64,000 bases of DNA, taken from positions 27,613 through 91,612 of IMG/VR virus record IMGVR_UViG_3300033412_000004. The stretch is one strand, 5' to 3'. The notes beneath the pieces are model-generated. The model had not been told where the DNA came from and made no database searches. It was given only the letters and a program-made list of their open reading frames with translations. The stretch comes from a virus. Position 1 is the stretch's first letter. The number at the start of each line of letters is the position of its first letter. Of the stretch, positions 1 to 64,000 are shown piece by piece. The position numbers were made by a program, and so were the translations under genes.

Positions 1-1
1 C

Positions 2-3000
2 GCCTACCAGAAGGGCCTCGGCATCTCTGACGAGCAGATGGCCGCATTCGGCCAGCGCGCCATCGCCCAGGGCGAGAAGATTTCTGACGTCCTCAAGGAC
101 ACTGCCAAGTACGCCCTAGAATTGGGCAAGGCCTTCGGCGTCGATTCCAAGGTCATCAGCAAGGACATGGCCAAGGCGATGGCCGACGTCAAGCACTTCG
201 GTGGAGCGACGACCAAGTCGATCGCCGAGGCGGCGACCTACGCTCGCAAGTTGGGCGTTGAGCTCGACAAGATCACGGGCACCTTGGACGCCTTCGAGAC
301 GTTCGACACTGCCGCTGAAAACGTTGCCAAGTTGTCGCAGTCCTTCGGCGTCCAGGTCGATGCCTTCAAGTTGATGGAGCAGCAGGACCCGGCCTCACAG
401 GTCGACATGCTGCGTAAGTCGTTCCTGGCCGCGGGTAAGTCGGCTGACACTATGTCGCGCCAGGAGTTGAAGCTGTTGGCGCAGACGACGGGCCTCGATG
501 AGGCGACGGCACGTATGGCCTTCTCGGCCAAGAACCAGGCGCTGTCGCTGGATGAGATCAAGAAGAAGGGCGGCGAGGCCGAGAAGAAGACGATGACTCA
601 GACCGAGGCAATGTCGAAGCTGGCAGACAGCATCGAGCGCCTCGTCAAGTCGGGTGGCGGTCAGACCGGTGGCTTCTTCGACATGTTCTTCAAGGGCTTC
701 CTCGGCGGCGTGCAGTCGACCAAGGAGTTCCGCGAGATCATCTGGAACATCAAGCGTGGTCTGCAGCAGGTCTACTTCGAGGGCGTCCGTCTGGGCCGTG
801 CCTTCGTCGAGATGTTTCCCGGCGTCAAGGACTTCCTCCAGGGCATCGCTGACTTCTTCAAACCGGAGAAGTTCAAGCGCCTGGCTGGCGGCGTCACTGA
901 CGTCCTCAAGAACTGGATGAAGGACCTATCCGATCCTCACGGCAAGGCGTCCTTCGGAGACCTGATGGACAAGTTGAAGGACAAGTTCTTCGACTTCTTC
1001 AATTCAGAATCCACCTCGGGCAAGAAGATGCTCGAGGGTTTCAAGACCATCATGAAGACGGTCAGCCGCGTCGTGTCGGAAGGCATCAAGTGGATCGCCG
1101 ATAAGATGACCGAGGGCATCACCTTCGTCACCGACCTGTTGACAGGCAAGAAGAAGCTTGACACCGGCGGCGCTGGCGCCGAAGGCTTGGGCTTCTTGGG
1201 TCAGATCTTGATGCCGTTGGTCGATGCGTTGAAGCACGCATGGAAGGTGCTTGCACCCGCTGTCTGGGAATTGCTCAAGGTCCTGGGCAAGAAGTTGATG
1301 GACTTCCTGACGTCGGACGAGTTCCTGGGCTTCATCAAGCCTGCGATCCCCTACATCGCGGCAGTGTTGTTCGGACCCGCTCTCACCCGGGCGATCCTCG
1401 GTGCGCTGGCATCATCGCTGGCCAAGGGAGCCGTCGGCTTCTTCACCGGCGGCGGCGGCAAGAAGGTCATCGAGGAGGCAGGCGGCGCCATCTCGAAGGT
1501 CACTGACGCGTCAAAGAAAGTTTCTGACAAGGGCGCCGGTTCGAAGGGCATCGACCAAGTCGGTGCTGTCAACAAGGCTGCAGGCGCTGCGATCGACAAG
1601 GGCGGTGCTGGTGACAAGTGGGGCGCCCGTGACGCTGTCAAGTTGGGCCTCAAGTTGGTGGCCTTGGCCGCGGCGCTCGCCGTCGGCGGCGTCATGATGG
1701 CGGGTGCCGTCGTGTTGATGGCCAAGATCTTGGACGCGGGTGGCATCAAGAGCGTCAAGGACGTCGTCGCACCGCTGCTCATCTTGGGTGCCATGGTCCT
1801 CGCCGGCATCCCGTTGATGCTGGGCATGAAGTTGGCGTCGAAGGCAGGGTCGATGGGAGACGTCCTGAAGGGCGGCCTCGTCATTAGCGTCGCTGTCGCC
1901 ATCGTCGGCGTCGTCGCGGCCGGCATCGCCTACCTGCTGAAGCAGGTCGCCAACCCGGCCCAGCTCGAAGCCGCGGGCAGCATCATGTTGAAGATGTCGC
2001 TGGTCTTCCTGGCGATGGTTCCGCTCATCTTTGCGTCGATGGTCATCGGCGCCTTGGCGTCTGGTCCCCAGGCCATCGCTCTAGCTGCGGCCGCAGTCGG
2101 CCTCGGCGTCATCGGCGTCGCCGTCGGTGAGATGGCAGGCATTGCCATGGGCATCGTCAAGGAGCTCAGCGCTCTCAAGATTGACGCCACGTTCCAACGC
2201 AAGATCGATGCCTTCCTCGGCATCATGAGAGCAATCCAGGCCTTCGCCGACACCTTGGTCAAGGTCATCGACCTGATGACGCCATCGTTCTCTGAGATCA
2301 TCACCGGCAACGCCGTCAGCTTCCCCGAGAAGGTGGCCGCAGCGACCAAGTTGATCCGCGAGATGGTGGGAGCCAAGGGTTCGGGCAACGGCATCATCGG
2401 CATCATCGAGACGGTGATGAAGGCGATCAGCGACCTCAGCATCGGCGGTCCCGGCATGGCCGAGGGCGCCAAGATCTTCAGTGAGATTCTGACTGGCGTC
2501 AGTGAGTTCATGAAGGCGGCCGCACCGCCTGACGCATTCTTCGAAGCAGGCAGCAGCTTCCTCGTCCAGTTGGGCGGTGGCAAGCCATTCACCGACCTCG
2601 CGACTGACGTAGGCTACTACGCCAAGCTGATGCGCGAAGGTGCGATGGAGATGTTGACCGGCTCCAAGGACGGCAAGGGTCAGGACGGCATCCTCGGCAT
2701 CATCATGAAGCTGACGGCGATCCCGATTCCTGATCCGAAGTCCGCGGAGGTCGTCGCCAACCTGTTGGCATCAACGGCACAGGTGATGAAGACCATCACG
2801 CCTGACCCGAACACCGTCAAGGCCTTCACTACGTCGGTCGAACAGTCGGCGGCCTGGGGTTTGATGAAGACCAAGGTTGAGAAGGTCAACACCGGCGCAA
2901 TGACGACGGTGCTGCAGACGATGGGTGATCAACTCAAAGAGATCTTGCCCGTCCTGACGTCGAGCGTCATCACTTCAGTCACCTCGATTGCATCCAACCT

Positions 3001-4192
3001 CAGCAAGGATTCATTGGAAAAGATCAAGGTCCTAGGCGACATCTTCAAGATTGTCGTCGACCTGACGAACGCTATCGGCAATGCGACCAAGGCTGCGCCC
3101 GTCAGCGTCGGCAACGTCAGTGAGGGCGCCATCGTTCGTGTCACTCAGTCAGTGCCGTCATTGAAGTCTGCGCTCGACCAGGTCGGCTCGGGCATCGGTC
3201 CGCTGATGAAGTCGCTGCAGGACGTCGTCAGCAAGGTACCTCTCGACAAGGACTTCAAGGCGCATCTTGAAGTGGCGTCCAAGTTGTTCGCCTTCATCAC
3301 TGAGCTGCCGAAGCTAGCGGCATCGATCTCCGATGCGTCGAAGGCGAGCGGTGGCGGCGGCGACATCAACCCCGAGCCTATGTTCAAGGCTGTCGCCACC
3401 ATCGGCGTCTTCCTGTGGAAGATTGCCAATGAAAAGGGCTATGGCACCTCACGCCCGGTGCTGACTGAACTCATTGAGAACATGAAGGGTCTGCAGGCCC
3501 TGGGCGTCGACAAGGTAGGTCCTGCGCTGACCAAGACGGCCGATACGCTGAAGGCGATGTTCACTGCGATCTCGCAGCTGGGAGGCAGCATGAAGCTCGC
3601 CTCAGGCATCAACGCGACCTTCGGAGACAACGAAGCCCTCGCTGTCCAGGCTGTCTTGAAGCGAATCGCTGACATCACGACGAAGCTGACAGCCAAGGAC
3701 AGCCCGTTGGTGACGATCAACAACAACCTGACGGGCGCCGTCCTTGCACAGACGAAGTCAGCGGCAGACAACATCAAGGCGTACGGCGACAGCATTGCCA
3801 AGACAGCAGACTCGATCAAGTCAGGAGCCATCACCTCGGCCCTCGATGCGGTCACCAAAATGGTCAAGTCGGCCAATGATTTGGATGCTGCCTTGGCTGA
3901 CGGCAATGTCAACAAGTTGAACGTGGCGGCCAAGTTGGGCAACGTGGCAAAGGCCGCGGGCTTGGGCGGCAAGGCCAGCTATTCAATCCAGAACCGCGGC
4001 GTCAACATCACCATCAACATGCAGGTGACGATGGACGTGGGCCAGGTCGAGAAGGCAATGGTCCTGCGTGCCTCATCGATCGTTCGTGACCGCCTCAACT
4101 TCCTGACCGACGAGAAGAAGGAACAGCAGCTGCCGCAGTCGCCGGATGGCGTCGTCAAGTTCCCGTTGGCGGGCGCGCCCAGCACCGGTTGA
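2..4192 (+). CDS. Tail tape measure protein (5' end lies outside the window)
   Basis: Frame is open from position 2; >1390 aa, Ala/Gly/Lys-rich and helical with a central hydrophobic block; sits upstream of baseplate genes. Confidence 0.75.
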   Translation, partial: AYQKGLGISDEQMAAFGQRAIAQGEKISDVLKDTAKYALELGKAFGVDSKVISKDMAKAMADVKHFGGATTKSIAEAATYARKLGVELDKITGTLDAFETFDTAAENVAKLSQSFGVQVDAFKLMEQQDPASQVDMLRKSFLAAGKSADTMSRQELKLLAQTTGLDEATARMAFSAKNQALSLDEIKKKGGEAEKKTMTQTEAMSKLADSIERLVKSGGGQTGGFFDMFFKGFLGGVQSTKEFREIIWNIKRGLQQVYFEGVRLGRAFVEMFPGVKDFLQGIADFFKPEKFKRLAGGVTDVLKNWMKDLSDPHGKASFGDLMDKLKDKFFDFFNSESTSGKKMLEGFKTIMKTVSRVVSEGIKWIADKMTEGITFVTDLLTGKKKLDTGGAGAEGLGFLGQILMPLVDALKHAWKVLAPAVWELLKVLGKKLMDFLTSDEFLGFIKPAIPYIAAVLFGPALTRAILGALASSLAKGAVGFFTGGGGKKVIEEAGGAISKVTDASKKVSDKGAGSKGIDQVGAVNKAAGAAIDKGGAGDKWGARDAVKLGLKLVALAAALAVGGVMMAGAVVLMAKILDAGGIKSVKDVVAPLLILGAMVLAGIPLMLGMKLASKAGSMGDVLKGGLVISVAVAIVGVVAAGIAYLLKQVANPAQLEAAGSIMLKMSLVFLAMVPLIFASMVIGALASGPQAIALAAAAVGLGVIGVAVGEMAGIAMGIVKELSALKIDATFQRKIDAFLGIMRAIQAFADTLVKVIDLMTPSFSEIITGNAVSFPEKVAAATKLIREMVGAKGSGNGIIGIIETVMKAISDLSIGGPGMAEGAKIFSEILTGVSEFMKAAAPPDAFFEAGSSFLVQLGGGKPFTDLATDVGYYAKLMREGAMEMLTGSKDGKGQDGILGIIMKLTAIPIPDPKSAEVVANLLASTAQVMKTITPDPNTVKAFTTSVEQSAAWGLMKTKVEKVNTGAMTTVLQTMGDQLKEILPVLTSSVITSVTSIASNLSKDSLEKIKVLGDIFKIVVDLTNAIGNATKAAPVSVGNVSEGAIVRVTQSVPSLKSALDQVGSGIGPLMKSLQDVVSKVPLDKDFKAHLEVASKLFAFITELPKLAASISDASKASGGGGDINPEPMFKAVATIGVFLWKIANEKGYGTSRPVLTELIENMKGLQALGVDKVGPALTKTADTLKAMFTAISQLGGSMKLASGINATFGDNEALAVQAVLKRIADITTKLTAKDSPLVTINNNLTGAVLAQTKSAADNIKAYGDSIAKTADSIKSGAITSALDAVTKMVKSANDLDAALADGNVNKLNVAAKLGNVAKAAGLGGKASYSIQNRGVNITINMQVTMDVGQVEKAMVLRASSIVRDRLNFLTDEKKEQQLPQSPDGVVKFPLAGAPSTG

Positions 4193-4203
4193 TATAGTTC
4201 ACC

Positions 4204-4470
4204 ATGAAGTCACGTGAGGATGTGCTAAAACGGCTTCGTGCCGATCCGATGTACCGCAGGGCACTGGAAAAAGCCAAGGACGAGAAGGAACGGAAAGCCA
4301 TCATCGCCTTCACCGAGGACTTCGTGACCAGCTTCGCCGATGTGTTGCTGCCGCTGGCCCAACAGGCTCAAAAGGATCCGGTGCTGCGCGAGCGCTTGGC
4401 TCGGTCCCTGGTCGAAGGCCGTGAAGTACTTAGCGATAGCGTGCCTGAAACCTCGGGTTCGCACGAGTAA
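4204..4470 (+). CDS. Hypothetical protein in the tail module
   Basis: 88-aa helical ORF filling the gap; TATAGT 5 nt upstream of ATG. Confidence 0.6.
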   Translation: MKSREDVLKRLRADPMYRRALEKAKDEKERKAIIAFTEDFVTSFADVLLPLAQQAQKDPVLRERLARSLVEGREVLSDSVPETSGSHE

Positions 4471-4473
4471 CCC

Positions 4474-7400
4474 ATGACCGAACCCATCCACAGCGGCAGC
4501 ATCAAGACTGGCACCGGCGGATTCAACCTCGCTGGCAAGGTCTACACGTACGATGTTGGCGTGCCGGATGGCCAAGGCGGTGCACAGGGGGATTCATCAC
4601 CGGGTGACATCAAGGTCGATCACAGCGTCAAGGACCTGTCAAAGCCGACCAAGACGACGCTGGCTGACTACCTCAGTAATCTGACGAAGGGTCAGACACC
4701 TCCCGACCTGGAGAACAACACCCTTGGCGTGCCCAATGCATACGCCATCGACTCAGGTTTCAATGAGATCAAGTTGTCGGGCGACAAGGGTAACCCGTCG
4801 CCGCTGCCGAAGACGGTCACCAACACTGCGGCCTTTGCACCCACGCCCCCGGATCCGTACTCCGTTGACTTTCCAGTCATCCAGCCCAAGATCAAAAAGG
4901 GAAAGGCCTCCGCACAATTGCGTGACGGCCATGAGCTGCTCAAGGGCGGAGATGCGGAGCCTATCAAGTCGTACCGTTCAGCGGTCCTCAGCAAGAATCG
5001 TTTCACTGATGCGGCGACGTTGGACTCGAACTCCTTCGGCGTCAAGGTCACCGACCAGCGAACGAAAGGCCAGTACGATCCCAAAGCGAAGGCGATCACT
5101 CAAGGTCAACTGGCGTCTGTCGGTCCAATCCTGACGATGCGCGCCGGCATTGAGCTAGGCGCGACTGATGATGGTGCTAACCCGAACTCAGGCGGTCTCG
5201 CCGCCAAGTCGCTGTTGCCGGGCGTAGCGCAGTTGGCAGTCAGCCGCGTTGATGAGATCGTCCTCAACGCCAAGGACGTCCTCGATGCACTGACGACAGA
5301 TGAACCGCCTGACGCTAACATTATCAGCCCAGGCAGTCTGTCGTGGGGCGCGCTCAACAACACTGAGGACCAGTACTCAGGCATCGCCGCTTTGGGCATG
5401 GCCGCGCTGTCGGCCGCCTTGATTGCAGGCCTGCTGCTCGTCATCGACCTGTTCAGCCTCATCCTGGGACTCATCACTCCGTCGTCGAAAGCGGCAACGC
5501 ACGATGCACAGGGTCGTTACGCTTTGGGCCAGTACTACGCCAAGCCCAAGGAGTCGGGAGGAGGCCTGCTCGGAGCAGCGACCGCGCTCCTCTCGCTTGA
5601 CATTGGCTCGCTGCTGGGCATTCACAAGACCAACAATCCGTTCGGCGACTGCCTGAAAAAGGGAGCCAACGCCTTCTTCGGCATTGATGATTCTGGCGGT
5701 GTTCTGGGACAGTTGGCAGGAGCTGTCACCGACGCGTTGGGCCCGGACGCGGGATTCAACGCCATCGTCGCCCGCGCCATCATCCGTTCCAGCTTGACGA
5801 TCGTCGATCAGATCAAGAAGATTGGCGGTAACCCGCTCAACATCATCAAGCAGATCATGGGCCTGATTGAGGTGCTGCGGGCCTCGAAGATCATCTCAGC
5901 GTGCAACGTCTTCGCCCAATTGGGTGATTCGATCCTGTCGATTCCTGAAAACTGGACCGACCCGGATGCGCTGGGCAGCACCAAAATCTCACAGACTGAC
6001 ACGTCGAGCGTCGATTCTGTCATCGGTCGCAACCGGCGCCCTAACTCACTGAAGCTAGCGTGGGCGTCAAACCGCGCCCCGGCGCAGCTGCTGGTGCCTG
6101 CGCAGATTGCTGCAGTGTCGCGGTTGGGTAAGAAGATCGGTTCGTACGATCCTTGGGCCGGCACTCAGAACCTCGACAATCGCCTCTATTCACAGGTGAC
6201 GAAGCAGGATGCAGTGCCCCGCATTGATCCGGACACTTCGGCGCTGTTTGAGAAGTCGCTGGAGGCGGAATACGTGCCGTTCTACTTCCACGACATTCGT
6301 ACCAATGAAATTGTCGCCTTTCACGCCTTCTTGACGTCGCTGAACGACGACTACACCGCCAACTATGAATCGATCGATGCGTACGGCCGCGTCGAACCGG
6401 TCAAGATCTACAAGAGCACTTCGCGTCGCATCGGCGTCAGCTTCTACATCATCGCCACGTCGTCCGAAGACCTTGACGACATGTACGTCAAGATCAACAA
6501 GTTGGTCACGCTGGTCTATCCGCAGTTTACGTCGGGCAAGCAGTTGACGGACGAAAGCAAGCAGTTCGTCTTCACTCAACCTTTCAGCCAATTGATCGGT
6601 GCATCGCCCCTGATCCGTCTTCGCCTTGGCGACCTCTTCAGGTCGAACTACTCGCGGTTCAACTTGGCACGCCTCTTCGGTTTGGGCAACACCAACTTCA
6701 CTGTCGGTGGCCAGAAGTTCTCGAACTTTGACAAGTTTGACCAGGACGTGTTGACCGCAACGCTGCCCATTGCACTTGATGATGCCAAGAAGGAAGCAGG
6801 CAAGCTGTTCATCGCTCAGCAAGGCGTGACGTATGTTGCGCAGGACGAGAAGTCCGCGATTGCGATTCCCAATCCGTTGGGAGGTAGCAGCAGCGGTGCT
6901 GAAGGCTCCAAGTCGTTCACTCCGACGGGCGTGCCTGACTTCTTTGAGATCAAGATTGTCAAGGAGATTGACGACCGAAATGTGCTCGGTGAAGTGCAGC
7001 TGTCAACCGATCCCGAGATCATGTCGATCCTTGCGGACAAGCTGGACAGCATCAAGGCGGAGTATGGCAGCGACGACAAGAAGTTGTTGAAGGTCATCGG
7101 TTGCCAGTACGTTTTCCCGAAGAAGAACCTGCAGCCGACGGTGAAAACTCGTGATGAGGTCGTCGACAAGATCGTCGGCATCGCTGAGAATGACGCCTTC
7201 GTGCAGCCGTTGACTGACTTCATGGATCCCGCCAAGAACGTTGTCGCCAAATCCTTCAAGGATGCTGGCGGCAAGGGCCTTGCTGGCTTCATCGACACGA
7301 TGAGCTTCGATTGGTACGACAAGGTGACGTGGGAAACGCAGTTTAAGGACCGCATTGTTCCCAAGATGTGCAAGGTCACGCTCGCCTTCTCGCCGATCCA

Positions 7401-7491
7401 CGACATCGCTCCCGGCTTGGATCACTTTGGCACTAATCGGGCTCCTGTTTACCCAGTGGGCCTACTTGCTCCACGTTCGGAACCGAAGTGA
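4474..7491 (+). CDS. Baseplate / tail-tube initiator-like structural protein
   Basis: 1005 aa; segment PFYFHDIRTNEIVAFHAFLTSLNDDY..YGRVEPVKIYKSTSRRIGVSF resembles myophage tube-initiator domains; gene context. Confidence 0.55.
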   Translation: MTEPIHSGSIKTGTGGFNLAGKVYTYDVGVPDGQGGAQGDSSPGDIKVDHSVKDLSKPTKTTLADYLSNLTKGQTPPDLENNTLGVPNAYAIDSGFNEIKLSGDKGNPSPLPKTVTNTAAFAPTPPDPYSVDFPVIQPKIKKGKASAQLRDGHELLKGGDAEPIKSYRSAVLSKNRFTDAATLDSNSFGVKVTDQRTKGQYDPKAKAITQGQLASVGPILTMRAGIELGATDDGANPNSGGLAAKSLLPGVAQLAVSRVDEIVLNAKDVLDALTTDEPPDANIISPGSLSWGALNNTEDQYSGIAALGMAALSAALIAGLLLVIDLFSLILGLITPSSKAATHDAQGRYALGQYYAKPKESGGGLLGAATALLSLDIGSLLGIHKTNNPFGDCLKKGANAFFGIDDSGGVLGQLAGAVTDALGPDAGFNAIVARAIIRSSLTIVDQIKKIGGNPLNIIKQIMGLIEVLRASKIISACNVFAQLGDSILSIPENWTDPDALGSTKISQTDTSSVDSVIGRNRRPNSLKLAWASNRAPAQLLVPAQIAAVSRLGKKIGSYDPWAGTQNLDNRLYSQVTKQDAVPRIDPDTSALFEKSLEAEYVPFYFHDIRTNEIVAFHAFLTSLNDDYTANYESIDAYGRVEPVKIYKSTSRRIGVSFYIIATSSEDLDDMYVKINKLVTLVYPQFTSGKQLTDESKQFVFTQPFSQLIGASPLIRLRLGDLFRSNYSRFNLARLFGLGNTNFTVGGQKFSNFDKFDQDVLTATLPIALDDAKKEAGKLFIAQQGVTYVAQDEKSAIAIPNPLGGSSSGAEGSKSFTPTGVPDFFEIKIVKEIDDRNVLGEVQLSTDPEIMSILADKLDSIKAEYGSDDKKLLKVIGCQYVFPKKNLQPTVKTRDEVVDKIVGIAENDAFVQPLTDFMDPAKNVVAKSFKDAGGKGLAGFIDTMSFDWYDKVTWETQFKDRIVPKMCKVTLAFSPIHDIAPGLDHFGTNRAPVYPVGLLAPRSEPK

Positions 7492-7499
7492 GGTGACAC

Positions 7500-7793
7500 A
7501 TGGCATTCAGCAGGTACTCACGAGCCCCCATCTTGAACCTCGGCGCCCAGTACGGCACAGCCCGTGCCATTGAAGCGATCCGCGCTGCCATCAAGAACGG
7601 TACAATCAACACGCGTGAGGTCATCGTTCGTGGCGCAGAACGCCTGGACACTATCGCAGGCAATCTCTACGGCGACGGCCGCTATTGGTGGGTGTTGGCG
7701 GCATGCAGTGACATCGGTTGGGGGCTGCAAGTTCCTCCCGGCACGGTGCTGAAGGTGCCACAACTATCACAGATCGCTGCGCTCGTAGGGTGA
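7500..7793 (+). CDS. LysM-like baseplate wedge / tail X-type protein
   Basis: ERLDTIAGNLYGDGRYWWVLA...PGTVLKVP signature. Confidence 0.75.
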   Translation: MAFSRYSRAPILNLGAQYGTARAIEAIRAAIKNGTINTREVIVRGAERLDTIAGNLYGDGRYWWVLAACSDIGWGLQVPPGTVLKVPQLSQIAALVG

Positions 7794-7796
7794 TGC

Positions 7797-10697
7797 ATGG
7801 CAGGTGAGTTCAAGACACTTGAGTCAATCTTCGAGATGCTATCGCCTGCCGACTTGGCAGGCAAGAAGAAGCTCAACCTGGGTGGCTCCGCAGACTCGTA
7901 CAACGATCAGTTTGCGCTGCTAGCCAAGATCTTGGAGAACGATGGTCGTGGCGTACTGACCACGGCGGAGTTGAAGTCTGCGCTGGAAGAGGTCCAGACG
8001 AAAGGCAGCGCCGTCACTTCCAAGGAACTCAACCTGTTCTTTGACTTCTACAGCACCCAAGGCTTCCTGAGCTTCGCCGATCCGACGATCAAGAAGGCGA
8101 TCGGCAAGGACGGTAAGCCAAAGGACGTCTCCGATTTTCAGGAGATGGTCGGCAAAGACCTGAAGCTACCGGACAAGTTCGACGTGATGTACATGTTGAG
8201 CCGGTCTCCGTTCTTCCACCCGTCTAAGCGGCACACGAAGCGAATTGAGACCTTCCTCAACGCGATGCCGTCGATCGTCATCGCTCAGATGTCGCCGTAC
8301 CTGGAAGTCGAATTTCAGGTCGCCAAGGACTCAAGCGATTACCTCCAGACGACGAGCCAGTTGAAGTTCCTGCTCGGAGCCGAGAAGAAGGAATCGTTGG
8401 AAGGCGCCAACAAGGCGATGTTGGAAGGCCAGTCCAACAAGAAGGACGACAAGGAATACGACTTCTTCGGCATGGAGATGTTCACGTCACCGCAGACGCT
8501 GGTCAATCCCACGCCCAACGTCTCGCCAGGTTCATCGGACACCTTCATCGGTCGGTACACTGACGTCCTCGATCCGTTCCGGCCTTTTGCGTCTCTTGAG
8601 AGCGCAACGGTGACGGTGACTCCGGCCGTCGGCATGTACACCTACAAGAAGGCGCACTTGGTGATCAAGCTGCACGATCGGTCGCGCCTCGCTGAAATCA
8701 GTGACCTCATTCGCCCCAAGTCGTACTCCAATGTGACGGTCTGGTTGACGTATGGCTGGCGCGCGCCCCGGACGAACACCGATCCCGGCATGCTGACGTA
8801 CACCGACTTCATCAACAACAACATGTTGATGCGGGAAGCGTACGGCGTCATCAACTCAAGCTTCAGCTTTGATCAGGTGGGACAGGTCACCATCAACCTC
8901 GAGCTCTACACCAAAGGCGTGTCAGAGATGAGGACGATGAAAATCACTGACACTTTTGGCGATGCAGCGAAGACCGTCGAAGACATCAAGAAGTTGGCGG
9001 AAGACATTTCGCTCTATCGCAAGAAGCTGAAGTTGGACCCGCCCGAAGGCATCAACAAGGAGATTCGCGCGTACCAAGTGCTCGACGCTGCACAGGTCGG
9101 TGAGTTCCCCGACATGAAGCCGTCTGACGTCCATGCAGCCGTTGCTTCGTTGAGGTCAGCATTCTCCAAGAAGGGACAGCCCGATCCTGATGAGGTGAAG
9201 AAGCTGTTTGACTCGCTGGACAAGCTCTACGCATCCGACCAGAGCAAGACGAAGTTCAGCCTCAAGGATCGGATTGAGAATCAGGCGACGGCGACCGTCA
9301 AGAAGAAGTTCGATGAGATGTTGACGGGTCCTGACCCGTTCCTGCCGTCGGAAGAGAAGAATGCCGGCGCTCAGAACGGCAAGGACCTGGCGACTGACCT
9401 CGCCAACGAGATCAAGAAGTACAACCAGGCTCCTCTCACCACTGTCAAGGCCTTCAAGCCCAAGGCGGTGTCGTTCGGCAAGTTGTTCAGCGTCTTTGCG
9501 ACCGATTGCGTGGCCCACGCTGGCATCGTCGATGAGCTGCAGGTCTTCTTCTACGCGCTCAACAGCCAGTGCGGTCCAGTCAGCAGTCACAGCATCGCTG
9601 AATTTCCGATCGACATGTCGACGTTCCTCGACCAGTACCGAGACCACATCGTCAAGCGCGGCGGTGAGCGCATCACCCTCGAGGAGTTCTTGGGCCTGGT
9701 CATCAACGCTCAGGTCCTCGACAACCGCGCCATCGGCTACGGCCTGCGCAGCGTCTACCAGCCGTACGATCCCAAGAACAAGGATGCTCAGGTCAAGAAG
9801 GACGGCGAGAAGGAGCTGGAGAACGCTCTCGCGGCGCAGTCCAAGAAGTACGGTGCCTTCAAGAAGCCCGTCATCGAGATGTACATCGAGACGTCGCACC
9901 AGCGTCCTAAGGAGGCGGGCGACTCAGACATCCTGCACGCCTTGGCATACTCAGCCAAGGATGCGACCCTCGTCGTCGATGATGAGTTGAAAGCCGGCAA
10001 GCTCCAACGCATCATGCGCATCCACATTTACGACAAGCAGGTGTCGCCGTCAGTTGCAGCGACTCAACTGCTGCGGTCGACGGGCGGCGGTGGCTTCCTG
10101 CAGGTTCCATCGACGGAGTACGCCAAGCAGTTCGTCAAGAGCGACATGACGGAGCTGCAGCAGTTCTTCGCAGCGATGAACATCGAGGCCGACACTGATC
10201 CCAAGACGGGCAACGTCAGGATGGCGTCGTTCACGACAGCGCGCCAGGTCAAGGACGCAGTGTCGCGTTTGATGCCGACGATCACCTACGGCGCCAATGG
10301 TACCACTGTCATCTCAGCCAACCTGACATCGAAGGCAGATCCCCTGTTGAGCACCGTCAACATGCTGCGCAGCAACACTGTCAAGAACACCGCGGCGCCC
10401 AACGGCTCAGGTGAAGGCGGCATCCCGCTGCGCGTCATCCCGGCGGCGCTGACGATGACGACGTTGGGTTGTCCTTTGGCGACGATGGCCCAGCAGTACT
10501 TCATCGACTTCAACACCGGCACGTCGGTCGACAACCTCTACATCGTCACCGGCCTGACCCACACTTTTGCCGCAGGCAAGTACGAGACCCAGTGGACGCT
10601 CGGTTACTCCGATGCGTACGGCGTCTTCGAAGGCGCGCCGAACATCCTCGACTACCTGAAGTCGATCTCGTCTGACATTCCCAAGAAGCCGAAGTAG
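7797..10697 (+). CDS. Baseplate hub-like structural protein
   Basis: 966 aa; C-terminal MTTLGCP...NLYIVTGLTHTF..GKYETQ as in hub (gpD/gp27-like) proteins; follows the LysM gene. Confidence 0.55.
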   Translation: MAGEFKTLESIFEMLSPADLAGKKKLNLGGSADSYNDQFALLAKILENDGRGVLTTAELKSALEEVQTKGSAVTSKELNLFFDFYSTQGFLSFADPTIKKAIGKDGKPKDVSDFQEMVGKDLKLPDKFDVMYMLSRSPFFHPSKRHTKRIETFLNAMPSIVIAQMSPYLEVEFQVAKDSSDYLQTTSQLKFLLGAEKKESLEGANKAMLEGQSNKKDDKEYDFFGMEMFTSPQTLVNPTPNVSPGSSDTFIGRYTDVLDPFRPFASLESATVTVTPAVGMYTYKKAHLVIKLHDRSRLAEISDLIRPKSYSNVTVWLTYGWRAPRTNTDPGMLTYTDFINNNMLMREAYGVINSSFSFDQVGQVTINLELYTKGVSEMRTMKITDTFGDAAKTVEDIKKLAEDISLYRKKLKLDPPEGINKEIRAYQVLDAAQVGEFPDMKPSDVHAAVASLRSAFSKKGQPDPDEVKKLFDSLDKLYASDQSKTKFSLKDRIENQATATVKKKFDEMLTGPDPFLPSEEKNAGAQNGKDLATDLANEIKKYNQAPLTTVKAFKPKAVSFGKLFSVFATDCVAHAGIVDELQVFFYALNSQCGPVSSHSIAEFPIDMSTFLDQYRDHIVKRGGERITLEEFLGLVINAQVLDNRAIGYGLRSVYQPYDPKNKDAQVKKDGEKELENALAAQSKKYGAFKKPVIEMYIETSHQRPKEAGDSDILHALAYSAKDATLVVDDELKAGKLQRIMRIHIYDKQVSPSVAATQLLRSTGGGGFLQVPSTEYAKQFVKSDMTELQQFFAAMNIEADTDPKTGNVRMASFTTARQVKDAVSRLMPTITYGANGTTVISANLTSKADPLLSTVNMLRSNTVKNTAAPNGSGEGGIPLRVIPAALTMTTLGCPLATMAQQYFIDFNTGTSVDNLYIVTGLTHTFAAGKYETQWTLGYSDAYGVFEGAPNILDYLKSISSDIPKKPK

Positions 10698-10726
10698 TGT
10701 AGACGCCGCGCTGATCGGCGTATGAT
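10698..10726 (+). promoter_or_regulatory. Example of the recurrent -35/-10 promoter (leaderless)
   Basis: TGTAGA-N17-TATGAT-N6-GTG. Confidence 0.6.
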
Positions 10727-10732
10727 CGGAGC

Positions 10733-11962
10733 GTGGTACGCTTTTGCATTGACGCTGACCTGCTGGGCACCGAACAGCACCTCGTCTGCAAAGGCGAGGA
10801 CTTCACGTGGAAGTCGGCAGTTCCCGCCAACACGTGGCACCTGTCGGGTCAGATCAAGCGAGACTCGGACTGGTGCCTCGACACCCTACTGCGCCTGGGC
10901 AACGTGACCGTCGACCTGCGACCTCCCCAGCGGTTCGTGACGGCGATGGAACCGCTGTTGTCGGGATCGAACTACCAGGGTCCGGTCCCCTGGCGCTTTG
11001 CCATGCCTGGGAAGACGCACCGTGACTTCGTGAGGGCCCTCGTGTCCCAAGTGGCTGTGGCCATGGATAGCCTGCCGACGAATTACTACAGGGGCACCTG
11101 GGTGCCCGGAAACGGCATCCTTCGGTCCCTGCTCCCGGCACGGATCGATGTCCCGACCTGGCAGGGCCTGATGGACGCCAGGGTGGGTAACGTGGCCTCG
11201 GTCCAGAGCTTCAGGCCGGGCCCAGGAGGGTTCACTGACACGGTGCAGTATGACCGGTTTGGGGCGCTCACGGGACGCCTGACGGTCACATCCGGGCCCA
11301 TGATCCTGACCCTCAAGAAGGAGTACCGCGGCATCATCCAGCCGTCGTCCCAGGGAGGTGAAATCGTCATCATTGACTTCGCCGCGCTGGAAGCGAGGGT
11401 GTTGTTGTACGAGGCCGGCCGCCGGTGCGATGAACCCGACCTGTACGGCATGATCGCCAAGGAGTTGGGCTACGATCGGAAGGCCGTCAAGGGTGCCGTC
11501 CTTTGCGAGCTGTACGGCAGCAGCAAGTACACGTTGGGCCGGTTGTTGGGCATCAAAGAAAAGGAGCTCAACAGCTTCATGCGGCGCGTCAAGCAGCACT
11601 TCCAGACTGAGAAATTGCTGAAGCGCATCAAGGACGAGTTCATCAAGTCGGGCCGCTTCACCAACCGCTACGGTCGTCAGATCACCGTCGATGAACCGTT
11701 GGATCACGTCTTCATCAACTACTATGCGCAGTCATCCGGCGTTGACGTGGCACTGATGGGATTCTCCACGCTGGTGGAACAGATGAAGACGGAGGCGCCC
11801 AGCGTCAGGCCTCTGTTCGTGCTCCACGACGGCCTATTCCTCGACGTGCCGAAGGAACACCTGCAGTACATCGACAATGTCAAGTCGGTCAAAGTCAAGG
11901 GGTACGTTCAGGCCTTTCCGCTCAGAACAGAACGCGTCCCACCGTGTACAACAGAAGGGTGA
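10733..11962 (+). CDS. Minimal family A DNA polymerase (polymerase domain only)
   Basis: TGRL, motif A DFAALEARV, motif B RKAVK...LYG, QSSGVD, motif C VLHDG; only 409 aa. Confidence 0.8.
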   Translation: MVRFCIDADLLGTEQHLVCKGEDFTWKSAVPANTWHLSGQIKRDSDWCLDTLLRLGNVTVDLRPPQRFVTAMEPLLSGSNYQGPVPWRFAMPGKTHRDFVRALVSQVAVAMDSLPTNYYRGTWVPGNGILRSLLPARIDVPTWQGLMDARVGNVASVQSFRPGPGGFTDTVQYDRFGALTGRLTVTSGPMILTLKKEYRGIIQPSSQGGEIVIIDFAALEARVLLYEAGRRCDEPDLYGMIAKELGYDRKAVKGAVLCELYGSSKYTLGRLLGIKEKELNSFMRRVKQHFQTEKLLKRIKDEFIKSGRFTNRYGRQITVDEPLDHVFINYYAQSSGVDVALMGFSTLVEQMKTEAPSVRPLFVLHDGLFLDVPKEHLQYIDNVKSVKVKGYVQAFPLRTERVPPCTTEG

Positions 11963-11977
11963 GAGGTAGGGTTCTAC

Positions 11978-12577
11978 ATGTCTCAAGAGCTGACGCCCGA
12001 GGAAATCGAGCAGAACTGGAACAAGTTCCGTTCACTGTGTGAGCGGCTGGGAGATCGTTCGGAAGCGGCGCTTCGGATGGTCGATTCTCTGGGTGAGCGC
12101 CTCGCGATCTGTCCGGCTTCGGGCAAGCGCGACTACCACAACTGCTTTCCGGGCGGCCTGGTCGACCATTCGCTCCGGGTCCTCGGCAATGCGATGAGGT
12201 TGGCGAAGGCGTTCGGCTGGGAAATCCCCAAAGACTCGCTGATCATCGGCTGCCTGTTCCACGACCTGGGCAAGGTGGGCGACCACGAGAAGGACTACTA
12301 CATCCCCCAGACCGACGGATGGCGGGCCGACAAGCTCGGTGAGCTCTACACCTACAACAAGGACATCCAGTACATGACGGTGCCCGACCGCGGCATCTTC
12401 CTGTGCCAGCACTTCGGTCTCCAGTTGAAGCGTGAGGAGCTCCTGGCGATTCGCCTGAATGACGGTCAGTACTCCGACGACAACGGCTCATACAAGCTCA
12501 AGGAGCCGATGCTAGCCGACGTCGTGCACATGGCAGATCTCATCTCGACGAAGCAAGAGAAGGGAATTTTGCCCTAG
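11978..12577 (+). CDS. HD-domain phosphohydrolase (YhaM-like)
   Basis: HNCFPGGLVDHSLRV...FHDLGK...HMAD. Confidence 0.8.
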   Translation: MSQELTPEEIEQNWNKFRSLCERLGDRSEAALRMVDSLGERLAICPASGKRDYHNCFPGGLVDHSLRVLGNAMRLAKAFGWEIPKDSLIIGCLFHDLGKVGDHEKDYYIPQTDGWRADKLGELYTYNKDIQYMTVPDRGIFLCQHFGLQLKREELLAIRLNDGQYSDDNGSYKLKEPMLADVVHMADLISTKQEKGILP

Positions 12578-12595
12578 TCGAGGATACTTAGATCC

Positions 12596-12832
12596 ATGAG
12601 CAAAACGCTGCTCATGCGGTATATTCGATTGACGTTGGATGAGGCGCACCTGGCAAGGGTGCCGCAGCAGCTGATGTCGCCCACGGATTCGGAAGAAGGT
12701 TCAGAGGATGAGGCTGAGAACGTACAAGAGTTCTCCGGTGTCGGAGCGATCATGGGCTACAGTGCCCCGCTCGGCATGGATCTCGACAAGCTTGGACGCA
12801 AAAAGAACGCGTCGCGTCGGAAGCGGAAGTAA
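12596..12832 (+). CDS. Small late hypothetical protein with leader-like N-terminus
   Basis: MSKTLLMRYIRLTLDE; TACTTA 5 nt upstream; basic C-terminus. Confidence 0.6.
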   Translation: MSKTLLMRYIRLTLDEAHLARVPQQLMSPTDSEEGSEDEAENVQEFSGVGAIMGYSAPLGMDLDKLGRKKNASRRKRK

Positions 12833-12850
12833 CTCAAACCACCGCATGTT

Positions 12851-12932
12851 CTGCGCAGTTGGTAGGGAATTGTACGTTCACGCCACCGTGAACTTTGCAT
12901 AGGCTTCGCAGTACGTTGCTAGAACTGCGCAG
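12851..12932 (+). ncRNA. Putative structured RNA in the 5' leader of the SSB gene
   Basis: Perfect 10-bp inverted repeat CTGCGCAGTT/AACTGCGCAG enclosing hairpin GTTCACG-ccac-CGTGAAC. Confidence 0.4.
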
Positions 12933-12987
12933 GTGCAGTTCAATGACGCGTCCTGCAAGGTAAGGAAAAAGGAAAGAGGAAAGCAAA

Positions 12988-13893
12988 ATGGCAGTAGATC
13001 TCGAGGCGATCCGTCGCCGTGTTCAGGAACTCAGTGGCAACCGCCGCAACTCGAACGTCCAGCTGTGGAAGCCGGGCGTGGGTGAGTACAAGGTCCGTGG
13101 TCTTCCGTGGAAGAACGCTCCCGAAGGCCAACCGTTCATCGAGCGTTGGTTCTACTACATCGGCAACGGCCCGGGCATCCTGGCGCCGCACCAGTTCGGC
13201 AAGCCGGACCCGATCAAGAACCTCATCAACAAGCTGTACAGCTCGGGCAAGCCGGATGACCGGCTCCTCGCCAAGAAGCTGCAGCCGAAAATGCGTGCCT
13301 ACATGCCCGTCATCGTTCGCGGTGAAGAGGCGAAGGGCGTCCAGGTCTGGAGCTTCGGCAAGCAGATCTACCAGAAGTTGCTCGGCTACTTCCTCAACGA
13401 GGAGGTGGGTGACATCCTCGATCCGTCCGAGGGCTTCGACATCAACGTCAGCATCAAGCAGCAGGCTGGCAAGCAGTTCATGGACACCGAGGCTGAGGCC
13501 GCCCGTCGGCCGAGCAAGCTGTCCAACGACGGCGAGGCCGCGAAGAAGTGGCTCGACGGCGTGCCCAACATCGACGACATGTACCGTCTGAAGACGGAGC
13601 AGGAGATCGAGACCATCCTCAACAACTGGCTCAACGGCGGTGACGCTGTGGCTGAGGCGTCGGATGGCACGGCTCGCGGCGCCGACAAGGGCACCGATGA
13701 GCTCGACAAGCTCGTCAACGAGGTGAAGGCGGAAACCAAGCCGTCTGCTCCGACGGCCGAGGCTGCGCCTGCGAAGGCGAACGGCCGCAAGGCGAAGAAG
13801 GCTGCGGATGTCGACATGGACGAAGAGGCACCGAAGGGTGACACCAAGAAGGACCTCGACGCTGCGTTCGACGAACTGATGCAGGACGACTGA
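12988..13893 (+). CDS. Single-stranded DNA-binding protein (T4 gp32-like)
   Basis: WKP..GEYKVRGLP, DPI, VWSFGKQIY, DPSEGFD; acidic tail DAAFDELMQDD; next to recA. Confidence 0.85.
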   Translation: MAVDLEAIRRRVQELSGNRRNSNVQLWKPGVGEYKVRGLPWKNAPEGQPFIERWFYYIGNGPGILAPHQFGKPDPIKNLINKLYSSGKPDDRLLAKKLQPKMRAYMPVIVRGEEAKGVQVWSFGKQIYQKLLGYFLNEEVGDILDPSEGFDINVSIKQQAGKQFMDTEAEAARRPSKLSNDGEAAKKWLDGVPNIDDMYRLKTEQEIETILNNWLNGGDAVAEASDGTARGADKGTDELDKLVNEVKAETKPSAPTAEAAPAKANGRKAKKAADVDMDEEAPKGDTKKDLDAAFDELMQDD

Positions 13894-13902
13894 GGGTAAC
13901 AC

Positions 13903-15150
13903 ATGGCAAAGGCGACAACCAAAGTCGCCCCTGCCGACTCAGTTGAGAAATCCAAGAAGGGGGCCGCCGAGGTCGATGACCTGACGGTGACCCTCATCAA
14001 GGATCTCAACAAAGAGTTCGGTATGAGGGTGGCGTACAACCTGAGCGAATCCGAAGCACCCACTATCGTCAAGCGGTGGGTCGACAGCGGTAGCATCCAA
14101 CTCAACTACGCCATCCGCAACGCCATGGGAGGTGGCTATCCGGAGGGGCGAATCATCGAAATTTCGGGATTGCCCTCATCGGGCAAGTCGCACTTGGCGT
14201 ACCATGCCGCAGCCGTCGTCCAGGCGATGGGTGGCCTGGTCGTCTACATCGACACCGAGAACGCGACTCCTGTCGACAAGCTGCGAACGATGGGCATCGA
14301 CGTCAAGAAGCGCTTCGTCTACTGTGACACCCACTGTACCGAAGAGGTCTTCAAGATCGTCGAATCGACCATCCTCAAGGCGAAGCAGGTCGCCAGTAAG
14401 GACATCCCGATCCTCGTGATCTGGGACTCCGTCGCGGCATCCTCTCCGAAGCAGGAGCTGGAGGGCGACTACGACGAGAACACTGTCGGTCTGCAGGCCC
14501 GCGTCATCAGCAAGGGCATGCGCAAAGTGACCGGCGTCGTCGGTCAGAACAACGTCACCCTCGTCTGCCTCAACCAGCTCCGCGAAAAGATCGGAGTCAT
14601 GCACGGTGACCCGCTCACCACGCCGGGCGGCAAGGCGATCCCATTCCATGCCAGCGTTCGAGTCCGCTTGGGCTCTGGTTCGCCGGTCAAGGACAACAAG
14701 GGCAACATCATCGGCATCCACGTGACGGTGTCGATCAAGAAGAACAAGGTCGGTCCGCCTTTCAGGAAGTGCGAGTTCGACATCATCTTCGGCCGAGGAA
14801 TCGTCGAACACGAGTTCATCTTCGATGAGGTTCGTTCCTTCTGCGATAAGAACAAGGTCATCATGGACCACGTCGACGCGAAGGGCAACAAGACGCAGGT
14901 CGAGGTCAAGATCGCTGGCACGTCGTCGTGGAAGGAGCTCATCGTCAGTGACGTGACGACGGGCGAAGTCTACGCCGAGAAGAAGTTCTACAAGAGCGAC
15001 TTCGACAGCATCATGAAGGACCCGCAGTACAAGGTTTTCGTCGACAAGGCCATCGATGCGGCGTACACCACTGACACTGGCGGCGAACCCGCTAGCGAAG
15101 GTGAGTCGCCCGACGATGATGAAGATGACGAGGGCTTGGCCGATGACTGA
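13903..15150 (+). CDS. recA: RecA/UvsX recombinase
   Basis: GRIIEISGLPSSGKS, YIDTENA, WDSVAA, NQLREKIGVMHGDP.TTPGGKAIPFHASVR, KNKVGPPFR. Confidence 0.95.
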   Translation: MAKATTKVAPADSVEKSKKGAAEVDDLTVTLIKDLNKEFGMRVAYNLSESEAPTIVKRWVDSGSIQLNYAIRNAMGGGYPEGRIIEISGLPSSGKSHLAYHAAAVVQAMGGLVVYIDTENATPVDKLRTMGIDVKKRFVYCDTHCTEEVFKIVESTILKAKQVASKDIPILVIWDSVAASSPKQELEGDYDENTVGLQARVISKGMRKVTGVVGQNNVTLVCLNQLREKIGVMHGDPLTTPGGKAIPFHASVRVRLGSGSPVKDNKGNIIGIHVTVSIKKNKVGPPFRKCEFDIIFGRGIVEHEFIFDEVRSFCDKNKVIMDHVDAKGNKTQVEVKIAGTSSWKELIVSDVTTGEVYAEKKFYKSDFDSIMKDPQYKVFVDKAIDAAYTTDTGGEPASEGESPDDDEDDEGLADD

Positions 15151-15583
15151 CGTCAAGGTCAAGGTCAAAAAGAAGGACAAGGAGCTGCCGACCCCCGCCT
15201 ACAAGACGGTGGGGGCGGCTGGCGCCGATGTCTGCTCGGCCGAAGACGTCACCATTCGCACGGGTGGGCGCTGTCTGGTCAGCACGGGCCTGTACCTTGA
15301 AGTGCCGCCGGGCTACGAGTGTCAGATCCGACCTCGATCGGGCCTGGCGCTGTCACACGGCATCACCGTCCTCAACGCTCCAGGCACGTTGGACTCCGAC
15401 TACCGCGGCGAACTGGGCGTGTTGCTGTTCAACACATCAACCAGCGACTACAAGATCCGAAAGGGTGAGCGCATCGCCCAGATCGTCATCGCACCAGTTG
15501 TTCAAGCCGTCTTCGAAGACGTTGAAGAGCTGAGCATCACTGACCGGGGCGCCGGTGGATTCGGGTCGACGGGCAGGGCGTGA
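15143..15583 (+). CDS. dut: Trimeric dUTPase
   Basis: AGADV, RPRSGLA, GTLDSDYRGE, RIAQ, RGAGGFGSTG; start moved to ATG 15143. Confidence 0.95.
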   Translation: MTDVKVKVKKKDKELPTPAYKTVGAAGADVCSAEDVTIRTGGRCLVSTGLYLEVPPGYECQIRPRSGLALSHGITVLNAPGTLDSDYRGELGVLLFNTSTSDYKIRKGERIAQIVIAPVVQAVFEDVEELSITDRGAGGFGSTGRA

Positions 15584-15584
15584 C

Positions 15585-15956
15585 ATGGACTTCACCGTTG
15601 AGTGGAAGGTGTCATCGAACGTCGAAAAGTTGGTCGATGCCGTCAACGAGTGCAAGCAGGGGCTGACCAACGGCACCTTCGGCAAGTACGGTAGGGCGAA
15701 GCTACTGTCCTGTGACGTCTACGCCTCACCCAAAGTGATCGAACTGTTCGAATTGTCGGCACTATGGTCGCCATCCACTGAATTTTCTGAGGACGACCTG
15801 AGGGCAAAGAACGTATCTGAGCCCGTTGCCAACTTTGAACTGTTCAGGCTACACCGTCATCAGATCATGAGCGATGATACGGTGAGACTCGTCTGCAACT
15901 ATGACGTCATGGACGGCGTCGACAAGACGATGTACGGCAACGTCAGGCTTGTCTAG
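15585..15956 (+). CDS. Hypothetical protein
   Basis: 123-aa ORF packed directly after dut. Confidence 0.55.
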   Translation: MDFTVEWKVSSNVEKLVDAVNECKQGLTNGTFGKYGRAKLLSCDVYASPKVIELFELSALWSPSTEFSEDDLRAKNVSEPVANFELFRLHRHQIMSDDTVRLVCNYDVMDGVDKTMYGNVRLV

Positions 15957-15957
15957 C

Positions 15958-16725
15958 CTACGCAGTTTTCTTGGCGCGATCAGGAACGGTCGACATGTCA
16001 CCCGAGTCCTTCTTGGGTCCGATGTTGGCCGTTTTTGCATTTGCAGCGTTGGTTGCGCCTGGCTTGACAGTCGCGGCGTCGGGCGGTGCTGTCTTGCGAG
16101 CCCGGTCCTGCGAGTAGTGCTTCTCAAAGACCTCACCGGTGAAGCCGTAGTCCAACAGGACGACACGCCCATCGGCAGACTTGCCCCAGTGGGTGATTTC
16201 TTTGATGTCGCCGAACATGAGGTCGTTGGCCTTCATCGTTGCCGCCATCGCTTGAGCCATCTCAGACGGATCTTCGACGGGTTCACCTTTGAACAAGGCT
16301 TTGACCTCTTTGATGAAGGTCGTCCAATCGAGCCCAGTTGCGTCAGCGAATTCTTTCTCGTTCTTCAGCTCTCGAACGGCGTCAGAGATGACCCATTTGT
16401 TGTCAGGATCGGCCTTGTGCACCCTGGCGATGATCGCCTTGGTCTCCGGGTTAGTGGCAACTTGGACTTCAGTCTCGTTCTGCGCGATTCCCTTGTTATT
16501 GATCGCGATCTTCAGCACGTACCGCGACGAGAAGACGTAGGCGGCGCGGGAGGACCCTTGGCCCAGCTTCTGGAGGAAGGAGTCCGCGTACGCCAGGAGC
16601 ATGTTCGGGTTGTCGAGCGATTCGAACTTCTTCATGTTGAACTTGTCGCCGAAGGCACTGCCTTTCTTGGTCGACCGGATCTCTCCCACCAACATGGAGA
16701 TGTACTCGCGCAGCACGCTGCTCAT
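15958..16725 (-). CDS. Protein kinase-like protein with N-terminal leader
   Basis: GQGSSRAAY Gly loop, VLKIA Lys, NETE, catalytic GDIK, LLDYG; TACTTA 5 nt upstream. Confidence 0.65.
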   Translation of the reverse strand: MSSVLREYISMLVGEIRSTKKGSAFGDKFNMKKFESLDNPNMLLAYADSFLQKLGQGSSRAAYVFSSRYVLKIAINNKGIAQNETEVQVATNPETKAIIARVHKADPDNKWVISDAVRELKNEKEFADATGLDWTTFIKEVKALFKGEPVEDPSEMAQAMAATMKANDLMFGDIKEITHWGKSADGRVVLLDYGFTGEVFEKHYSQDRARKTAPPDAATVKPGATNAANAKTANIGPKKDSGDMSTVPDRAKKTA

Positions 16726-16780
16726 TCAGCTAAGTAGGCTCTCATGTACTGTGCTACAGATCAGAAGTACCCTTAACACC

Positions 16781-17743
16781 ATGTCACCACCGCGTCCAGT
16801 CCTCATCGTTGACGCGATGAACCTCTTCGTTCGCTCCTATTCTGCATACCCCACGATGTCATCTCACGGGTACCAGATGGGCGGGGCCATCGGCTTCCTG
16901 AAGACCCTGCGACGGATCGTGTCGGAGTGCTCCCCCAGCGCTGTCTATGTGGCCTGGGAAGGCGGTGGTTCATCGAGACGGCGGGCCTTGTTCAGCGAGT
17001 ACAAGCTGAACCGCAGGCCCGAGAAATTGAACCGCTTCTACGAGGACGACATCCCAGACACCGAGGAGAACCGCAGGCACCAACAGATTGCCCTGCTGGC
17101 GATGATCAAGTGTGCTCCAGTCTGTCAGCTGTATGCGTCTGACTGTGAAGGTGACGACGTCATCGCCTACCTATGCCGCGGTCCGATGAGAGGCTCACCC
17201 AAAATCATCGTGTCATCGGACAAGGATTTGTACCAGCTGCTCGACGAAGACACCAAGCTGTACAGCCTGCACAAGAAGACGTACGTCACGCCGGTAGAGG
17301 TGATGGAAGAGTTCCGAGTTCAGTCGAAGAACTTCGCCCTCGCCAAAGCGCTGTGTGGCGACAATTCTGACAACGTGCCTGGCGTCAAGGGCCTCGGCTT
17401 CAAGACAGTCGCCAAGTTGTTCCCGTTCCTCGGCCAACCAGAAGGTGATGTCGTGCTGCAGGATGTGTTCGACTACTGCCACACCCATGCCGATGAGAGC
17501 GTCATCTATCGGCGGGTCCTCGAGCACGAAGAAGAGGTGAAACGCAACTGGCGTTTGGTGTACCTTGACGGATCCATGCTTTCCGCGCAACAGGCTGCGA
17601 AGATTGACCACGCAGTTCAGGCGTTTTCGCCCCACGTGGACAGAATCGGCATGGTCAAACAGATGATCAAAGAGGGCGTCAACGATTTTGACGTTGAGAA
17701 CTTCTTCTACGCCTTCCACTGCATTGAAGGCCTCAGCTTCTGA
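16781..17743 (+). CDS. 5'-3' exonuclease / flap endonuclease (T4 RNase H-like)
   Basis: VDAMNLFVR, YKLNR, EGDDVIA, SSDKDLYQL, GDNSDNVPGVKGLGFKT. Confidence 0.93.
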   Translation: MSPPRPVLIVDAMNLFVRSYSAYPTMSSHGYQMGGAIGFLKTLRRIVSECSPSAVYVAWEGGGSSRRRALFSEYKLNRRPEKLNRFYEDDIPDTEENRRHQQIALLAMIKCAPVCQLYASDCEGDDVIAYLCRGPMRGSPKIIVSSDKDLYQLLDEDTKLYSLHKKTYVTPVEVMEEFRVQSKNFALAKALCGDNSDNVPGVKGLGFKTVAKLFPFLGQPEGDVVLQDVFDYCHTHADESVIYRRVLEHEEEVKRNWRLVYLDGSMLSAQQAAKIDHAVQAFSPHVDRIGMVKQMIKEGVNDFDVENFFYAFHCIEGLSF

Positions 17744-17751
17744 CAGGAGAA

Positions 17752-19206
17752 ATGATGAGTGACGAGCGAACCGCAGCACCGGGCGCCAAGGCGTCTTTTG
17801 GCACCTATGGCAAGAGCTTCCAAGAGAAGATCATGCAAGCCTTGCTCTCCGACCGGCCGTGGGCCGAGCAGATGTTGGAGGTCTTTGACGTCCAGTACTT
17901 TGAGCTCAGGTACCTGCAGTTCTTGGCGGACCGCTACTTTGGTCACGCCAAGAAATACAAGGTCTTTCCCACGCTGCAGCTTTTGGTCACCATCATCCGT
18001 GATGAGCTGAGGGCAGGTACGGACATCATCCTGCGTGACCAGATCATCGACTACCTCCAACGGATGCGGTCCAATCCCGATCCGGGCGACCTGGCCTACG
18101 TCAAAGAGAAGGCACTCGACTTCTGCCGCAAGCAGGCGTTGAAGCAGGCGCTGGAGAATGCCGTCGACGACATCGCTGCCGAGAAGTATGAGCAGATCGT
18201 TGAAGGTATCAAGAAGGCGGTCTGCGTCGGCACCACGCCGCAGCTGGGCCACGATTTCTTCGCCGACTTTGACGCCCGGTTCACCCGCCTCCAGCGCAAC
18301 TGTGTGCCCACTGGCCTCGACGAGCTCGACCGCAAGGACATCCTCAACGGTGGCCTCGGCGCCGGAGAGATCGGCGTCATCGTGGCGCCCACCGGCGTGG
18401 GCAAGAGCCACATGTTGACCTTCCTGGGTTGCAACGCCCTCCGCGCTGGCATCGACGTGTTGCACTACACCTTCGAGCTGTCGGAGGCCGCAGTGGGTCG
18501 TCGGTACGACTCCAACCTGTGTGATGTGGACTCCAACGACGTCATCGACAAGAAGGACTCCGTCATCTCCCAATACAAGGACATGAAGTTGGGTCGGCTC
18601 ATGATCAAGGAGTTCCCGACTAACACGGCGACGATCTACACGCTGCGTAGCCACATCGAGCGACTCGACCTGAAGGGCTTCCGACCCGGCGTCATCATCA
18701 TCGACTACGCTGACATCATGCGTTCAACGCGACAGTACGACTCGCTTCGGCACGAGCTGAAGTTGATCTACGAGGAGCTGCGTGGTTTTGCCGGTGAGAA
18801 GATGCTGCCCATCTGGACGGCGTCGCAGTCCAACAAAGAGGGCGCCAACCAGGAAGTCGTCGACCTGGGCAACATGAGCGAGGCCTACGGCAAGGCGATG
18901 GTCGCGGACGTGGTGCTCAGCATCTCCAGAAAGGCCCACGAAAAATCGGACGGTCAGGGGAGGCTGTTCATTGCCAAGAACCGCGCCGGGCGCGACGGCA
19001 TCGTCTATCCGGTCCACATTGACACAGCCCGCAGCAAGTTCGCCATCGCCGGGCGCGCCGCCAGCCCGGAGGACACCGCCAAGGACGACGAGAAGGTGAT
19101 GAAGAAAGCGCTCAAGCAGAAGTGGAATGAGCTACAGCGCGATCCCTCTCTCGGCAGCGGAACCCCCAGCGACGGGTCCGACGAACCCAAGGGTTCGAGC
19201 GAATAG
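17752..19206 (+). CDS. DnaB/gp41-like replicative helicase
   Basis: APTGVGKS, TFEL, IIDYAD, TASQ, KNRAG. Confidence 0.93.
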   Translation: MMSDERTAAPGAKASFGTYGKSFQEKIMQALLSDRPWAEQMLEVFDVQYFELRYLQFLADRYFGHAKKYKVFPTLQLLVTIIRDELRAGTDIILRDQIIDYLQRMRSNPDPGDLAYVKEKALDFCRKQALKQALENAVDDIAAEKYEQIVEGIKKAVCVGTTPQLGHDFFADFDARFTRLQRNCVPTGLDELDRKDILNGGLGAGEIGVIVAPTGVGKSHMLTFLGCNALRAGIDVLHYTFELSEAAVGRRYDSNLCDVDSNDVIDKKDSVISQYKDMKLGRLMIKEFPTNTATIYTLRSHIERLDLKGFRPGVIIIDYADIMRSTRQYDSLRHELKLIYEELRGFAGEKMLPIWTASQSNKEGANQEVVDLGNMSEAYGKAMVADVVLSISRKAHEKSDGQGRLFIAKNRAGRDGIVYPVHIDTARSKFAIAGRAASPEDTAKDDEKVMKKALKQKWNELQRDPSLGSGTPSDGSDEPKGSSE

Positions 19207-19292
19207 TTATGACCTGCACACAACTGAGCCGCGCATGGCCCAGCGGCTCCCTGCGAATTTTGCTGCTGGAAGTTCAGGAGAGAGCGATCTAG

Positions 19293-21773
19293 ATGAAGAC
19301 GTACGCCTACGATGAAGTAAGGGATGCATCGGTTCAATACTTCAGCGGGGACGAGCTGGCCGCCGACGTGTTCGCCGGCAAGTACGCCCTTCAAGACCTG
19401 AAGGGCAACATCTACGAGAAGACGCCCACGGACATGCACCGCCGTCTGGCTCGTGAGTTTGCTCGTGCCGAATCGAAGTACCCGAACCCGATGACCGAAG
19501 ACGAGATCTTCGATCTGTTGGCGGATTGGCGCGTGGTGCCGCAAGGCAGTCCCATGTCTGCGATCGGCAACCCGTTCCAGATCCAGTCTCTGTCCAATTG
19601 CTTCGTCATCGAGTCTCCCTATGACTCGTACGGCGGCATCATGAAGACGGACCAGGAAGAGGTCCAAATCATGAAGCGTCGTGGTGGCGTGGGCTTTGAC
19701 CTGTCGACCATTCGGCCGAAGGGATTGCCCGCAGCCAACGCCGCGCGCACCACGGACGGTCTTGGCGTTTTCATGGAGCGCTACAGTAATACGTGCCGTG
19801 AAGTGGCCCAGGGCGGCCGCCGCGGTGCCTTGATGTTGACGATCTCTGTTCACCACCCTGAAGTGCTGACGTTCGTTAACATCAAGCGCGATCGAAATCT
19901 CGTCACTGGCGCCAACGTCTCCGTTCGGATGACCAACGAGTTCATGGACGCCGTCAAGCGCGGCGACAAGTACCAGCAGCGCTTTCCGGTCGACCCGAAC
20001 GTGCCGCACATCATCGAACAGGAAGTTGATGCGCGGGAAGTGTGGCTCAACATCGTTAAGGCGATGCGTGACTGCTCAGAACCGGGCATGTTGTTCTGGG
20101 ATGCGATCCAGGAACGCTCGCCAGCCGACGCCTACGCTGCGTTCGGTTACGGCACCGTGTCGACCAATCCATGCGGTGAGATCACGCTGTCGCCATACGA
20201 CAGCTGCCGCCTGTTGCTCATCAACCTTGCGAAGTTCGTTAAGAACCCGTTCACATCGAAGGCGCGCTTCGACTATGCGGCGTTCGGCACCGTCGTCCAG
20301 AAGTCACAGCGCATGATGGATGACCTCATCGACCTCGAGCTGGAGGCGGTGGATCGCATCTTGGCGAAGATTGAGGCAGACCCAGAGCCCGCCGACATCA
20401 AGCGCCTTGAGAAGGAACTGTGGAAGAAGATTCGCAATGCCGCTGTCAACGGCCGCCGCACAGGCTTGGGCCTGACGGCGCTGGGCGACACTTTCGCCTA
20501 CCTCGGCCTGGCATATGGCTCTGACGACAGCATCGCGTTGACTGAGGAAATCTACAAGGCGCTGGCGGTGAATTCGTATCGCTCCAGCGTGACGATGGCG
20601 AAGGAACGCGGGCCGTTTCCCATCTTCTCACATGACGTGGAGAAGAATCACGTCTTCATCAAGCAGATCATGGCAGTTGACCCGGAGCTGCAGCAGGAGT
20701 ACCTGCAGTACGGCCGTCGCAACATCGCCAACACGACGACAGCGCCGGCGGGCTCAACGTCAATCGAGACCCAGACCACGTCGGGCTGCGAACCCGTCCT
20801 CTTCGTCAAGGCACGCCGCAAGCGGAAGATCAATCCCAGCGACAAGCAGGCCCGCGTTGATGAAGTCGACAAGAAGGGCGACTCGTGGCAGTACTACGAC
20901 GTCTTTCACCACGGCGTCAGCAAATGGATGGAAGTGACGGGTGAGTCAGACGTCGAGAAGTCGCCGTACCACGGTTCGACCGTCGAAGAAATCGATTGGC
21001 TCAAGAAGATTGACATCCAAGCTGCGGCGCAGAAGTGGATCTGTCACAGCATCAGCAACACGACCAACCTGCCCAAGGACGTGTCCGAAGAGACGGTCGA
21101 GAAGCTGTGCCTCCACGGTTGGGAAACGGGTTGCAAGGGCGTCACCATCTATCGCATTGGCTCCCGTGACGCTGTCATCGTCAAGGAAACGGACGCACAA
21201 GGTCAGCCGCTGGAAATTGTTGAGACCCACGCCCCCAAGCGACCCAAGGAGTTGGAATGCGACATCCACCGCGCGACGGTGGGCGGCGAGAACTACCTCG
21301 TCCTGGTCGGGCTGCTCAACGACCGTCCCTACGAGATCTTTGCGGGCTTGTCGGCACACGTCGAGGTCCCCAAGAAGTCGAAGAAGGGCACCCTCATCAA
21401 GAACGGCAAGAACAAGGACGGCGTGGCGACCTACAACCTGCGCATCCCCATCGGAGACGATGATGAGCTGATGTTCAGGGACATCGCCCAGATGTTCGAC
21501 AACCCGAACCACGGTGCCCTGACCCGGACCATCTCGTTGGCGCTGCGCCACGGCGCCCCAATTCAGTACTTGGTCGAGCAGCTGCGGAAGGACAAGCACA
21601 GCGACTTCTTCTCCTTCTCCAGCGTCATTGCCAGGACTTTTGCGAAGAACTACATCGCGGATGGCACCAAAGTCACTATCGAAAAGACGTGTCCGAGCTG
21701 TGGTAGCACCCAGTTGGCCTATCAACAGGGCTGCGTCACGTGTATGAGCTGCGGCAACGGCAAGTGCGGGTGA
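19293..21773 (+). CDS. nrdJ: Ribonucleotide reductase, probably class II (B12-dependent)
   Basis: SNCF, QGGRRGA, TNPCGE, APAGS, GCKGVTIYR, C-terminal Cys ribbon; no adjacent nrdB. Confidence 0.85.
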   Translation: MKTYAYDEVRDASVQYFSGDELAADVFAGKYALQDLKGNIYEKTPTDMHRRLAREFARAESKYPNPMTEDEIFDLLADWRVVPQGSPMSAIGNPFQIQSLSNCFVIESPYDSYGGIMKTDQEEVQIMKRRGGVGFDLSTIRPKGLPAANAARTTDGLGVFMERYSNTCREVAQGGRRGALMLTISVHHPEVLTFVNIKRDRNLVTGANVSVRMTNEFMDAVKRGDKYQQRFPVDPNVPHIIEQEVDAREVWLNIVKAMRDCSEPGMLFWDAIQERSPADAYAAFGYGTVSTNPCGEITLSPYDSCRLLLINLAKFVKNPFTSKARFDYAAFGTVVQKSQRMMDDLIDLELEAVDRILAKIEADPEPADIKRLEKELWKKIRNAAVNGRRTGLGLTALGDTFAYLGLAYGSDDSIALTEEIYKALAVNSYRSSVTMAKERGPFPIFSHDVEKNHVFIKQIMAVDPELQQEYLQYGRRNIANTTTAPAGSTSIETQTTSGCEPVLFVKARRKRKINPSDKQARVDEVDKKGDSWQYYDVFHHGVSKWMEVTGESDVEKSPYHGSTVEEIDWLKKIDIQAAAQKWICHSISNTTNLPKDVSEETVEKLCLHGWETGCKGVTIYRIGSRDAVIVKETDAQGQPLEIVETHAPKRPKELECDIHRATVGGENYLVLVGLLNDRPYEIFAGLSAHVEVPKKSKKGTLIKNGKNKDGVATYNLRIPIGDDDELMFRDIAQMFDNPNHGALTRTISLALRHGAPIQYLVEQLRKDKHSDFFSFSSVIARTFAKNYIADGTKVTIEKTCPSCGSTQLAYQQGCVTCMSCGNGKCG

Positions 21774-21798
21774 TACTTATCGCCCAGAGGTGTCGTCG

Positions 21799-22296
21799 AT
21801 GAAGCTCACTCCACGCATGGCTAAGGAGATCAATTCCATCGTTCAGGAAGAGGTACAAGGTGCCCTGGAGGGTCGCCGCCTGGCTGAACGAATCACTCGC
21901 AAGGTCGATCAGAAGCCTGTCAAGCTGAACAAGCTGCAGCTGCGGTCGTTGCTCCGAGAGGCGATCCAGGGCAGGCAGCCCGGTGAGCCCGAGCCGTTCC
22001 AGATGACCGAGAAGTTCGGCGCCTACGACGTTGAGAACCGCTACGACATGGGCGAGGAAGAGCCCATGATGCCTCACAACTTCGAGGCCACCCACAAGGA
22101 GCTGTTCAGCCAGGCGCTGGACCCGGTGGTCGGCGAGTTCGTCGAAGGGCTGATGGAGATGTACGATGCCGGCTTTGCCCCTGAAGGTCGTGAAGGCGCT
22201 CGCAAGGCGTGTGAAGCGGCTGGCCAGGAGATGAAGGCCGAGCTGATGTCGGTCATCGAGAAGTGGCTCGAAGAGGGCATCGACAGGATCGTCTGA
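21799..22296 (+). CDS. Late hypothetical protein with leader motifs
   Basis: MKLT..INSIVQEE and KLQLRSLLREA; TACTTA at 21774; SD GAGGTG. Confidence 0.65.
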   Translation: MKLTPRMAKEINSIVQEEVQGALEGRRLAERITRKVDQKPVKLNKLQLRSLLREAIQGRQPGEPEPFQMTEKFGAYDVENRYDMGEEEPMMPHNFEATHKELFSQALDPVVGEFVEGLMEMYDAGFAPEGREGARKACEAAGQEMKAELMSVIEKWLEEGIDRIV

Positions 22297-22562
22297 TGAA
22301 GATGCGCGTCGGCGATCTCCGACGGGTGATCCGCGAAGAATTCATGCGCGGCGTCCCCGAGTGGGCACTTCGACAGGCGACGTCGAAGTACGTAGAGGAG
22401 ATCCGTCAACACGTCAAGACGTTCATCATGATGAACAAGTCCCAGACAGGAGAAGGTCAGAAGGAAGCCATCGCGGCGGCCAACCTGGTCCTCGAAGAGT
22501 TGGAGGACGAGACCTACGATCTTCTGGAAGATAAGCTGTACCAGTTCATCAGGAGGGTGTGA
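22296..22562 (+). CDS. Hypothetical protein with LRRVIREE leader
   Basis: MKMRVGDLRRVIREE; TGATG translational coupling. Confidence 0.7.
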   Translation: MKMRVGDLRRVIREEFMRGVPEWALRQATSKYVEEIRQHVKTFIMMNKSQTGEGQKEAIAAANLVLEELEDETYDLLEDKLYQFIRRV

Positions 22563-23374
22563 TGCAGAAGATGACGTTGCTGCTTGAGAGCCAGCCTCGT
22601 TACGCTGGATTTTGGAAGGCATCCGACGGCAAGTGGTACCTCGACATGGCCGACCACCCGGAACCCGAGTCGGAGTACGACGAGGACGGTGAGGAGCGCG
22701 ATTACTACGGCCCCGAGGGACAGTATGAGGACTCGACGACGTACGGTCCTTTCCCCTCGCAGCAGGCGGCTGATGACTTCATGAGCTCCAACTGGGCCAA
22801 CCCCGGCTCGTTTTACGAGGACGACTCCGGCAAGAAGCCACCGCCCAAGAAGAGCCCGAACGGCAGGCCCATTGAGTCGCCTGGTTCCTCAGGTCGCCGC
22901 AGTGGCGTAGGCTACTACGGCTTCGGCGGCAGCTATGGTTCAGGCGGATTTTCAACCGGAGCGCGTGACTACTTCACTCGGCCGTCGACTCCCAAGCCGG
23001 CGGCCGCTCCGGCCCCTGCACCGAAACCCGCCGCAGCAAAGCCCGCGCCCGTCGCGCCCGCGGGAAAAGCGGCGCAACCGCCTGCGAAACAAGCTGAAAA
23101 GCCCAAAGGTCCGAAAACAACTTACAAGGTCTACAACGGCACCGGCACGGGCAAGGCAGTGACCGGATCATCGCCCATCCACACGCGGATCAAAGGCAAG
23201 GTCTACGCTCCCACGGGCATCAGCAAGTTCAAGCCCAATGACAAGGCGAGCGTGGCAATCGATCCCGACGGCAAATCGGCGAAGGTAACCGACGGCGACC
23301 GCTCGCAGGTGTGGACGCACCGCGAGGCGTTTGAGCAGCTGATCGGCGAGTTCATCGAGCTGATGAACGACTGA
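22562..23374 (+). CDS. Hypothetical protein with Pro/Ala linker and shared C-terminal YKVY domain
   Basis: C-terminal domain also present in 45173 and 48243 proteins. Confidence 0.7.
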   Translation: MQKMTLLLESQPRYAGFWKASDGKWYLDMADHPEPESEYDEDGEERDYYGPEGQYEDSTTYGPFPSQQAADDFMSSNWANPGSFYEDDSGKKPPPKKSPNGRPIESPGSSGRRSGVGYYGFGGSYGSGGFSTGARDYFTRPSTPKPAAAPAPAPKPAAAKPAPVAPAGKAAQPPAKQAEKPKGPKTTYKVYNGTGTGKAVTGSSPIHTRIKGKVYAPTGISKFKPNDKASVAIDPDGKSAKVTDGDRSQVWTHREAFEQLIGEFIELMND

Positions 23375-23400
23375 CCTGACGTACAGTACTGTTCTCCGAC

Positions 23401-23691
23401 ATGGAGACGTCGTACTTTGATTGTCAGTGTAGTGACTTCGGTCACACCTTTCGTTTCATCCTAGACGAAAAGGACGGTGACCTCTGGCTTGAGGTCCAAC
23501 TTCGAGCGTGGGAGCCGTGGTACAAGCGCGCCTGGCACGCACTGAAGTACGTGTTCGGCCGCAAAGTCGCCTACGGGTTCTACGATACCACGATGGTGAA
23601 GCCGGAAGAGTTTGACCGCCTGCGAGCCCTGCTCGACAAGGCAGAAGCGGCCCACAGAAGGGCCTACGAAAAACCCGTGACGGAGGGATGA
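23401..23691 (+). CDS. Hypothetical protein
   Basis: 96 aa with CxC..H motif; promoter immediately upstream. Confidence 0.65.
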   Translation: METSYFDCQCSDFGHTFRFILDEKDGDLWLEVQLRAWEPWYKRAWHALKYVFGRKVAYGFYDTTMVKPEEFDRLRALLDKAEAAHRRAYEKPVTEG

Positions 23692-23699
23692 GGTAACCA

Positions 23700-24626
23700 A
23701 TGGCATACGGAGCGAGAGTTCTTGCGGACAGCGTTGCGCTGCACAGGTGGCCCAATCGCGTGGAGCAAGGTACGCGGCTGACGACGATCGAGGTGACGTT
23801 CCCTCGGATCGTATTGGCGGAATTCAACACGCACCGCGTCTTCAGTCGCAACAGCGCCTCCAGTCGGGCGATTCCCGTCGAGAAGCGCATCGCCGCCGTC
23901 GAAGCTGATCCCTTCGTTCCGGAGGTGTTTGGCAAGAATCAAAAGGGCATGCAGGCCAGTGAGAACCTCAGTGAAGAGGACGCTGACATGGCCCGACAGG
24001 AATGGATGTTGGCGTGCAAGGACGCCGTCTATCGCGCCAGGCAGTTGGCGGCCCGCGGCGTCCACAAGCAATTGGCCAACCGCCTGATCGAACCGTTCTG
24101 TTGGCACACTGTCATCGTCACCGCGACCGAGTGGGAAAACTTCTTCGCGCTGCGGTGTCACCCCGACGCTCAACCCGAAATTCGGGTCGCCGCCGAGTGG
24201 ATGCAGGCCGTCTACGACCAGAGCGTCCCCCAGGAGCTCGACGAGGACATGTGGCACCTGCCGCTGCTCCCCGACGCGCCGCAGCTGCTGAGCGAAGGCT
24301 ACTCGATGGCCGACCTGTGCCGCATCAGCGTCGGTCGCTGCGCTCGGGTGTCGTACCTGACCCACGACGGTCGTCGAGATCCGTCGGCCGACCTGGACCT
24401 AGCGGCGAAGCTGCAGTATTCAGGTCACATGAGCCCGTTTGAACACGTGGCACGTCCCATGAACCGCAGCGAGTGCGAGTACAAGTACGGCACTCACGGC
24501 GAATTCGTCGGAGACAACATGACGCCCCAGAAGAACTTCTGTGGCAACTTCAAGGGATGGATTCAGCTACGAAAAGAGCTGCCCCATGAGGACAACTTCC
24601 GCGAGGCGATGCTGGCGAGGGATTGA
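23700..24626 (+). CDS. thyX: FAD-dependent thymidylate synthase (ThyX/Thy1, phage type)
   Basis: EFNTHRVFSRNSASSRAIP, HKQLANRL, LRCHPDAQPEI, RCARVSY, HMSPFEH. Confidence 0.88.
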   Translation: MAYGARVLADSVALHRWPNRVEQGTRLTTIEVTFPRIVLAEFNTHRVFSRNSASSRAIPVEKRIAAVEADPFVPEVFGKNQKGMQASENLSEEDADMARQEWMLACKDAVYRARQLAARGVHKQLANRLIEPFCWHTVIVTATEWENFFALRCHPDAQPEIRVAAEWMQAVYDQSVPQELDEDMWHLPLLPDAPQLLSEGYSMADLCRISVGRCARVSYLTHDGRRDPSADLDLAAKLQYSGHMSPFEHVARPMNRSECEYKYGTHGEFVGDNMTPQKNFCGNFKGWIQLRKELPHEDNFREAMLARD

Positions 24627-24638
24627 ATAGGTACTGCC

Positions 24639-24986
24639 ATGTATCAGTACGCCTCAAAAGTCACCCACGTCGTCGACGGTGACACCGTTGACCTGTCGGT
24701 CGACCTCGGATTCATGGTCAGCGTCCTCGTTCGTTTCCGGCTCGCCGACATCAACGCTCCTGAAATGAAGAACGAGACGTTGGCGGCAGGCAAGGCGTCG
24801 AAGGCACACCTGGAGGCGCTGCTCGGCGACGCTCAGATGGGAATCATTCGCCTCGACTCGTTGGGCAAGGACAAGTACGGCCGCTGGGTCGCCAAGCTCT
24901 ACTACGTCAGCGTAGCGACTGGTGAGACCGTCGACGTCAACGCCAAGATGATTGCCGACGGTTTCGCCGTAGCCTACGTTCCGTGA
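24639..24986 (+). CDS. Thermonuclease (SNase-like)
   Basis: VVDGDTV, RLADINAPE, DKYGR. Confidence 0.88.
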   Translation: MYQYASKVTHVVDGDTVDLSVDLGFMVSVLVRFRLADINAPEMKNETLAAGKASKAHLEALLGDAQMGIIRLDSLGKDKYGRWVAKLYYVSVATGETVDVNAKMIADGFAVAYVP

Positions 24987-25018
24987 ACTGAGAACTGCGC
25001 GGAGGGTACTATGGCACC

Positions 25019-25606
25019 ATGTTCGCAAACTTGGTTGCCGTTGAAGGCCCTGATCGGGTAGGAAAGCAGACACAGACTCGGTTGTTGACCGAGCGTCTTC
25101 GCAGTGAAGGTCACAAGGTGGCGTTGGTGGAGGTGCCGTTCAACGACGGCAGCACGTATCGCCTCATCTACTGGATGTTGAAGCGTGGCTACGCCAAGAC
25201 GCTGCCCAACCTGTTTCAGCTCGTCCAGTTCTTCAACAAGTTCTTCTTTCAGGCGACGGTCCTGGTGTGGTTGTGGTTGACCCACGACTACGTCGTCTTC
25301 GACCGTTGGAGCCTGTCAGCGATCGTCTATGGCGACGCCACTGGCGTCAACAGAATTTTCAATCGCGTCCTCCTCTTCTTGCTGAAGGACCCGAACCTGA
25401 CGATCGTGCTGCACGGTCCCCGGTTGACCGATCAGACCGAGGACGTCTATGAGCGCGACACCGACCTGCAAAAGGCAGTACGCCGCGGTTACTACGATTG
25501 GGCACTGGCTCACCCGTGGAACCACGAGCTCATCGACAACAAGGGCACTCGCAGTGAGGTCCATGAGCGCGTCCTCGACGCGATGGAACGGTCAGGTGTC
25601 CTGTGA
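25019..25606 (+). CDS. tmk: Thymidylate kinase
   Basis: EGPDRVGKQTQ P-loop, FDRWSLSAIVY. Confidence 0.8.
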   Translation: MFANLVAVEGPDRVGKQTQTRLLTERLRSEGHKVALVEVPFNDGSTYRLIYWMLKRGYAKTLPNLFQLVQFFNKFFFQATVLVWLWLTHDYVVFDRWSLSAIVYGDATGVNRIFNRVLLFLLKDPNLTIVLHGPRLTDQTEDVYERDTDLQKAVRRGYYDWALAHPWNHELIDNKGTRSEVHERVLDAMERSGVL

Positions 25607-26226
25607 AATTCCAAGTCATCGTCTCTGACCCGCCGTGGTCGTTCGAAGACGGCCTCAAGAAGATGAAGTCCCCGACGCGGCGGTCAGCCATCTCACAGTA
25701 CTCGACGATGTCGTTGTCTGAGATCTGCGACATCAGGGTGCCCGACCTCGTCGATCCTGCCGGCTGCGTCCTCGCACTGTGGGTTCCGTCGACGCTGCTG
25801 CCCGACGGGCTGAAGGTGATGGACGCCTGGGGTTTCAAGTTGAAGCAGACGTTCGTTTGGGTCAAGACGAAGAAGCCCAAGCAGGTCAAAAAGCAGCTCG
25901 TGGTCTACACAGATCCGAACGATGCGTTGGCATTCGGCATGGGCCGCCTGTTTCGCCAGTCTCACGAACTGGTGCTGATCGGCACTGCGGGAAAGACAGT
26001 CTATCCGTGGCTGGAGGACCACTCGCAGCGCTCCGTCATCATGGCGCCGAACCTCGGCCACTCTCGAAAACCTGAAGGGCTGCAGGATCGCCTCGATCTG
26101 ATGTTTCCCGAGGCGCAGCGCCTGGAGATGTTCGCCCGCCGGAAGCGTGATCCGTGGATCTGCCTCGGAGACGCCATCGACGGAAAGGACATCCGGGACG
26201 CTGTACATGATCTCTCGCTAGTGTAG
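25603..26226 (+). CDS. MT-A70 family adenine methyltransferase
   Basis: DPPW, YSTM, WGF..K..FVWVK, HSRKP, LEMFAR. Confidence 0.88.
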   Translation: MKFQVIVSDPPWSFEDGLKKMKSPTRRSAISQYSTMSLSEICDIRVPDLVDPAGCVLALWVPSTLLPDGLKVMDAWGFKLKQTFVWVKTKKPKQVKKQLVVYTDPNDALAFGMGRLFRQSHELVLIGTAGKTVYPWLEDHSQRSVIMAPNLGHSRKPEGLQDRLDLMFPEAQRLEMFARRKRDPWICLGDAIDGKDIRDAVHDLSLV

Positions 26227-26236
26227 AGTCGAGGCC

Positions 26237-26578
26237 ATGAGCGAACATTTGATTGAAGGTCTGCACGTTGACGTCAAGGGAACCGAGCTCAAGGAGCTGC
26301 TCCTGGGCCGCTTGAAGTACCACAACGACAAGGTCTCGAACTACGAGAAGCAGCTGGTTGAGCTGAAGCGGGTCGACAAGGCCCTCGCTGAAGACGCCGA
26401 GCAGATCTCGAAGTTTTCGACGCAGTCTCCGGCGCAGAGCCTGGAGCAGGCGATCAAGAAGCACAAGGACCAGACGATCTACTACCGATTCGTCGCTGAT
26501 CACATCATCACGGCAGCGGTGTACCGTTTGGGAGAGCACGAACTGCAGCGGCTCGGCATTCAGAGCGACCGCTACTGA
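26237..26578 (+). CDS. Hypothetical coiled-coil protein
   Basis: 113-aa ORF with promoter upstream. Confidence 0.65.
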   Translation: MSEHLIEGLHVDVKGTELKELLLGRLKYHNDKVSNYEKQLVELKRVDKALAEDAEQISKFSTQSPAQSLEQAIKKHKDQTIYYRFVADHIITAAVYRLGEHELQRLGIQSDRY

Positions 26579-26586
26579 GGAGAACC

Positions 26587-26847
26587 ATGTCACAATTGAA
26601 AATCGCAGACACCGTCTGGCACCGAGTCGTGCAGATCATTCAAGAGGCAATGTTGGAGGGCGTCGATTGCGCCGACCTCCTGCGCCAGGTCCGGGTCGTC
26701 CCGGATTCATCGGATCCGCACGTTTTGACGCTATCGCCGGAGTACGAGCACCAGGTCAAGGAGATGCACGACAAGCTCTTGGCACGAGCGGAGGAGCTGC
26801 AAGCTGCTCAAAAGCCGAAGCTACTTATCGGCGATGGGAACAACTGA
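26587..26847 (+). CDS. Hypothetical protein
   Basis: 86 aa; SD GAGGAG. Confidence 0.65.
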   Translation: MSQLKIADTVWHRVVQIIQEAMLEGVDCADLLRQVRVVPDSSDPHVLTLSPEYEHQVKEMHDKLLARAEELQAAQKPKLLIGDGNN

Positions 26848-26908
26848 GTTCATCGCCCTAAGCATCATCCTGATCTTCTGTTGGATGTTTCCTGGAGAGC
26901 CTGACGAC

Positions 26909-27295
26909 ATGAGTGACCTGCCGAAGCCCAGTGACCGCTTGAAGCAGATGTGGGACCAGCAGGAGTCTTTCATGAGGCTCCTCCAGGAACGCCGCAACTT
27001 TCCGCAGTTCCCAACCGACATCACGTCGAAGAAGGGACAACAGTTCCTGAAGGACATCAGGAACCACCTCATGGAGGAGCTGTTCGAAGCAGGTCAACAC
27101 CTCAAGAACAGCAAGTCCCACCGCGCGACTGAACTGCCTGAAGTCGATCGCGAGGCATACAAGGAAGAGTTGGTTGACGCGTTGCACCTGTACTTCGAGC
27201 TGGCGATTGCCTCCGGCGTGTCGCTCGATGAACTGTTCGAGGCCTACATGGGCAAGGGCGAGGTCAATTTCGACCGGATCAAGAATGGGTACTGA
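26909..27295 (+). CDS. All-alpha NTP pyrophosphohydrolase (dimeric dUTPase/dCTPase/MazG-like)
   Basis: EELFEA..LKN.K.H...EELVDALH...Y..K...N..R; start could be upstream at 26834. Confidence 0.8.
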   Translation: MSDLPKPSDRLKQMWDQQESFMRLLQERRNFPQFPTDITSKKGQQFLKDIRNHLMEELFEAGQHLKNSKSHRATELPEVDREAYKEELVDALHLYFELAIASGVSLDELFEAYMGKGEVNFDRIKNGY

Positions 27296-27310
27296 CCACT
27301 AGGTAACCCC

Positions 27311-27853
27311 ATGACTGATTCTGCGATGATGGTGAGCGTCAATAGCAGCCAATTTGGCAGCGGCAAACTGACGTTGGTTGACGATCCGACAAAACACGTA
27401 TACGTCGGCGATGTGCCGGCAGGCAACAACGTCTGGATCGGTGATTGGCCGCCACAGCGTCCTTGGGACATCACACCCGTGGTGCCCAACGTGCCGTGGA
27501 ACCCGCCCATCGACGCGCAGCCCTATCCACTAGGCGGCGTCACCATCACGACATCCGGCTACCTGTCGGTGTCACCTTGGCGAGTCGACACTTCGGTCGT
27601 CGACCGCATCACGCTGGCGCTCGACGTGCCTGGTGTCAAGGTACAGGACCTGAAGGTTGAAATCGACGATGGTTGGGTCCGAGTCAGTGCCGTCCGATTC
27701 GACACCAAGGCAACCAACAACCAGACGTACTACGTCGGTCCGGCCTTCGACCCCACGACCTGTGAGGCGACGCTGGAAGCTGGCGTGTTGACGTTGATCG
27801 TCATGAAATTTGTCGACCGGCTCCCGCGCAAGGTCAACGTCAAGGTGAAGTGA
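27311..27853 (+). CDS. Hsp20 small heat-shock protein
   Basis: LDVPGVK..DLKVEI...ATLEAGVLTL. Confidence 0.75.
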   Translation: MTDSAMMVSVNSSQFGSGKLTLVDDPTKHVYVGDVPAGNNVWIGDWPPQRPWDITPVVPNVPWNPPIDAQPYPLGGVTITTSGYLSVSPWRVDTSVVDRITLALDVPGVKVQDLKVEIDDGWVRVSAVRFDTKATNNQTYYVGPAFDPTTCEATLEAGVLTLIVMKFVDRLPRKVNVKVK

Positions 27854-28227
27854 TGCCGCCGCCCCGCAAGAAGTTCCAGCCTCCGCCCATGGTGCGACCC
27901 AACAAGGTCTCAAAGATGAAGGTCCCGCTCAACGTCGTCCAGAACGACGTCGACGGCGTGCTGTCGCTGGAAATCGACATCCCGGGTTGTACCTCGGCCG
28001 ACTTGGCGCTGGAGATGCACGACAACGTGCTGCGCGTCCTCGGCAAGCGAGGTGGCGTACCTTTTGAAGAGCGCGTCAAGATCGATGACAAGCGGTACGA
28101 CGTGTCGACAATCGATGCAGTGCTGCAGGACGGCCTGCTACACGTTGTCTTTGACGCGGTTGCTCCCGTGCAGCCTGTCGTGGTGACGGTGACCGTCGTG
28201 GACGCCAACGTGTCCGGCAGCGTGTAG
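27853..28227 (+). CDS. Hsp20 small heat-shock protein (second copy)
   Basis: IDIPGC..DLALEMHDNVLRVLG...AVLQDGLLHV. Confidence 0.75.
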   Translation: MPPPRKKFQPPPMVRPNKVSKMKVPLNVVQNDVDGVLSLEIDIPGCTSADLALEMHDNVLRVLGKRGGVPFEERVKIDDKRYDVSTIDAVLQDGLLHVVFDAVAPVQPVVVTVTVVDANVSGSV

Positions 28228-28257
28228 ACCCGGCGTCCCGCGGTGTAGTGTCACCGC

Positions 28258-29241
28258 ATGAACTTCAACGTTGAGCCGCGAACCATCCTCATGGTCCGCC
28301 ACGGTTCCCATGCTTACGGTCTCAACACGCCGACGTCCGACATCGACATCAAAGGTGTCTGCATCGAGCCACGTGAGTACCACTTGGGCTTCATGCACGT
28401 GTTCGAACAATACGAGCGCATGAACAATGTCTACGGCGGCGACCTGCCGTCGCTTCAGTCGCTCAAGGGTACCGAGGTCGACCTCGTCGTCTACTCGTTG
28501 AAGAAGTTTGCGCGCCTGGCCGCCGACTGCAACCCGAACATCATCGAGGTGCTGCACGTTGCCGACGAGGACGTACTTCACATCAACAGGTGGGGCGAGA
28601 CGCTGCGCGCTCACAAGGACGAATTCCTGTCGAAGAAGGCGAAGTTCACCTTCGCCGGCTACGCCCACGCGCAGCTGAAACGCATCAAGACTCACAAGGC
28701 GTGGTTGCTCGACCCGCCCAAGGCGCCGCCCAACCGCAAGGACTTCGGCCTGTCGGAGACGACCAAGGTGTCGCAGTCTGAGCTGGGCGCGTTCGAGGCC
28801 GCGGTCAAGGACGGCATCGAGATCGAGTTGCCCAAGGACGTGTTGACGCTGTTCACTCGTGAGAAGCAGTACCAGGCAGCGAAGTTGCACTGGGACCAGT
28901 ACCAGAACTGGGTGAAGACGCGCAATGCCAAGCGCGCCGAGCTCGAGGCAAAATTCGGCTACGACACCAAGCACGGCATGCACTTGCTGCGCTTGATGCG
29001 GATGTGCCGTGAAATCATGCTGACGGGCAAGGTCGTCGTCAAACGACCTGACCGCGAAGAACTCCTGGCCGTCCGCTTCGGCGGCATGCCCTACGATGAG
29101 CTCATCCAAGAGGCAGAGAACCTCGAGGCCGAGTGTGAAGAGCTCTATGAGTCATCGCCGCTGCCGCGGACGCCCGACCGCGAGAAGCTCGACCGCCTCA
29201 TCATCGAAATGACCGACGAGTTTCTCGGCCTGTACGGGTGA
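28258..29241 (+). CDS. Pol-beta-type nucleotidyltransferase (YcgL/RlaP-like)
   Basis: GSHAYGLNTPTSDIDIKG, NPNIIE, YDTKHGMHLLRL. Confidence 0.85.
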   Translation: MNFNVEPRTILMVRHGSHAYGLNTPTSDIDIKGVCIEPREYHLGFMHVFEQYERMNNVYGGDLPSLQSLKGTEVDLVVYSLKKFARLAADCNPNIIEVLHVADEDVLHINRWGETLRAHKDEFLSKKAKFTFAGYAHAQLKRIKTHKAWLLDPPKAPPNRKDFGLSETTKVSQSELGAFEAAVKDGIEIELPKDVLTLFTREKQYQAAKLHWDQYQNWVKTRNAKRAELEAKFGYDTKHGMHLLRLMRMCREIMLTGKVVVKRPDREELLAVRFGGMPYDELIQEAENLEAECEELYESSPLPRTPDREKLDRLIIEMTDEFLGLYG

Positions 29242-29747
29242 GTGTACTGTTCGACATGCTCCTGATCATCGGCACCTTCCTGGTCTCGCTTCTCATCAGC
29301 AGCTTCTGCGGGTACTGGATCCACAGAGGACTCCATTCCAGGCGCCTCAGTTTCATCAACAAGGGGCACATGGAGCACCACCTCCAGCACTATCCGCCGA
29401 AGCGACTGGTGACCGACAAGTACCTGCGAGCCAAGTGGTTCAATTCTGGGCCATTCCTCTTCACCCCTCCCTTCGTGATTTTGCTGGCGGTGTTCGGTGG
29501 GCTGCTGTGGCTGCTCGGGCTGCCGATGTGGTGCCTCGCCATCTTCGGCCCGGTGATGCTGGCGTACGGGCTGTTCAATGACGCGGTCCACGACAGCTTT
29601 CACGTCAAGAATACGTGGCTGCGATTTTTGCCCTTCTGGACGAAGTTGCGGGAGCACCACTTCCTTCATCACCACGACATGAAGCGCAATTTCGGCATCA
29701 TCTCGTTCGAGTGGGACCGGGTCTTTAAGACGTTCAAACGCCTCTGA
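29238..29747 (+). CDS. Fatty acid hydroxylase / sterol desaturase family membrane protein
   Basis: His boxes HRGLH, HMEHH, HDSFH, HHFLHH; NFGI...WDRVF; transmembrane helices. Confidence 0.85.
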   Translation: MSVLFDMLLIIGTFLVSLLISSFCGYWIHRGLHSRRLSFINKGHMEHHLQHYPPKRLVTDKYLRAKWFNSGPFLFTPPFVILLAVFGGLLWLLGLPMWCLAIFGPVMLAYGLFNDAVHDSFHVKNTWLRFLPFWTKLREHHFLHHHDMKRNFGIISFEWDRVFKTFKRL

Positions 29748-29779
29748 ACACCGGCGCTGCCGGGGAGTAGGTTGTGCGC

Positions 29780-30304
29780 ATGGACCAGACGCCGTGTCCC
29801 AAGTGCGGACATCCGATGTGGGAACACCGCAAGGAGTCAAGTCGTGGTCGCTTCATGTGCCATGAACGCATGAGCTACGACAACAACGACTTCTGTGGTT
29901 GCTCCCATGGAGCGCCGCTCAAGGCCGCACTGCTGCTGTACGCGATTCGCAACAGCAAGGGTGAGTACTTCCGGGCCAAAGGCCGCGACGGCTACGGCAA
30001 GAAGTCGTGGGTGCCCGACCTCATCGATGCCAAGCTATACGCCAAGGTGTCGCAAGCCCGCGCTCGCATCACCTACTTCGCCAACAACAACCCGCAGAAG
30101 CTGCCGGTGCCTGAGCTGATCGAGTTCAAGGCCGTCGAGGAGCGGGTCATCGACGAGACCGACCGAGTCCGAGACGCCAAGCGCAAGAAGGAGCTCGAGG
30201 TCGAGAATCGCAAGAAAGCGCAAGCGAAGTGGGAGCTTGAGCAAGCGCAGAAACAACTGGCCGCCGCACAAGCCAAAATCGACAAGCTGAGGAGAGGTGA
30301 ATGA
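29780..30304 (+). CDS. Hypothetical protein with N-terminal Cys/His motif and C-terminal coiled coil
   Basis: CPKCGH..H, CGC; start set by upstream promoter spacing. Confidence 0.65.
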   Translation: MDQTPCPKCGHPMWEHRKESSRGRFMCHERMSYDNNDFCGCSHGAPLKAALLLYAIRNSKGEYFRAKGRDGYGKKSWVPDLIDAKLYAKVSQARARITYFANNNPQKLPVPELIEFKAVEERVIDETDRVRDAKRKKELEVENRKKAQAKWELEQAQKQLAAAQAKIDKLRRGE

Positions 30305-31311
30305 TGCGAACGCTGATGATTTTCAAGGGACTCCCGGGCAGTGGCAAGTCGACGGAGGCCGCCGCGCTCGTCAAGCGAGAGCCCAAGCGCTGGATTCGCA
30401 TCAACCGTGACGACCTGCGCGGCATGGTCGTCGGGCCAGGCAACAACCCGCACGCCCGAGACAACGACCGTGAAGAGCTGGTTCGTGGCATGAAGGAAGC
30501 GCTGATGCGACAGGCCTTCGACGCCGGCTATGACGTCATCCTCGACGACACTCACCTGGTGCCGATGACGGTCAAGAAGCTGCACGCGGCCGCGGCTGCC
30601 TACGGCGACGTCAAGGTCATCGAGCGCGGTGTCAACGTCGACATCAAGACGGCCATCGAGCGAGACTCAAAGCGGACCGGCTTTGCCCACGTCGGCGAGA
30701 AGGTCATCATGGACATGGCGCGCGGCGCCGGCATCGACAAGGGCCGGAAGCTGAGCGACAAGGAAGCGTACTACGAGCCGCGCCCCGACTCGTTCGCCAC
30801 CATCATCCAGGACGAGTCGCTGCCCGAGGCCATCATGTGCGACCTCGACGGTACCTTGGCCATCATCAACGACCGGACGCCTTACGACGCGACTGACTGC
30901 GACCTCAAGGACCTGCCCAACTGGCCGGTCATCCACTGCGTCCTGGCGATGCACGCCCGCGGCGCCAAGATCATGTTCATGTCGGGCCGCGACCAGAAGT
31001 ACCGGCCCGAGACGGAGCGCTTCATCGAGATGTACTGTCGAGTCCCGGCCAACTGGGCCTTCTCGAAGGAGAACGACGACAGGCCGAAGGACGTGCCCAT
31101 CCCCTACGAGCTCCACATGCGCGGGGAGACGGCACCCGATCCCGACAAGATGGACATGCGCAAGGACGCTGTCATCAAGCAGGAGCTGTTCGACAAGTAC
31201 GTCCGCGGCAAGTACAACGTTCGCTTCGTGCTCGACGATCGCAACCAAGTCGTCGACTTCTGGCGATCGATCGGACTCACCTGTTTTCAGGTGGCCCCGG
31301 GTGCGTTCTAA
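30301..31311 (+). CDS. pseT: Polynucleotide 5'-kinase / 3'-phosphatase (T4 PseT-like)
   Basis: GLPGSGKST, NRDDLR, HAD DLDGT, SGR, DDRNQVV. Confidence 0.92.
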   Translation: MMRTLMIFKGLPGSGKSTEAAALVKREPKRWIRINRDDLRGMVVGPGNNPHARDNDREELVRGMKEALMRQAFDAGYDVILDDTHLVPMTVKKLHAAAAAYGDVKVIERGVNVDIKTAIERDSKRTGFAHVGEKVIMDMARGAGIDKGRKLSDKEAYYEPRPDSFATIIQDESLPEAIMCDLDGTLAIINDRTPYDATDCDLKDLPNWPVIHCVLAMHARGAKIMFMSGRDQKYRPETERFIEMYCRVPANWAFSKENDDRPKDVPIPYELHMRGETAPDPDKMDMRKDAVIKQELFDKYVRGKYNVRFVLDDRNQVVDFWRSIGLTCFQVAPGAF

Positions 31312-32057
31312 TCGAAGACGTTGAAACGTTTTGAGTTGATTGCAGAAACGTATTCATCATAACGTTTCTCAGCGTCTTCGTAAGCGCTGATCAAGCCTTG
31401 ATCAGTGTAGTCAACGTGTCCTAGACGTGACAACCGAGGTGCCAATAGTGATCCGATCACTCCCAAGCCTCGAACTCGATCACCGTGCTTTCGCCAGGCC
31501 CAGATGAGATGCTGAATCTCAGCATCTTGAGTTTTCATTGCACGGTGCACGCCATAGCGAAATCCCTGAAGATTACTGGCGTGGTGACAATGAAATCCAA
31601 CGAACTTCAACGTGGGAGGCAAATCTGCGCCTCGGATGACGTTCGTATTTCCAAGCTCAACGTTGCGGTCGCAGTAGAGCTTGTCAGTTGTTCCCAAGAA
31701 AACTACGCGTGGAGTGAAAGCATTGAGACCGATGATCAACTTGTCGGTCATGTAGTCATGAAGGGGTGCTTGAAGCCCAGTCGCGTCCTTTGCTCGAATC
31801 GTCTGAAAAATCTCTGATAGGATCCAAGGTTGCGAGAGGACAGTGTCAGCATCGATCTTGACGAAAAGGTCGTGACTAGATTGTTCTTCGCGCCATTTCG
31901 CCCAAAGTGTGTTGTGAGCATCCTTTTCGTTGAGCCCAGAGACGATATGATGTGTCACAATCACATTCGTCTGCGTATTGATCGCTGCACAGCATTTTGC
32001 AAAGTCACCTTCGCCGCTGTGCAGCGTTCCTACGAAAATTCTGGGATCATCCGTCAT
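31308..32057 (-). CDS. Putative GT-A glycosyltransferase
   Basis: FVKIDADTV DxD motif; lower-GC segment. Confidence 0.5.
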   Translation of the reverse strand: MTDDPRIFVGTLHSGEGDFAKCCAAINTQTNVIVTHHIVSGLNEKDAHNTLWAKWREEQSSHDLFVKIDADTVLSQPWILSEIFQTIRAKDATGLQAPLHDYMTDKLIIGLNAFTPRVVFLGTTDKLYCDRNVELGNTNVIRGADLPPTLKFVGFHCHHASNLQGFRYGVHRAMKTQDAEIQHLIWAWRKHGDRVRGLGVIGSLLAPRLSRLGHVDYTDQGLISAYEDAEKRYDEYVSAINSKRFNVFD

Positions 32058-32076
32058 AAGACGGATTCTACACTAC

Positions 32077-33105
32077 TCAGTAAGAGACGACAACCACGAT
32101 ACCATTGGCGCCGTTACCACCTGAACCCGCAGTAGCGCCTGCTCCGCCGCCTCCTCCGCCACCTCCATAAAGACCTCCGTTACCCCCATTGCCTGCCGTA
32201 CCTCCCGAACCGGCACCGGAACCTCCGCCTCCTCCGCCACCGCCAACCTGTGGTTGATTTGTTGTAACGTTTGATCCATTCGAACCGTTGTTACCCACTC
32301 CGCCAGCTGCGCCACAACCTGTACGAGATACACTGGGCGATCCGCCGTCTCCAGCGGGGCCAACGACAGAGACTGACACCTTGTAACCGCCAGCTCCACC
32401 GCCCCCAGGCGTTTCACCAAAAAAGACCGCGGTGTTCGTTGTTGCGGGCAGCGCACCGGTTGAATCGAGAACATCACCACCATTGCCACCTCTTGTGTCT
32501 CCATAACCTCCAAAACTTTTATCGCCAGGCAATAGTGCGTCGTAAGTAACTGTAGCTGAAGCCCCGAACGCAATCAACAGTGCATCGAAAGTCGAATCAC
32601 CGCCAGCTGATCCAGTTACTCCAGGTGTAGCGCCCGCTCCTCCCGAGCCTCCTGTGCCGACGACAACACTTGCAGTTGCAGGCAAATCAGACGCAAGGAA
32701 AAATCCACGCGTTTTTCCACCGGCACCGCCACCAGGTCCGCCGGGCAAACCATAACCAGAAGCTTGGTATCCGCCTCCGCCACCCGCACCTCCTCCGACA
32801 AGGAAGACTTCTACAATAGACGCACCATTGGGTTTCGTCCATGTGCCTGAACCAGTGAAGATTTGTCGATCAGGCGTGATGCTACCCGTAGCAACTTGAC
32901 CAGTTGCAGTGATAAGCACTTGCCCGTTAGATTGAGACGTAATCGTGATGCCAGGTCCAGCGACGAGGTACGTCTTACCGTCAGTGAGTCGCTGAAGCGA
33001 TCCTGACAGACCACCATAGAACAACGCAGGTGTCAAGTAGCTTGACCCCGTCGTCGACATCTGCACGATCACTACACCATCAATTTTCGTTTCTGAAGAC
33101 GCCAT
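32077..33105 (-). CDS. Glycine-rich virion fibre/decoration protein
   Basis: FTGSGTWTKP...VGGGAGG...GNGANGIVVVVS Gly-rich domain; SGSLQRLTDG.TYLVAG motif; SD GGGAGG; TACCTA upstream. Confidence 0.7.
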   Translation of the reverse strand: MASSETKIDGVVIVQMSTTGSSYLTPALFYGGLSGSLQRLTDGKTYLVAGPGITITSQSNGQVLITATGQVATGSITPDRQIFTGSGTWTKPNGASIVEVFLVGGGAGGGGGYQASGYGLPGGPGGGAGGKTRGFFLASDLPATASVVVGTGGSGGAGATPGVTGSAGGDSTFDALLIAFGASATVTYDALLPGDKSFGGYGDTRGGNGGDVLDSTGALPATTNTAVFFGETPGGGGAGGYKVSVSVVGPAGDGGSPSVSRTGCGAAGGVGNNGSNGSNVTTNQPQVGGGGGGGGSGAGSGGTAGNGGNGGLYGGGGGGGGAGATAGSGGNGANGIVVVVSY

Positions 33106-33170
33106 GATTTTCCTCCCGCGGTAGGTATGCACATACGCCGTTTTGAGTGGTACAACTTCAGCAGAAAATC

Positions 33171-33365
33171 ATGCGCTCCTACAAGCTGAAACTCAAGCTG
33201 ATGCTGGGCCTTCGCGGTCTGGCCGTCGTCTCATGTGCGTTCGGGGCGTACCGACTGTTCTCGGTGGGCAGTCCCCTGGGCGTGATGCTGTTGGTGCTGA
33301 TCGTACCGCAACTTTTCCTTGCTCACCGCGACGTCAAGGAACTTCAATTTCTGAGGGGTTCATGA
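33171..33365 (+). CDS. Small membrane protein
   Basis: Two hydrophobic segments; ATGA overlap with next gene. Confidence 0.5.
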   Translation: MRSYKLKLKLMLGLRGLAVVSCAFGAYRLFSVGSPLGVMLLVLIVPQLFLAHRDVKELQFLRGS

Positions 33366-33634
33366 TCTACTCAGAATTCCAAGTCGGACAGAAGTTCAGG
33401 TGTGGCAGCAAGGTCTGGATGTGCACTGACAAGGGCACACGCATCATCACCGCGATCTGCTTGACGGTGTGTCGCACCAATGACTGGGCGCGGAACTTGG
33501 ATGAAGACATCCAGGAACGTGCCTGGGAACGCAAGACGCCAGAAGTTGATCCTTCATGGCTGAAGGGACCACCCTATGCGTTGGCTGAACACGTGTTCGA
33601 CGAAAACGACCAGAAAGGGTGCGAATCACTGTGA
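33362..33634 (+). CDS. Hypothetical protein
   Basis: WMCTDKGTR...PSWLKGPPYA; coupled to neighbours. Confidence 0.6.
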   Translation: MIYSEFQVGQKFRCGSKVWMCTDKGTRIITAICLTVCRTNDWARNLDEDIQERAWERKTPEVDPSWLKGPPYALAEHVFDENDQKGCESL

Positions 33635-34197
33635 AACGACGAAGAATTTTGCTTGACTGTGACGGCGTCATCGCCGACTTCTGCACTGCGTGCTTCAACC
33701 TCATCGAGGAGCACACGGGCGATCGACACACTCACGATGAAGTGACTCACTGGGACTTGTTCACCATCGTGGGCAAGGGTCACCTGAAGCCGCTGATGAA
33801 AGAGACGGCGGCCAAGTCGGGTTGGTGCATCAGTTTCCCGATGTACCCGGGTTCACAGGAGGCGGTGAAGAAGCTCGAGGAGTACGGCGAAGTCGTCGTC
33901 GTCACCTCGCCCATGACGACGCCGTTCTGGGCCTATGAGCGGACCGTCTGGCTCGAGCAGCACTTCGGCATCCCGAAGCCGCGCATCGTCCACACTGAAG
34001 GCAAGCAGTACGTCAAGGGTGACGTCCTGATCGACGACGCTGATGAGAACTGCCTCAAGTGGCACAAGGAGTACCCGGAAGCGCTGACGCTGTTGTGGGA
34101 CGCTCCCTACAACCGCGAGGCCGATCTGGCGGGCACCGGCATCATCCGCGTCAAAGGCTGGGACGAGGTCTTTGCGCTCCTGGAGAAGGGCACGTGA
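33631..34197 (+). CDS. 5'(3')-deoxyribonucleotidase (NT5C-type HAD)
   Basis: DCDGVIAD, VTSP, WL..HF, GDVLIDD, DAPYN. Confidence 0.88.
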   Translation: MKRRRILLDCDGVIADFCTACFNLIEEHTGDRHTHDEVTHWDLFTIVGKGHLKPLMKETAAKSGWCISFPMYPGSQEAVKKLEEYGEVVVVTSPMTTPFWAYERTVWLEQHFGIPKPRIVHTEGKQYVKGDVLIDDADENCLKWHKEYPEALTLLWDAPYNREADLAGTGIIRVKGWDEVFALLEKGT

Positions 34198-34364
34198 TCG
34201 AAAAGCTGACTCTCACCGCTGACATCCTGATCTTCGCCTGGTTGGTCGGCACCTGGTTCTACGAAGGACACCACAAGAAGTGCAAGGTCACGGTGACGTG
34301 TCCACACTGCGGCGAGGAATCGGAACAAGCGTGCTTGGCTGACCACCGGCACGACGAGACTTGA
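34194..34364 (+). CDS. Small hypothetical protein (hydrophobic segment + CxxC)
   Basis: GTGA overlap; CPHCG. Confidence 0.4.
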   Translation: MIEKLTLTADILIFAWLVGTWFYEGHHKKCKVTVTCPHCGEESEQACLADHRHDET

Positions 34365-34543
34365 TCGGTGAGTGCAAGGTGGCATGCATGACACCTGACG
34401 AAAGGGTGAGTACACCAGAAGGGTGCTTCCGAACGAAGCGGTAAAACAGTCGTAACCCTTCAAGGCGGCGGTGGTGCAAGCCGTGGACGACCGCAAACGA
34501 CAAGCACGCGGGGATAACAGGCCCGTACCGATCGAGGTTGACC

Positions 34544-34873
34544 ATGAGAGAGACGAAGATGGGAATTCGCCAGTACAACTACCACACCTGGTCGAAGTAC
34601 ATGGTGCGCGAGCCCAAGGACATGCCCAAAGGCAGCCACTACGCGGCGGTGCTGTTCGGCACCCGCACCGAATGGACACCGGCGTACGATCGCCACGATA
34701 GCGACTCTTCATGTTCGGTTCCAGAGATCACATATTTCGCCTTCTACTCCTTGGAGGAGCTCGAGACGTGGGTCGCCGAGGCAGCCCAGGACAAGAAGCA
34801 GTTCTTCTTCTACCACGTGCCCAAATTGGGCGAAGCTACCATCAAAGTCAGTGTACACACGGAGTTGAAATGA
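34544..34873 (+). CDS. Hypothetical protein
   Basis: SD GAGG; ATGA overlap with pyrE. Confidence 0.6.
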   Translation: MRETKMGIRQYNYHTWSKYMVREPKDMPKGSHYAAVLFGTRTEWTPAYDRHDSDSSCSVPEITYFAFYSLEELETWVAEAAQDKKQFFFYHVPKLGEATIKVSVHTELK

Positions 34874-35400
34874 AGTCAGCGCTCGATTTCCTTCGCCAAA
34901 AGTCAGTCCTCCATGCACCGCCCGGCAAGCCTTTCATCCTAAAGTCGGGTGCCGAGTCGATGACGTACATCGACGTTCGCCTGACGGCACTGTCGTCCGA
35001 CGGACTCCACGCGGTGGCCGAGGCGCTGTACGAACGCTTGGCGGGCATGAAGATCAATGCCAACCTCGTCGCTGGCGTCGCTCTGGGCGGTTGTCCCCTG
35101 GCGACGGGCGTATCGCTGATGTCGGGCCTGGACGCGCTGTACGTCCGGCCTGAAGCAAAGGACCACGGCACTGGCAAATTGGTCGAGGGTGCGTTTCACC
35201 CAGGCGACCGCGTGGTGCTGCTCGAGGACGTCATCACCTCAGGCGGATCAACATTGAAGGCCATTGCTGCGCTGCGGTCAGCGGGTCTCACCGTCGCCGG
35301 CGTCATTGCCGTCCTCGACCGAGAGCAAGGCGGCGCCGGACCCATCCAACAGGAGTGCCCGTTCACGGCGCTGTTCACGTTGAAGGAGCTACTCGCATGA
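34870..35400 (+). CDS. pyrE: Orotate phosphoribosyltransferase
   Basis: FILKSG.ES..YID.R, KDHGTG, PRPP motif LLEDVITSGGS, VLDR. Confidence 0.92.
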   Translation: MKSALDFLRQKSVLHAPPGKPFILKSGAESMTYIDVRLTALSSDGLHAVAEALYERLAGMKINANLVAGVALGGCPLATGVSLMSGLDALYVRPEAKDHGTGKLVEGAFHPGDRVVLLEDVITSGGSTLKAIAALRSAGLTVAGVIAVLDREQGGAGPIQQECPFTALFTLKELLA

Positions 35401-36083
35401 ACAACCCGATCTGCTTTGCCCTTGACGGCATGGGCGCCACGGCGGCCCAGTACCACGTCGACATGCTCGAGGAACACGTCGGCGCCTTCAAGGTGGGCCT
35501 CGAACTCTTCATCCGGTCGGGCAAGCTGCCTGCCACCCAACGTCCCATCGTCCTCGACCTGAAGCTGCACGACATCCCGGAGACAGTCGCCGGCGCGGTC
35601 CGAGCAGGTGGCGACCTGGGCGCCAAGTACATGACCCTCCACATCCAACAGCGAGAAACGTTGGAGAAGGCGGTGCAGGCCGCTGAGCCCTATGACATCA
35701 CGCTGTTGGGCGTCACGGTGCTGACGTCGATGACCCGAGATGACTTCAAGGACCTTCGTTTCCAGGACGGAGCGTTCGACGACGTCCGCAGCCGCGTTCA
35801 CAACCTGGCGCGCTTTGCCGTCGCCCGGTGCGGGTTGCGAGGCCTGGTGTGCTCGCCGCAGGAGGTCGAATTCCTGCGAATGAACTTCACCGACGAGGAG
35901 CAGCCTTTCCTGTTGGTGCCCGGCATCCGACCTGCGGGTTCGGCGCTCAATGATCAGAAGCGAGTCGGCACTCCGGCACAGGCGATGAAGGACGGCGCCA
36001 ACCTGCTCGTCATCGGTCGGCCGATCCGAGACGCCAATGACCCGGTCCAGGCCGCAAAGGACATCCTCGCTGAGATAGCGTAG
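35397..36083 (+). CDS. pyrF: Orotidine 5'-phosphate decarboxylase
   Basis: ALD, KVG, DLKLHDIPETV, VTVLTS, PGIRP, DQKR, VIGRPI. Confidence 0.95.
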   Translation: MNNPICFALDGMGATAAQYHVDMLEEHVGAFKVGLELFIRSGKLPATQRPIVLDLKLHDIPETVAGAVRAGGDLGAKYMTLHIQQRETLEKAVQAAEPYDITLLGVTVLTSMTRDDFKDLRFQDGAFDDVRSRVHNLARFAVARCGLRGLVCSPQEVEFLRMNFTDEEQPFLLVPGIRPAGSALNDQKRVGTPAQAMKDGANLLVIGRPIRDANDPVQAAKDILAEIA

Positions 36084-36341
36084 ATGTCGTGGTGTAGGCG
36101 CTGCCTCGTCTACCACACGCCGGGACCCAACGGCGGTACCTTTCGTTTCATCAACGATCCTACCATCGGCGACATTCGCCATGGACGTGAACGCGGTGCA
36201 TTCTTGCTTCGCCGTGTAGTAGAACGGAGAGGCAACAGGCTCTACGGAGCGTGGCTCACTGACGAGGGCCGCGCTGTCGTCGTGTGGGAAAGCGAGGTGC
36301 GCGATGCACAAGTACCCGAGGACAAGGCACATCAGGGGTAG
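36084..36341 (+). CDS. Hypothetical protein
   Basis: ATG immediately after pyrF stop; overlaps next gene by 38 nt. Confidence 0.4.
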   Translation: MSWCRRCLVYHTPGPNGGTFRFINDPTIGDIRHGRERGAFLLRRVVERRGNRLYGAWLTDEGRAVVVWESEVRDAQVPEDKAHQG

Positions 36342-37086
36342 CAGGTTTCAGCACGGCGACCACGACCTCGAGGCCGCCGAGTGGCAGGAGCTCGCGGGCA
36401 AGCACCTCGTCGTCGAGGAAAAGATCGACGGTGCCAACTGCGGCATCTCCTTTTCGGAGGAAGGGGAGCTGCTCCTGCAGTCCAGGGGACACTACCTGCG
36501 AGGAGGGCCACGAGAAAAACACTTCAACCTGCTCAAACAGTGGGCAGCCTGTCACCAAGAAGCGTTTTTCTGTGCCCTCGGGTCGCGGTACATCATGTAC
36601 GGCGAATGGATGTACGCCAAACACACGTTCTACTACGACGCGCTGCCTCACTACTTCATGGAGTTCGACGTGCTGGACACGGCGACGGGAGACTTCCTGA
36701 CGACGCCGGCGCGGAGGCTGCTGTTGGCCCAGTGCCCGGTGTCATCGGTGTTGGTCCTCCACGAAGGCGCCGTCGCCTCGCACGGAGCGCTGGCCAAGAT
36801 GATCACGCGGTCGCACTTCATCACCAATGAACGCATCACCAACCTCAACAATGCCGCCGAGGCCGCAGGCGTCGTGGCAACCGAGGCGTGGGCACACACC
36901 GACCACTCGGACGACATGGAAGGCCTCTACATCAAAGTAGAGGACGGCATGCGCGTCGTCGACCGCTTCAAGTACGTTCGCCAGTCGTTCACCAACGCGA
37001 TCCTCGACCAGGAACAACACTGGCACGAGCGACCCATCATTCCCAACCGGCTGCTGCCAGGTGCTTTCGAAAGGATGTTCCAATGA
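36304..37086 (+). CDS. ATP-dependent RNA ligase family protein
   Basis: KYPRT.H, motif I EEKIDGAN, YGEW, EFD, EGLYIK, KYVR. Confidence 0.85.
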   Translation: MHKYPRTRHIRGSRFQHGDHDLEAAEWQELAGKHLVVEEKIDGANCGISFSEEGELLLQSRGHYLRGGPREKHFNLLKQWAACHQEAFFCALGSRYIMYGEWMYAKHTFYYDALPHYFMEFDVLDTATGDFLTTPARRLLLAQCPVSSVLVLHEGAVASHGALAKMITRSHFITNERITNLNNAAEAAGVVATEAWAHTDHSDDMEGLYIKVEDGMRVVDRFKYVRQSFTNAILDQEQHWHERPIIPNRLLPGAFERMFQ

Positions 37087-37607
37087 TGTACCGAGACGAG
37101 TGGTTCGACCCAGCGGGCACCATTGCGATGTTCATCGCGGCGGCGCTGCAACACCCCAACCCACCTTGTAACGGCAGGAATCCACGGGTGTCGACGATCT
37201 TCGTCGACCAGCACAAGAACAAGTTCGGCCAGGTCGTCGTCTACTGCAAGTTGGCGTACCCCGACCTCGTCATGGCCAAGTGGGTCGAAGAAGGCAACGA
37301 CGGTGAGCCGACGCCGCACTACGTCGACAAGTGCCGCATCCACGATGCAGAACACTACCGCGCAGCGTACTTGTCGATGACGAAGTTGGTGCCTCAGCAC
37401 GAGAAGATCATCCTGGCGCGGCCCGACTACGGCTACCTGCTGTTCAGGACGGCCGAGGAGCTCAACGGCTACTTCGACTTCAAGGACCAGGAACATTGGA
37501 CCGACGAGATCCGCGCGAAGTGGCAGCAGTCGTACATGGACACCTGGCAGGTCACCACCTTGGACGATCTGAGGGCCAAGCTGCGCAAGGTCTGCGGATT
37601 CAAGTGA
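37083..37607 (+). CDS. Hypothetical protein
   Basis: ATGA overlap; typical codon usage. Confidence 0.6.
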   Translation: MMYRDEWFDPAGTIAMFIAAALQHPNPPCNGRNPRVSTIFVDQHKNKFGQVVVYCKLAYPDLVMAKWVEEGNDGEPTPHYVDKCRIHDAEHYRAAYLSMTKLVPQHEKIILARPDYGYLLFRTAEELNGYFDFKDQEHWTDEIRAKWQQSYMDTWQVTTLDDLRAKLRKVCGFK

Positions 37608-37640
37608 ACAGGATCTGCGTTATGCGGTACCTTGTTCTGC

Positions 37641-38489
37641 ATGAGCAAGATCGCATGGTGCACTGACATCCATCTCGACCACCTGTATGGAAATGAGGAG
37701 CGACTGATCAAGTTCGCACAGAGCTTGGTCGCTGCTGAGCCGCAGGCTGTTGCGATCACGGGCGACATCTCGAGCGCGAAGGAGATCGTCTTTCACTTGT
37801 CGGCCCTCGAACGGGTCATCCAGCGTCCCATCTATTTCGTCCTCGGCAACCACGACTACTATGGTGGTGGAATCGACGACGTCCGCAAGCAGATGAAGGA
37901 CCTGGGCAACATCTCACCCTTCCTGAAGTACCTGCCCACCTCGAACTACGTTCCGCTGACGCCGTCAACTGCGGTATTGGGCCACGACGGCTGGTACGAT
38001 GCGTTGAACGGCGACGGGAATCGCTCAAAGTTCATGATGAATGACTGGGTCGCCATCAGGGACTTCGTGCCGCACTCCGGCGGCAGTCAATTCATGATGA
38101 TGAACCGCGACCTGCGTGACCGCAACGGCCTGATCGCCCACGCACGGAAGCTGGCGACTGAGGGCGTCACCCACGTGCAGAACAGCATCAAGGCCGCGAC
38201 TCGCTATCACCGCAACCTGATCATCTTGACCCACTATCCGCCGTTCGCCGAGTCTCACATCTACAACGGCCGCGTGGGCGACAGCGACGCTCAACCGTGG
38301 TTCACATCCAAGATGATGGGTGACATGTTGCTGCAGGCTGCCAAGGCATACCCCAACGTCAACTTCACCGTCCTGGCGGGTCACACCCACGGCAAGTACG
38401 ACGGCAAACCGCTGCCCAACCTCCACGTTCACGTCGGCGGCGCCGAATACGGGCAGCCTGCGCTGGCGGCACTCATCGACGTCGTGTGA
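37641..38489 (+). CDS. Calcineurin-like metallophosphoesterase
   Basis: DIH, TGD, GNHD, TH.PP, GHTH. Confidence 0.9.
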   Translation: MSKIAWCTDIHLDHLYGNEERLIKFAQSLVAAEPQAVAITGDISSAKEIVFHLSALERVIQRPIYFVLGNHDYYGGGIDDVRKQMKDLGNISPFLKYLPTSNYVPLTPSTAVLGHDGWYDALNGDGNRSKFMMNDWVAIRDFVPHSGGSQFMMMNRDLRDRNGLIAHARKLATEGVTHVQNSIKAATRYHRNLIILTHYPPFAESHIYNGRVGDSDAQPWFTSKMMGDMLLQAAKAYPNVNFTVLAGHTHGKYDGKPLPNLHVHVGGAEYGQPALAALIDVV

Positions 38490-39292
38490 TGGAAGAGAAG
38501 ATCGTCCACTTCGATGATGGCATCGCTGTCCTTGCCGACTCGACGTCGGCCGACACGATGCTTGAAGTGCAACGATTGCTTAGGTTCGGTGATGACTTTA
38601 GGGTTCCACTGATCATTGCAGACCCACCGTACGGTAACATCGTCGATGAGAAGTGGGACAAGGTCAATGACAGCGATGAGCTGTTTTCTGATTGGATGAT
38701 CCGCTGGACTCGTGGGTGGACCGAACACCTGCTGCTGCCCGGCGGCGCGTTCTATGTCTGGGGTGGGGTTGGCAAGCCGGGGTTCAGGCCTTTTCTGCGC
38801 TACCTGTCTGAGGTCGAGCAGGAGGGCAAGTTTGAGCTTGCCAACCTCATCACCTGGTCGAAGAAGCGGGCCTACGGCGTCAAGAACAACTACCTGTGGA
38901 CTCGGGAGGAGTGTGCCTACTTCGTCAATGGCGACGCCAAGAAGCCACTCACTTTCAACATCCCGCTGCTCGACACCAAGCGAGGCTACGCCGGCTACAA
39001 CGCCAAGTACCCGGCGAAGAGTGAGTTCTACCGCCGGACCAACGTGTGGACCGACATCACTGAGATCATGCAAGGCAAGCTGCACCCCACGCAGAAGAAG
39101 CAGCGAGTCGTCGAGATTCCAATCGAAGTTCACACCAATCCAGATGAGTGGGTCATCGACCCATTTGCCGGCGCGGGGACGACGGCATTTGCAGCTCGCA
39201 AGCTAGGTCGCAAATTCATCGTCATCGAAAATGACGAGACGTACTTCAATGACATGGTCGCTAGGTTGAAATCTGGTGCAGAAGGGGAGTAG
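38489..39292 (+). CDS. DNA N6-adenine/N4-cytosine methyltransferase (beta class)
   Basis: DPPY...HPTQK...DPFAGAGTT. Confidence 0.9.
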   Translation: MEEKIVHFDDGIAVLADSTSADTMLEVQRLLRFGDDFRVPLIIADPPYGNIVDEKWDKVNDSDELFSDWMIRWTRGWTEHLLLPGGAFYVWGGVGKPGFRPFLRYLSEVEQEGKFELANLITWSKKRAYGVKNNYLWTREECAYFVNGDAKKPLTFNIPLLDTKRGYAGYNAKYPAKSEFYRRTNVWTDITEIMQGKLHPTQKKQRVVEIPIEVHTNPDEWVIDPFAGAGTTAFAARKLGRKFIVIENDETYFNDMVARLKSGAEGE

Positions 39293-39301
39293 GGTCAAGC
39301 C

Positions 39302-39622
39302 ATGCAAGAGCACAATCACGAGCACGGTGAGCAGGAAGAGAAGGAGAGCCCGGAGCGTCTGAAGTTCCTGATGGAGCACTTCGCACGACTCTATAAGTTT
39401 GCCACGTTCCGCAAGGAGCGCTGTGAGGAGCTGATGCGCCGGAAGTCGGCTCGCAAGTGGTCGCCGGAGAAGACGTCGAAGATGGTCCGCCGCCTGATGG
39501 CAGCGAACAAAGAGGTCGAGCAGTCGGAGAATGCGCTGGATCAGCTGCAACACCGCCTCCAGCAGCTCGGCATCGAGGTCGAGGTCAAGTCGCGGTCCGC
39601 GGGCATCACGACAGCGGCATGA
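39302..39622 (+). CDS. Hypothetical coiled-coil protein
   Basis: 106 aa; promoter immediately upstream. Confidence 0.6.
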   Translation: MQEHNHEHGEQEEKESPERLKFLMEHFARLYKFATFRKERCEELMRRKSARKWSPEKTSKMVRRLMAANKEVEQSENALDQLQHRLQQLGIEVEVKSRSAGITTAA

Positions 39623-39819
39623 GCGCTCAACGCGAGTTCCTGTTGAAGCGAAAGAAAGAGCTTCAGGAACAGATCAAATCCCTCAGAAAGCTCGAGGCTG
39701 AGCTCGAGGAAGTTGAATCGCTCCTGGCGACGCTTGATCAACCCAAACGCGGCGGGTGGGAAGCGCCAGGACATCCACCCGGCTGTCGTTGCTATCCACA
39801 TTGCGATCCGTCGCGGTGA
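39619..39819 (+). CDS. Hypothetical protein
   Basis: ATGA overlap; coiled coil then Cys/His tail. Confidence 0.5.
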   Translation: MSAQREFLLKRKKELQEQIKSLRKLEAELEEVESLLATLDQPKRGGWEAPGHPPGCRCYPHCDPSR

Positions 39820-39833
39820 TGTAGTATCGGTGG

Positions 39834-40613
39834 GTGAACCACGTCTTCAGGGCACAAGCTCTCGACGTGCTGCGTCAACTACCTGACGGAGCCGTCGACC
39901 TCATCTACATCGATCCGCCGTTCGGCACTGAAGCCGAGCAGGTAATGGCCCGCAAGAAGGGCGACGAGACGGTGTCGACAATGTCGTACAGCGATCGCCA
40001 TGACGACTACCTGGCGTTCCTGAAACCTCACCTGAGCGAGGCTAAGCGCCTCCTGAAGGAGACGGGCACGCTGTACCTACACCTCGACTACCGGTGGGTC
40101 CACTACGCCAAGGTGATGTGCGACGACGTCTTCGGCCGTGCCAACTTCCTCAACGAGGTCATCTGGGCCTACGACTTCGGCGGTCGCGGCAAACGCTGCT
40201 GGCCCAAGAAGCACGACAACATCCTCGTCTACAGCCGCGAACCCAGCAACTACGTCTTCAACTGGGACGACATCGATCGCATTCCTTACATGGCACCCGG
40301 CCTGCAGAAGGATGAGGCACGGGCCGAAGAAGGCAAAGTTCCCACTGACGTGTGGTGGATGTCGATCGTCGGCACCTCGGCTAAGGAACGCACCGGTTAC
40401 CCGAACCAGAAGCCCGTCAAGCTGGTGGAGCGCGCCGTCCTCGCCAGCTCACCGCCCGGTGGCCTCGTCATCGACTTCTTCGCCGGGTCAGGCACCACGG
40501 GTGAAGCAGCTCGAAAGCACGGGCGCAAATTCATCCTGATTGACAGCAACCCGCAGGCAATCGAAGTGATGAAGGCCCGCTTGACGGGCGACGACGTCAA
40601 GTGGCACGTGTAA
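39834..40613 (+). CDS. DNA adenine methyltransferase (beta class)
   Basis: IYIDPPF, NEVIW.Y, YPNQKP, DFFAGSGTT. Confidence 0.92.
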   Translation: MNHVFRAQALDVLRQLPDGAVDLIYIDPPFGTEAEQVMARKKGDETVSTMSYSDRHDDYLAFLKPHLSEAKRLLKETGTLYLHLDYRWVHYAKVMCDDVFGRANFLNEVIWAYDFGGRGKRCWPKKHDNILVYSREPSNYVFNWDDIDRIPYMAPGLQKDEARAEEGKVPTDVWWMSIVGTSAKERTGYPNQKPVKLVERAVLASSPPGGLVIDFFAGSGTTGEAARKHGRKFILIDSNPQAIEVMKARLTGDDVKWHV

Positions 40614-40643
40614 AAGGTCGGTCGAACGTCGTACTGTGATGGT

Positions 40644-41537
40644 GTGGACATCACCTTCCTTCGCCGACCGTTCGTCAATGTCGATCCGACGACTCGACTT
40701 CGAAGCATCAAGATCTTCGACCAGGCGACGCACGATGTGTTGAAGCTGGCGTTCAGCCAAGGTGGCTGGGTCGCCGGTGGCTTCGCTCGCATCATCACCA
40801 AGCACCACTTGATGAATGGCGACAGCATGTTCGATGCGTTGGACGGTGATGACGTGGCCGACGATGTCACGAGGCACCTTCAGTGCGACATCCCATGCGA
40901 CACCAAAGACGCAATGGTGAAGTACCGCAAGGGCGACATCGACCTGTTCTTCGACCACCAGCGCCAGCTCGACAACTTCTGGCGAGCGCTGCAGGCGACG
41001 GGCCTCCGGAGCAGCTGCAAGCTGGAAGGGTCGGTGACGGGGGCGGCCACCGAAGTCAGCGTCAACAATCGGACCCGGCTGCAGGTCATCGAACGCTACC
41101 GCGGTCCTATTGAGGACCAGCTCCGCAGCTTCGACATCTTCAACGCCATGTGCGCCTTCAATGACAAGGTGTTGCTGTACCCCGACGGGTGGTCGGCGTT
41201 GGAGGCAGAGAGGATGTTGCACGTCGTCAACTGGACGTCACCTTGGGTCATCAATCGGGTGGCGAAGTGGTGCAACCGCCACGGCTACGATAGGTTGTCT
41301 CCCAAGACGGCGTCCGAGATCGGCGATGTGGCCATTGACCTCATCGAGCGCTTCAAGGAGAAGCCCTACCAGCCTGAATGGGGCGGGATGCCATTGACGC
41401 ACGACAAGATCATCGCTCGAATGAAGCGATTCCTGCCTCAACTCACCAATGACCAGTTGCTGCTGATGACGTCGGTCTATCCGATTGATGCCTATCAGGG
41501 ACCGCTGTATGTCTTGCGGAAACGTGCCGGAATTTGA
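40644..41537 (+). CDS. Nucleotidyltransferase-like protein
   Basis: WVAGGFAR...GDIDLFF...QVI...SFD. Confidence 0.55.
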   Translation: MDITFLRRPFVNVDPTTRLRSIKIFDQATHDVLKLAFSQGGWVAGGFARIITKHHLMNGDSMFDALDGDDVADDVTRHLQCDIPCDTKDAMVKYRKGDIDLFFDHQRQLDNFWRALQATGLRSSCKLEGSVTGAATEVSVNNRTRLQVIERYRGPIEDQLRSFDIFNAMCAFNDKVLLYPDGWSALEAERMLHVVNWTSPWVINRVAKWCNRHGYDRLSPKTASEIGDVAIDLIERFKEKPYQPEWGGMPLTHDKIIARMKRFLPQLTNDQLLLMTSVYPIDAYQGPLYVLRKRAGI

Positions 41538-41589
41538 CCCTTGTGAACAACAATGGTGTCGACCGCCTACCTAATCTTAGGAGGCCCAG

Positions 41590-42231
41590 TTGCGGCAGTT
41601 TCGTCGGCTCCTTGCCTGGTTGTTCATCTCACTATCGCTGACGGGATGCGCCAGCACTCCGAATTGCCCCGCGCCTCGGCTGCCCAACACAGGTCGAATC
41701 GGCGTTGACGTTCACGTCTACATCGACCCATCCTTCACCAAGGATGAACGTGAGCACATCCTCGATGGCATGCTGATGTGGGAGAGGTCGACGAGCGGCC
41801 TCATCACCTGGCACCTCATCGACAGGCCCATCATTGGCATCCCGCCTGTCTACAACGAGGAGGGAGGCACTCAGGTCCGCCTGGTGTCGTTCCAACGGGT
41901 CACCTCAAAGGAGGAGTGGGTCGCCAAGTGGGACGAGGAACACAAGCCGAAGCGCCTGCTCGGGTTGATGGACCCACACCCCAACCAGAAGGTGCCGATG
42001 ACGGCGTGGCTCGTCGAGGACCGGCTGACGACACCGCGAGCCCAGACCATCGTCGCTGCCCACGAGTTCGGCCACGCCCTGGGCCTGGATCACATCAAGG
42101 ATACCCAGTCGGTGATGAGCGAGCTCCACAATGACGCCGTCGACCACCTGACCGGCCACGACCTGTCGGCCTTGTGCGACAAGTACAAGTGTGATGCCGC
42201 GGCCATGTGCAAGGGTCAGGAGACCCACTGA
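41590..42231 (+). CDS. Lipoprotein zinc metallopeptidase (matrixin-like metzincin)
   Basis: Signal peptide with lipobox LTGC; HEFGHALGLDH plus Met-turn SVM. Confidence 0.85.
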   Translation: MRQFRRLLAWLFISLSLTGCASTPNCPAPRLPNTGRIGVDVHVYIDPSFTKDEREHILDGMLMWERSTSGLITWHLIDRPIIGIPPVYNEEGGTQVRLVSFQRVTSKEEWVAKWDEEHKPKRLLGLMDPHPNQKVPMTAWLVEDRLTTPRAQTIVAAHEFGHALGLDHIKDTQSVMSELHNDAVDHLTGHDLSALCDKYKCDAAAMCKGQETH

Positions 42232-42262
42232 AACAATTCGGGCTCACCGGGTAGGGTTGGCC

Positions 42263-42601
42263 ATGGCCGCCCCGATCGAGATTTCTCCTGAGGCCATTCT
42301 GGCCTTCAAGACCCAGTTGGAGAAGAACGCCTTCATCCCTCAGGCGGTGAGGCTCGGCATCCGCGGCGGTGCGTGTTCAGGGTTCGCCTACGTCATTGAG
42401 TTCGCCTACGAAGGGCCTCGACCGCACGACATTGAGTGGCAGGTCGATGGCGTTAACTTTCGTGTCGACAAGAAGAGCGTCCTGTACCTGACCGGCAGTC
42501 AATTGAATTGGAAGAAGACGCTGATGCACCAAGGCTTCGAGTTCGTCAATCCCAACGAGGCCACGCGGTGCGGGTGCGGAAGTTCTTTCAGTCCAAAGTG
42601 A
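42263..42601 (+). CDS. iscA: A-type Fe-S cluster carrier (IscA/HesB)
   Basis: RLGIRGGACSGFAY...NPN...CGCGSSF. Confidence 0.92.
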   Translation: MAAPIEISPEAILAFKTQLEKNAFIPQAVRLGIRGGACSGFAYVIEFAYEGPRPHDIEWQVDGVNFRVDKKSVLYLTGSQLNWKKTLMHQGFEFVNPNEATRCGCGSSFSPK

Positions 42602-42659
42602 TGTAGGATTGCAAACCTTAGCGTCCTAGATATAGGGTGCTAGAGACACGGGTAGAACC

Positions 42660-43181
42660 ATGAAACGGGCATTGCTACTCAACGCAACTTGGGAACCACT
42701 GAACTTCATCAGCGACTTCAGGGCCATCGGCCTGCTGCTGAAGGGCCGTGCAGAGGTCGTCCACATGGACGGCAGGGATTCAGTCTGGGACGAGGCATTC
42801 ACCTATGCCAACGGCAAGATCCATGTTCCGGCCACGTTGCGCCTCGTGAAGCGGATCAACCGCAAGCGGACGCCCATGCGCTTCAAGAAGCGGATCCTGT
42901 TCAACCGGGACGCATGGTCGTGTCAGTACTGCGGCGTCAAGCTCGGCTACGAGACGGTCACCATCGACCACGTCATGCCTTCGTCCAGGGGCGGTGTCAC
43001 CAGCTACCGCAACTGCGTCACGGCGTGCAAGCCGTGCAACAAGCGGAAGGCCAACTACACGCCCGATGAGGCAGGCATGCCGCTGCGCAAGGCTCCGGCC
43101 GATCCCAGCGCGCTGCACTTCTGGGACGTGATGAAGTCAGCTGCGTGGCACGAGCACTGGGACATGTTCATCCCGCGGTGA
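42660..43181 (+). CDS. HNH endonuclease (McrA-like)
   Basis: LLLNA.WEPL, RD..SCQYCG, TIDHV.P.SRGG, N.VTAC..CN..K. Confidence 0.9.
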   Translation: MKRALLLNATWEPLNFISDFRAIGLLLKGRAEVVHMDGRDSVWDEAFTYANGKIHVPATLRLVKRINRKRTPMRFKKRILFNRDAWSCQYCGVKLGYETVTIDHVMPSSRGGVTSYRNCVTACKPCNKRKANYTPDEAGMPLRKAPADPSALHFWDVMKSAAWHEHWDMFIPR

Positions 43182-43194
43182 CTAGTTACCAGTC

Positions 43195-43422
43195 GTGAGG
43201 ATCACTATCGGCGAGCTCCGCCGCCTCATTCGTGAGGTGTCCGAAGACAACGTTTGGGGCGGTTCAAACCCCGAGGAGATGTACGAGGAGGAGCTCGCTG
43301 ATGATCCTGCGCTCAAAAAGAAGAGCGTCTACGTGCCCGATGACATCAAAGACAGCATCGGGCACTGGATGAAGGCTATGGGCCTGTCTCACTCCAAGAA
43401 GAAGCGCTCGCGTTCCGCCTGA
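43195..43422 (+). CDS. Small late protein with LRRLIRE leader
   Basis: MRITIGELRRLIREV; TAGTTA 6 nt upstream. Confidence 0.7.
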   Translation: MRITIGELRRLIREVSEDNVWGGSNPEEMYEEELADDPALKKKSVYVPDDIKDSIGHWMKAMGLSHSKKKRSRSA

Positions 43423-43455
43423 GTATGATACTTACGGAACAGGAGTCTTCTTCAC

Positions 43456-44619
43456 ATGCGTCTGAGGCTACAGGAGCTGCAGAAGGTCGTCAAGAGGGCG
43501 ATCGACGAAGAGAAGGCAACTGAAGTCCTCAGGACCGAAGTTGCCAGAGTGCTTGGGCCGTCCGTCGTGACCGAAGGTAGGGTCGTCGAACAGGTCGCCG
43601 AGGCAGCCAACGAGAGAATCGCCGTCCTTGACAGGACAGGACGTGGAAACCGGATCGACTTCAAACCGTCGACCGTCGTTCCCTTCCTCAACCACAAGAA
43701 TCCCGAGGTTCGCAAATTTGCGGCCCGGGTGTTGCCCGAGAAGTTCGTTGCCCAATTGCGCAACGACCACAGCGCGGCAGTCAGGGCAGTCGTCGCCGCC
43801 AGGTTGCCGCTGCCGCAAGTCCGGGAGATGATGCGTCGTTTCCCGCAGGATGACCAGCTACGGACGGTGTTCCGCAAGCGCCGCCTCGCTGAGGCAGGCA
43901 TCAAGAAGCCTGAGGAACAGCCGCTGGGCCACGATCCCGTCGAGGACGCAGAGCGCCTGGGCGACGCTGTCAAGCAGGCCGATGGCCCCGAGCTGAGCGA
44001 ACAGTGGTACAAGGACAAGGCCGCATGCTTCATGCAGGACTACGGTGGCAACATCGAGTATGCATGGGAAGAGCTGGCGGTGAAGCAGTACGTGATGTCA
44101 GCCCGCCAGACGTCGCTCGTCGAAATCGATGAGGCGAAGCTGCTGAAGGCCATCAAGGAAGCGATCAAGGAGCGTGAGGACCGTGCCATGGAGCGTGATG
44201 CTCTGCGGGAGACGTTGTCCTGGCTCAAGGCCGAAGAGGAAAAGGAACTGCTCGTCGAGCAGACGCTTCCGGTGCTCGATGAAACAGTCGATGAAGTCAG
44301 CGACCTGCTGGCGTCGAACGCCACATCGTCCGAGTACATCGACCGCGCCAACAAGATTTTCACTGTCCGTGAATCGACGCTGCCGGCAGCGATCAAAAAG
44401 CACCGCCTCGGCGAAGAGAACAATCGCCTGGAGCAGGTACCGATGGTGGGCAGACTGCCCCACGCTCGAGGCTTCCGTGCCATCGATGAGCGTGCACTGG
44501 ACCTCTACTGCAAGTACTGGAACGACCGGCAGATGCTGCGCGGCGAACCGTTGAAGCTTGAGTGGTCGTGCCACCCGGACGAGGTCGGCAAGGTCAGCTT
44601 TTCAACCATTCTGAGGTGA
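43456..44619 (+). CDS. Late hypothetical protein with HEAT-like segment
   Basis: MRLRLQELQKVVKRAIDEE; NPEVRKFAARVL / SAAVRAVVAARL; TACTTA at 43429. Confidence 0.7.
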   Translation: MRLRLQELQKVVKRAIDEEKATEVLRTEVARVLGPSVVTEGRVVEQVAEAANERIAVLDRTGRGNRIDFKPSTVVPFLNHKNPEVRKFAARVLPEKFVAQLRNDHSAAVRAVVAARLPLPQVREMMRRFPQDDQLRTVFRKRRLAEAGIKKPEEQPLGHDPVEDAERLGDAVKQADGPELSEQWYKDKAACFMQDYGGNIEYAWEELAVKQYVMSARQTSLVEIDEAKLLKAIKEAIKEREDRAMERDALRETLSWLKAEEEKELLVEQTLPVLDETVDEVSDLLASNATSSEYIDRANKIFTVRESTLPAAIKKHRLGEENNRLEQVPMVGRLPHARGFRAIDERALDLYCKYWNDRQMLRGEPLKLEWSCHPDEVGKVSFSTILR

Positions 44620-44621
44620 AA

Positions 44622-45176
44622 ATGGGCAAGCGGCGCCTGATCGAATCGATGGAGGTGCAGCTGGTGATGGACCACAACGTGGACATCGCCTCTGACAACA
44701 TGCTATCTGAGTGGGGGTCAGTTCCCTACGGTCAGTTGTCATTGCTGTTGGTCCACCTGCGCTTCCTCGCTCACGTCCACCAGACTCACCACTGGACCTG
44801 CAAGGGTGATGCCTTCTTTGGCGACCACCTGATGTTCGAGAAGCTGTACAACCAAACGATCGAGGACATCGACGCAATCGCTGAAAAGGCCGTCGGCCTC
44901 GGTTCCGAGGAAACGGTGGGCCTGCCGCTGCAGGTGAAGCAATTGGCTCGATTGACAGAGCAGTACGGTTCATCGCTGACCATTCCGAGAGCTGGTGAGT
45001 TGGCGAGGCGGTCAATGACGGCAGAGATCAACTTCCTGAAGATCGCGGCCAACATGTCGTGTTCGCTGAAGGAGGCGGGCCTGATGACGCGCGGCCTCGA
45101 CAACCTGTTGGCGGGCATTGAGGACCGTCACGAAGGTCACGTCTACTTCCTCAAGCAGAAGTGCGGTGGACAGTGA
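44622..45176 (+). CDS. Dps/ferritin-like protein
   Basis: QTHHW..KG..FFGDHLMFEKLY....DAIAE. Confidence 0.75.
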   Translation: MGKRRLIESMEVQLVMDHNVDIASDNMLSEWGSVPYGQLSLLLVHLRFLAHVHQTHHWTCKGDAFFGDHLMFEKLYNQTIEDIDAIAEKAVGLGSEETVGLPLQVKQLARLTEQYGSSLTIPRAGELARRSMTAEINFLKIAANMSCSLKEAGLMTRGLDNLLAGIEDRHEGHVYFLKQKCGGQ

Positions 45177-46003
45177 AGCTGACGCTGGGCCAACTACGAA
45201 CCGTTCTTGCCGAAGCTGATCCTCGTGATCCTGAGCTGGCGGCGATTCCGCCCGAGGTCAGGATCCGCTCTGTTTCTCACGGAGCGACGCCTGGCGACAG
45301 GAAGACGAGGACGTGGGTCGGCAACCGCGATCAAGTCAACATCGGTCTCATCATGACCGACATGCCTCGTGAAGACCGGCTTGCGGTCCTCCGCGGTGAC
45401 AAATCGATCGGCGACAAGGCGCTGCAGGTGTTGAAGAAGCGCGGCGCTGTCACGTTGGATAAGCCGCCCGCGGCGCCGAAGGCACCGGCGGGTCCCAAGC
45501 AGCCGCGCTTGACTCGTCAAGGTGCTGAGAACAGGCTGTCGGCTGCCATCAAGAGCTTTGCCAGGAACTGGACGAACTTCACCCAAGAGATGCCGGACGT
45601 GCAGCCTGAGGACGCCGCCTGGGATGCTGCCGGTGGTTTCTTCTACGAGTATCCCGAGTGGGAGAAGTGGGTCCGCGCCATGTGGGACCCGTACGGCTTC
45701 GACAAGCGATTGACGAAGACTGAAGTCCAGGAACGCGTCGCTGACTACGTCCATGACGCAATGATGAAAGGCGCCGAGCGCGCCGCCAAGCAGAAGCCCA
45801 AGGCACCGCCGAAGGAGACCTACAAGGTCTACGGCAAGCTGAAGGGAGCGCCCGCTCACACGCGAGTGAAGGGCAAGGCCTACTTGGCGCCGGCTGACAC
45901 ACAGTTCAAGCCGGGTGAGCCTGCGGTCGCAACGCCGGACGGCGGCAAGTTGTCTGTCAAGAAGAAGGATTCAGACCACACGCAAGTGTGGGAGCCTGAG
46001 TGA
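45173..46003 (+). CDS. Leader-bearing protein with shared C-terminal YKVY domain
   Basis: MKLTLGQLRTVLAE; GTGA overlap. Confidence 0.7.
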   Translation: MKLTLGQLRTVLAEADPRDPELAAIPPEVRIRSVSHGATPGDRKTRTWVGNRDQVNIGLIMTDMPREDRLAVLRGDKSIGDKALQVLKKRGAVTLDKPPAAPKAPAGPKQPRLTRQGAENRLSAAIKSFARNWTNFTQEMPDVQPEDAAWDAAGGFFYEYPEWEKWVRAMWDPYGFDKRLTKTEVQERVADYVHDAMMKGAERAAKQKPKAPPKETYKVYGKLKGAPAHTRVKGKAYLAPADTQFKPGEPAVATPDGGKLSVKKKDSDHTQVWEPE

Positions 46004-46399
46004 TCACTTCTTGGGCTTGATGCCCTTGTTCTTCATGGACCAGGCGACAGCCCAGGGGTTGTCGACGCTCTTGTCCTTTTTGAGGCCCTTGACGACCTTC
46101 TCGTAACCGGGAGGTGCCTTCTCCTCGATGGGGACATCACCTTCGTGTTGAGAGCAGCCTTGATCCATCTGTGTCGGCATCATGCCGCACTGAGCGCAGC
46201 AGCCGTCGCCTTCTTTGACGACGTCGGGGTCGCTCCACTCACGGTCCTTCTTGGGCTCATCGTTCCACAATGCCTTGCCGTCGGGGCCTTCATCAGGGAT
46301 GCCAGCCGTGGACGGCTGCTTACCAATGGGCTCTCCGAAGCGCTCGAGGAGCATTGAGTAGATTTTCAAAGTCGCTTCATCGGTACGGCGCTTCGTCAT
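46004..46399 (-). CDS. Late hypothetical protein
   Basis: TACTTA 5 nt upstream; C-terminal KAPPGYEKVVKGLKK..VDNPWAVAW. Confidence 0.65.
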   Translation of the reverse strand: MTKRRTDEATLKIYSMLLERFGEPIGKQPSTAGIPDEGPDGKALWNDEPKKDREWSDPDVVKEGDGCCAQCGMMPTQMDQGCSQHEGDVPIEEKAPPGYEKVVKGLKKDKSVDNPWAVAWSMKNKGIKPKK

Positions 46400-46450
46400 G
46401 CGAGTAAGTATCTTGTACAGGTGGGCCTGAATTGGCCTACGATCTGCGCC

Positions 46451-46795
46451 ATGAACCGCACACCCAAGCACCAGTTGCTTCAGGAGTTTGCTGAAGCCCT
46501 GATGCGGCGAAACCCGATGAACCTGAAGGAAGGGAATCCCCTCGAATACGAGGACGAAGCCCTATCAATCCTGAGCCGCTTTGCCGAGAGCGCGCTGCAG
46601 CTGGCGGACGATGAAGCCGCGATCGTTGAGGTCGCCAGCAACATCATTCAGCAGGCGTTGGACTTCTGGTTCGATTCCTCGGCTGGCGTCAACGTTGAGG
46701 AGCTGGCGCGGGACCTGCTGGGCATCTACCGCCGCGGGTTCGCCGTGGCTGAAGAAGAAGAGACACCGAAAGTGTCACACGTCACCATCGGATAG
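46451..46795 (+). CDS. Hypothetical protein
   Basis: NPMNL..EYEDEA; promoter upstream. Confidence 0.6.
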   Translation: MNRTPKHQLLQEFAEALMRRNPMNLKEGNPLEYEDEALSILSRFAESALQLADDEAAIVEVASNIIQQALDFWFDSSAGVNVEELARDLLGIYRRGFAVAEEEETPKVSHVTIG

Positions 46796-46807
46796 TAGGG
46801 TTGTCGA

Positions 46808-47782
46808 ATGAAGCGTGTCATCGTCACCGGGGGCGCAGGATTCTTGGGCAGTCACCTATCAATGCACCACCTGGAGCGAGGCGACAAGGTCCTCTGCATT
46901 GACAACTTCTGTTCCGCGTTGGGAACCATCAGCAACCCATCACCTCACTTCAGAGAGTTGCTCAGCTTCGAGAACTTCAGCTACATGCCGTCGGACATCG
47001 CCGGTCCCAACATGCTGCAGGAGCTCAGCGACTGGGAAGGGGACCTCATCTACAACTTCGCCTGTCCAGCCTCACCGCCGCGGTACCAAGCGATGCCGGT
47101 CGAGACGATGTTGACCTGCGTCGTCGGCACCCGCAACATGCTGGAAGTGGCCCGACGGACGGGAGCAGTGTTGGTCCATGCATCGACCAGCGAAGTGTAC
47201 GGCGATCCGGAACACAGCCCACAGGCCGAGAAGTACCGAGGTTGCGTCAACTCATACGGACCGCGGGCATGCTACGACGAAGGCAAGCGTGCCGCCGAGG
47301 CCTTGTGCTACGACTACCTGAACAAGTACGACGTTGATGCGCGGATGGTCCGCATCTTCAACACCTACGGGCCCAACATGGACCCCGATGACGGTCGCGT
47401 CGTCAGCAACTTCATCTGCCAGGCACTGCGTGGTCAGCCCATCACCATCTACGGCAACGGCCAACAGACGCGCAGCTTCTGCTACGTCAGCGACTTGGTA
47501 CGAGGCATCACCAACCTGGGCGAGTACAGCCGCAATCCCCACACTCCCGTCAACATGGGCAACCCCGTCGAGTTCACCATCCGCGAACTGGCGGAGAAAG
47601 TGCAGGACCTGCTCGGCGCCGTTCGCTTCAAGGCGATGCCGCTGCCCATCGATGATCCGCTTCAGCGCCGGCCTGACATCAGCTTGGCGACGGACCTGTT
47701 GGGTTGGGAGCCGAAGGTGCAGCTCGAGGAGGGATTGAGTCACACCATCAGTTACTTCGAGAAGATGGTGAAGAAGAAGTAA
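46808..47782 (+). CDS. UDP-glucuronate decarboxylase (UDP-xylose synthase)
   Basis: GGAGFLG, ACPASP..YQ..PVET, STSEVYGDP, PRACYDEGKR, RIFNTYGP, DGRVVSNF, DDP..R.PDI. Confidence 0.9.
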   Translation: MKRVIVTGGAGFLGSHLSMHHLERGDKVLCIDNFCSALGTISNPSPHFRELLSFENFSYMPSDIAGPNMLQELSDWEGDLIYNFACPASPPRYQAMPVETMLTCVVGTRNMLEVARRTGAVLVHASTSEVYGDPEHSPQAEKYRGCVNSYGPRACYDEGKRAAEALCYDYLNKYDVDARMVRIFNTYGPNMDPDDGRVVSNFICQALRGQPITIYGNGQQTRSFCYVSDLVRGITNLGEYSRNPHTPVNMGNPVEFTIRELAEKVQDLLGAVRFKAMPLPIDDPLQRRPDISLATDLLGWEPKVQLEEGLSHTISYFEKMVKKK

Positions 47783-47803
47783 GGAAGCAAAGCGTGGTGA
47801 GAA

Positions 47804-48145
47804 TCAGTGCGTTGCGATCACCTGTTTGAGGTGGTCCCACGATTCGATGACGATGTACTCTTCTTCGTTGTGATTTTTGGGTGAGTAGGAGAAACTGATT
47901 CCGGCGTCGAAGCAGGAGTTGTCGTTGCCGGACACATCGAGAGTCCAACCGTAGCGAATGTCAGCCCACTTGTCCTTGTAGACCCGTTCGTTGCACACCT
48001 CCTTCGTGGATTGGTCAGACCAAACGTGGTAGACGCCGTCGCCCTCCCACCGTTCGGTGGATTGGATGTTGGTGTGGCCCAGGTTGGTGAGAAAGTTGGT
48101 GATGAGGTTGATGAGGGTTTGGGTGGAGTGGTTGAAATCGCTCAT
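47804..48145 (-). CDS. Hypothetical protein
   Basis: MSDFNHST...; TATCCT 7 nt upstream on minus strand. Confidence 0.55.
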   Translation of the reverse strand: MSDFNHSTQTLINLITNFLTNLGHTNIQSTERWEGDGVYHVWSDQSTKEVCNERVYKDKWADIRYGWTLDVSGNDNSCFDAGISFSYSPKNHNEEEYIVIESWDHLKQVIATH

Positions 48146-48231
48146 GACCATCAGGATACCACAGATCCTGCACACGAGATAGTCCTGTTCGACCCGCACA
48201 CGTGTGGTACCATGTTCCTTCCGGTGCCGCC

Positions 48232-48237
48232 TAGTTA
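48232..48237 (+). promoter_or_regulatory. Example of the putative late promoter TA(C/G/A)TTA
   Basis: TAGTTA 5 nt before ATG; AT-rich motif recurring before leader-bearing genes. Confidence 0.55.
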
Positions 48238-48242
48238 CTGAC

Positions 48243-49241
48243 ATGCGGTTCAGGATCAGTGAGCTCCGCCAGCTCATCAGTGAAGCCCTTCGAAAGGCGT
48301 ACGAGATCTTGGGTGTGAGCCCGGATGCTAGCGCCGAGCAGATCAAGAAGGCGTACCGTGAAAAGGCGATCGCGCTGCATCCTGACCGCAATGCTGGCAA
48401 GGACACAGGAGCTGACATGGTCAAGCTCAATGTGGCCTACGGACTCCTGTCCGACCCTGACAAGCGCCGCAAGTACGACCTAATGGGCGACAAGACCCTG
48501 GGTGATGCAGGGGGCGGATTTGGCTACGGTGGGCCCCCGCCGCCGCGGCGACCCGATCCCTACTCACCTCCGCCTCGTCCGCGTCCTCAGCCTCCGCCGC
48601 CTCGTCCGCAATCACCGCCCCCGCCGCGTTCGACGAAGCGCTATTTCACCTACTACGGCTCGTCGCCGGGCGGTCGTGGCTCTCGCAAGTTCTGGTGGGT
48701 TGAACCCAACTTCGACGGCAACTACAGCGTCAGGGTGGGCTTCGGTCGCATCGGGTCGCCGGGCCAGACGCAGGTCCAAGGCTTCGGCAGCAGCTCGGAG
48801 ATGTGGAAGTGGTTGTCGCGGATGATCAACTCGAAGCTCGACAAGGGCTACCGCGAGACCAACGCCCCGCCGGGCGGCGGTCCCGCACCGCGCAATGCTG
48901 CACCCCCTCCGCCTCCTCCGAAGGCGAAGGCAGAGCCCGCGCCGGGTCCGGAGAAGCCCAAGGAGCCATCGGCTCCGCGCGATCCCAACACCTACAAGGT
49001 CTACGGTCGCAAGGGAAGCGCACCAGTTCACACTCGATACAAGAGCAAGGTCTATGTCGGTCCGCCCGACAGCAAGTTCAAGTCGGGCCAGCGCGCCACC
49101 GTTGCCTTGGGCAGCGATGGCCGCCTCAGCATCCATGACCCCGCAACGGGTCACACGCAACATTGGACGGCAGAAAGCTTCGCCGCGCTCATTGATGAGC
49201 TGTTGGTCGAGGACTTGCTTTCTGTCGGCCGAAAGGAATAG
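48243..49241 (+). CDS. J-domain + WGR-like domain + shared C-terminal domain protein
   Basis: Leader MRFRISELRQLISE; YEILGV..IKKAYR...HPD; KFW...FGRIG..GQ...KLDKGY; YKVY domain. Confidence 0.85.
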   Translation: MRFRISELRQLISEALRKAYEILGVSPDASAEQIKKAYREKAIALHPDRNAGKDTGADMVKLNVAYGLLSDPDKRRKYDLMGDKTLGDAGGGFGYGGPPPPRRPDPYSPPPRPRPQPPPPRPQSPPPPRSTKRYFTYYGSSPGGRGSRKFWWVEPNFDGNYSVRVGFGRIGSPGQTQVQGFGSSSEMWKWLSRMINSKLDKGYRETNAPPGGGPAPRNAAPPPPPPKAKAEPAPGPEKPKEPSAPRDPNTYKVYGRKGSAPVHTRYKSKVYVGPPDSKFKSGQRATVALGSDGRLSIHDPATGHTQHWTAESFAALIDELLVEDLLSVGRKE

Positions 49242-49249
49242 TTACTGTC

Positions 49250-49510
49250 ATGAGCCTATCCGTTCTCGAAGTCGGTGCATACCTTTCAGCTGGTCTCCTC
49301 GCGGCGACCCGGCTGCTCTCAGTCGCGAAGCCGCTCTGGGACAAGTTGCCCAGGGTCGTCGCCGTCGCCCTCCCGGTCGTCGTGGCGTCCTTGCCTCTCC
49401 TCGCGGAGAAGGCGGGACTCATCAAGACCGAGGTCGACCTGGTCGGTTTTGGCGTGACTGCTCTGGCGCTCCTGGTGCCGGGCATCGCCGAGGCTGAGAA
49501 GGACGCCTGA
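49250..49510 (+). CDS. Small membrane protein (holin-like)
   Basis: Three hydrophobic segments; TAGTTA 5 nt upstream. Confidence 0.45.
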   Translation: MSLSVLEVGAYLSAGLLAATRLLSVAKPLWDKLPRVVAVALPVVVASLPLLAEKAGLIKTEVDLVGFGVTALALLVPGIAEAEKDA

Positions 49511-49564
49511 TCCTCAACATCGCAGCGAATTGGCCCAGCAATGGGCCTTTCGCGTTTAAGCGGT

Positions 49565-49593
49565 TGTAGCTTCGAGGCCGCGCGGGGTAAGAT
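49565..49593 (+). promoter_or_regulatory. dnaE promoter (leaderless class)
   Basis: TGTAGC-N17-TAAGAT-N5-ATG. Confidence 0.6.
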
Positions 49594-49598
49594 GCGGC

Positions 49599-52500
49599 AT
49601 GCCGCGCGTCCCGGCCCGCTTTGTCGGCCTCCACAATCACACAGGTTTTTCACCCTTTGACGGATTGGGATATCCGGACGAGCACTTCCGTTGGTGCCTA
49701 GAGAACGGCATCGACGCTCACGCGATCACTGAACATGGGAACATGAACTCATATGCCCACGCTCAGCTGTGGGTCGAGGATTGGGCCAAGAGCAACAAGG
49801 ACAAGAAGTTCAAGTACATTCCAGGCGTTGAGGCGTACTTCCACCCCGACCTGGACCAGTGGCAGCGCGACAAGCTCGATGCCGACCAGGCCGCAGTCGA
49901 CAAGAAGGCGGCCGAGAAGCTCCGCAAGCAACAGGAGAAGCTGCAGACCAAGATCATCGCCGTCACCGACGAGAACGATGAGACTGAGGACATCGAGATG
50001 TCCAACGCTCTCACCATCGAGAATGAGGAAGAGAGCAAGAGCACCAAGCACTTCAACCCGGTCAACCGGCGCCACCACTTGGTCCTGCTGCCGAAGAACC
50101 AGAAGGGCCTCCAGAAAATCTTTGGGGCCGTCAGCCAAGGCTACCTCAAGGGATTCTACAAGTTCCCCAGAATCGACACCAGCATGTTGAAGGAGGCGGC
50201 CAAAGGCGGTGACGTCATCGCCGTCTCAGCCTGCATCGCTGGAATGCCAGCGTTCAACGTCTTCCGGGAGCTGCAGAAGATCAAGTTCGAGGAGATGTCG
50301 CACAAGCTCCTTGACGACAAGGTGCTGCTGGAGAAGTGCGTCACCGCAGTGGGCAACGCCTACGACCTGATGGTGGGAGCGCTGGGCGAGGGCAACTACT
50401 TCCTAGAGCTGCAGTTCAACAAGTTGGAGGCGCAGAACCTCGTCAACCGCGCCATCATCGAGTTCGTCCGCCGCAACGGCCTGCAGAAGCAGCTGGTGGT
50501 GACGTGTGATGCCCACTATGCCAAGCCCGACTTCTGGCGTGAGCGTGAGCTCTACAAGAAGCTGGGGTGGATGAACTACAAGACAATCACCGCCGATGCA
50601 CTGCCCAAGTCGAGGGAAGAGCTGAAGTGTGAGCTGTATCCGAAGAACGCCCAGCAGGTGTGGGATGAGTACCAGCGGGCGAAGGTGGGTGCTGATTGGT
50701 ACGATGACGACCTCGTCGCCGATGCCATCGAACGGACCCACGACATCGCCCACATGGTCATCGGTGAGGTGCCTCCCGACCGGACACCCAAGTTTCCTAA
50801 CGAGCGGTTGATCCCGCCGGGTGAGAAGTCGTTCAACTACCTCGTCAAGCTGTGCAAGGAAGGTTTGGCCAAGCGAGGCCTGCAGGACAAGGAGGAGTAC
50901 CGCGCCCGCCTCCTCGAAGAGCTTGGCGTCATCAAGACGATGAAGAACTCTGACTACTTCATCTCCTACCAGAAGATCATGGAGCTCGCCCGCGAGGTGT
51001 GCCTCGTCGGACCGGCCCGCGGCTCCGGTGGTGGCTCACTCGTTGCCTACGTCCTGTACATCACCGACTTGGACCCGCTGAAGTGGGATTTGCCGTTTGC
51101 CCGCTTCCTCAGCGTCTACCGCAAGGGAGCGCCGGACATTGACACCGACCTGGCCGACCGCGACAAGGTGCTGGAGCAGCTCCGCGCCTTCTTTGGTTGG
51201 GACAACGTCGTTCCCATCAGCAACTACAACACCTTCAAGCTGAAGACGCTGGTCAAGGACATCGGCAAGTTCTACGGCGTCTCCTTCGAGGAAACCAACG
51301 CGGCGACTCGCACCGTGGAAGAGGAAGTCCGCAAGGCGACCACCAAGCACGGTGATGACAAGAATCTATTCGTCTTGAAGTACGAAGATGCCATCGTGCA
51401 CTCAAAAAGCTTCAAGGCGTTCATCGACAAGTACCCGCAGGTCGCAGAATCTATTCAGACTCTATTCAAGCAGAACCGCTCGTTGGGCCGCCACGCTGGT
51501 GGCGTGCTCATCGCCGACGACCTGCCCAACAAGATGCCGTTGGTCACGTCGAAGGGAAAGGGTGACGTCAGAGAGCCACAGTCGCCGTGGGTCGAAGGCG
51601 TCAACTTCAAGCACCTAGAGAAGATCGGCGAGTTCATCAAGTACGACCTGCTCGGCCTTGAAACCCTACGCCTCATTGAGCGTACCATCGAACTGATCCT
51701 CATCAAGGAAGGCAATCCCTCCCCGACCTTCAAGGACGTCAAGGCGTGGTACGAGGCACACATGCATCCGTCGGTCATTGACTTCGACGATCCGAAGCCG
51801 TACGAGGTCTACGCGGAAGGAAAGTGGGCCGGCATCTTCCAGCTGACGTCGCAGGGTGCTCAGCGTCTCTTCATCAAGGCCAAGCCGCAGAGCGTCATCG
51901 ACATCGCGACCCTGACGTCAATCTACCGGCCTGGTCCACTAGCGGCCAACGTCGACAAGCTCTACTTGGAAGCCCGTGAAGGCAAGGAGCTGGATTGGGG
52001 CGACCTACGCATCAACGCCATCCTCAAGAAGACCAACACCTGCATCATCTTTCAGGAACAGGTCATGGAGTTGGCTGAGAAGTGCGCCGGCTTCCCCAAG
52101 GAGCAGTGCGACGAGGTGCGCCGCGCCATCATGAAGCGCAGCATCTCCGGCGGTGAAGCGGCCAAGAAGGCGGCACAGGAAACTCGCGACGGCTTCGTCA
52201 AAGGCTGCGTCAAGAACGGCTACACTGAGTCCGTCGCCAACAATCTCTACGACAAGATCCTCTACTTCGCTGGTTACGGCTTCAACAAGTCGCACGCTGT
52301 GGCCTATGCCATCGACAGCTTCTGGTGCTCTTGGTTGATGACGTACTATGAAGAGCAGTGGATGTCAGCCTACCTGGAGGCGATGTCGGGCACCCCGGAG
52401 AAGCGAGCCAAGGCGTTCGGTGAAGCGCGGGACCTGGGTTACAAGTTCGTGGACATCGACATCAATCATGCCAGCAAGGCGTGGTCAGTGTTGCCTGGCA

Positions 52501-53234
52501 AGCGGTTCATGCCCAGCTTCCTGTCGTGCAAGGGCGTGGGCGAGTCAGCCGTCGATGAAATCCTGGCCAACCGTCCGTACAACACCATCGAAGAGATGTT
52601 GTGGAACGAGGACGGAACTTGGAAGCACAGCAAGTTCAACAAGAAGGCATTGGAGGCGCTCATCCGCATCGGCGCCTTTCAGTCGATGGACCTCATCGGC
52701 CCGGACAAGCTGTTCGCCAACTACCACCACATGCACCACGTCCTGATCGAGTACCAGGACCTCATCAAGAAGACGTCGAAGAAAGACCCACACATCGGTC
52801 GCAAGAACTTCTATGAACTGGCACGGAAGACTCACGCTGAAACTCCAGCGTGGACGGTACAGGAAGAGGCCGAGTTTCAGGTGGAGTACTTTGGTAGCGT
52901 CGATGTCAACAAGATGTACGGCCGCCGCATCGCCTGGTGCAAGCAGAAGGGAGTCAAGCCCATCGATGCGTTGGAACTGGGCGAGGAGGCCAACGTCTGG
53001 TTCTGCGTCCAGGAGGCGATCGTCAAGAAGACTCGTAACGGCAAGGTCTACCTGCAGCTTCAGGTCGTCACCGACTCGGGGAAGGCTCGAGTCAACGTCT
53101 GGGGTTGGAAGGACACGACGACTGAGTTCGAGCCGTATGAGTTCAACCTGGCACAGGCCAAGCGTGACGACTACGGCTGTTCGACGGGTTCGTGGAAATT
53201 GAAGCGACGCATTCCGGAGGTGAGTGATGAGTAA
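49599..53234 (+). CDS. dnaE: DNA polymerase III alpha subunit (family C)
   Basis: PHP HNHT..S..DG, TEHG, CDAHY; RGSGGGS, PDIDTD, HAGG, KYDLLGL, RPGP, YGFNKSHA. Confidence 0.96.
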   Translation: MPRVPARFVGLHNHTGFSPFDGLGYPDEHFRWCLENGIDAHAITEHGNMNSYAHAQLWVEDWAKSNKDKKFKYIPGVEAYFHPDLDQWQRDKLDADQAAVDKKAAEKLRKQQEKLQTKIIAVTDENDETEDIEMSNALTIENEEESKSTKHFNPVNRRHHLVLLPKNQKGLQKIFGAVSQGYLKGFYKFPRIDTSMLKEAAKGGDVIAVSACIAGMPAFNVFRELQKIKFEEMSHKLLDDKVLLEKCVTAVGNAYDLMVGALGEGNYFLELQFNKLEAQNLVNRAIIEFVRRNGLQKQLVVTCDAHYAKPDFWRERELYKKLGWMNYKTITADALPKSREELKCELYPKNAQQVWDEYQRAKVGADWYDDDLVADAIERTHDIAHMVIGEVPPDRTPKFPNERLIPPGEKSFNYLVKLCKEGLAKRGLQDKEEYRARLLEELGVIKTMKNSDYFISYQKIMELAREVCLVGPARGSGGGSLVAYVLYITDLDPLKWDLPFARFLSVYRKGAPDIDTDLADRDKVLEQLRAFFGWDNVVPISNYNTFKLKTLVKDIGKFYGVSFEETNAATRTVEEEVRKATTKHGDDKNLFVLKYEDAIVHSKSFKAFIDKYPQVAESIQTLFKQNRSLGRHAGGVLIADDLPNKMPLVTSKGKGDVREPQSPWVEGVNFKHLEKIGEFIKYDLLGLETLRLIERTIELILIKEGNPSPTFKDVKAWYEAHMHPSVIDFDDPKPYEVYAEGKWAGIFQLTSQGAQRLFIKAKPQSVIDIATLTSIYRPGPLAANVDKLYLEAREGKELDWGDLRINAILKKTNTCIIFQEQVMELAEKCAGFPKEQCDEVRRAIMKRSISGGEAAKKAAQETRDGFVKGCVKNGYTESVANNLYDKILYFAGYGFNKSHAVAYAIDSFWCSWLMTYYEEQWMSAYLEAMSGTPEKRAKAFGEARDLGYKFVDIDINHASKAWSVLPGKRFMPSFLSCKGVGESAVDEILANRPYNTIEEMLWNEDGTWKHSKFNKKALEALIRIGAFQSMDLIGPDKLFANYHHMHHVLIEYQDLIKKTSKKDPHIGRKNFYELARKTHAETPAWTVQEEAEFQVEYFGSVDVNKMYGRRIAWCKQKGVKPIDALELGEEANVWFCVQEAIVKKTRNGKVYLQLQVVTDSGKARVNVWGWKDTTTEFEPYEFNLAQAKRDDYGCSTGSWKLKRRIPEVSDE

Positions 53235-53766
53235 GCAACGACTGGTGTTCTTCGTCGGTCCTGACATGTGTGGCAAGACCGAGATCTCGAAGGAGACGTC
53301 GCGTCGCCTGGAGATTCCGTACTTCAAGGCGACCTCGGAGCACACGTCCTTTCTGTCGTCCAGGGTGTCGAGGAACGACCAGTTTCTCAACCAACTGCGG
53401 TTCGCCGACCCACGTGTCCTCGACATCCTCCGCCAGACGGGCCACAGCGTCATCTTTGACCGAGGCTTTCCGTGTGAATACGCCTACTCCAAGGTGTTCG
53501 GCCGCGAGACCGACGAGGTGATGCTGCGACACGTCGACGAGGCGTACGCTGCTTTGGGCGCCATCATCGTCTTCTGTCACCGGTCATCCTACGCCGGCAT
53601 CACCGATGACCTCGACCCCACGGTCGGTCAGGAGCTGCTGGACAAGCTCCACGCCGCGTATGAGGACTTCGCCAGTTGGACCAAGTGTCGCCTGCTGCGG
53701 CTCAATGTCGATGATGAGAACCTGGACCGGGAGGTGCGGGACATCATCAACTTCGTGAAGCCATGA
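53227..53766 (+). CDS. Deoxynucleoside monophosphate kinase (second; candidate hm-dCMP kinase)
   Basis: GPDMCGKT P-loop, FDRGFPCEYAY. Confidence 0.75.
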   Translation: MSKQRLVFFVGPDMCGKTEISKETSRRLEIPYFKATSEHTSFLSSRVSRNDQFLNQLRFADPRVLDILRQTGHSVIFDRGFPCEYAYSKVFGRETDEVMLRHVDEAYAALGAIIVFCHRSSYAGITDDLDPTVGQELLDKLHAAYEDFASWTKCRLLRLNVDDENLDREVRDIINFVKP

Positions 53767-54212
53767 AGGCGTGCTTGGGATGTGGCAAGGAGGTCGAACC
53801 GTACCTCAACTTCTGCAGTTGGGAGTGTCACATCGATCTCACCAAGCGAGAAGGTGGCAAGGTCCACTGTCCCAACGGATTGCCCATTCGCTGCATCACT
53901 CGTGATGGCCTGATGATCGAATGTGAACATGGCGACCACCCGGATTACAAGTTTCCAGTCGTCGCACAATACGTGGGCAGCGATCCCAACAAGTTCAAGG
54001 ACGAGCACCACGACAGCAGCACCGAGCTCCATGCGCTCATCTACACCGACGGTGTCGTCGCTCTGACGATATACGAGTGTTGCTACACGTTGTGGAGTGT
54101 CAGCGACGGCTCCGTATTGAGGGAGCACTTGTGGTACAAGAAAGGCGAGTGGCGACTCAACTTGTTGTCGCTCACACAGATCCAGGAATTCGCAAAGGGG
54201 AAGACGACATGA
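53763..54212 (+). CDS. Hypothetical Cys/His-rich protein
   Basis: CLGCG..FCS.EC; ATGA overlaps on both sides. Confidence 0.6.
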   Translation: MKACLGCGKEVEPYLNFCSWECHIDLTKREGGKVHCPNGLPIRCITRDGLMIECEHGDHPDYKFPVVAQYVGSDPNKFKDEHHDSSTELHALIYTDGVVALTIYECCYTLWSVSDGSVLREHLWYKKGEWRLNLLSLTQIQEFAKGKTT

Positions 54213-55531
54213 AGAGGATGTTGATCCAGACGCAGCTGTCCAACTACGACACCAAAGGCAAGTTCATCCTGGAGTGCGACTCGGGTTGGCAGATGGTGAT
54301 GGGTCGGGTCCGCGTCATGTTGAAGCTGTGTCCCGACCTCGACATCACAGTGATGGGCCCTGACATGGACGAAGGCCATGAACAGTGCATCACCCACCCG
54401 GTCGATGTCAATCCCGACTTGTGGGAAAAGTACGGCGCTGACGGCGAGAATCGCCTCCACTACATCGGCCACCGCATCATTCCCAACGCCTTGGTGACCC
54501 GGTACGACTTCGACTGGACCGGGTTGGCCGTCGGCCTCAACCTGGGCATGCAGAAGATCAATCAGGCGCCCAGGTGGGACATCGTCTACATCAACGACCC
54601 GATGCACCTTCGCAACTTCCGGGCAATGTTCTTCGTCGTCGCCGGCTACACACCCAAGTTCGTCGTCCACTCCCACTTCATCGACAATCCAACGTGTCCC
54701 AAGTTCCCGAAGGAGGCGTCGCTGTGGTTGGGCCAGTGTGAGGCGGCGATCAGGGCCGACGTCAACTTCTGGCAGTGTGAGTCAGCGATGGAGGTCTTCT
54801 TCCAGGAGATGAAGGACTTCTTCTCTCAGTCGGTCGTCGATTACACTCGGGCCAAGTCGTCGCCTTGGGACGACGGCTACTCCTCCGAGGAGATCAACGT
54901 ACCGGTCGACATGTCGAACCTGCGGTTCGACCCAAACGTCTTCCAGCAGTGGCGAGAGCAGGGGAAGCGAGTCATCTTCGTTCCCAACCGCATCGGCGGC
55001 CGTGGCAGGTCGAGCGACTATACCAACTGCGGCAAGTTCATGTTTGACATCCTGCCGCAGCTGCGGAAGCGAAGGGATGACTTCGTCGTCCTGGCGGGCA
55101 ATCCAAGTCAGAAGTTCTTCAACCATGAGCTGGAGGCTGAGTGTGGGCCCAACGGCTACGTCAGCCTAGTGCCCGATGCCTTCAACCGTGACGAGTTCAA
55201 GTACGTGGCCCGCAACAGCGCCATCGCCGTCGGCCTCTACGACCAGGACAGCTACGGCGGTACCGTGGCGAGGGAGTGCATCGACCTCGGGTGTTTGCCT
55301 CTGTGGATCGACAACTACGAGTATGCTCGGTTGGCACAAGGCTATCCCTTCTTGGCCAAGCCCGACTTTTCGGACATCGTCGATAAAGCTAGCTTCCAAC
55401 TGGAGGTGTTGAGGAGCGGGGATGCTCGTGGCGCCGCTCGGTGGTTGCAACTCCTCCGTGACACGGTCAAGCGCCGGTGTTCATACGAGGAGACGACTCC
55501 GGAGGCAATGAGGCGCATGGGCCTGCTCTGA
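54209..55531 (+). CDS. GT-B glycosyltransferase (candidate DNA glycosyltransferase)
   Basis: VVHSH, IFVPNR, DSYGG.VAREC..LGCLP C-terminal motif; co-transcribed with dnaE and kinase. Confidence 0.6.
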   Translation: MKRMLIQTQLSNYDTKGKFILECDSGWQMVMGRVRVMLKLCPDLDITVMGPDMDEGHEQCITHPVDVNPDLWEKYGADGENRLHYIGHRIIPNALVTRYDFDWTGLAVGLNLGMQKINQAPRWDIVYINDPMHLRNFRAMFFVVAGYTPKFVVHSHFIDNPTCPKFPKEASLWLGQCEAAIRADVNFWQCESAMEVFFQEMKDFFSQSVVDYTRAKSSPWDDGYSSEEINVPVDMSNLRFDPNVFQQWREQGKRVIFVPNRIGGRGRSSDYTNCGKFMFDILPQLRKRRDDFVVLAGNPSQKFFNHELEAECGPNGYVSLVPDAFNRDEFKYVARNSAIAVGLYDQDSYGGTVARECIDLGCLPLWIDNYEYARLAQGYPFLAKPDFSDIVDKASFQLEVLRSGDARGAARWLQLLRDTVKRRCSYEETTPEAMRRMGLL

Positions 55532-55592
55532 CACTTTTTGGTTTCCAAAGTGAACTAGTCATGGTAAGGTGCGCCTCATAAGGAGGTTCACC

Positions 55593-55877
55593 ATGAGCCA
55601 GAATCTGAAGAAGTGGGACGAGAACACCATCCGTTCGTACTTGCAGGAGGAGTTCCCTCAAGCGGGCGTCGAGTTGGTGACGAAGGTCACTGCGGCCATC
55701 ATGGCCGAAGGGCAAGACCGCATCGAGAACGTGCTTGGCACGTATCGCAGCGGCAAGCAATTCGGTTCCCAGAGCCGCTTCGGCGAGTTCAATCACACCA
55801 ACAGCCTCCAGGTCGGTGCAATGCTCGAAGGCGTTCATCGTCGGTTCATCGGAGGCACCTACAACCGCGAACGGTAG
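55593..55877 (+). CDS. Hypothetical protein
   Basis: Strong SD TAAGGAGG; followed by terminator. Confidence 0.7.
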   Translation: MSQNLKKWDENTIRSYLQEEFPQAGVELVTKVTAAIMAEGQDRIENVLGTYRSGKQFGSQSRFGEFNHTNSLQVGAMLEGVHRRFIGGTYNRER

Positions 55878-55900
55878 CAGAACCTCCTCTGTGACCGGGT

Positions 55901-55932
55901 GCCCCCGGGGCGAAAGCTCCGGGGGCTTTTTT
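55901..55932 (+). terminator. Rho-independent terminator
   Basis: GCCCCCGGGGC-GAAA-GCTCCGGGGGC followed by T6. Confidence 0.9.
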
Positions 55933-55970
55933 ACGTGAGTACACTTGCGTTCTGTGAGTTACGATGAAAC

Positions 55971-56501
55971 GTGAGCTGTTACTGCGGTGACAAGGACTGT
56001 CCTCAGTGCAACCCCGAGGCTAAGAAGCGTTTCTGGCCCGAAAAGGAAAAGAAGTCGCCGCTGGAGGGTCTTGCAGAAGCGTTGAAGAAGATGACTCCTG
56101 AAGAGAAGGAGAAGTGGCGCAATGAAGCCTTGGAGCGAGCCAAGAAGGCTCGCGAGGACGAGGAGCGCAAACGCAACGAGCCTCCCAAGTCAAAGACTGG
56201 GACGTGCGTCGTCTGCCGCGGCAAGGTCGAGGGTGAGTATGTCCACGGTCTACGTCCAGGAGTGGACTCGCGCTTCGTCCCAATCGGCCCGGGCGGTCGC
56301 CAGTACTACGGTTGGCAGTTCAAGGGGTACCACTGCACTCGGTGCGGGCTCTCCTACAAGTTCCCACCGCCAGACGGAATAATTACTGGTCAGGGAGACG
56401 CGCATGAAACTGTCGGACCTTCGGAAACTGATCAAGGAAGAGATCGAACAAGCCCTCGACGAAGCAGAAGGGGCAGGAAAGTCAGCTCCGAAGACGTTTG
56501 A
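55971..56501 (+). CDS. Hypothetical Cys-rich protein
   Basis: Several CxxC motifs; 3' end overlaps next gene. Confidence 0.55.
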   Translation: MSCYCGDKDCPQCNPEAKKRFWPEKEKKSPLEGLAEALKKMTPEEKEKWRNEALERAKKAREDEERKRNEPPKSKTGTCVVCRGKVEGEYVHGLRPGVDSRFVPIGPGGRQYYGWQFKGYHCTRCGLSYKFPPPDGIITGQGDAHETVGPSETDQGRDRTSPRRSRRGRKVSSEDV

Positions 56502-57237
56502 GGAGTTCCGCAAGGCGATCGGCGCCGCGGCCAAACAGGCTGGCGCTCCTGAGGACTTCGTTGATGAAATCCTCGACGTTGGCTACGAGGGTGGTGGCGT
56601 AGCCTCCGCGTTGGGCAGCGGCTGGAACAACTACTCGTACGAGCTGCGCGACATCAAGGACCCCGCTGAACTGTGGGACACCTTCATCTACTACGCTCAC
56701 GATGCGATCGTTGACGCTGTCGGCGAGTACACGAATGCATGGAACTACGCTCCGGGTCGAAAGGCCGGCGGACGCTTCGACGCTGGTGACTTGGCGGGCC
56801 GGGTCGAGAAGATCTTGAGCGGTGCCAAGATGAAGCGCGCCGACAAGGGTCCGCTGAAGCGGGTGTCAGGCGACATCAACGCGCAGGACATCATGTCGAA
56901 GCTCGCGGCGATCATGAAGAGCGAGTCCAAGACGACCAAGACCCGAATGGGCAAGGTCTCCGGCAATGCCAGCTCGAATCCGGCGCTGGACATTTCTGAT
57001 CCGAAGGTCAAGGACGTCAATGGGATGATGGCCTTTGCGTCCGAGCAGGTCGCCAAGATTCTGACGGAGCTGGGCTGCATTGACGTCAAGGAGCACAACG
57101 TCGGCGGTGAAGACGCAGGCGTCACGGCGAAGGTCCATGACGTCGATTCAGGCATTCGCAAGAACATTTATGTGGACTTCGAGAACGTGGGTCCGGGCAA
57201 GATGCGTGTCTGGGTCGGTGTTGAGGAAGGCCGCTGA
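56404..57237 (+). CDS. Late protein with LRKLIKEE leader
   Basis: MKLSDLRKLIKEEIE; TAATTA at 56380; SD GGGAG. Confidence 0.7.
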   Translation: MKLSDLRKLIKEEIEQALDEAEGAGKSAPKTFEEFRKAIGAAAKQAGAPEDFVDEILDVGYEGGGVASALGSGWNNYSYELRDIKDPAELWDTFIYYAHDAIVDAVGEYTNAWNYAPGRKAGGRFDAGDLAGRVEKILSGAKMKRADKGPLKRVSGDINAQDIMSKLAAIMKSESKTTKTRMGKVSGNASSNPALDISDPKVKDVNGMMAFASEQVAKILTELGCIDVKEHNVGGEDAGVTAKVHDVDSGIRKNIYVDFENVGPGKMRVWVGVEEGR

Positions 57238-57263
57238 ACTCTTGACAACGTGGGGCGTACAAT
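57235..57263 (+). promoter_or_regulatory. Epimerase/hydroxymethylase operon promoter (leaderless class)
   Basis: TGAACT-N17-TACAAT-N6-ATG. Confidence 0.6.
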
Positions 57264-57269
57264 CGCTCC

Positions 57270-58220
57270 ATGCGAGTTCTTGTCACCGGCGGAGCCGGTT
57301 TCATCGGATCGAATTTGGTCGGTCGTCTCCTTGCCGAAGGAGATCGAGTCGACGTTGTGGACGACTTGTCCAACGGACACCTGCAGTTCGTCCCCAAGGG
57401 ACAGAACTGTCGAGTTGAAGACTTCGCCAGTCCGGCGTCGCTGCAGCGAATCCACGACGGCAACTACGAGGTGATCTACCACCTGGCGGCACTGCCACGG
57501 GTCAGCTACTCTGTCGAGAAGCCGTTCGACACCCACCTCGTCAACGTCTGTCGCACCGTCAGGATGCTGGATTCAGCCCGAGGCAACGTCGGCCGCATCG
57601 TGTTCGCCTCGTCCTCGTCGGTCTATGGTGGCGCTGACAAGCTGCCCACCCCGGAGACCTTCGAGCGCAATCCTCGCTCGCCTTACGCCCTCCAGAAGGC
57701 CCAGGGCGAGGACTACCTGAAGATGTTCTATGAGTTGTACGGCCTCGACTCGGCCTGCATGCGATTCTTCAACGTCTTCGGACCCAACCAGCTCGGTGAT
57801 TCACCCTACGCCACCGCGGTGTCGGCGTGGCTGTCGGCGATCAAGAAGGGAAAGCCCATGCGGTCCGACGGCGACGGCACCCAGAGCCGCGACATGTGCT
57901 ACGTCGACAATGTCGTCGATGCCTGCATCCGTGCGGCCCGGCACCCGGAACCTCTGAAGGCCGAGTGCTTCAACGTGGCGTGCGGCGACAGGACGACCAA
58001 CAATGAAATCCTCGAGTACTTGATGAAGCGGTACCCGGGAGCAACGAAGGTGGATGCACCATGGCGACCGGGAGATGTGATGCACACGCAGGCCAACGTC
58101 AACAAGGCGAAGAAGGTTCTCGGGTACAAGCCGTTGGTCAAGTTCTGGGACGGCCTGGAGCGGACCATCGAGTGGGTCGAGAACACGCCCGAGTTCACGT
58201 CGCTCGGACTACGGATCTGA
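57270..58220 (+). CDS. NAD-dependent nucleotide-sugar 4-epimerase (extended SDR)
   Basis: TGGAGFIGS, SSSSVYG, PYALQK, FNVFGP, GDGTQSRD. Confidence 0.9.
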   Translation: MRVLVTGGAGFIGSNLVGRLLAEGDRVDVVDDLSNGHLQFVPKGQNCRVEDFASPASLQRIHDGNYEVIYHLAALPRVSYSVEKPFDTHLVNVCRTVRMLDSARGNVGRIVFASSSSVYGGADKLPTPETFERNPRSPYALQKAQGEDYLKMFYELYGLDSACMRFFNVFGPNQLGDSPYATAVSAWLSAIKKGKPMRSDGDGTQSRDMCYVDNVVDACIRAARHPEPLKAECFNVACGDRTTNNEILEYLMKRYPGATKVDAPWRPGDVMHTQANVNKAKKVLGYKPLVKFWDGLERTIEWVENTPEFTSLGLRI

Positions 58221-58222
58221 AG

Positions 58223-58408
58223 ATGTTGCGCAGCAAGCTGTTGAAGATCGCCGCCGCAGCGTCTCGCTATGAGCGGAATTCCATACGACCCGAGCACAAT
58301 GGCGGGCGAGCGCCGCTGTCCGAACACGAGCGCGCAGCTCAAAAGCTGATTGACGCTGTAAAAGAGCTGCCTGAGGAAGTACGAGAACTGTTGGAGATGA
58401 CAGAATGA
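58223..58408 (+). CDS. Hypothetical protein
   Basis: Fills gap; ATGA overlap with next gene. Confidence 0.45.
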   Translation: MLRSKLLKIAAAASRYERNSIRPEHNGGRAPLSEHERAAQKLIDAVKELPEEVRELLEMTE

Positions 58409-59166
58409 GAAACAACACCACACAGGACATCAGGCTCGAGTTCGCACGGTTGCTCCGCGAGGGCAAGTTCACCAGCGTCAACCGCGAGGCGTCGATGACG
58501 TCCTTGGTGGGTAGTCGGACGATCGAGATCGTCGGTGCCAATCTCATTGCGTCGGATGACGCGCTCTTCGGTAAGGTGGACTGGGACTACATTCACCGCG
58601 AAGAGCAGTGGTACGACTCACAGTCGCTGAACGTCAACGACATTCCCGGTGGCGCTCCCACCGTGTGGAAGGCAGTCGCTGACAAGACGACGGGCGAGGT
58701 CAATAGCAACTACGGTTGGACGACCTACAGCCCGGAGAACGGGAACCAGTACTCGAAGGTGCTGGCCGAGCTCAAGAAAAATCCGGAGAGCCGGAGGGCA
58801 GTGGTCATCTACACCCGTCCGTCGATGTGGGAGGACTACAATAGGGGCGGCCGCAGTGACTTCATGTGCACCAACGCAGTGCAATACCTCGTCCGCGATG
58901 GCGCTGTCCATGCCTGCGTCCAGATGCGGAGCAACGACGCCATCCTCGGCTACAAGAACGACCGGGCTTGGCAACAGACAGTGCTGACGCGGTTGGCGCG
59001 TGACCTGGAGCAACCTGTGGGCAACCTGTACTGGTCGGCAGGCAGCCTCCACGTCTATGAGCGTCACTTCTACCTGGTCGATCACTTCGGCAAGACGGGT
59101 GAGCTGTCGATTCCCAAGTCGCAGTACCGTGAGCTCTATCCCACTTCCCCCTACAGCAAGGAGTAA
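58405..59166 (+). CDS. dCMP hydroxymethyltransferase (T4 gp42-like, thymidylate synthase fold)
   Basis: NSNYG, SRRA, DFMCTNAVQY, MRSND..GYKND.AWQ (Asp at the specificity position), GSLHVYERHF. Confidence 0.85.
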   Translation: MRNNTTQDIRLEFARLLREGKFTSVNREASMTSLVGSRTIEIVGANLIASDDALFGKVDWDYIHREEQWYDSQSLNVNDIPGGAPTVWKAVADKTTGEVNSNYGWTTYSPENGNQYSKVLAELKKNPESRRAVVIYTRPSMWEDYNRGGRSDFMCTNAVQYLVRDGAVHACVQMRSNDAILGYKNDRAWQQTVLTRLARDLEQPVGNLYWSAGSLHVYERHFYLVDHFGKTGELSIPKSQYRELYPTSPYSKE

Positions 59167-59171
59167 CGTTC

Positions 59172-59717
59172 ATGACATGCATCGTTGGTCTGGCACAAGG
59201 AAACTCGGTGTGGCTCGGCGGCGACCGAGCGGCAACTGACGGCGGCCTCAATCGCACGCTGATCAAGGAGCCGAAGGTCTTCGAGAAGAGCGGCATCGGC
59301 TTCGGCGTCTGTGGACTACCCAAGGTGATGGACGCCATTCAACACGCCATCGAGATGCCGCCTTACTCGGGCGAGGACACGAAGGCGTACCTGGTGACGT
59401 CGGTGATCCCGGCGGTCCGGGACGGACTGAAAAAGCTTGAGTGCACCGAGGAACACAACGGTCAGCACTACTTCCACGGCGCGTTGCTGATCGGCTTCCA
59501 GGGACGCTTGTTCGAAGTCCAAGGCAACTTCCAGCTCGTCGAGGCCAGCGTTCCCTTCGCCTCAGTGGGCAGTGGCGCTGAACCCGCTTTGGGCTCGCTG
59601 CGGTCGACGAAAGGAAAACCGCGAGCTCGCTTGCTCGAAGCGTTGAAGGTGTCGGCAGAGAACAACGCGGGCGTCGCGCCACCGTTCGATGTCATCGAGG
59701 TCAAAGCTCGGAGGTAA
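59172..59717 (+). CDS. HslV/proteasome-beta-like Ntn hydrolase
   Basis: N-terminal (M)TCIVG, GGD, conserved K, VGSG. Confidence 0.75.
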   Translation: MTCIVGLAQGNSVWLGGDRAATDGGLNRTLIKEPKVFEKSGIGFGVCGLPKVMDAIQHAIEMPPYSGEDTKAYLVTSVIPAVRDGLKKLECTEEHNGQHYFHGALLIGFQGRLFEVQGNFQLVEASVPFASVGSGAEPALGSLRSTKGKPRARLLEALKVSAENNAGVAPPFDVIEVKARR

Positions 59718-59718
59718 C

Positions 59719-60294
59719 ATGACCTGCATCGTCGGACTTGAACACGAGGGAATAGTCTACATCGGTGGCGACAGCGCCGGTGTTGCGGAGTACGACATCT
59801 GTACCCGCAGCGATGAGAAGGTCTTCTTCAATGATGAAGTCCTGATGGGCTTCACGTCGTCGTTCCGGATGGGACAGCTGCTGCGGTACGCCTTCACGGT
59901 GCCCGAGCAGTCGAACAAGAAGGAAGACATGGCGTACCTGGTGACTGACTTCGTCGACGCCATCAGGTTGTGCTACCGAGAGAAAGGCTTCATCAAGAAG
60001 GAGAATGAACAGGAGGAGGGCGGCACTTTCCTCTTGGGCTACCGCGGACACCTCTACGTGATTGAGGGCGACTTCCAGGTCGGCAAGCCTGGTGAGGGCT
60101 ACGCCGCCGTCGGCTGCGGCGCCAACATTGCGTTGGGAGCGATGTACGCTTCGCAATCGTGGAAAGATCCAGAGCTGCGCATTCGCACCGCACTCGAGGC
60201 GGCTGTCGCCCATAGTGCGGGCGTTCGTCCCCCGTTTACGGTGCTCAAGCTCGAATCGGTGAGTACTGTACAACAGGGGAAGCGCAAACGATGA
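59719..60294 (+). CDS. HslV/proteasome-beta-like Ntn hydrolase (tandem paralog)
   Basis: (M)TCIVG, GGDS, KVF, VGCG, V.PPF. Confidence 0.75.
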   Translation: MTCIVGLEHEGIVYIGGDSAGVAEYDICTRSDEKVFFNDEVLMGFTSSFRMGQLLRYAFTVPEQSNKKEDMAYLVTDFVDAIRLCYREKGFIKKENEQEEGGTFLLGYRGHLYVIEGDFQVGKPGEGYAAVGCGANIALGAMYASQSWKDPELRIRTALEAAVAHSAGVRPPFTVLKLESVSTVQQGKRKR

Positions 60295-60866
60295 ACAACC
60301 CGACGTTCACGGTCTTTGTGGGACCGATGTTCTCATCAAAAACGACGCGCCTACTGTCGGCGCTCGAACGGTACAAGTACCAGCACAAGAAGGTGGTCGT
60401 CTTCAAACCTGACATCGACGACCGCTACGGTGCCGACAGTGTGGTGTCGCACAGCGGTTGGAAGGCTGCTGCCATCACCGTCAAGAAGGGCGCTGACATC
60501 CTGCAGGCGCTGTCGGGCGACGACGGGGCGCCTGACGTCATTGCCGTCGATGAAGCGTTCATGATCCCGGGTATCACTGAGGTGCTCGTCTGGATCTACA
60601 AATTGGGCATCAGCGTCGTCGTGTCGACGTTGGACATCTCAGCCACGGGCAAGCCGTTCCACGAGGTGGAGAAGATGCTGCCTTGGGCGACACACGTCGA
60701 GAAGTGCAGCGCTGTCTGCACCGTCTGTGGCCGTGATGCGTTCTACACCCACAAGAAGCAGGTGGACGGTGAAGAGATTCAAGTTGGCGGTGCTGAACTC
60801 TATGAGCCTCGCTGCTTCCAACACCACCTCGCCATCGACAATCGACCCCGCATCCATAGCGATTGA
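60291..60866 (+). CDS. tdk: Thymidine kinase
   Basis: GPMFSSKT, FKP.IDDRY, VDEA, C..CG, VGG.E.YEPRC. Confidence 0.92.
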   Translation: MNNPTFTVFVGPMFSSKTTRLLSALERYKYQHKKVVVFKPDIDDRYGADSVVSHSGWKAAAITVKKGADILQALSGDDGAPDVIAVDEAFMIPGITEVLVWIYKLGISVVVSTLDISATGKPFHEVEKMLPWATHVEKCSAVCTVCGRDAFYTHKKQVDGEEIQVGGAELYEPRCFQHHLAIDNRPRIHSD

Positions 60867-61023
60867 TGCTCGCGGTCCCAACCTTCTGGAGCGAATCCTG
60901 TTGGGCATCACTTGCATTGGGCACTGCTCGGGCAATGACCCCGCTCACCAGCGGCACTGCGCTGAGACTTGTTGGCCGCGTGATCGATTGAAGATCACAC
61001 TCCGCCTGCCGTAGGTTGGCGAC

Positions 61024-61281
61024 ATGGCACGCAAGAAGCAAAACCCCGGTGCGGAGCGTCGGTCGCTCATTGCGCAATACAAGCGCGAAGGATACGAACG
61101 TCTAGCATTTGACTCCGAGGACGAAGCGAGTGCTTTCATCGTCGGGCTCGACACTGGACGTGATGCGTACAACTCGAACCTCGAGGCCGAAACCCTGCCT
61201 CCCGTCAAGGGCAAGAAGCCCGAGTGGACGGTGTGGTACAAGGTCGAACACTACGAAGAGGAAGAATTCGGGTACCCGTGA
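61024..61281 (+). CDS. Hypothetical protein
   Basis: 85 aa; promoter immediately upstream. Confidence 0.6.
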   Translation: MARKKQNPGAERRSLIAQYKREGYERLAFDSEDEASAFIVGLDTGRDAYNSNLEAETLPPVKGKKPEWTVWYKVEHYEEEEFGYP

Positions 61282-62426
61282 TGCGTATCCCATTTCAGAT
61301 GGTCTTGCCTGAGGACCTGTGTGGCCTCGCTCACGTCTTCCACCAGACAGGCAAGCAACTCTACGTCGTCGGCGGCGCAGTACGCGATGCGGTGCTGGGC
61401 AAAACGCCCAAGGACTTCGACGTGGCGACGGACGCCACGCCTGACGAAGTCATCGAGCTGCTGCGGCCCATCCTTGCCTGGCGAGTGTTGGAAGTCGGCA
61501 AGGCCTTCGGAGTCGTTCGCGCCCGCCTGGATGGAGGCGACTACGAGTACGAGATCGCGACCTTTCGCCAGGACATCGGCGAAGGCCGACGACCCGATTC
61601 CGTCGTCTTCACCACCATCGAGGAAGACGTCAAGCGCCGGGACCTGACGATCAACGCGCTGTTCTACGACATCAACAAGGCCGAGATCGTTGACCTGGTT
61701 GGCGGTTTCGACGACCTCAACGACCACATCATCAGAACGGTGGGCCTACCCGAGGACAGGTTCCGTGAGGACCGGTTGCGGGTGCTGCGAGCGATTCGCT
61801 TTGCGTCCAAGTTGGGCTTCACCCTCGAGTCGAGGACGTTGGAGTCGATCGAAAAGGACAACAACCTCGACGGCGTGTCGTTCGAGCGAGTCCGCGATGA
61901 GATGGTGAAGGCGATCCAATCCGCCAAGAAGCCCCGCCGGCTGATCACGCTGTTGGACCAGTTGAAGATGTGGCCGAGGGTGCTGCCGGGCCTCGCAGTG
62001 ACGCCCGTGCCCGATACCCTGGTGTCCAGCTCCAGCGTCGAGACGTGCAATGTCGCTGTCGCCTTGGCGATACTGCTGGACCTCAATGCACCGGAACACG
62101 TTGCCAAGCGACTCAACCAGCTGAAGTACAGCGCCGCTGAAGTCGCCCAGGTGACGTTCCTGCTGCGATTCCGCGACATCACCCCTTTCAATGCGTACCG
62201 GCTGTGGCGCTCATACGGAACGTCACACCTGATGTCAGAAGATCTGATCGAGTACGCTCGCGAGCGCGGGCTGCCTGAGTCGCGGATGCTGAACACGTTC
62301 CTCAACTACTCACCGATCACGACCGGAGATCAACTGCTCGCAGAAGGCTTCACTGGATCCGCGCTGGGAAATGAACTTGCCCGGCGGGAGACGGTACGAT
62401 TCTGCGAACTGCATGGTGAACACTGA
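61281..62426 (+). CDS. cca: CCA-adding enzyme / tRNA nucleotidyltransferase
   Basis: VGGAVRD, DFDVAT, EIATFR, RRDLTINAL, EDRLRVLRAIRF. Confidence 0.88.
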   Translation: MRIPFQMVLPEDLCGLAHVFHQTGKQLYVVGGAVRDAVLGKTPKDFDVATDATPDEVIELLRPILAWRVLEVGKAFGVVRARLDGGDYEYEIATFRQDIGEGRRPDSVVFTTIEEDVKRRDLTINALFYDINKAEIVDLVGGFDDLNDHIIRTVGLPEDRFREDRLRVLRAIRFASKLGFTLESRTLESIEKDNNLDGVSFERVRDEMVKAIQSAKKPRRLITLLDQLKMWPRVLPGLAVTPVPDTLVSSSSVETCNVAVALAILLDLNAPEHVAKRLNQLKYSAAEVAQVTFLLRFRDITPFNAYRLWRSYGTSHLMSEDLIEYARERGLPESRMLNTFLNYSPITTGDQLLAEGFTGSALGNELARRETVRFCELHGEH

Positions 62427-62967
62427 AGAACGCAAGGGAGGGTGGATCTGCACCTACACGGGCAAGCGCTTCTACCCGCTCGATCCTCGTCTTGAGGAAA
62501 TCGACATCAACGACATCATCCACGCGCTGTCGAACCTGTCACGGTTTGCGGGCCACGCCACCAGCTTCTACTCGGTGGCGCAGCACTGCGTCTTGGTGTC
62601 TCTCGTCTGCGATCCACAAGATGCCTTGTGGGGTCTGCTGCACGACGCCAGCGAGGCGTACTTGATCGACGTACCATCGCCCCTGAAGAAGTGTCCGGAG
62701 TTCGACTTCTACCGAGTCGCCGAGAAGGGTCTGATGGACGTCATCTGTGACAAGTTCGGCCTGAGCCACGACGAGCCGCCCTCAGTAAAGTTGGCGGACA
62801 AGAAGGTATTGGCTACTGAAGCCCGGGACCTGACAATGACTGAGGGCCGCGGGTGGGCCACAGAGGCCGAACCGCTTGAGTTCCACATCAAGCCCTGGAC
62901 ACCTGAGGTGGCCCGGGTCAAATTCGTATCGCGACTCCACGAACTGATGCTGAAGAGGGCTGCATGA
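62413..62967 (+). CDS. HD-domain 5'-deoxynucleotidase (YfbR-like)
   Basis: DIIHALS...RF.GH...YSVAQH...LLHDASEAY..D. Confidence 0.85.
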   Translation: MVNTEERKGGWICTYTGKRFYPLDPRLEEIDINDIIHALSNLSRFAGHATSFYSVAQHCVLVSLVCDPQDALWGLLHDASEAYLIDVPSPLKKCPEFDFYRVAEKGLMDVICDKFGLSHDEPPSVKLADKKVLATEARDLTMTEGRGWATEAEPLEFHIKPWTPEVARVKFVSRLHELMLKRAA

Positions 62968-63434
62968 GCGTTGCAAAGACTGAGCCGATGGGAATCGTTC
63001 CTGAACGTCCGACGTGGCCTGAAACTTGGATGCAGGTCGCCAAGACGATGGCCGAACGGTCGTACGATCCTCGCCTCAAGGTGGGTGCCATCATCGTCAG
63101 CGCTGACAACACGCAGATGCTGTCGGTGGGCTACAACGGCAACTACAAGGGAGGGCCGCACCTGCACGAGTCCACAGAACCCGGCAAGAGCGGGTTCATC
63201 CACGCCGAGATCAACGCACTGGTCAAGTGCGACTTCAACTTTGGCAAGAAGAAGCACATGTACGTGACCCACAGCCCGTGCCGGGACTGTGCCAAGCTGA
63301 TCATCAACGCCGAGATCGCGAGGGTGGTCTACGACATCCCGTACCGCGATCCATCAGGACTCGACCTCCTACGATCGGTCGGGATTGAGGTGCTAAGCGT
63401 CGGGGAGGCCATACTTATCGCCAGGTCGCGATGA
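62964..63434 (+). CDS. dCMP deaminase
   Basis: VGA, GYNG, HAEINA, PCRDC. Confidence 0.9.
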   Translation: MSVAKTEPMGIVPERPTWPETWMQVAKTMAERSYDPRLKVGAIIVSADNTQMLSVGYNGNYKGGPHLHESTEPGKSGFIHAEINALVKCDFNFGKKKHMYVTHSPCRDCAKLIINAEIARVVYDIPYRDPSGLDLLRSVGIEVLSVGEAILIARSR

Positions 63435-63715
63435 GGGAACTGCAACAGGAAGACGTCATTCGCATCATGCGAGAGGAGTGGGGCAAAAAGGTCTCAGCGC
63501 TCCAGGAGACGGTGGACCTTGCTTTTAGCTCCAAGGTGAACAAGGACGGCGAAAAGCCCATCCTGGCGCCGGAGTTGAAGGTGATGCACAGGAACAGCGG
63601 CATCCGCTACACTGTGTCGTCCGTCGGACCCCGTGACATCATCTTGAGGACGCCGGAAGGCGAAGATTTCCTCGTCGACAAGGAGACGCTGGAGGCTGAA
63701 TATGAGCTCGACTGA
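63431..63715 (+). CDS. Late hypothetical protein with leader
   Basis: VIRIMREE; TACTTA at 63412. Confidence 0.65.
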   Translation: MRELQQEDVIRIMREEWGKKVSALQETVDLAFSSKVNKDGEKPILAPELKVMHRNSGIRYTVSSVGPRDIILRTPEGEDFLVDKETLEAEYELD

Positions 63716-64000
63716 CAAGAAGAACCCGTTGGCGGGCATTGACGTGGATTCCATCGTCAAGGCCAGCATCCGCAAGGGTCGCCCGGCCATTGCCAAGCTC
63801 GACGAGGCCTTCGTGGCCGAGCCGAAGCCCTACAAGCAGGTCAGCGAACTAGTGTCGCAGAAGACCAAGGACGCTCACACTGAACTCTACAAGAAGTACG
63901 TCGAGACCTTCAATGGCGTCTCGGCGGAACTTGACACCGCCGATCGGACAGCTTCCGATTCGCGGCACAGTGAGTTCAGGTCGCTGAAGCTCGACGAGAC
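63702..64000 (+). CDS. Fe/Mn superoxide dismutase-like protein (runs off window end)
   Basis: My translation: ...VSQKTKDAHTELYKKYVETFN...HSEFRSLKLDE resembles an SOD N-terminal domain; SD GGAGG; not in the ORF track. Confidence 0.55.
   Translation, partial: MSSTDKKNPLAGIDVDSIVKASIRKGRPAIAKLDEAFVAEPKPYKQVSELVSQKTKDAHTELYKKYVETFNGVSAELDTADRTASDSRHSEFRSLKLDE

Follow-up and report, generated by a model that had tools for sequence, protein, structure and literature searches.

Twelve proteins encoded on a fragment of a phage genome begin with the same 14-residue N-terminal peptide, M-K/R-L/I-T-x-x-Q/E-L-R-x-L/V-I-x-E (class-1 tag), and this peptide is probably a lineage-specific, longer version of the capsid-targeting sequence (CTS) and propeptide of phage T4. 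The first-pass annotation had proposed that such leaders load diverse enzymes into the phage head, where they are then cleaved; that interpretation is partly supported, and head loading is the best available, if unproven, reading of the tag. The contig (IMG/VR record IMGVR_UViG_3300033412_000004) spans 91.6 kb and, at about 25% completeness, represents a fragment of the genome of a soil jumbo myophage in the T4 superfamily; the window analyzed here is the 64,000-nt stretch from position 27,613 to 91,612. The kinship with T4 implied by the earlier comparison is borne out by two sheath paralogues and a gp15-like protein, a tube protein that matches T4 gp19 and a sheath protein that matches those of T4-type phages. 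The source is an uncultured giant soil phage distantly related to T4. The lineage has been sampled from soil and aquatic environments, none of its members is cultured, and a search for a cultured phage bearing the tag found none.

Six of the class-1 genes are within the window, starting at 22296, 43195, 43456, 45173, 48243 and 56404, and six are upstream of it, at genome positions 10152, 22138, 22392, 22762, 23618 and 23911. The recurrence of a leader on diverse proteins is real, and the gene starts and motifs listed previously are located as reported, with one correction given below. A six-frame translation of the contig has 13 occurrences of a 7-residue core pattern, chosen post hoc after the data had been seen, and eight of these are 5-7 residues past a gene start, where 0.007 would be expected. 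A matrix built from the source genome has 4 to 13 matches in each of four relatives, nearly all at or near an N-terminus, as compared with 0.05-0.3 matches per shuffled proteome. In a logo of 113 independent tags, L8 is conserved in 96%, I/V12 in 99% and E14 in 88%, with no conservation past residue 15. The tag is retained in relatives that range from 35% to 59% GC, and identical tag residues have the same codon in 0.438 of pairs, versus 0.442 expected from genome codon usage; with synonymous codons so randomized, it is the tag peptide, not the RNA, that is constrained and under selection. The strict tag is present in at least 120 IMG/VR stretches, and a complete 293-kb relative has at least 30 copies on mostly unrelated proteins, including a single tandem array of 21. 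On the contig, the description of the tagged proteins as unrelated holds beyond the tag for most, the exception being a C-terminal module of ~65 residues common to proteins A, I and J.

Gene G (22296..22562, + strand; 88 aa), the second gene in a TACTTA-headed unit, encodes the leader MKMRVGDLRRVIRE/E (here and below, a slash marks the end of a leader), and its orthologues in relatives G001 and G003 are tagged, as is the G001 orthologue of gene H (43195..43422, +; 75 aa), which has a GTG start and the leader (M)RITIGELRRLIRE/V. Gene L (43456..44619, +; 387 aa), with the variant tag MRLRLQELQKVVKRAIDEE, encodes a conserved ARM/HEAT-like repeat protein; an N-terminus MRLxLxxLQxVVK is common to 132 homologues, in which L8 is invariant and position 14 variable. 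The AlphaFold model of L (pLDDT 84) has the tag within a helix of residues 3-33, and a fold search with this model gave no match beyond repeat proteins. Gene I (45173..46003, +; 276 aa) also has a GTG start, encodes (M)KLTLGQLRTVLAE/A and the shared C-terminal module, and gave no family or atlas lead, and gene K (56404..57237, +; 277 aa), with a tag shorter by two residues, MKLSDLRKLIKE/E, gave no Pfam, PHROG or atlas lead. Gene J (48243..49241, +; 332 aa) encodes the tag, a J-domain (DnaJ, 3e-20, from residue 19), a WGR domain (6e-11; fold match Z 11.9) and the shared C-terminal beta module. MRFRL.ELR.LISE/A starts 11 of 11 orthologues of J and, as a complete J-domain follows the tag and the DnaJ genes of relatives have no tag, the tag in J is an add-on.

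The J-domain/WGR protein had been named as a cargo, and the tagged protein J does have these two domains. A kinase and an SOD-like protein had also been named, but neither was found among the tagged genes; L is a repeat protein, and I and K gave no lead. The gene described as Dps-like (44616..45176, +; 186 aa), located between L and I, has a weak Ferritin match (PF00210, 23.8 bits) just under the Pfam cut-off of 24.5, but its product begins MKMGKRRLIE, which is not a canonical tag. Protein A has weak ADP-ribosyltransferase-like matches, with no match to Alt, and proteins B, C and D share the small size and acidity of T4 gp67. Most of the tagged proteins have no recognizable enzyme domain.

Eleven leaders had been listed as one set. 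In addition to the six class-1 tags in the window, two of them (at 12596 and 16725(-)) have a distinct second tag, M..LREYIxxLxxE (class 2), with 12 recurrences in a complete relative, and three are weak. The class-2 genes are 12596..12832 (+; 78 aa; MSKTLLMRYIRLTLDE) and 15958..16725 (-; 255 aa; MSSVLREYISMLVGE), the latter with a coding-type GC profile. The weak candidates are 63431..63715 (+; 94 aa; ..VIRIMREE), 46004..46399 (-; 131 aa; ..KIYSMLLE) and 21799..22296 (+), whose product has a weak tag, MKLTPRMAKEINSIVQEE, at its N-terminus and a further tag copy, VKLNKLQLRSLLRE/A, within the protein (~21919-21963). LRSLLRE, reported as the leader at the start of the 21799 gene, is in this internal region and has no preceding start codon; a similar G003 protein begins directly with MKLTPNMLRGLIKE/AIQ.

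A promoter motif, (G)(A)A-TAnTTA, is common to the virion genes and the tagged genes. When hexamers located 1-45 nt upstream of genes were ranked without bias, TACTTA came out on top (10 genes versus 0.36 expected, p about 5e-12); in relative G002 it is again first, and in G001 it is third, behind TAGTTA in second place. TACTTA heads sheath, tube and baseplate-region genes, with the position of the site conserved in a 47%-GC relative. The association of motif and tag proposed earlier was found: all 12 tagged genes are no more than three genes downstream of a TAnTTA, versus 38 of 91 other genes (Fisher p 8e-5), and TAnTTA is directly upstream of 5 of the 12, versus 14 of the 91 (p 0.04). For 8 of 19 motif-headed genes the motif is 5-6 nt before the start codon, a spacing that suggests leaderless mRNAs from these genes, including H (TAGTTA at 43183..43188, +, 6 nt upstream). 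TACTTA is 5 nt upstream of both class-2 genes (12585..12590, +; 16731..16736, -), and 6 nt upstream of the G002 orthologue of the 12596 gene; it is 5 nt upstream of the weak candidate 46004..46399 (46405..46410, -) and 13 nt upstream of that at 63431 (63412..63417, +), the G002 orthologue of which has TAGTTA at the same 13 nt. Further promoter-like sites, all on the + strand, are TACTTA at 21774..21779 and 43429..43434, TAGTTA at 48232..48237 and TAATTA at 56380..56385. Three + strand sites were absent from the earlier list: TACTTA at 4427..4432, 41 nt before a 1005-aa virion-region gene (7 nt upstream of its G002 orthologue), TACTTA at 26822..26827, 6 nt before a dUTPase_2/MazG-like gene, and TAGTTA at 49239..49244, 5 nt before an 86-aa gene. 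The motif had been described as almost absent before replication genes; none precedes the gp32, RecA, helicase and polymerase genes, but the dUTPase_2/MazG-like gene does have one.

Like the T4 late promoter TATAAATA, which is read by gp55, gp33 and gp45, this AT-rich element is short and of the -10 type, lacks an evident -35 and precedes virion genes and scattered putative cargo genes. It differs in sequence and in its proximity to the start codon. No phage sigma factor was found on the contig and no gp55 homologue was detected, including in the complete relative G005, whereas relatives encode one sigma-70-family protein.

No prohead protease is encoded on this contig, and its gene is presumably within the missing 75% of the source genome. 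Relatives do have a gp21-type protease beside gp20 and gp23: in G002, gp17, gp20, Peptidase_S77 and gp23 are in T4 order. This protease has 42-44% identity to its gp21 counterparts in cyanophages and in Flavobacterium phage immuto, and eight contigs with the strict tag recur in the protease list. In many of 80 head modules of relatives, the two genes directly 3′ of the protease match the tag matrix, as MKLTKSDLKQIVKE/C and MKLTSQLLRRIIEE/E. The major capsid protein of relatives, which begins with MSKKFTLEQLTE/G, has the first half of the tag, and the scaffold-like protein begins with MSKNLYNEAIAE/AKQLRE/; both N-termini are T4-style. The I/V-x-E end of the tag resembles the published gp21 site, with cleavage after L/I-X-E (PMC9026906). 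Propeptides in T4 have 10-20 residues (PMC5694885), for head incorporation the initial 10 residues of IPIII are sufficient (PMC9026906) and the CTS is the only part common to the internal proteins of T-even phages (PMC3012670). The T4 N-termini (from NC_000866) are MKTYQEFIAE for ipII/ipIII, MAKINELLRE for gp24, MELITELFDE for Alt and MLKEQLIAE for gp22.

The T4 CTS, present on IPI, IPII, IPIII and Alt and removed by gp21, is likewise a short N-terminal peptide with a hydrophobic-x-Glu end on otherwise unrelated proteins, and related N-termini are present on head proteins in T4 as they are in this lineage on capsid, scaffold-like and core-position genes. As with ipI-III and alt, the tagged genes are scattered, each with its own late-type promoter (PMC9026906, PMC3012670). 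In contrast to T4, the tag has 14 residues rather than 10 and a different consensus, there is a second tag class and a genome has dozens of tagged genes, some of them arranged in tandem (up to 21 in an array), rather than about four to eight; no putative cargo has a homologue among the T4 internal proteins, and the system is known only from sequence. In the jumbo phages phiKZ, 201phi2-1 and SPN3US, which are not closely related to this lineage, a gp21-related protease likewise cuts many head proteins after a Glu, and the proposed role of the propeptides is prohead targeting (PMC5694885, PMC9026906). The motifs in those phages are, however, S/A-x-E, and their propeptides are mostly >100 residues, with no single shared peptide.

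Several observations count against head loading. Hydrophobic-x-E endings are short and frequent in amphipathic helices, P3 of the tag is mostly I/V rather than the L/I of T4, A and L have no Glu at position 14 and none of the tagged proteins looks like a known internal protein of T4. As modelled, the tags of L and J run on into a longer helix instead of standing apart as detached peptides, and B to F are encoded amid tail genes, between sheath and tube, outside any head module. These last two features would also fit a tag for some other process, such as docking to the tail or elsewhere in the virion, recognition by a phage chaperone or unfoldase, or timed turnover, with no cut by a head protease; the wider lineage encodes DnaK and DnaJ, and DnaK, DnaJ and ClpA have been reported in possibly the same phage group (PMC12619734). 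Such a role is unlikely, given that the tag recurs beside the protease gene, that its first half is also on the capsid protein and that a gp21-type site ends the tag in 88% of 113 cases.

Only slightly less unlikely is that the tag does target the prohead but that its cargo consists chiefly of assembly parts (of the core or scaffold, as are T4 gp67, gp68 and gp22) that are degraded and expelled at maturation rather than delivered as effectors. The tagged small proteins directly after the protease in relatives, the gp67-like B, C and D, and the scarcity of enzyme domains are consistent with this, but J and A resemble effectors rather than scaffold, and at least 30 mostly unrelated tagged proteins per genome far exceed scaffold needs. 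It is very unlikely that the shared start is a nucleic-acid signal, for leaderless translation initiation on late mRNAs or for recombination that swaps gene cassettes. Tandem arrays and the short motif-to-start spacing of several tagged genes could be so explained, but the randomized synonymous sites already disfavor it, the peptide is kept across the range of GC contents and most tagged genes have ordinary Shine-Dalgarno sequences. Least probable of all is that a modifying enzyme, for instance a radical-SAM maturase, recognizes the tag as its leader, as there is no Radical_SAM domain in G000, G001, G002, G005 (100% complete) or G006 (96% complete), and G005 nevertheless holds at least 30 tags.

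Returning to head loading, we infer late expression, targeting, packaging, cleavage and ejection of the tagged proteins. Late in infection, the TAnTTA promoter, which would also drive virion genes, would express a variable set of tagged proteins, and the first half of the tag (K-I/L-T-x-x-Q-L, also on the major capsid protein) would dock each onto the prohead scaffolding core. The gp21-type serine protease would then cut after the Glu of I/V-x-E (residue 14), freeing the mature protein within the head. Some of the freed proteins may be core or scaffold parts, and others would exit along with the DNA when the next cell is infected. Changing payloads behind a conserved tag would be like the variable CTS-bearing internal-protein genes of T-even phages, which have been interpreted as an arsenal in an arms race (PMC3012670, PMC9026906), but on a far larger scale in this uncultured lineage of soil and aquatic samples.

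Twelve of the proteins encoded by this phage, designated A to L, begin with versions of one 14-residue peptide, M-K/R-L/I-T-x-x-Q/E-L-R-x-L/V-I-x-E, the class-1 tag. Protein A is encoded at genome 10152 and B to F at genome 22138-23911, coordinates that refer to the whole contig, and G, H, L, I, J and K are encoded within the window. Leave-one-out scores of these members range from 7.5 to 22.5, and the six-frame translation contains 13 occurrences of a 7-residue core pattern picked after the data had been seen, 8 of them 5-7 residues past a gene start, with an expectation of 0.007 there. As with the capsid-targeting sequence (CTS) of T4-type phages, a short (10-20 aa) N-terminal peptide is common to otherwise unrelated proteins (n=12). 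The gene starts at which the first-pass annotation had reported leaders are all present where it placed them with the exception of LRSLLRE, which is not a leader at a gene start but an internal copy of the tag, at residue 43 (window 21919-21963) of the gene starting at 21799. Copies are also present at residue 165 of a 259-aa ORF (50981-51760) in G005, the complete 293-kb genome of a relative, and near 123112 (-) in the relative G001, where the orthologue of C has the tag after a Cys-rich N-terminal extension. Internal copies may mark places where units were fused at a protease site. The description of the tagged proteins as unrelated is correct beyond the trimmed tag, except that A, I and J have a common C-terminal module. 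This ~65-residue, beta-rich module (..TYKVYGK..HTR.KGK..HTQ.W.PE) is encoded at genome 11409-11594 in A and at window 45800-46003 and 48975-49180 in I and J, respectively, and also at 23120-23314 in an untagged gene (window 22559-23374) directly downstream of G. Its model has a pLDDT of ~84, and the fold matches (Z 5.5-6) are too weak to interpret.

J-domain/WGR, kinase, Dps-like and SOD-like proteins had been listed as cargo, and the first of these corresponds to J, which has Pfam matches to DnaJ, beginning at residue 19, and to WGR, the latter confirmed by a fold search of the model (Z 11.9), together with the beta-rich C-terminal module. All of the J orthologues (11/11) start MRFRL.ELR.LISE followed by A. 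As J carries the tag ahead of its J-domain, while the DnaJ genes of the relatives have no tag and open directly with the J-domain, the tag behaves, judged from sequence, as an add-on. Pfam recognized nothing else in the tagged proteins, and PHROGs returned nothing for B to K. Neither a kinase nor a SOD-like protein was found among the tagged proteins. L is conserved, with 132 homologues, and its 386 aa form an ARM/HEAT-like repeat protein; it was considered as the kinase and rejected, since a fold search of its model returned only generic ARM/HEAT repeats. The Dps-like protein has a ferritin match just below the cut-off, but its gene is without a canonical tag. A gives only weak ADP-ribosyltransferase-like matches and does not resemble T4 Alt. 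B, C and D are small acidic proteins, and I and K are orphans for which the protein atlas gave no usable lead.

The window is the final 64 kb of a 91,612-bp IMG/VR contig, with a completeness of ~25% (CheckV), and near-identical sequence is present in soil and rhizosphere metagenomes; no RNA run is listed as containing the stretch. The contig has genes for two tandem tail-sheath paralogues of ~1000 aa, a gp15-like sheath stabiliser, a tube protein that matches T4 gp19 and a tape-measure-like protein of 1700 aa, and the top cultured matches of the sheath are in T4-type phages, at ~30-35% identity. Related IMG/VR contigs are up to 150 kb and those of more distant members up to 293 kb, one member in this range being complete with terminal repeats. 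The tail genes, sheath matches and contig sizes identify the contig as part of the genome of a jumbo myophage of the T4 superfamily that has not been cultured. The head module is not on this 91,612-bp fragment. A DNA search with the whole window gave no GenBank phage match, nor did tblastn with two tagged head-module proteins of relatives match any cultured phage. A protein identical to J (window 48243-49241) is recorded on a 357,674-bp contig, and a near-complete genome of this phage is therefore probably present in public assemblies. A 2025 paper, which mentions no tag, describes 'moraphages', jumbo phages from aquatic environments that have T4-like virion genes together with a sigma factor and DnaK/DnaJ (PMC12619734); these may include genomes like G005.

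Genes in the window encode a gp32-like SSB, RecA, a DnaB-type helicase, a DnaE-type polymerase, a class I ribonucleotide reductase, a thymidylate-synthase homologue, two sugar epimerases, RlaP, PNKP and a CCA-adding-type enzyme. The last three, an RlaP nucleotidyltransferase, a polynucleotide kinase-phosphatase and a CCA-adding/poly(A)-polymerase-family enzyme, form an RNA-repair-type set at window 28258-31311 and 61278-62426. Tandem duplication of the tail sheath (1006 and 1014 aa; genome 16011-19031 and 19079-22123) is present across the lineage, and G005 has two tandem gp23-type capsid genes (176269-180150). A gene for a patatin-like phospholipase (L001, genome 8382-9254; Pfam 2.6e-29) is located among virion-region genes upstream of the window, in a gene run that begins at a TAGTTA site.

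With a matrix built from this genome, 4 to 13 matches were identified in each of four relatives that range from 35-53% GC, nearly all at or near an N-terminus, and shuffled proteomes gave 0.05-0.3 matches. Genes were called with our own codon-usage scorer, and, because some gene starts were miscalled, some tags that lie in the first 17 residues were recorded as internal. The logo from 113 independent tags is M-K-[IL]-T-K-[RS]-Q-L-[RK]-[RK]-[IL]-[IV]-[KR]-E-[EA], with E14 in 88%, I/V12 in 99% and I/L/V11 in 99%, and conservation ceases past position 15. The tag ends, as would a protease site, in hydrophobic-x-Glu, the exceptions in this genome being A and L. At least 30 genes of G005 carry the class-1 tag, 21 in one tandem array (46.6-57 kb) and another seven at 284.5-286.5 kb, and only two pairs of the encoded proteins have similarity beyond the tag. 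At least 120 IMG/VR stretches contain the strict back-translated tag; among the matches listed, a single stretch has up to 11 copies and 8 of the contigs are also in the protease list. Two of the proposed leaders, those at 12596 and 16725(-), are tags but of a separate second class, M..LREYIRxLLxE, which also ends hydrophobic-x-E; these are the two class-2 copies in this genome (window 12596-12832 (+) and 15958-16725 (-)). In G005, 12 class-2 copies are clustered near the contig ends (193-3798 and 282961-293400) and, with the class-1 genes (at least 30), they account for about a tenth of the 339 called genes.

Cleavage of the leader by a gp21-type prohead protease had been proposed. No such Peptidase_S77 gene is present on this ~25%-complete contig, but one was found in each of the relatives G002 and G005. 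The identity of the G002 protease to gp21 is 42-44%, for cyanophages and for Flavobacterium phage immuto, and 80 IMG/VR head modules with a Peptidase_S77 gene were retrieved with this protease. The head genes of G002 are in the T4 order, gp17-type terminase, gp20-type portal, Peptidase_S77 protease and gp23-type capsid. The G002 portal gene (L049 1075-4233, gp20-type) is interrupted by an intein with an HNH endonuclease domain. Related N-termini are present on the head-assembly proteins of the relatives. In many of the 80 modules the two genes directly 3′ of the protease gene start with the tag, as MKLTKSDLKQIVKE followed by C and MKLTSQLLRRIIEE followed by E, and a large protein in the scaffold position starts MSKNLYNEAIAE followed by AKQLRE. 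The capsid protein starts MSKKFTLEQLTE followed by G, and so has the first half of the tag in common. In T4 (NC_000866), gp22 starts MLKEQLIAE, gp24 MAKINELLRE, IPII and IPIII MKTYQEFIAE and Alt MELITELFDE. T4 gp21 cleaves after L/I-X-E, the first ten residues of IPIII are sufficient for head incorporation, and the early residues of the CTS direct targeting and the last residues processing (PMC9026906). T4 propeptides are 10-20 residues long (PMC5694885), and the CTS is the sole common part of the T-even internal proteins (PMC3012670). Phmmer searches with T4 gp55, gp22, gp67, gp68 and gp45 gave no match in six genomes.

In the 45 nt upstream of genes, TACTTA ranks first among hexamers (10 genes with 0.36 expected, p ~5e-12), and it is likewise the leading hexamer in G002; in G001 it comes third, one place behind TAGTTA. 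In AT-rich relatives the form is TATTTA or TAATTA, and the element is therefore TAnTTA, often with GA or A just 5′. It is located upstream of both sheath genes, the tube gene and a gene for a 1005-aa virion-region protein, and the tagged genes have TAnTTA in common with sheath, tube and baseplate-region genes, and its distance is kept in the G002 orthologues, being, for example, 21 nt for sheath 2 in both genomes. The reported association of motif and leader is confirmed, as 12/12 tagged genes are at most three genes downstream of a site compared with 38/91 others (p 8e-5). Its near-absence before replication genes holds directly upstream of gp32, RecA, helicase and polymerase, with only a TAGTTA 83 nt upstream of the ribonucleotide reductase gene, but there is one true exception, the dUTPase_2/MazG-like gene at 26834. 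The lateness of the TAnTTA genes is inferred from the genes that the motif accompanies.

Because the motif is 5-6 nt from the start codon in 8 of 19 motif-headed genes, the sequence suggests that these have leaderless mRNAs. TAnnnT sequences (TAGGGT, TAGTGT, TAGTAT, TAAGAT) are also located before the start codons of many non-virion genes (window 24625-24638, 28240-28257, 39815-39833, 46790-46807, 49580-49598 and others) and, as they are positioned 5-7 nt from the start codon, suggest that leaderless transcription is widespread and proceeds from a different -10 element, one of host type. Late transcription in T4 employs gp55, gp33 and gp45 on TATAAATA, an element different from the TAnTTA of this lineage. 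With T4 and P-SSM7 gp55 as queries, phmmer, which may overlook distant homologues, found no gp55 in six genomes, including the complete G005. Instead, each of six relatives, G004-G009, encodes one sigma-70-family protein with regions 2-4 (L161, G005 256676-257494; L077, L159, L160, L162 and L163). Late transcription in this lineage, in which no gp55 is recognisable, can be approached through the conserved TAnTTA.

Several explanations for the shared start were weighed. An RNA-level signal was rejected by codon analysis: identical tag residues in the twelve tags have the same codon in 0.438 of pairs, with 0.442 expected from genome codon usage, and the constraint is therefore on the peptide and not on RNA or DNA. 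In Sec/Tat signal peptides a basic N-region is followed by a hydrophobic core at least 10 residues long; charged and hydrophobic residues alternate in the tag, which has no hydrophobic run, and this explanation was also rejected. A leader for a radical-SAM maturase was rejected too, since PF04055 matched nothing in five genomes, of which two have a completeness of at least 96%. No paper containing the tag sequence was found. A T4-type CTS or propeptide fits the phylogeny, the protease adjacency, the cut-site-like ending, the edge of conservation and the shared promoter. Against this reading, B to F are encoded among tail genes, A and L are without Glu14, the tag merges into a longer helix in two models (L and J) and the protease is missing from this fragment. 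The tagged proteins may be effectors that are ejected, or they may serve only as assembly parts.

A bolder and rather unlikely proposal is that the lineage has a greatly enlarged plug-in virion-cargo system, with two address tags, capsid-mimic docking, cassettes and cut joints. The class-1 tag would imitate the N-terminus of the capsid protein to dock on the scaffold, payloads would be exchanged as cassettes within the tandem arrays, and the internal tag copies would be protease-cut joints of fused proteins. If true, the proteins that uncultured T4-type jumbo phages inject could be read from sequence alone. If the tag works as in T4, the tagged genes would constitute a sequence-only list of proteins packed in a jumbo-phage head and probably injected, and these would be prime candidates for anti-defence and host-takeover factors. 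The tag and protease would then be naturally suited as a tool to package proteins into phages that infect other hosts, and the few internal proteins of T4 would be the small end of a strategy that reaches about a tenth of the genome.

What the first reader, a model, noticed from the sequence alone, without database searches (positions are those of the whole stretch)
46808..59166. Probable sugar-modified hydroxymethylcytosine pathway using UDP-xylose or UDP-arabinose
Seen: a gp42-like enzyme with GYKND, where Asp replaces the Asn of dUMP-specific ThyA (T4 gp42 has GFRND). ThyX separately supplies dTMP. A second dNMP kinase and a GT-B gene are coupled directly behind dnaE. A 4-epimerase shares an operon with the hydroxymethylase, a UDP-glucuronate decarboxylase lies upstream, and an all-alpha pyrophosphatase (26909) and dCMP deaminase are present. 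Known: T4 makes hm-dCMP, destroys dCTP and glucosylates hmC; RB69-like phages arabinosylate it. UXS makes UDP-xylose, and C4-epimerisation gives UDP-L-arabinose. Inference: the genome carries xylosyl- or L-arabinosyl-h(m)C made by a UDP-GlcA route, in a DnaE-using high-GC jumbo phage. I do not know of this combination being described.
Basis: partly seen in the sequence, partly recalled or inferred. Interest (0 to 1): 0.85.

Follow-up and report, generated by a model that had tools for sequence, protein, structure and literature searches.

The report
Jumbo-phage sugar-hydroxymethylcytosine DNA modification cassette
This fragment of an uncultured ~350-kb soil phage carries a T4-type enzyme for making hydroxymethylcytosine, a kinase, a previously unnamed sugar transferase and two sugar-nucleotide enzymes. 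Together they most likely coat the phage's DNA cytosines with a sugar, possibly a five-carbon one, but no chemistry has been measured.

Summary

**Shown by sequence or fold**
- 58405-59166 is a T4 gp42-type dCMP hydroxymethylase (E 5e-74). It has the Cys/Asp/Asp/Asp signature and lacks the D169N mark of 5-hydroxycytosine synthases.
- 46808-47782 is a UDP-xylose synthase (E 5e-93 to human UXS1).
- 57270-58220 is a GalE/WbpP-type 4-epimerase.
- 54209-55531 has no family hit but models as a GT4-like GT-B transferase (Z 29).

**Comparative evidence**
- In 32 related giant-phage contigs the order DnaE, kinase, transferase, epimerase, hydroxymethylase is kept.
- In lower-GC relatives the transferase slot holds a different GT-B family that resembles T4 alpha- and beta-glucosyltransferases. 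The two families never occur together.
- This makes glycosylated hydroxymethylcytosine the best reading (about 0.6).

**The pentose claim is weaker (about 0.3)**
- UXS tracks this transferase family, but imperfectly.
- The epimerase is a backbone gene with one active-site signature whether UXS is present or not.
- UDP-glucose dehydrogenase is not on this 25%-complete contig.

RB69 is now known to carry arabinosyl-5-hydroxycytosine, not hmC. The scan has already flagged this cassette type in several other genomes. Verdict: a new variant of a known kind.

The parts
46808..47782 (+). UDP-glucuronate decarboxylase (UDP-xylose synthase, UXS)
   Evidence: E 5.3e-93 to human UXS1, with ASTSEVYGDP, YDEGKR and DGRVVSNFI conserved. 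Orthologues of 50-65% identity in 13 of 15 related contigs.
49599..53234 (+). DnaE-type replicative polymerase; anchors the cassette
   Evidence: tblastn to DnaE-like Pol III alpha of phages. 42-75% identical in relatives.
53227..53766 (+). Tmk/dNK-like nucleotide kinase; candidate hm-dCMP kinase
   Evidence: Hits: AAA_28, phrog_761, profile to deoxyguanosine kinase 2jaq E 4e-5 and YorR 3kb2, hhalign 95.6% to RB69 gp45. Present in 31 of 32 loci. Start overlaps the DnaE stop.
53763..54212 (+). 149-aa Cys-rich (zinc-ribbon-like) ORF coupled to both kinase and transferase; role unknown
   Evidence: ATGA overlaps at both ends. Homologues in 8 of 32 loci. Only a weak DUF7575 hit.
54209..55531 (+). 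GT-B (GT4-like) glycosyltransferase, 'family A'; proposed hmC-DNA glycosyltransferase
   Evidence: No Pfam, NCBIfam or PHROG hit. AF2 pLDDT 90. Foldseek E 1.7e-12 to GlgM (6tvp) and 3.8e-12 to MshA. VIA Z 29.2 to BshA, rmsd 3.4 over 354 residues. More than 400 metagenomic homologues. None found in GTDB genomes.
57270..58220 (+). NAD-dependent UDP-sugar 4-epimerase (GalE/WbpP type)
   Evidence: Pfam Epimerase E 6e-49. PDB 6wjb E 6e-51, WbgU and WbpP. S/Y/K/N triad plus Thr at the E. coli GalE Y299 position. Present in 30 of 32 loci.
58223..58408 (+). 61-aa ORF bridging epimerase and hydroxymethylase
   Evidence: Read from the sequence; its stop overlaps the ATG of 58405.
58405..59166 (+). dCMP hydroxymethylase (T4 gp42 type)
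   Evidence: E 4.6e-74 to 1b49. D/C/D/D at the ThyA L143/C146/D169/N177 positions. Sits in an 18-row clade with T4 gp42, SH-aLRT 99. 25% identical to RB69 gp48.
26909..27295 (+). All-alpha NTP pyrophosphohydrolase; candidate dCTPase
   Evidence: dUTPase_2 and PRA-PH hits, phrog_12184 and phrog_173. Conserved in 5 of 5 near-complete relatives, matching from residue ~31 of the 26834 ORF. Specificity not determined.
62964..63434 (+). dCMP deaminase
   Evidence: PF00383 E 7e-22. Present in 28 of 32 loci.
60291..60866 (+). Thymidine kinase
   Evidence: PF00265 E 9e-41.
23700..24626 (+). ThyX (flavin-dependent thymidylate synthase)
   Evidence: PF02511 E 1e-15.
25019..25606 (+). Second thymidylate-kinase-like kinase, near ThyX (about 0.4 kb downstream, a small ORF between)
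   Evidence: PF02223 E 2e-10; phrog_761.

Best explanation
The phage replaces cytosine in its DNA with 5-hydroxymethylcytosine before replication and then attaches a sugar to it.

1. The gp42-type enzyme (58405) converts dCMP to hm-dCMP. The enzyme family and its diagnostic residues are shown; activity is inferred.
2. The Tmk/dNK-like kinase (53227) phosphorylates hm-dCMP. This is inferred from homology to the kinase in the RB69 cytosine-modification cluster.
3. The all-alpha NTP pyrophosphatase (26909) and the dCMP deaminase deplete dCTP and divert dCMP. This is inferred by analogy with T4.
4. DnaE incorporates hm-dCTP.
5. After replication the GT4-like GT-B enzyme (54209) transfers a sugar from a UDP-sugar to the hydroxymethyl group. 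The fold is shown; the DNA target is inferred from synteny and slot replacement.
6. The donor pool is shaped by the phage's own UXS (UDP-GlcA to UDP-xylose; family shown) and a broad GalE/WbpP-type 4-epimerase.

My best guess for the sugar is a pentose, either xylose or, after 4-epimerisation, L-arabinose. I put that sub-claim at only about 0.3. The core claim, sugar-tagged hmC made by this cassette, I put at about 0.6.
For: **Hydroxymethylase**
- E 4.6e-74 to T4 gp42.
- D/C/D/D signature identical to T4. RB69 gp48 has E/C/N/D, and PMC13326640 section 28 gives D169N as the mark of 5hodCMP synthases.
- Falls in the clade with T4 gp42, SH-aLRT 99.

**Transferase**
- Confident GT-B model.
- Z 27-29 to BshA, PimA, MshA and SPS. 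These PDB entries (3mbo, 2gej, 3c4q, 6kih, 7qsg, 8ixp) are the ones reported as top hits for the DNA glycosyltransferases of DLP3, RB69 and RL38J1.

**Synteny**
- DnaE, kinase, GT, epimerase, TS homologue in 30-31 of 32 GT-sampled loci at 39-80% protein identity.
- Genes are translationally coupled here.

**Slot replacement**
- Among the 53 DnaE-sampled loci with at least 9 kb downstream, 15 carry this GT family, 24 carry a different ~345-aa family and none carry both.
- That second family models as GT-B, with T4 BGT, T4 AGT and the phage HY126 GT among its top PDB hits.

**Sugar genes vary with the GT family**
- UXS occurs in 12 of 15 family-A loci and 2 of 24 family-B loci.
- UDP-galactopyranose mutase occurs in 16 loci, all of them family B.
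- UXS orthologues are in 13 of 15 whole contigs of family-A relatives and in none of 5 large low-GC relatives.

**Other support**
- The kinase profile matches RB69 gp45 (hhalign 95.6%).
- Published precedent: GT plus epimerase pairs install Hex, HexNAc or HexA on 5hmC, and the GT depends on the epimerase (bioRxiv 10.1101/2023.12.21.572611).
- The GT family was not found in 185,579 prokaryote genomes by the pattern scan.
Against: - No chemistry exists and the phage is uncultured.
- The transferase's acceptor is inferred only from context.
- T4 AGT and BGT are not among the top 50 structural matches of this transferase. It shows no detectable sequence similarity to RB69 gp47 or to family B.
- All comparative counts come from related genomes, so they are not independent events.
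- Against a pentose specifically:
  - One 78%-complete relative (G005) has this GT family but no UXS orthologue.
  - L059 and L083 have UXS with the other GT family.
  - The epimerase has the same active-site signature in UXS-bearing, mutase-bearing and other relatives.
  - No UGDH is present on this contig. UGDH-like genes also occur in 4 of 5 UXS-less relatives.
  - These phages carry further SDR and sugar gene clusters elsewhere that could be the real users of UDP-xylose.
- The dCTPase assignment is generic.
Confidence: 0.6

Rival explanations
1. hmC is made and is glycosylated by 54209, but with a hexose or N-acetylhexosamine (for example galactose or GalNAc) supplied by the 4-epimerase from host UDP-Glc or UDP-GlcNAc. 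UXS serves another purpose, such as a second sugar added by a transferase elsewhere in the missing 75% of the genome, virion glycosylation, or draining host UDP-GlcA.
For: - The epimerase is the gene directly adjacent to the GT and the TS homologue in most relatives. It is kept in about 46 of 52 DnaE-sampled loci with or without UXS.
- It has a WbpP/WbgU/PelX-like profile with a small Thr at the gatekeeper position.
- G005 has this GT family without UXS.
- Known GT plus epimerase pairs give Hex, HexNAc or HexA on 5hmC.
Against: - UXS is retained at 50-65% identity in 13 of 15 family-A contigs. It lies on the same strand just upstream of DnaE, and directly adjacent in L004, L059 and L083.
- Family A correlates with UXS, while family B correlates with the mutase.
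Confidence: 0.25
2. The transferase and the sugar-nucleotide enzymes do not act on DNA. They glycosylate virion proteins or remodel host surface polysaccharide, for example to exclude superinfection. The DNA carries plain hmC or another hmC derivative.
For: - A comparative study of jumbo phages read their epimerase/GT clusters as capsular-polysaccharide modification systems (PMC7824862).
- Virion glycosylation is known in mycobacteriophages (cited in PMC12619734).
- The closest viral structural matches are Arthrobacter phage GTs of unknown target.
- GT4 enzymes normally act on small molecules, lipids or glycans.
Against: - The GT sits between the nucleotide kinase and the hydroxymethylase in an early replication operon, translationally coupled behind DnaE.
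- The same slot holds a T4 AGT/BGT-like enzyme in relatives.
- The same kinase, GT and TS-homologue grouping marks proven DNA-glycosylation clusters in RB69, DLP3 and RL38J1.
- T4 itself has the order pol, 42, beta-gt.
Confidence: 0.12
3. The TS homologue makes a different base: 5-hydroxy-dCMP as in RB69, or hm-dUMP or dTMP.
For: RB69-type enzymes were long annotated as dCMP hydroxymethylases and also carry the N177D change.
Against: - Asp is retained at the D169 position, where all tested 5hodCMP synthases have Asn.
- Only 25% identity to RB69 gp48, against about 50% to T4 gp42.
- PDB entries 9iqu and 9iqc score E 5e-12, against 5e-74 for T4 gp42.
- Asp at the N177 position argues against dUMP as substrate.
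- ThyX already supplies dTMP.
Confidence: 0.03

Closest known systems
Phage T4 glucosyl-5-hydroxymethylcytosine system (gp42, gp1, gp56, cd, alpha-GT and beta-GT)
   Same: - Orthologous dCMP hydroxymethylase with identical diagnostic residues.
- dCMP deaminase, TK and an NTP pyrophosphatase are present.
- The hydroxymethylase and the GT lie downstream of the replicative polymerase, as in T4 pol, imm, 42, beta-gt.
   Different: - DnaE instead of a family-B polymerase.
- The kinase is Tmk/dNK-like, not shown to be gp1-like.
- The transferase is a GT4-like family with no detectable sequence relation to AGT or BGT.
- The phage encodes its own UXS and 4-epimerase, so the donor is probably not plain host UDP-glucose.
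- ThyX instead of Td.
Arabinosyl- or hexosyl-5-hydroxycytosine clusters of RB69, DLP3 and Rhizobium phage RL38J1 (PMC13326640)
   Same: - Grouping of a Tmk-like nucleotide kinase, a GT-B transferase and a TS homologue with dedicated NDP-sugar genes.
- The kinase is homologous to RB69 gp45.
- The transferase's PDB neighbours are the same entries.
- UDP-Galp mutase in relatives parallels RL38J1.
   Different: - The base is predicted to be hmC, not 5hoC (Asp rather than Asn at the D169 position).
- The sugar route is UDP-GlcA decarboxylation and 4-epimerisation, not ribulose-5-P to Araf-1-P to UDP-Araf.
- No sequence similarity between the transferases.
Subclass II GT plus sugar-epimerase clusters on 5hmC (Pyle et al., bioRxiv 10.1101/2023.12.21.572611; Cell Rep 2024)
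   Same: A phage GT-B paired with an SDR sugar epimerase acting on 5hmC. In that work GT activity depended on the epimerase, and BshA and MshA were structural neighbours of the GT-B enzymes.
   Different: - There, 5hmC is made after replication by a C5-methyltransferase plus a TET-like dioxygenase. Here it is made before replication by a gp42-type enzyme.
- The products reported there were Hex, HexNAc and HexA. The words pentose, xylose and arabinose do not occur in that text.
- No UXS is described there.
Shewanella phage Thanatos pentose-modified cytosine (PMC12838424)
   Same: A pentose-type sugar on cytosine and a phage enzyme able to make UDP-xylose.
   Different: - Thanatos makes UDP-xylose with a pyrophosphorylase from xylose-1-P, not with UXS.
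- Its TS homologue produced 5hodC in the assay of PMC13326640.
- It is a T4-like phage, not a DnaE jumbo phage.

Membership tests
T4 gp42-type dCMP hydroxymethylase | Thymidylate-synthase fold with full-length similarity to gp42 | tested here: met
   PF00303 E 1.3e-16. E 4.6e-74 to 1b49 over residues 8-242. In the clade with T4 gp42, SH-aLRT 99.
T4 gp42-type dCMP hydroxymethylase | Catalytic Cys (ThyA C146), Asp at ThyA N177 (dCMP specificity), acidic residue at ThyA L143 (water access) | tested here: met
   SDFMCTN and GYKND are identical in pattern to T4.
T4 gp42-type dCMP hydroxymethylase | Produces 5hm-dCMP from dCMP and methylene-THF | not testable with these tools
   Needs an enzyme assay or the in vivo plasmid assay.
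5-hydroxy-dCMP synthase (RB69 gp48 / DLP3 gp80 type) | Asn at the ThyA D169 position (D169N) | tested here: not met
   The window has MRSND and RB69 has MRSQN. The criterion comes from PMC13326640.
UDP-glucuronate decarboxylase (UXS) | Specific full-length similarity to characterised UXS, well above other extended SDRs, with the catalytic motifs | tested here: met
   315 bits to human UXS1, against 108 bits for the next family. TSE, YDEGK and RVVSNF segments are identical. NCBIfam has no UXS model that it reaches.
UDP-xylose 4-epimerase (dedicated, Uxe/MUR4-like) | Epimerase specialised for UDP-Xyl/UDP-L-Ara and linked to UXS | tested here: inconclusive
   The S/Y/K/N triad is present. However, the same orthologue with the same Thr gatekeeper occurs in relatives without UXS and in relatives with UDP-Galp mutase. 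No characterised Uxe sequence was available for comparison.
GT-B glycosyltransferase, GT4-like | Two Rossmann-like domains superposing on GT4 enzymes | tested here: met
   pLDDT 90. Z 29.2 to BshA 6n1x (rmsd 3.4, 354 aligned), 27.7 to PimA, 27.6 to MshA.
GT-B glycosyltransferase, GT4-like | Matches the Pfam Glycos_transf_1 family models | tested here: not met
   No Pfam, NCBIfam or PHROG hit at E 0.01 or below. It is a fold-level relative, not a sequence-family member.
GT-B glycosyltransferase, GT4-like | Conserved acidic donor-binding motif (E-x7-E) in the C-terminal domain | tested here: inconclusive
   Invariant D347, G350, G351, T352, R355 and E356 resemble the motif with altered spacing. 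This was read by eye and not superposed.
T4 alpha-/beta-glucosyltransferase (DNA GTs) | Closest structural neighbours are AGT or BGT | tested here: inconclusive
   Not among the top 50 rows for the 54209 model. They do appear for the alternative family B of relatives.
T4-like hmC replacement system | dCTPase that removes dCTP | tested here: inconclusive
   An all-alpha NTP-PPase is present and conserved. Its specificity is unknown, and the only PDB hit is a dimeric dUTPase at E 0.004.
T4-like hmC replacement system | Glycosylation of hmC in DNA | not testable with these tools
   Needs nucleoside mass spectrometry or an in vitro transfer assay.

The most novel reading that the evidence does not exclude
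The DNA of this widespread clade of ~300-370-kb soil phages carries 5-(xylosyl- or L-arabinosyl-oxymethyl)cytosine. The pentose would be made by a phage-encoded UDP-GlcA decarboxylation route (UXS, with or without the 4-epimerase) and installed by a new GT4-like DNA glycosyltransferase family. This would be the first pentose reported on hmC and the first use of UXS in DNA modification. Sister lineages swap in a BGT-like transferase plus UDP-galactofuranose synthesis, so the cassette would act as a glycan-diversifying module.
Probability: 0.3. Interest if true: 0.75.

Novelty: new variant of a known kind. Interest (0 to 1): 0.6.

Why it matters
Sugar-coated cytosines are a main way phages escape restriction enzymes, CRISPR nucleases and type IV systems. 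Each new sugar has brought new defence and counter-defence biology and new enzyme tools.

- This cassette is conserved across dozens of uncultured giant-phage genomes.
- It uses a transferase family with no name in any library searched here.
- It pairs alternative transferases with alternative sugar-nucleotide genes (UXS, or UDP-galactopyranose mutase).

That pattern predicts a family of different glycosyl-hmC bases that can be tested by expressing four or five genes in E. coli.

A pentose on hmC made from UDP-glucuronate would be a chemistry not found in the literature searched here. If the sugar turns out to be an ordinary hexose, the finding is another member of the T4-like theme with a new transferase.

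Tried and rejected
**Tools unavailable**

**Searches that found nothing**
- Megablast of the region against GenBank phages: no match.
- tblastn of the transferase against GenBank phages: no match.
- Pfam, NCBIfam and PHROGs: nothing for 54209, 53763, 55569, 55971 or 56404.
- hhalign of the transferase profile against RB69 gp47 and against family B: no similarity.
- T4 AGT and BGT are not listed in the top 50 structural matches of 54209. This does not exclude a relationship.
- Pattern scan of GTDB genomes for the transferase: no relative. Only two peptide patterns were used, so sensitivity is limited.
- UGDH (PF03721) on the phage's own contig: none. The contig is only 25% complete.

**Tests that did not discriminate**
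- UGDH as a marker of the UXS route was rejected. UGDH-like genes are also present in 4 of 5 UXS-less relatives.
- Isoelectric point as a test for DNA binding was rejected. 54209 is acidic (5.6), but so are the RB69 gp46/47 pieces (5.0-5.4) and family B, while T4 BGT is 9.05.

**Readings rejected**
- 5-hydroxycytosine: rejected on the D169 residue, on identity and on the tree.
- 59172 and 59689 as pathway members: rejected. They are HslV/BPH-like Ntn hydrolase paralogues.
- 55569-57237 as part of the cassette: rejected. Homologues of 55971 and 56404 are shared with only one relative, and 55569 with none.

The careful maximum-likelihood tree did not finish, so only the quick tree is reported.

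Full report
**What the window is.** The window is the last 64 kb of a 91.6-kb IMG/VR virus contig that CheckV rates 25% complete. Its relatives reach 267-369 kb, and one has terminal repeats and is rated 100% complete. 'Jumbo phage' is therefore a fair inference and not a direct observation. GC is about 0.59 throughout. Nearly all genes are on the + strand. There is no nucleotide match to GenBank phages. The DnaE is only 26-28% identical to the best cultured-phage DnaE.

- *Hydroxymethylase (58405-59166).* It is a TS-fold protein. It matches the T4 dCMP hydroxymethylase crystal structure at E 4.6e-74 and ordinary thymidylate synthases only at about 1e-9. It is about 53% identical to gp42 of many Tevenvirinae.
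- *UXS (46808-47782).* It matches human UDP-glucuronate decarboxylase at E 5e-93, sixty orders of magnitude better than any other SDR class, with the catalytic segments conserved.
- *Epimerase (57270-58220).* It is an extended SDR closest to UDP-GlcNAc/GalNAc and UDP-Glc 4-epimerases such as PelX-like 6wjb, 6dnt, WbgU and WbpP.
- *Junctions.* The kinase ATG at 53227 overlaps the DnaE stop. The kinase, a 149-aa Cys-rich ORF (53763) and the transferase (54209) are chained by ATGA overlaps. The epimerase is tied to the hydroxymethylase through a 61-aa ORF that ends in an ATGA overlap.
- *Other genes.* ThyX, a second Tmk-like kinase, an all-alpha NTP pyrophosphatase, TK and dCMP deaminase are all present.

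RB69 and DLP3 carry arabinosylated 5-hydroxycytosine, not hmC. It is made by TS homologues that share the N177D and L143D/E changes but have Asn at the ThyA D169 position (PMC13326640). I tested this.
- The window protein reads MRSND, like T4. RB69 gp48 reads MRSQN.
- It is 25% identical to RB69 gp48 and about 50% identical to T4 gp42.
- In a quick ML tree it sits in an 18-member clade with T4 gp42 (SH-aLRT 99), far from RB69 gp48.
- Across 72 distinct TS homologues found behind DnaE in this phage group, 69 carry the T4 signature D/C/D/D. This includes a second, longer class (280-360 aa) that replaces the gp42 type in some close relatives.

hmC is therefore the predicted base.

**The transferase.** 54209 has no hit in Pfam, NCBIfam, PHROGs or GenBank phages. 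It does have more than 400 metagenomic homologues at 60-80% identity.
- An AlphaFold model built on 28 homologues is confident (pLDDT 90).
- It is a GT-B fold closest to GT4 retaining enzymes: Foldseek E 2-4e-12 to GlgM, SPS and MshA, with OtsA close behind at 5e-12, and VIA Z 29.2 to BshA, 27.7 to PimA, 27.6 to MshA and 27.3 to SPS 6kih.
- These are the same PDB entries listed as top hits for the DNA arabinosyl-, galactosyl- and glucosyl-transferases of DLP3, RB69 and RL38J1.
- A shared fold does not show the acceptor.

**Comparative genomics.**
- *Sampling by the transferase* gave 32 IMG/VR loci. The order DnaE, kinase, GT, epimerase, TS homologue, (two HslV-like genes), TK, dCMP deaminase is kept in almost all: kinase 31/32, epimerase 30/32, TS 30/32. 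In many loci GT, epimerase and TS are directly adjacent. The 1.7 kb between GT and epimerase in this window is an insertion shared with at most one relative.
- *Sampling by DnaE instead* gave 79 loci, of which 52-53 had at least 9 kb downstream. This shows a wider group that includes lower-GC (0.39-0.49) members. Fifteen loci carry this transferase ('family A'). Twenty-four carry a different ~345-aa protein next to the kinase ('family B'). None carry both, and 14 carry neither within 10 kb.
- *Family B* gives weak Glyco_trans_1_2 hits. Its model (pLDDT 91) lists T4 beta-glucosyltransferase, T4 alpha-glucosyltransferase and the phage HY126 GT among its best PDB matches.

Two unrelated GT-B families thus alternate in one slot between a nucleotide kinase and a cytosine hydroxymethylase, and one of them looks like the T4 DNA glucosyltransferases. 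This is the strongest argument that the slot encodes the DNA glycosyltransferase. T4 itself has pol, imm, 42, beta-gt. RB69 has pol, sugar genes, TS, GT, kinase. The kinase profile here matches RB69 gp45 at 95.6% hhalign probability.

**Which sugar?**
- *For a pentose.*
  - UXS orthologues (50-65% identity) are in 13 of 15 whole contigs of family-A relatives. They lie on the same strand within about 1-20 kb upstream, and directly before DnaE in several.
  - They are absent from five large low-GC relatives, two of them at least 96% complete.
  - UXS accompanies family A in 12 of 15 loci and family B in 2 of 24. UDP-galactopyranose mutase occurs in 16 loci, all family B.
- *Against a pentose.*
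  - G005 (78% complete) has family A without UXS. L059 and L083 have UXS with family B.
  - All of these genomes are related, so the counts are not independent.
  - The epimerase is close to a backbone gene, present in about 46 of 52 loci. It has one and the same S/Y/K/N plus Thr-gatekeeper signature in UXS-bearing, mutase-bearing and other relatives. This looks like a broad WbpP/GalE-type enzyme, not a dedicated UDP-xylose 4-epimerase.
  - UGDH is not on this contig. UGDH-like genes exist far from the cassette in 5 of 5 family-A relatives and also in 4 of 5 UXS-less relatives.
  - These phages hold further SDR and sugar clusters elsewhere.

I therefore rate 'sugar-tagged hmC' at about 0.6 and 'the sugar is xylose or L-arabinose' at about 0.3.

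**Literature.** I found no paper linking a UXS route to phage DNA modification.
- Thanatos makes UDP-xylose with a pyrophosphorylase.
- Pyle et al. showed GT plus epimerase pairs putting Hex, HexNAc and HexA on 5hmC made by MT plus TET. That text contains no mention of pentose.
- Iyer et al. read jumbo-phage sugar clusters as surface-polysaccharide systems, which is the main non-DNA rival.

**Earlier notes of this scan.** The scan has already flagged the same kind of cassette in several other genomes. Two of them share words with this transferase. I checked two of their claims here.
- The epimerase is a backbone gene: confirmed.
- Some relatives carry a BGT-like transferase: confirmed for family B.

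**Verdict.** This is a new variant of the T4-type hmC-glycosylation strategy, with a new transferase family and a phage-encoded UDP-xylose synthase. The identity of the sugar is open and directly testable.

Noticed in passing
window 59172-59717 and 59689-60294: Two tandem paralogues with an invariant N-terminal Met-Thr (MTCIVG...). Their profile matches HslV and the beta-proteobacterial proteasome homologue BPH (E 5e-9). They are kept next to the hydroxymethylase in 22 of 32 relatives. A phage-encoded Ntn-hydrolase or proteasome-like pair of unknown role.
   Followed up: partly
L001, L003, L006-L008, L011, L013-L015, L019-L021, L025, L026, L028-L032 (DnaE region): In many relatives the DnaE reading frame is broken into 2-4 pieces separated by 0.5-3 kb at recurring positions (about residues 213, 510, 686/710 and 812/890). 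This suggests inteins, introns or homing-endonuclease insertions. The DnaE in this window is uninterrupted.
   Followed up: no
L001, L007, L009, L011, L014, L016, L018, L021, L022, L026, L027, L030-L032 and most of L055-L126: A second, longer class of TS homologue (280-360 aa, about 30% identical to the gp42 type) occupies the same slot in close relatives. It carries the same Asp/Cys/Asp/Asp signature, so the hydroxymethylase gene itself has been swapped within the cassette.
   Followed up: partly
L064-L071, L076, L077, L079, L091, L096, L100, L115, L116 (e.g. L065:14583-15809): UDP-galactopyranose mutase (GLF, E 1e-77) sits inside the hydroxymethylase, GT, kinase, epimerase cassette of lower-GC relatives. 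This predicts a galactofuranosyl cytosine derivative and parallels RL38J1.
   Followed up: partly
L041-L045 (relatives G001-G005): The NDP-sugar dehydrogenases of relatives are mostly short (285-353 aa) and cover only profile positions ~2-295 of 413. They appear to lack the C-terminal domain. G003 also has a full-length 441-aa copy next to the short one.
   Followed up: no
window 56404-57237: This inserted 277-aa ORF begins MKLSDLRKLIKEEIEQ. That matches the 'KLTxxxLRxIIxEE' N-terminal leader which other first-reader notes on this genome propose as a capsid-targeting tag.
   Followed up: no
window 53763-54212: A Cys-rich 149-aa ORF (CxxC ... CxxxC at the N-terminus) is translationally coupled between the kinase and the transferase. 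Homologues are in the same position in 8 relatives. It could be an accessory subunit of either enzyme.
   Followed up: no
window 25603-26226, 38486-39292, 39834-40613: Three DNA methyltransferase genes (one MT-A70, two N6_N4_Mtase) sit in a genome predicted to replace cytosine. They presumably methylate adenine. How they interact with hmC glycosylation is unknown.
   Followed up: no
window 28258-31311, 36304-37086, 61224-62426: An RNA-repair-type set: RlaP-like nucleotidyltransferase, PNKP (kinase plus HAD phosphatase), RNA ligase and a CCA-adding/poly(A) polymerase-family enzyme. A fatty-acid-hydroxylase-family protein lies at 29238.
   Followed up: no
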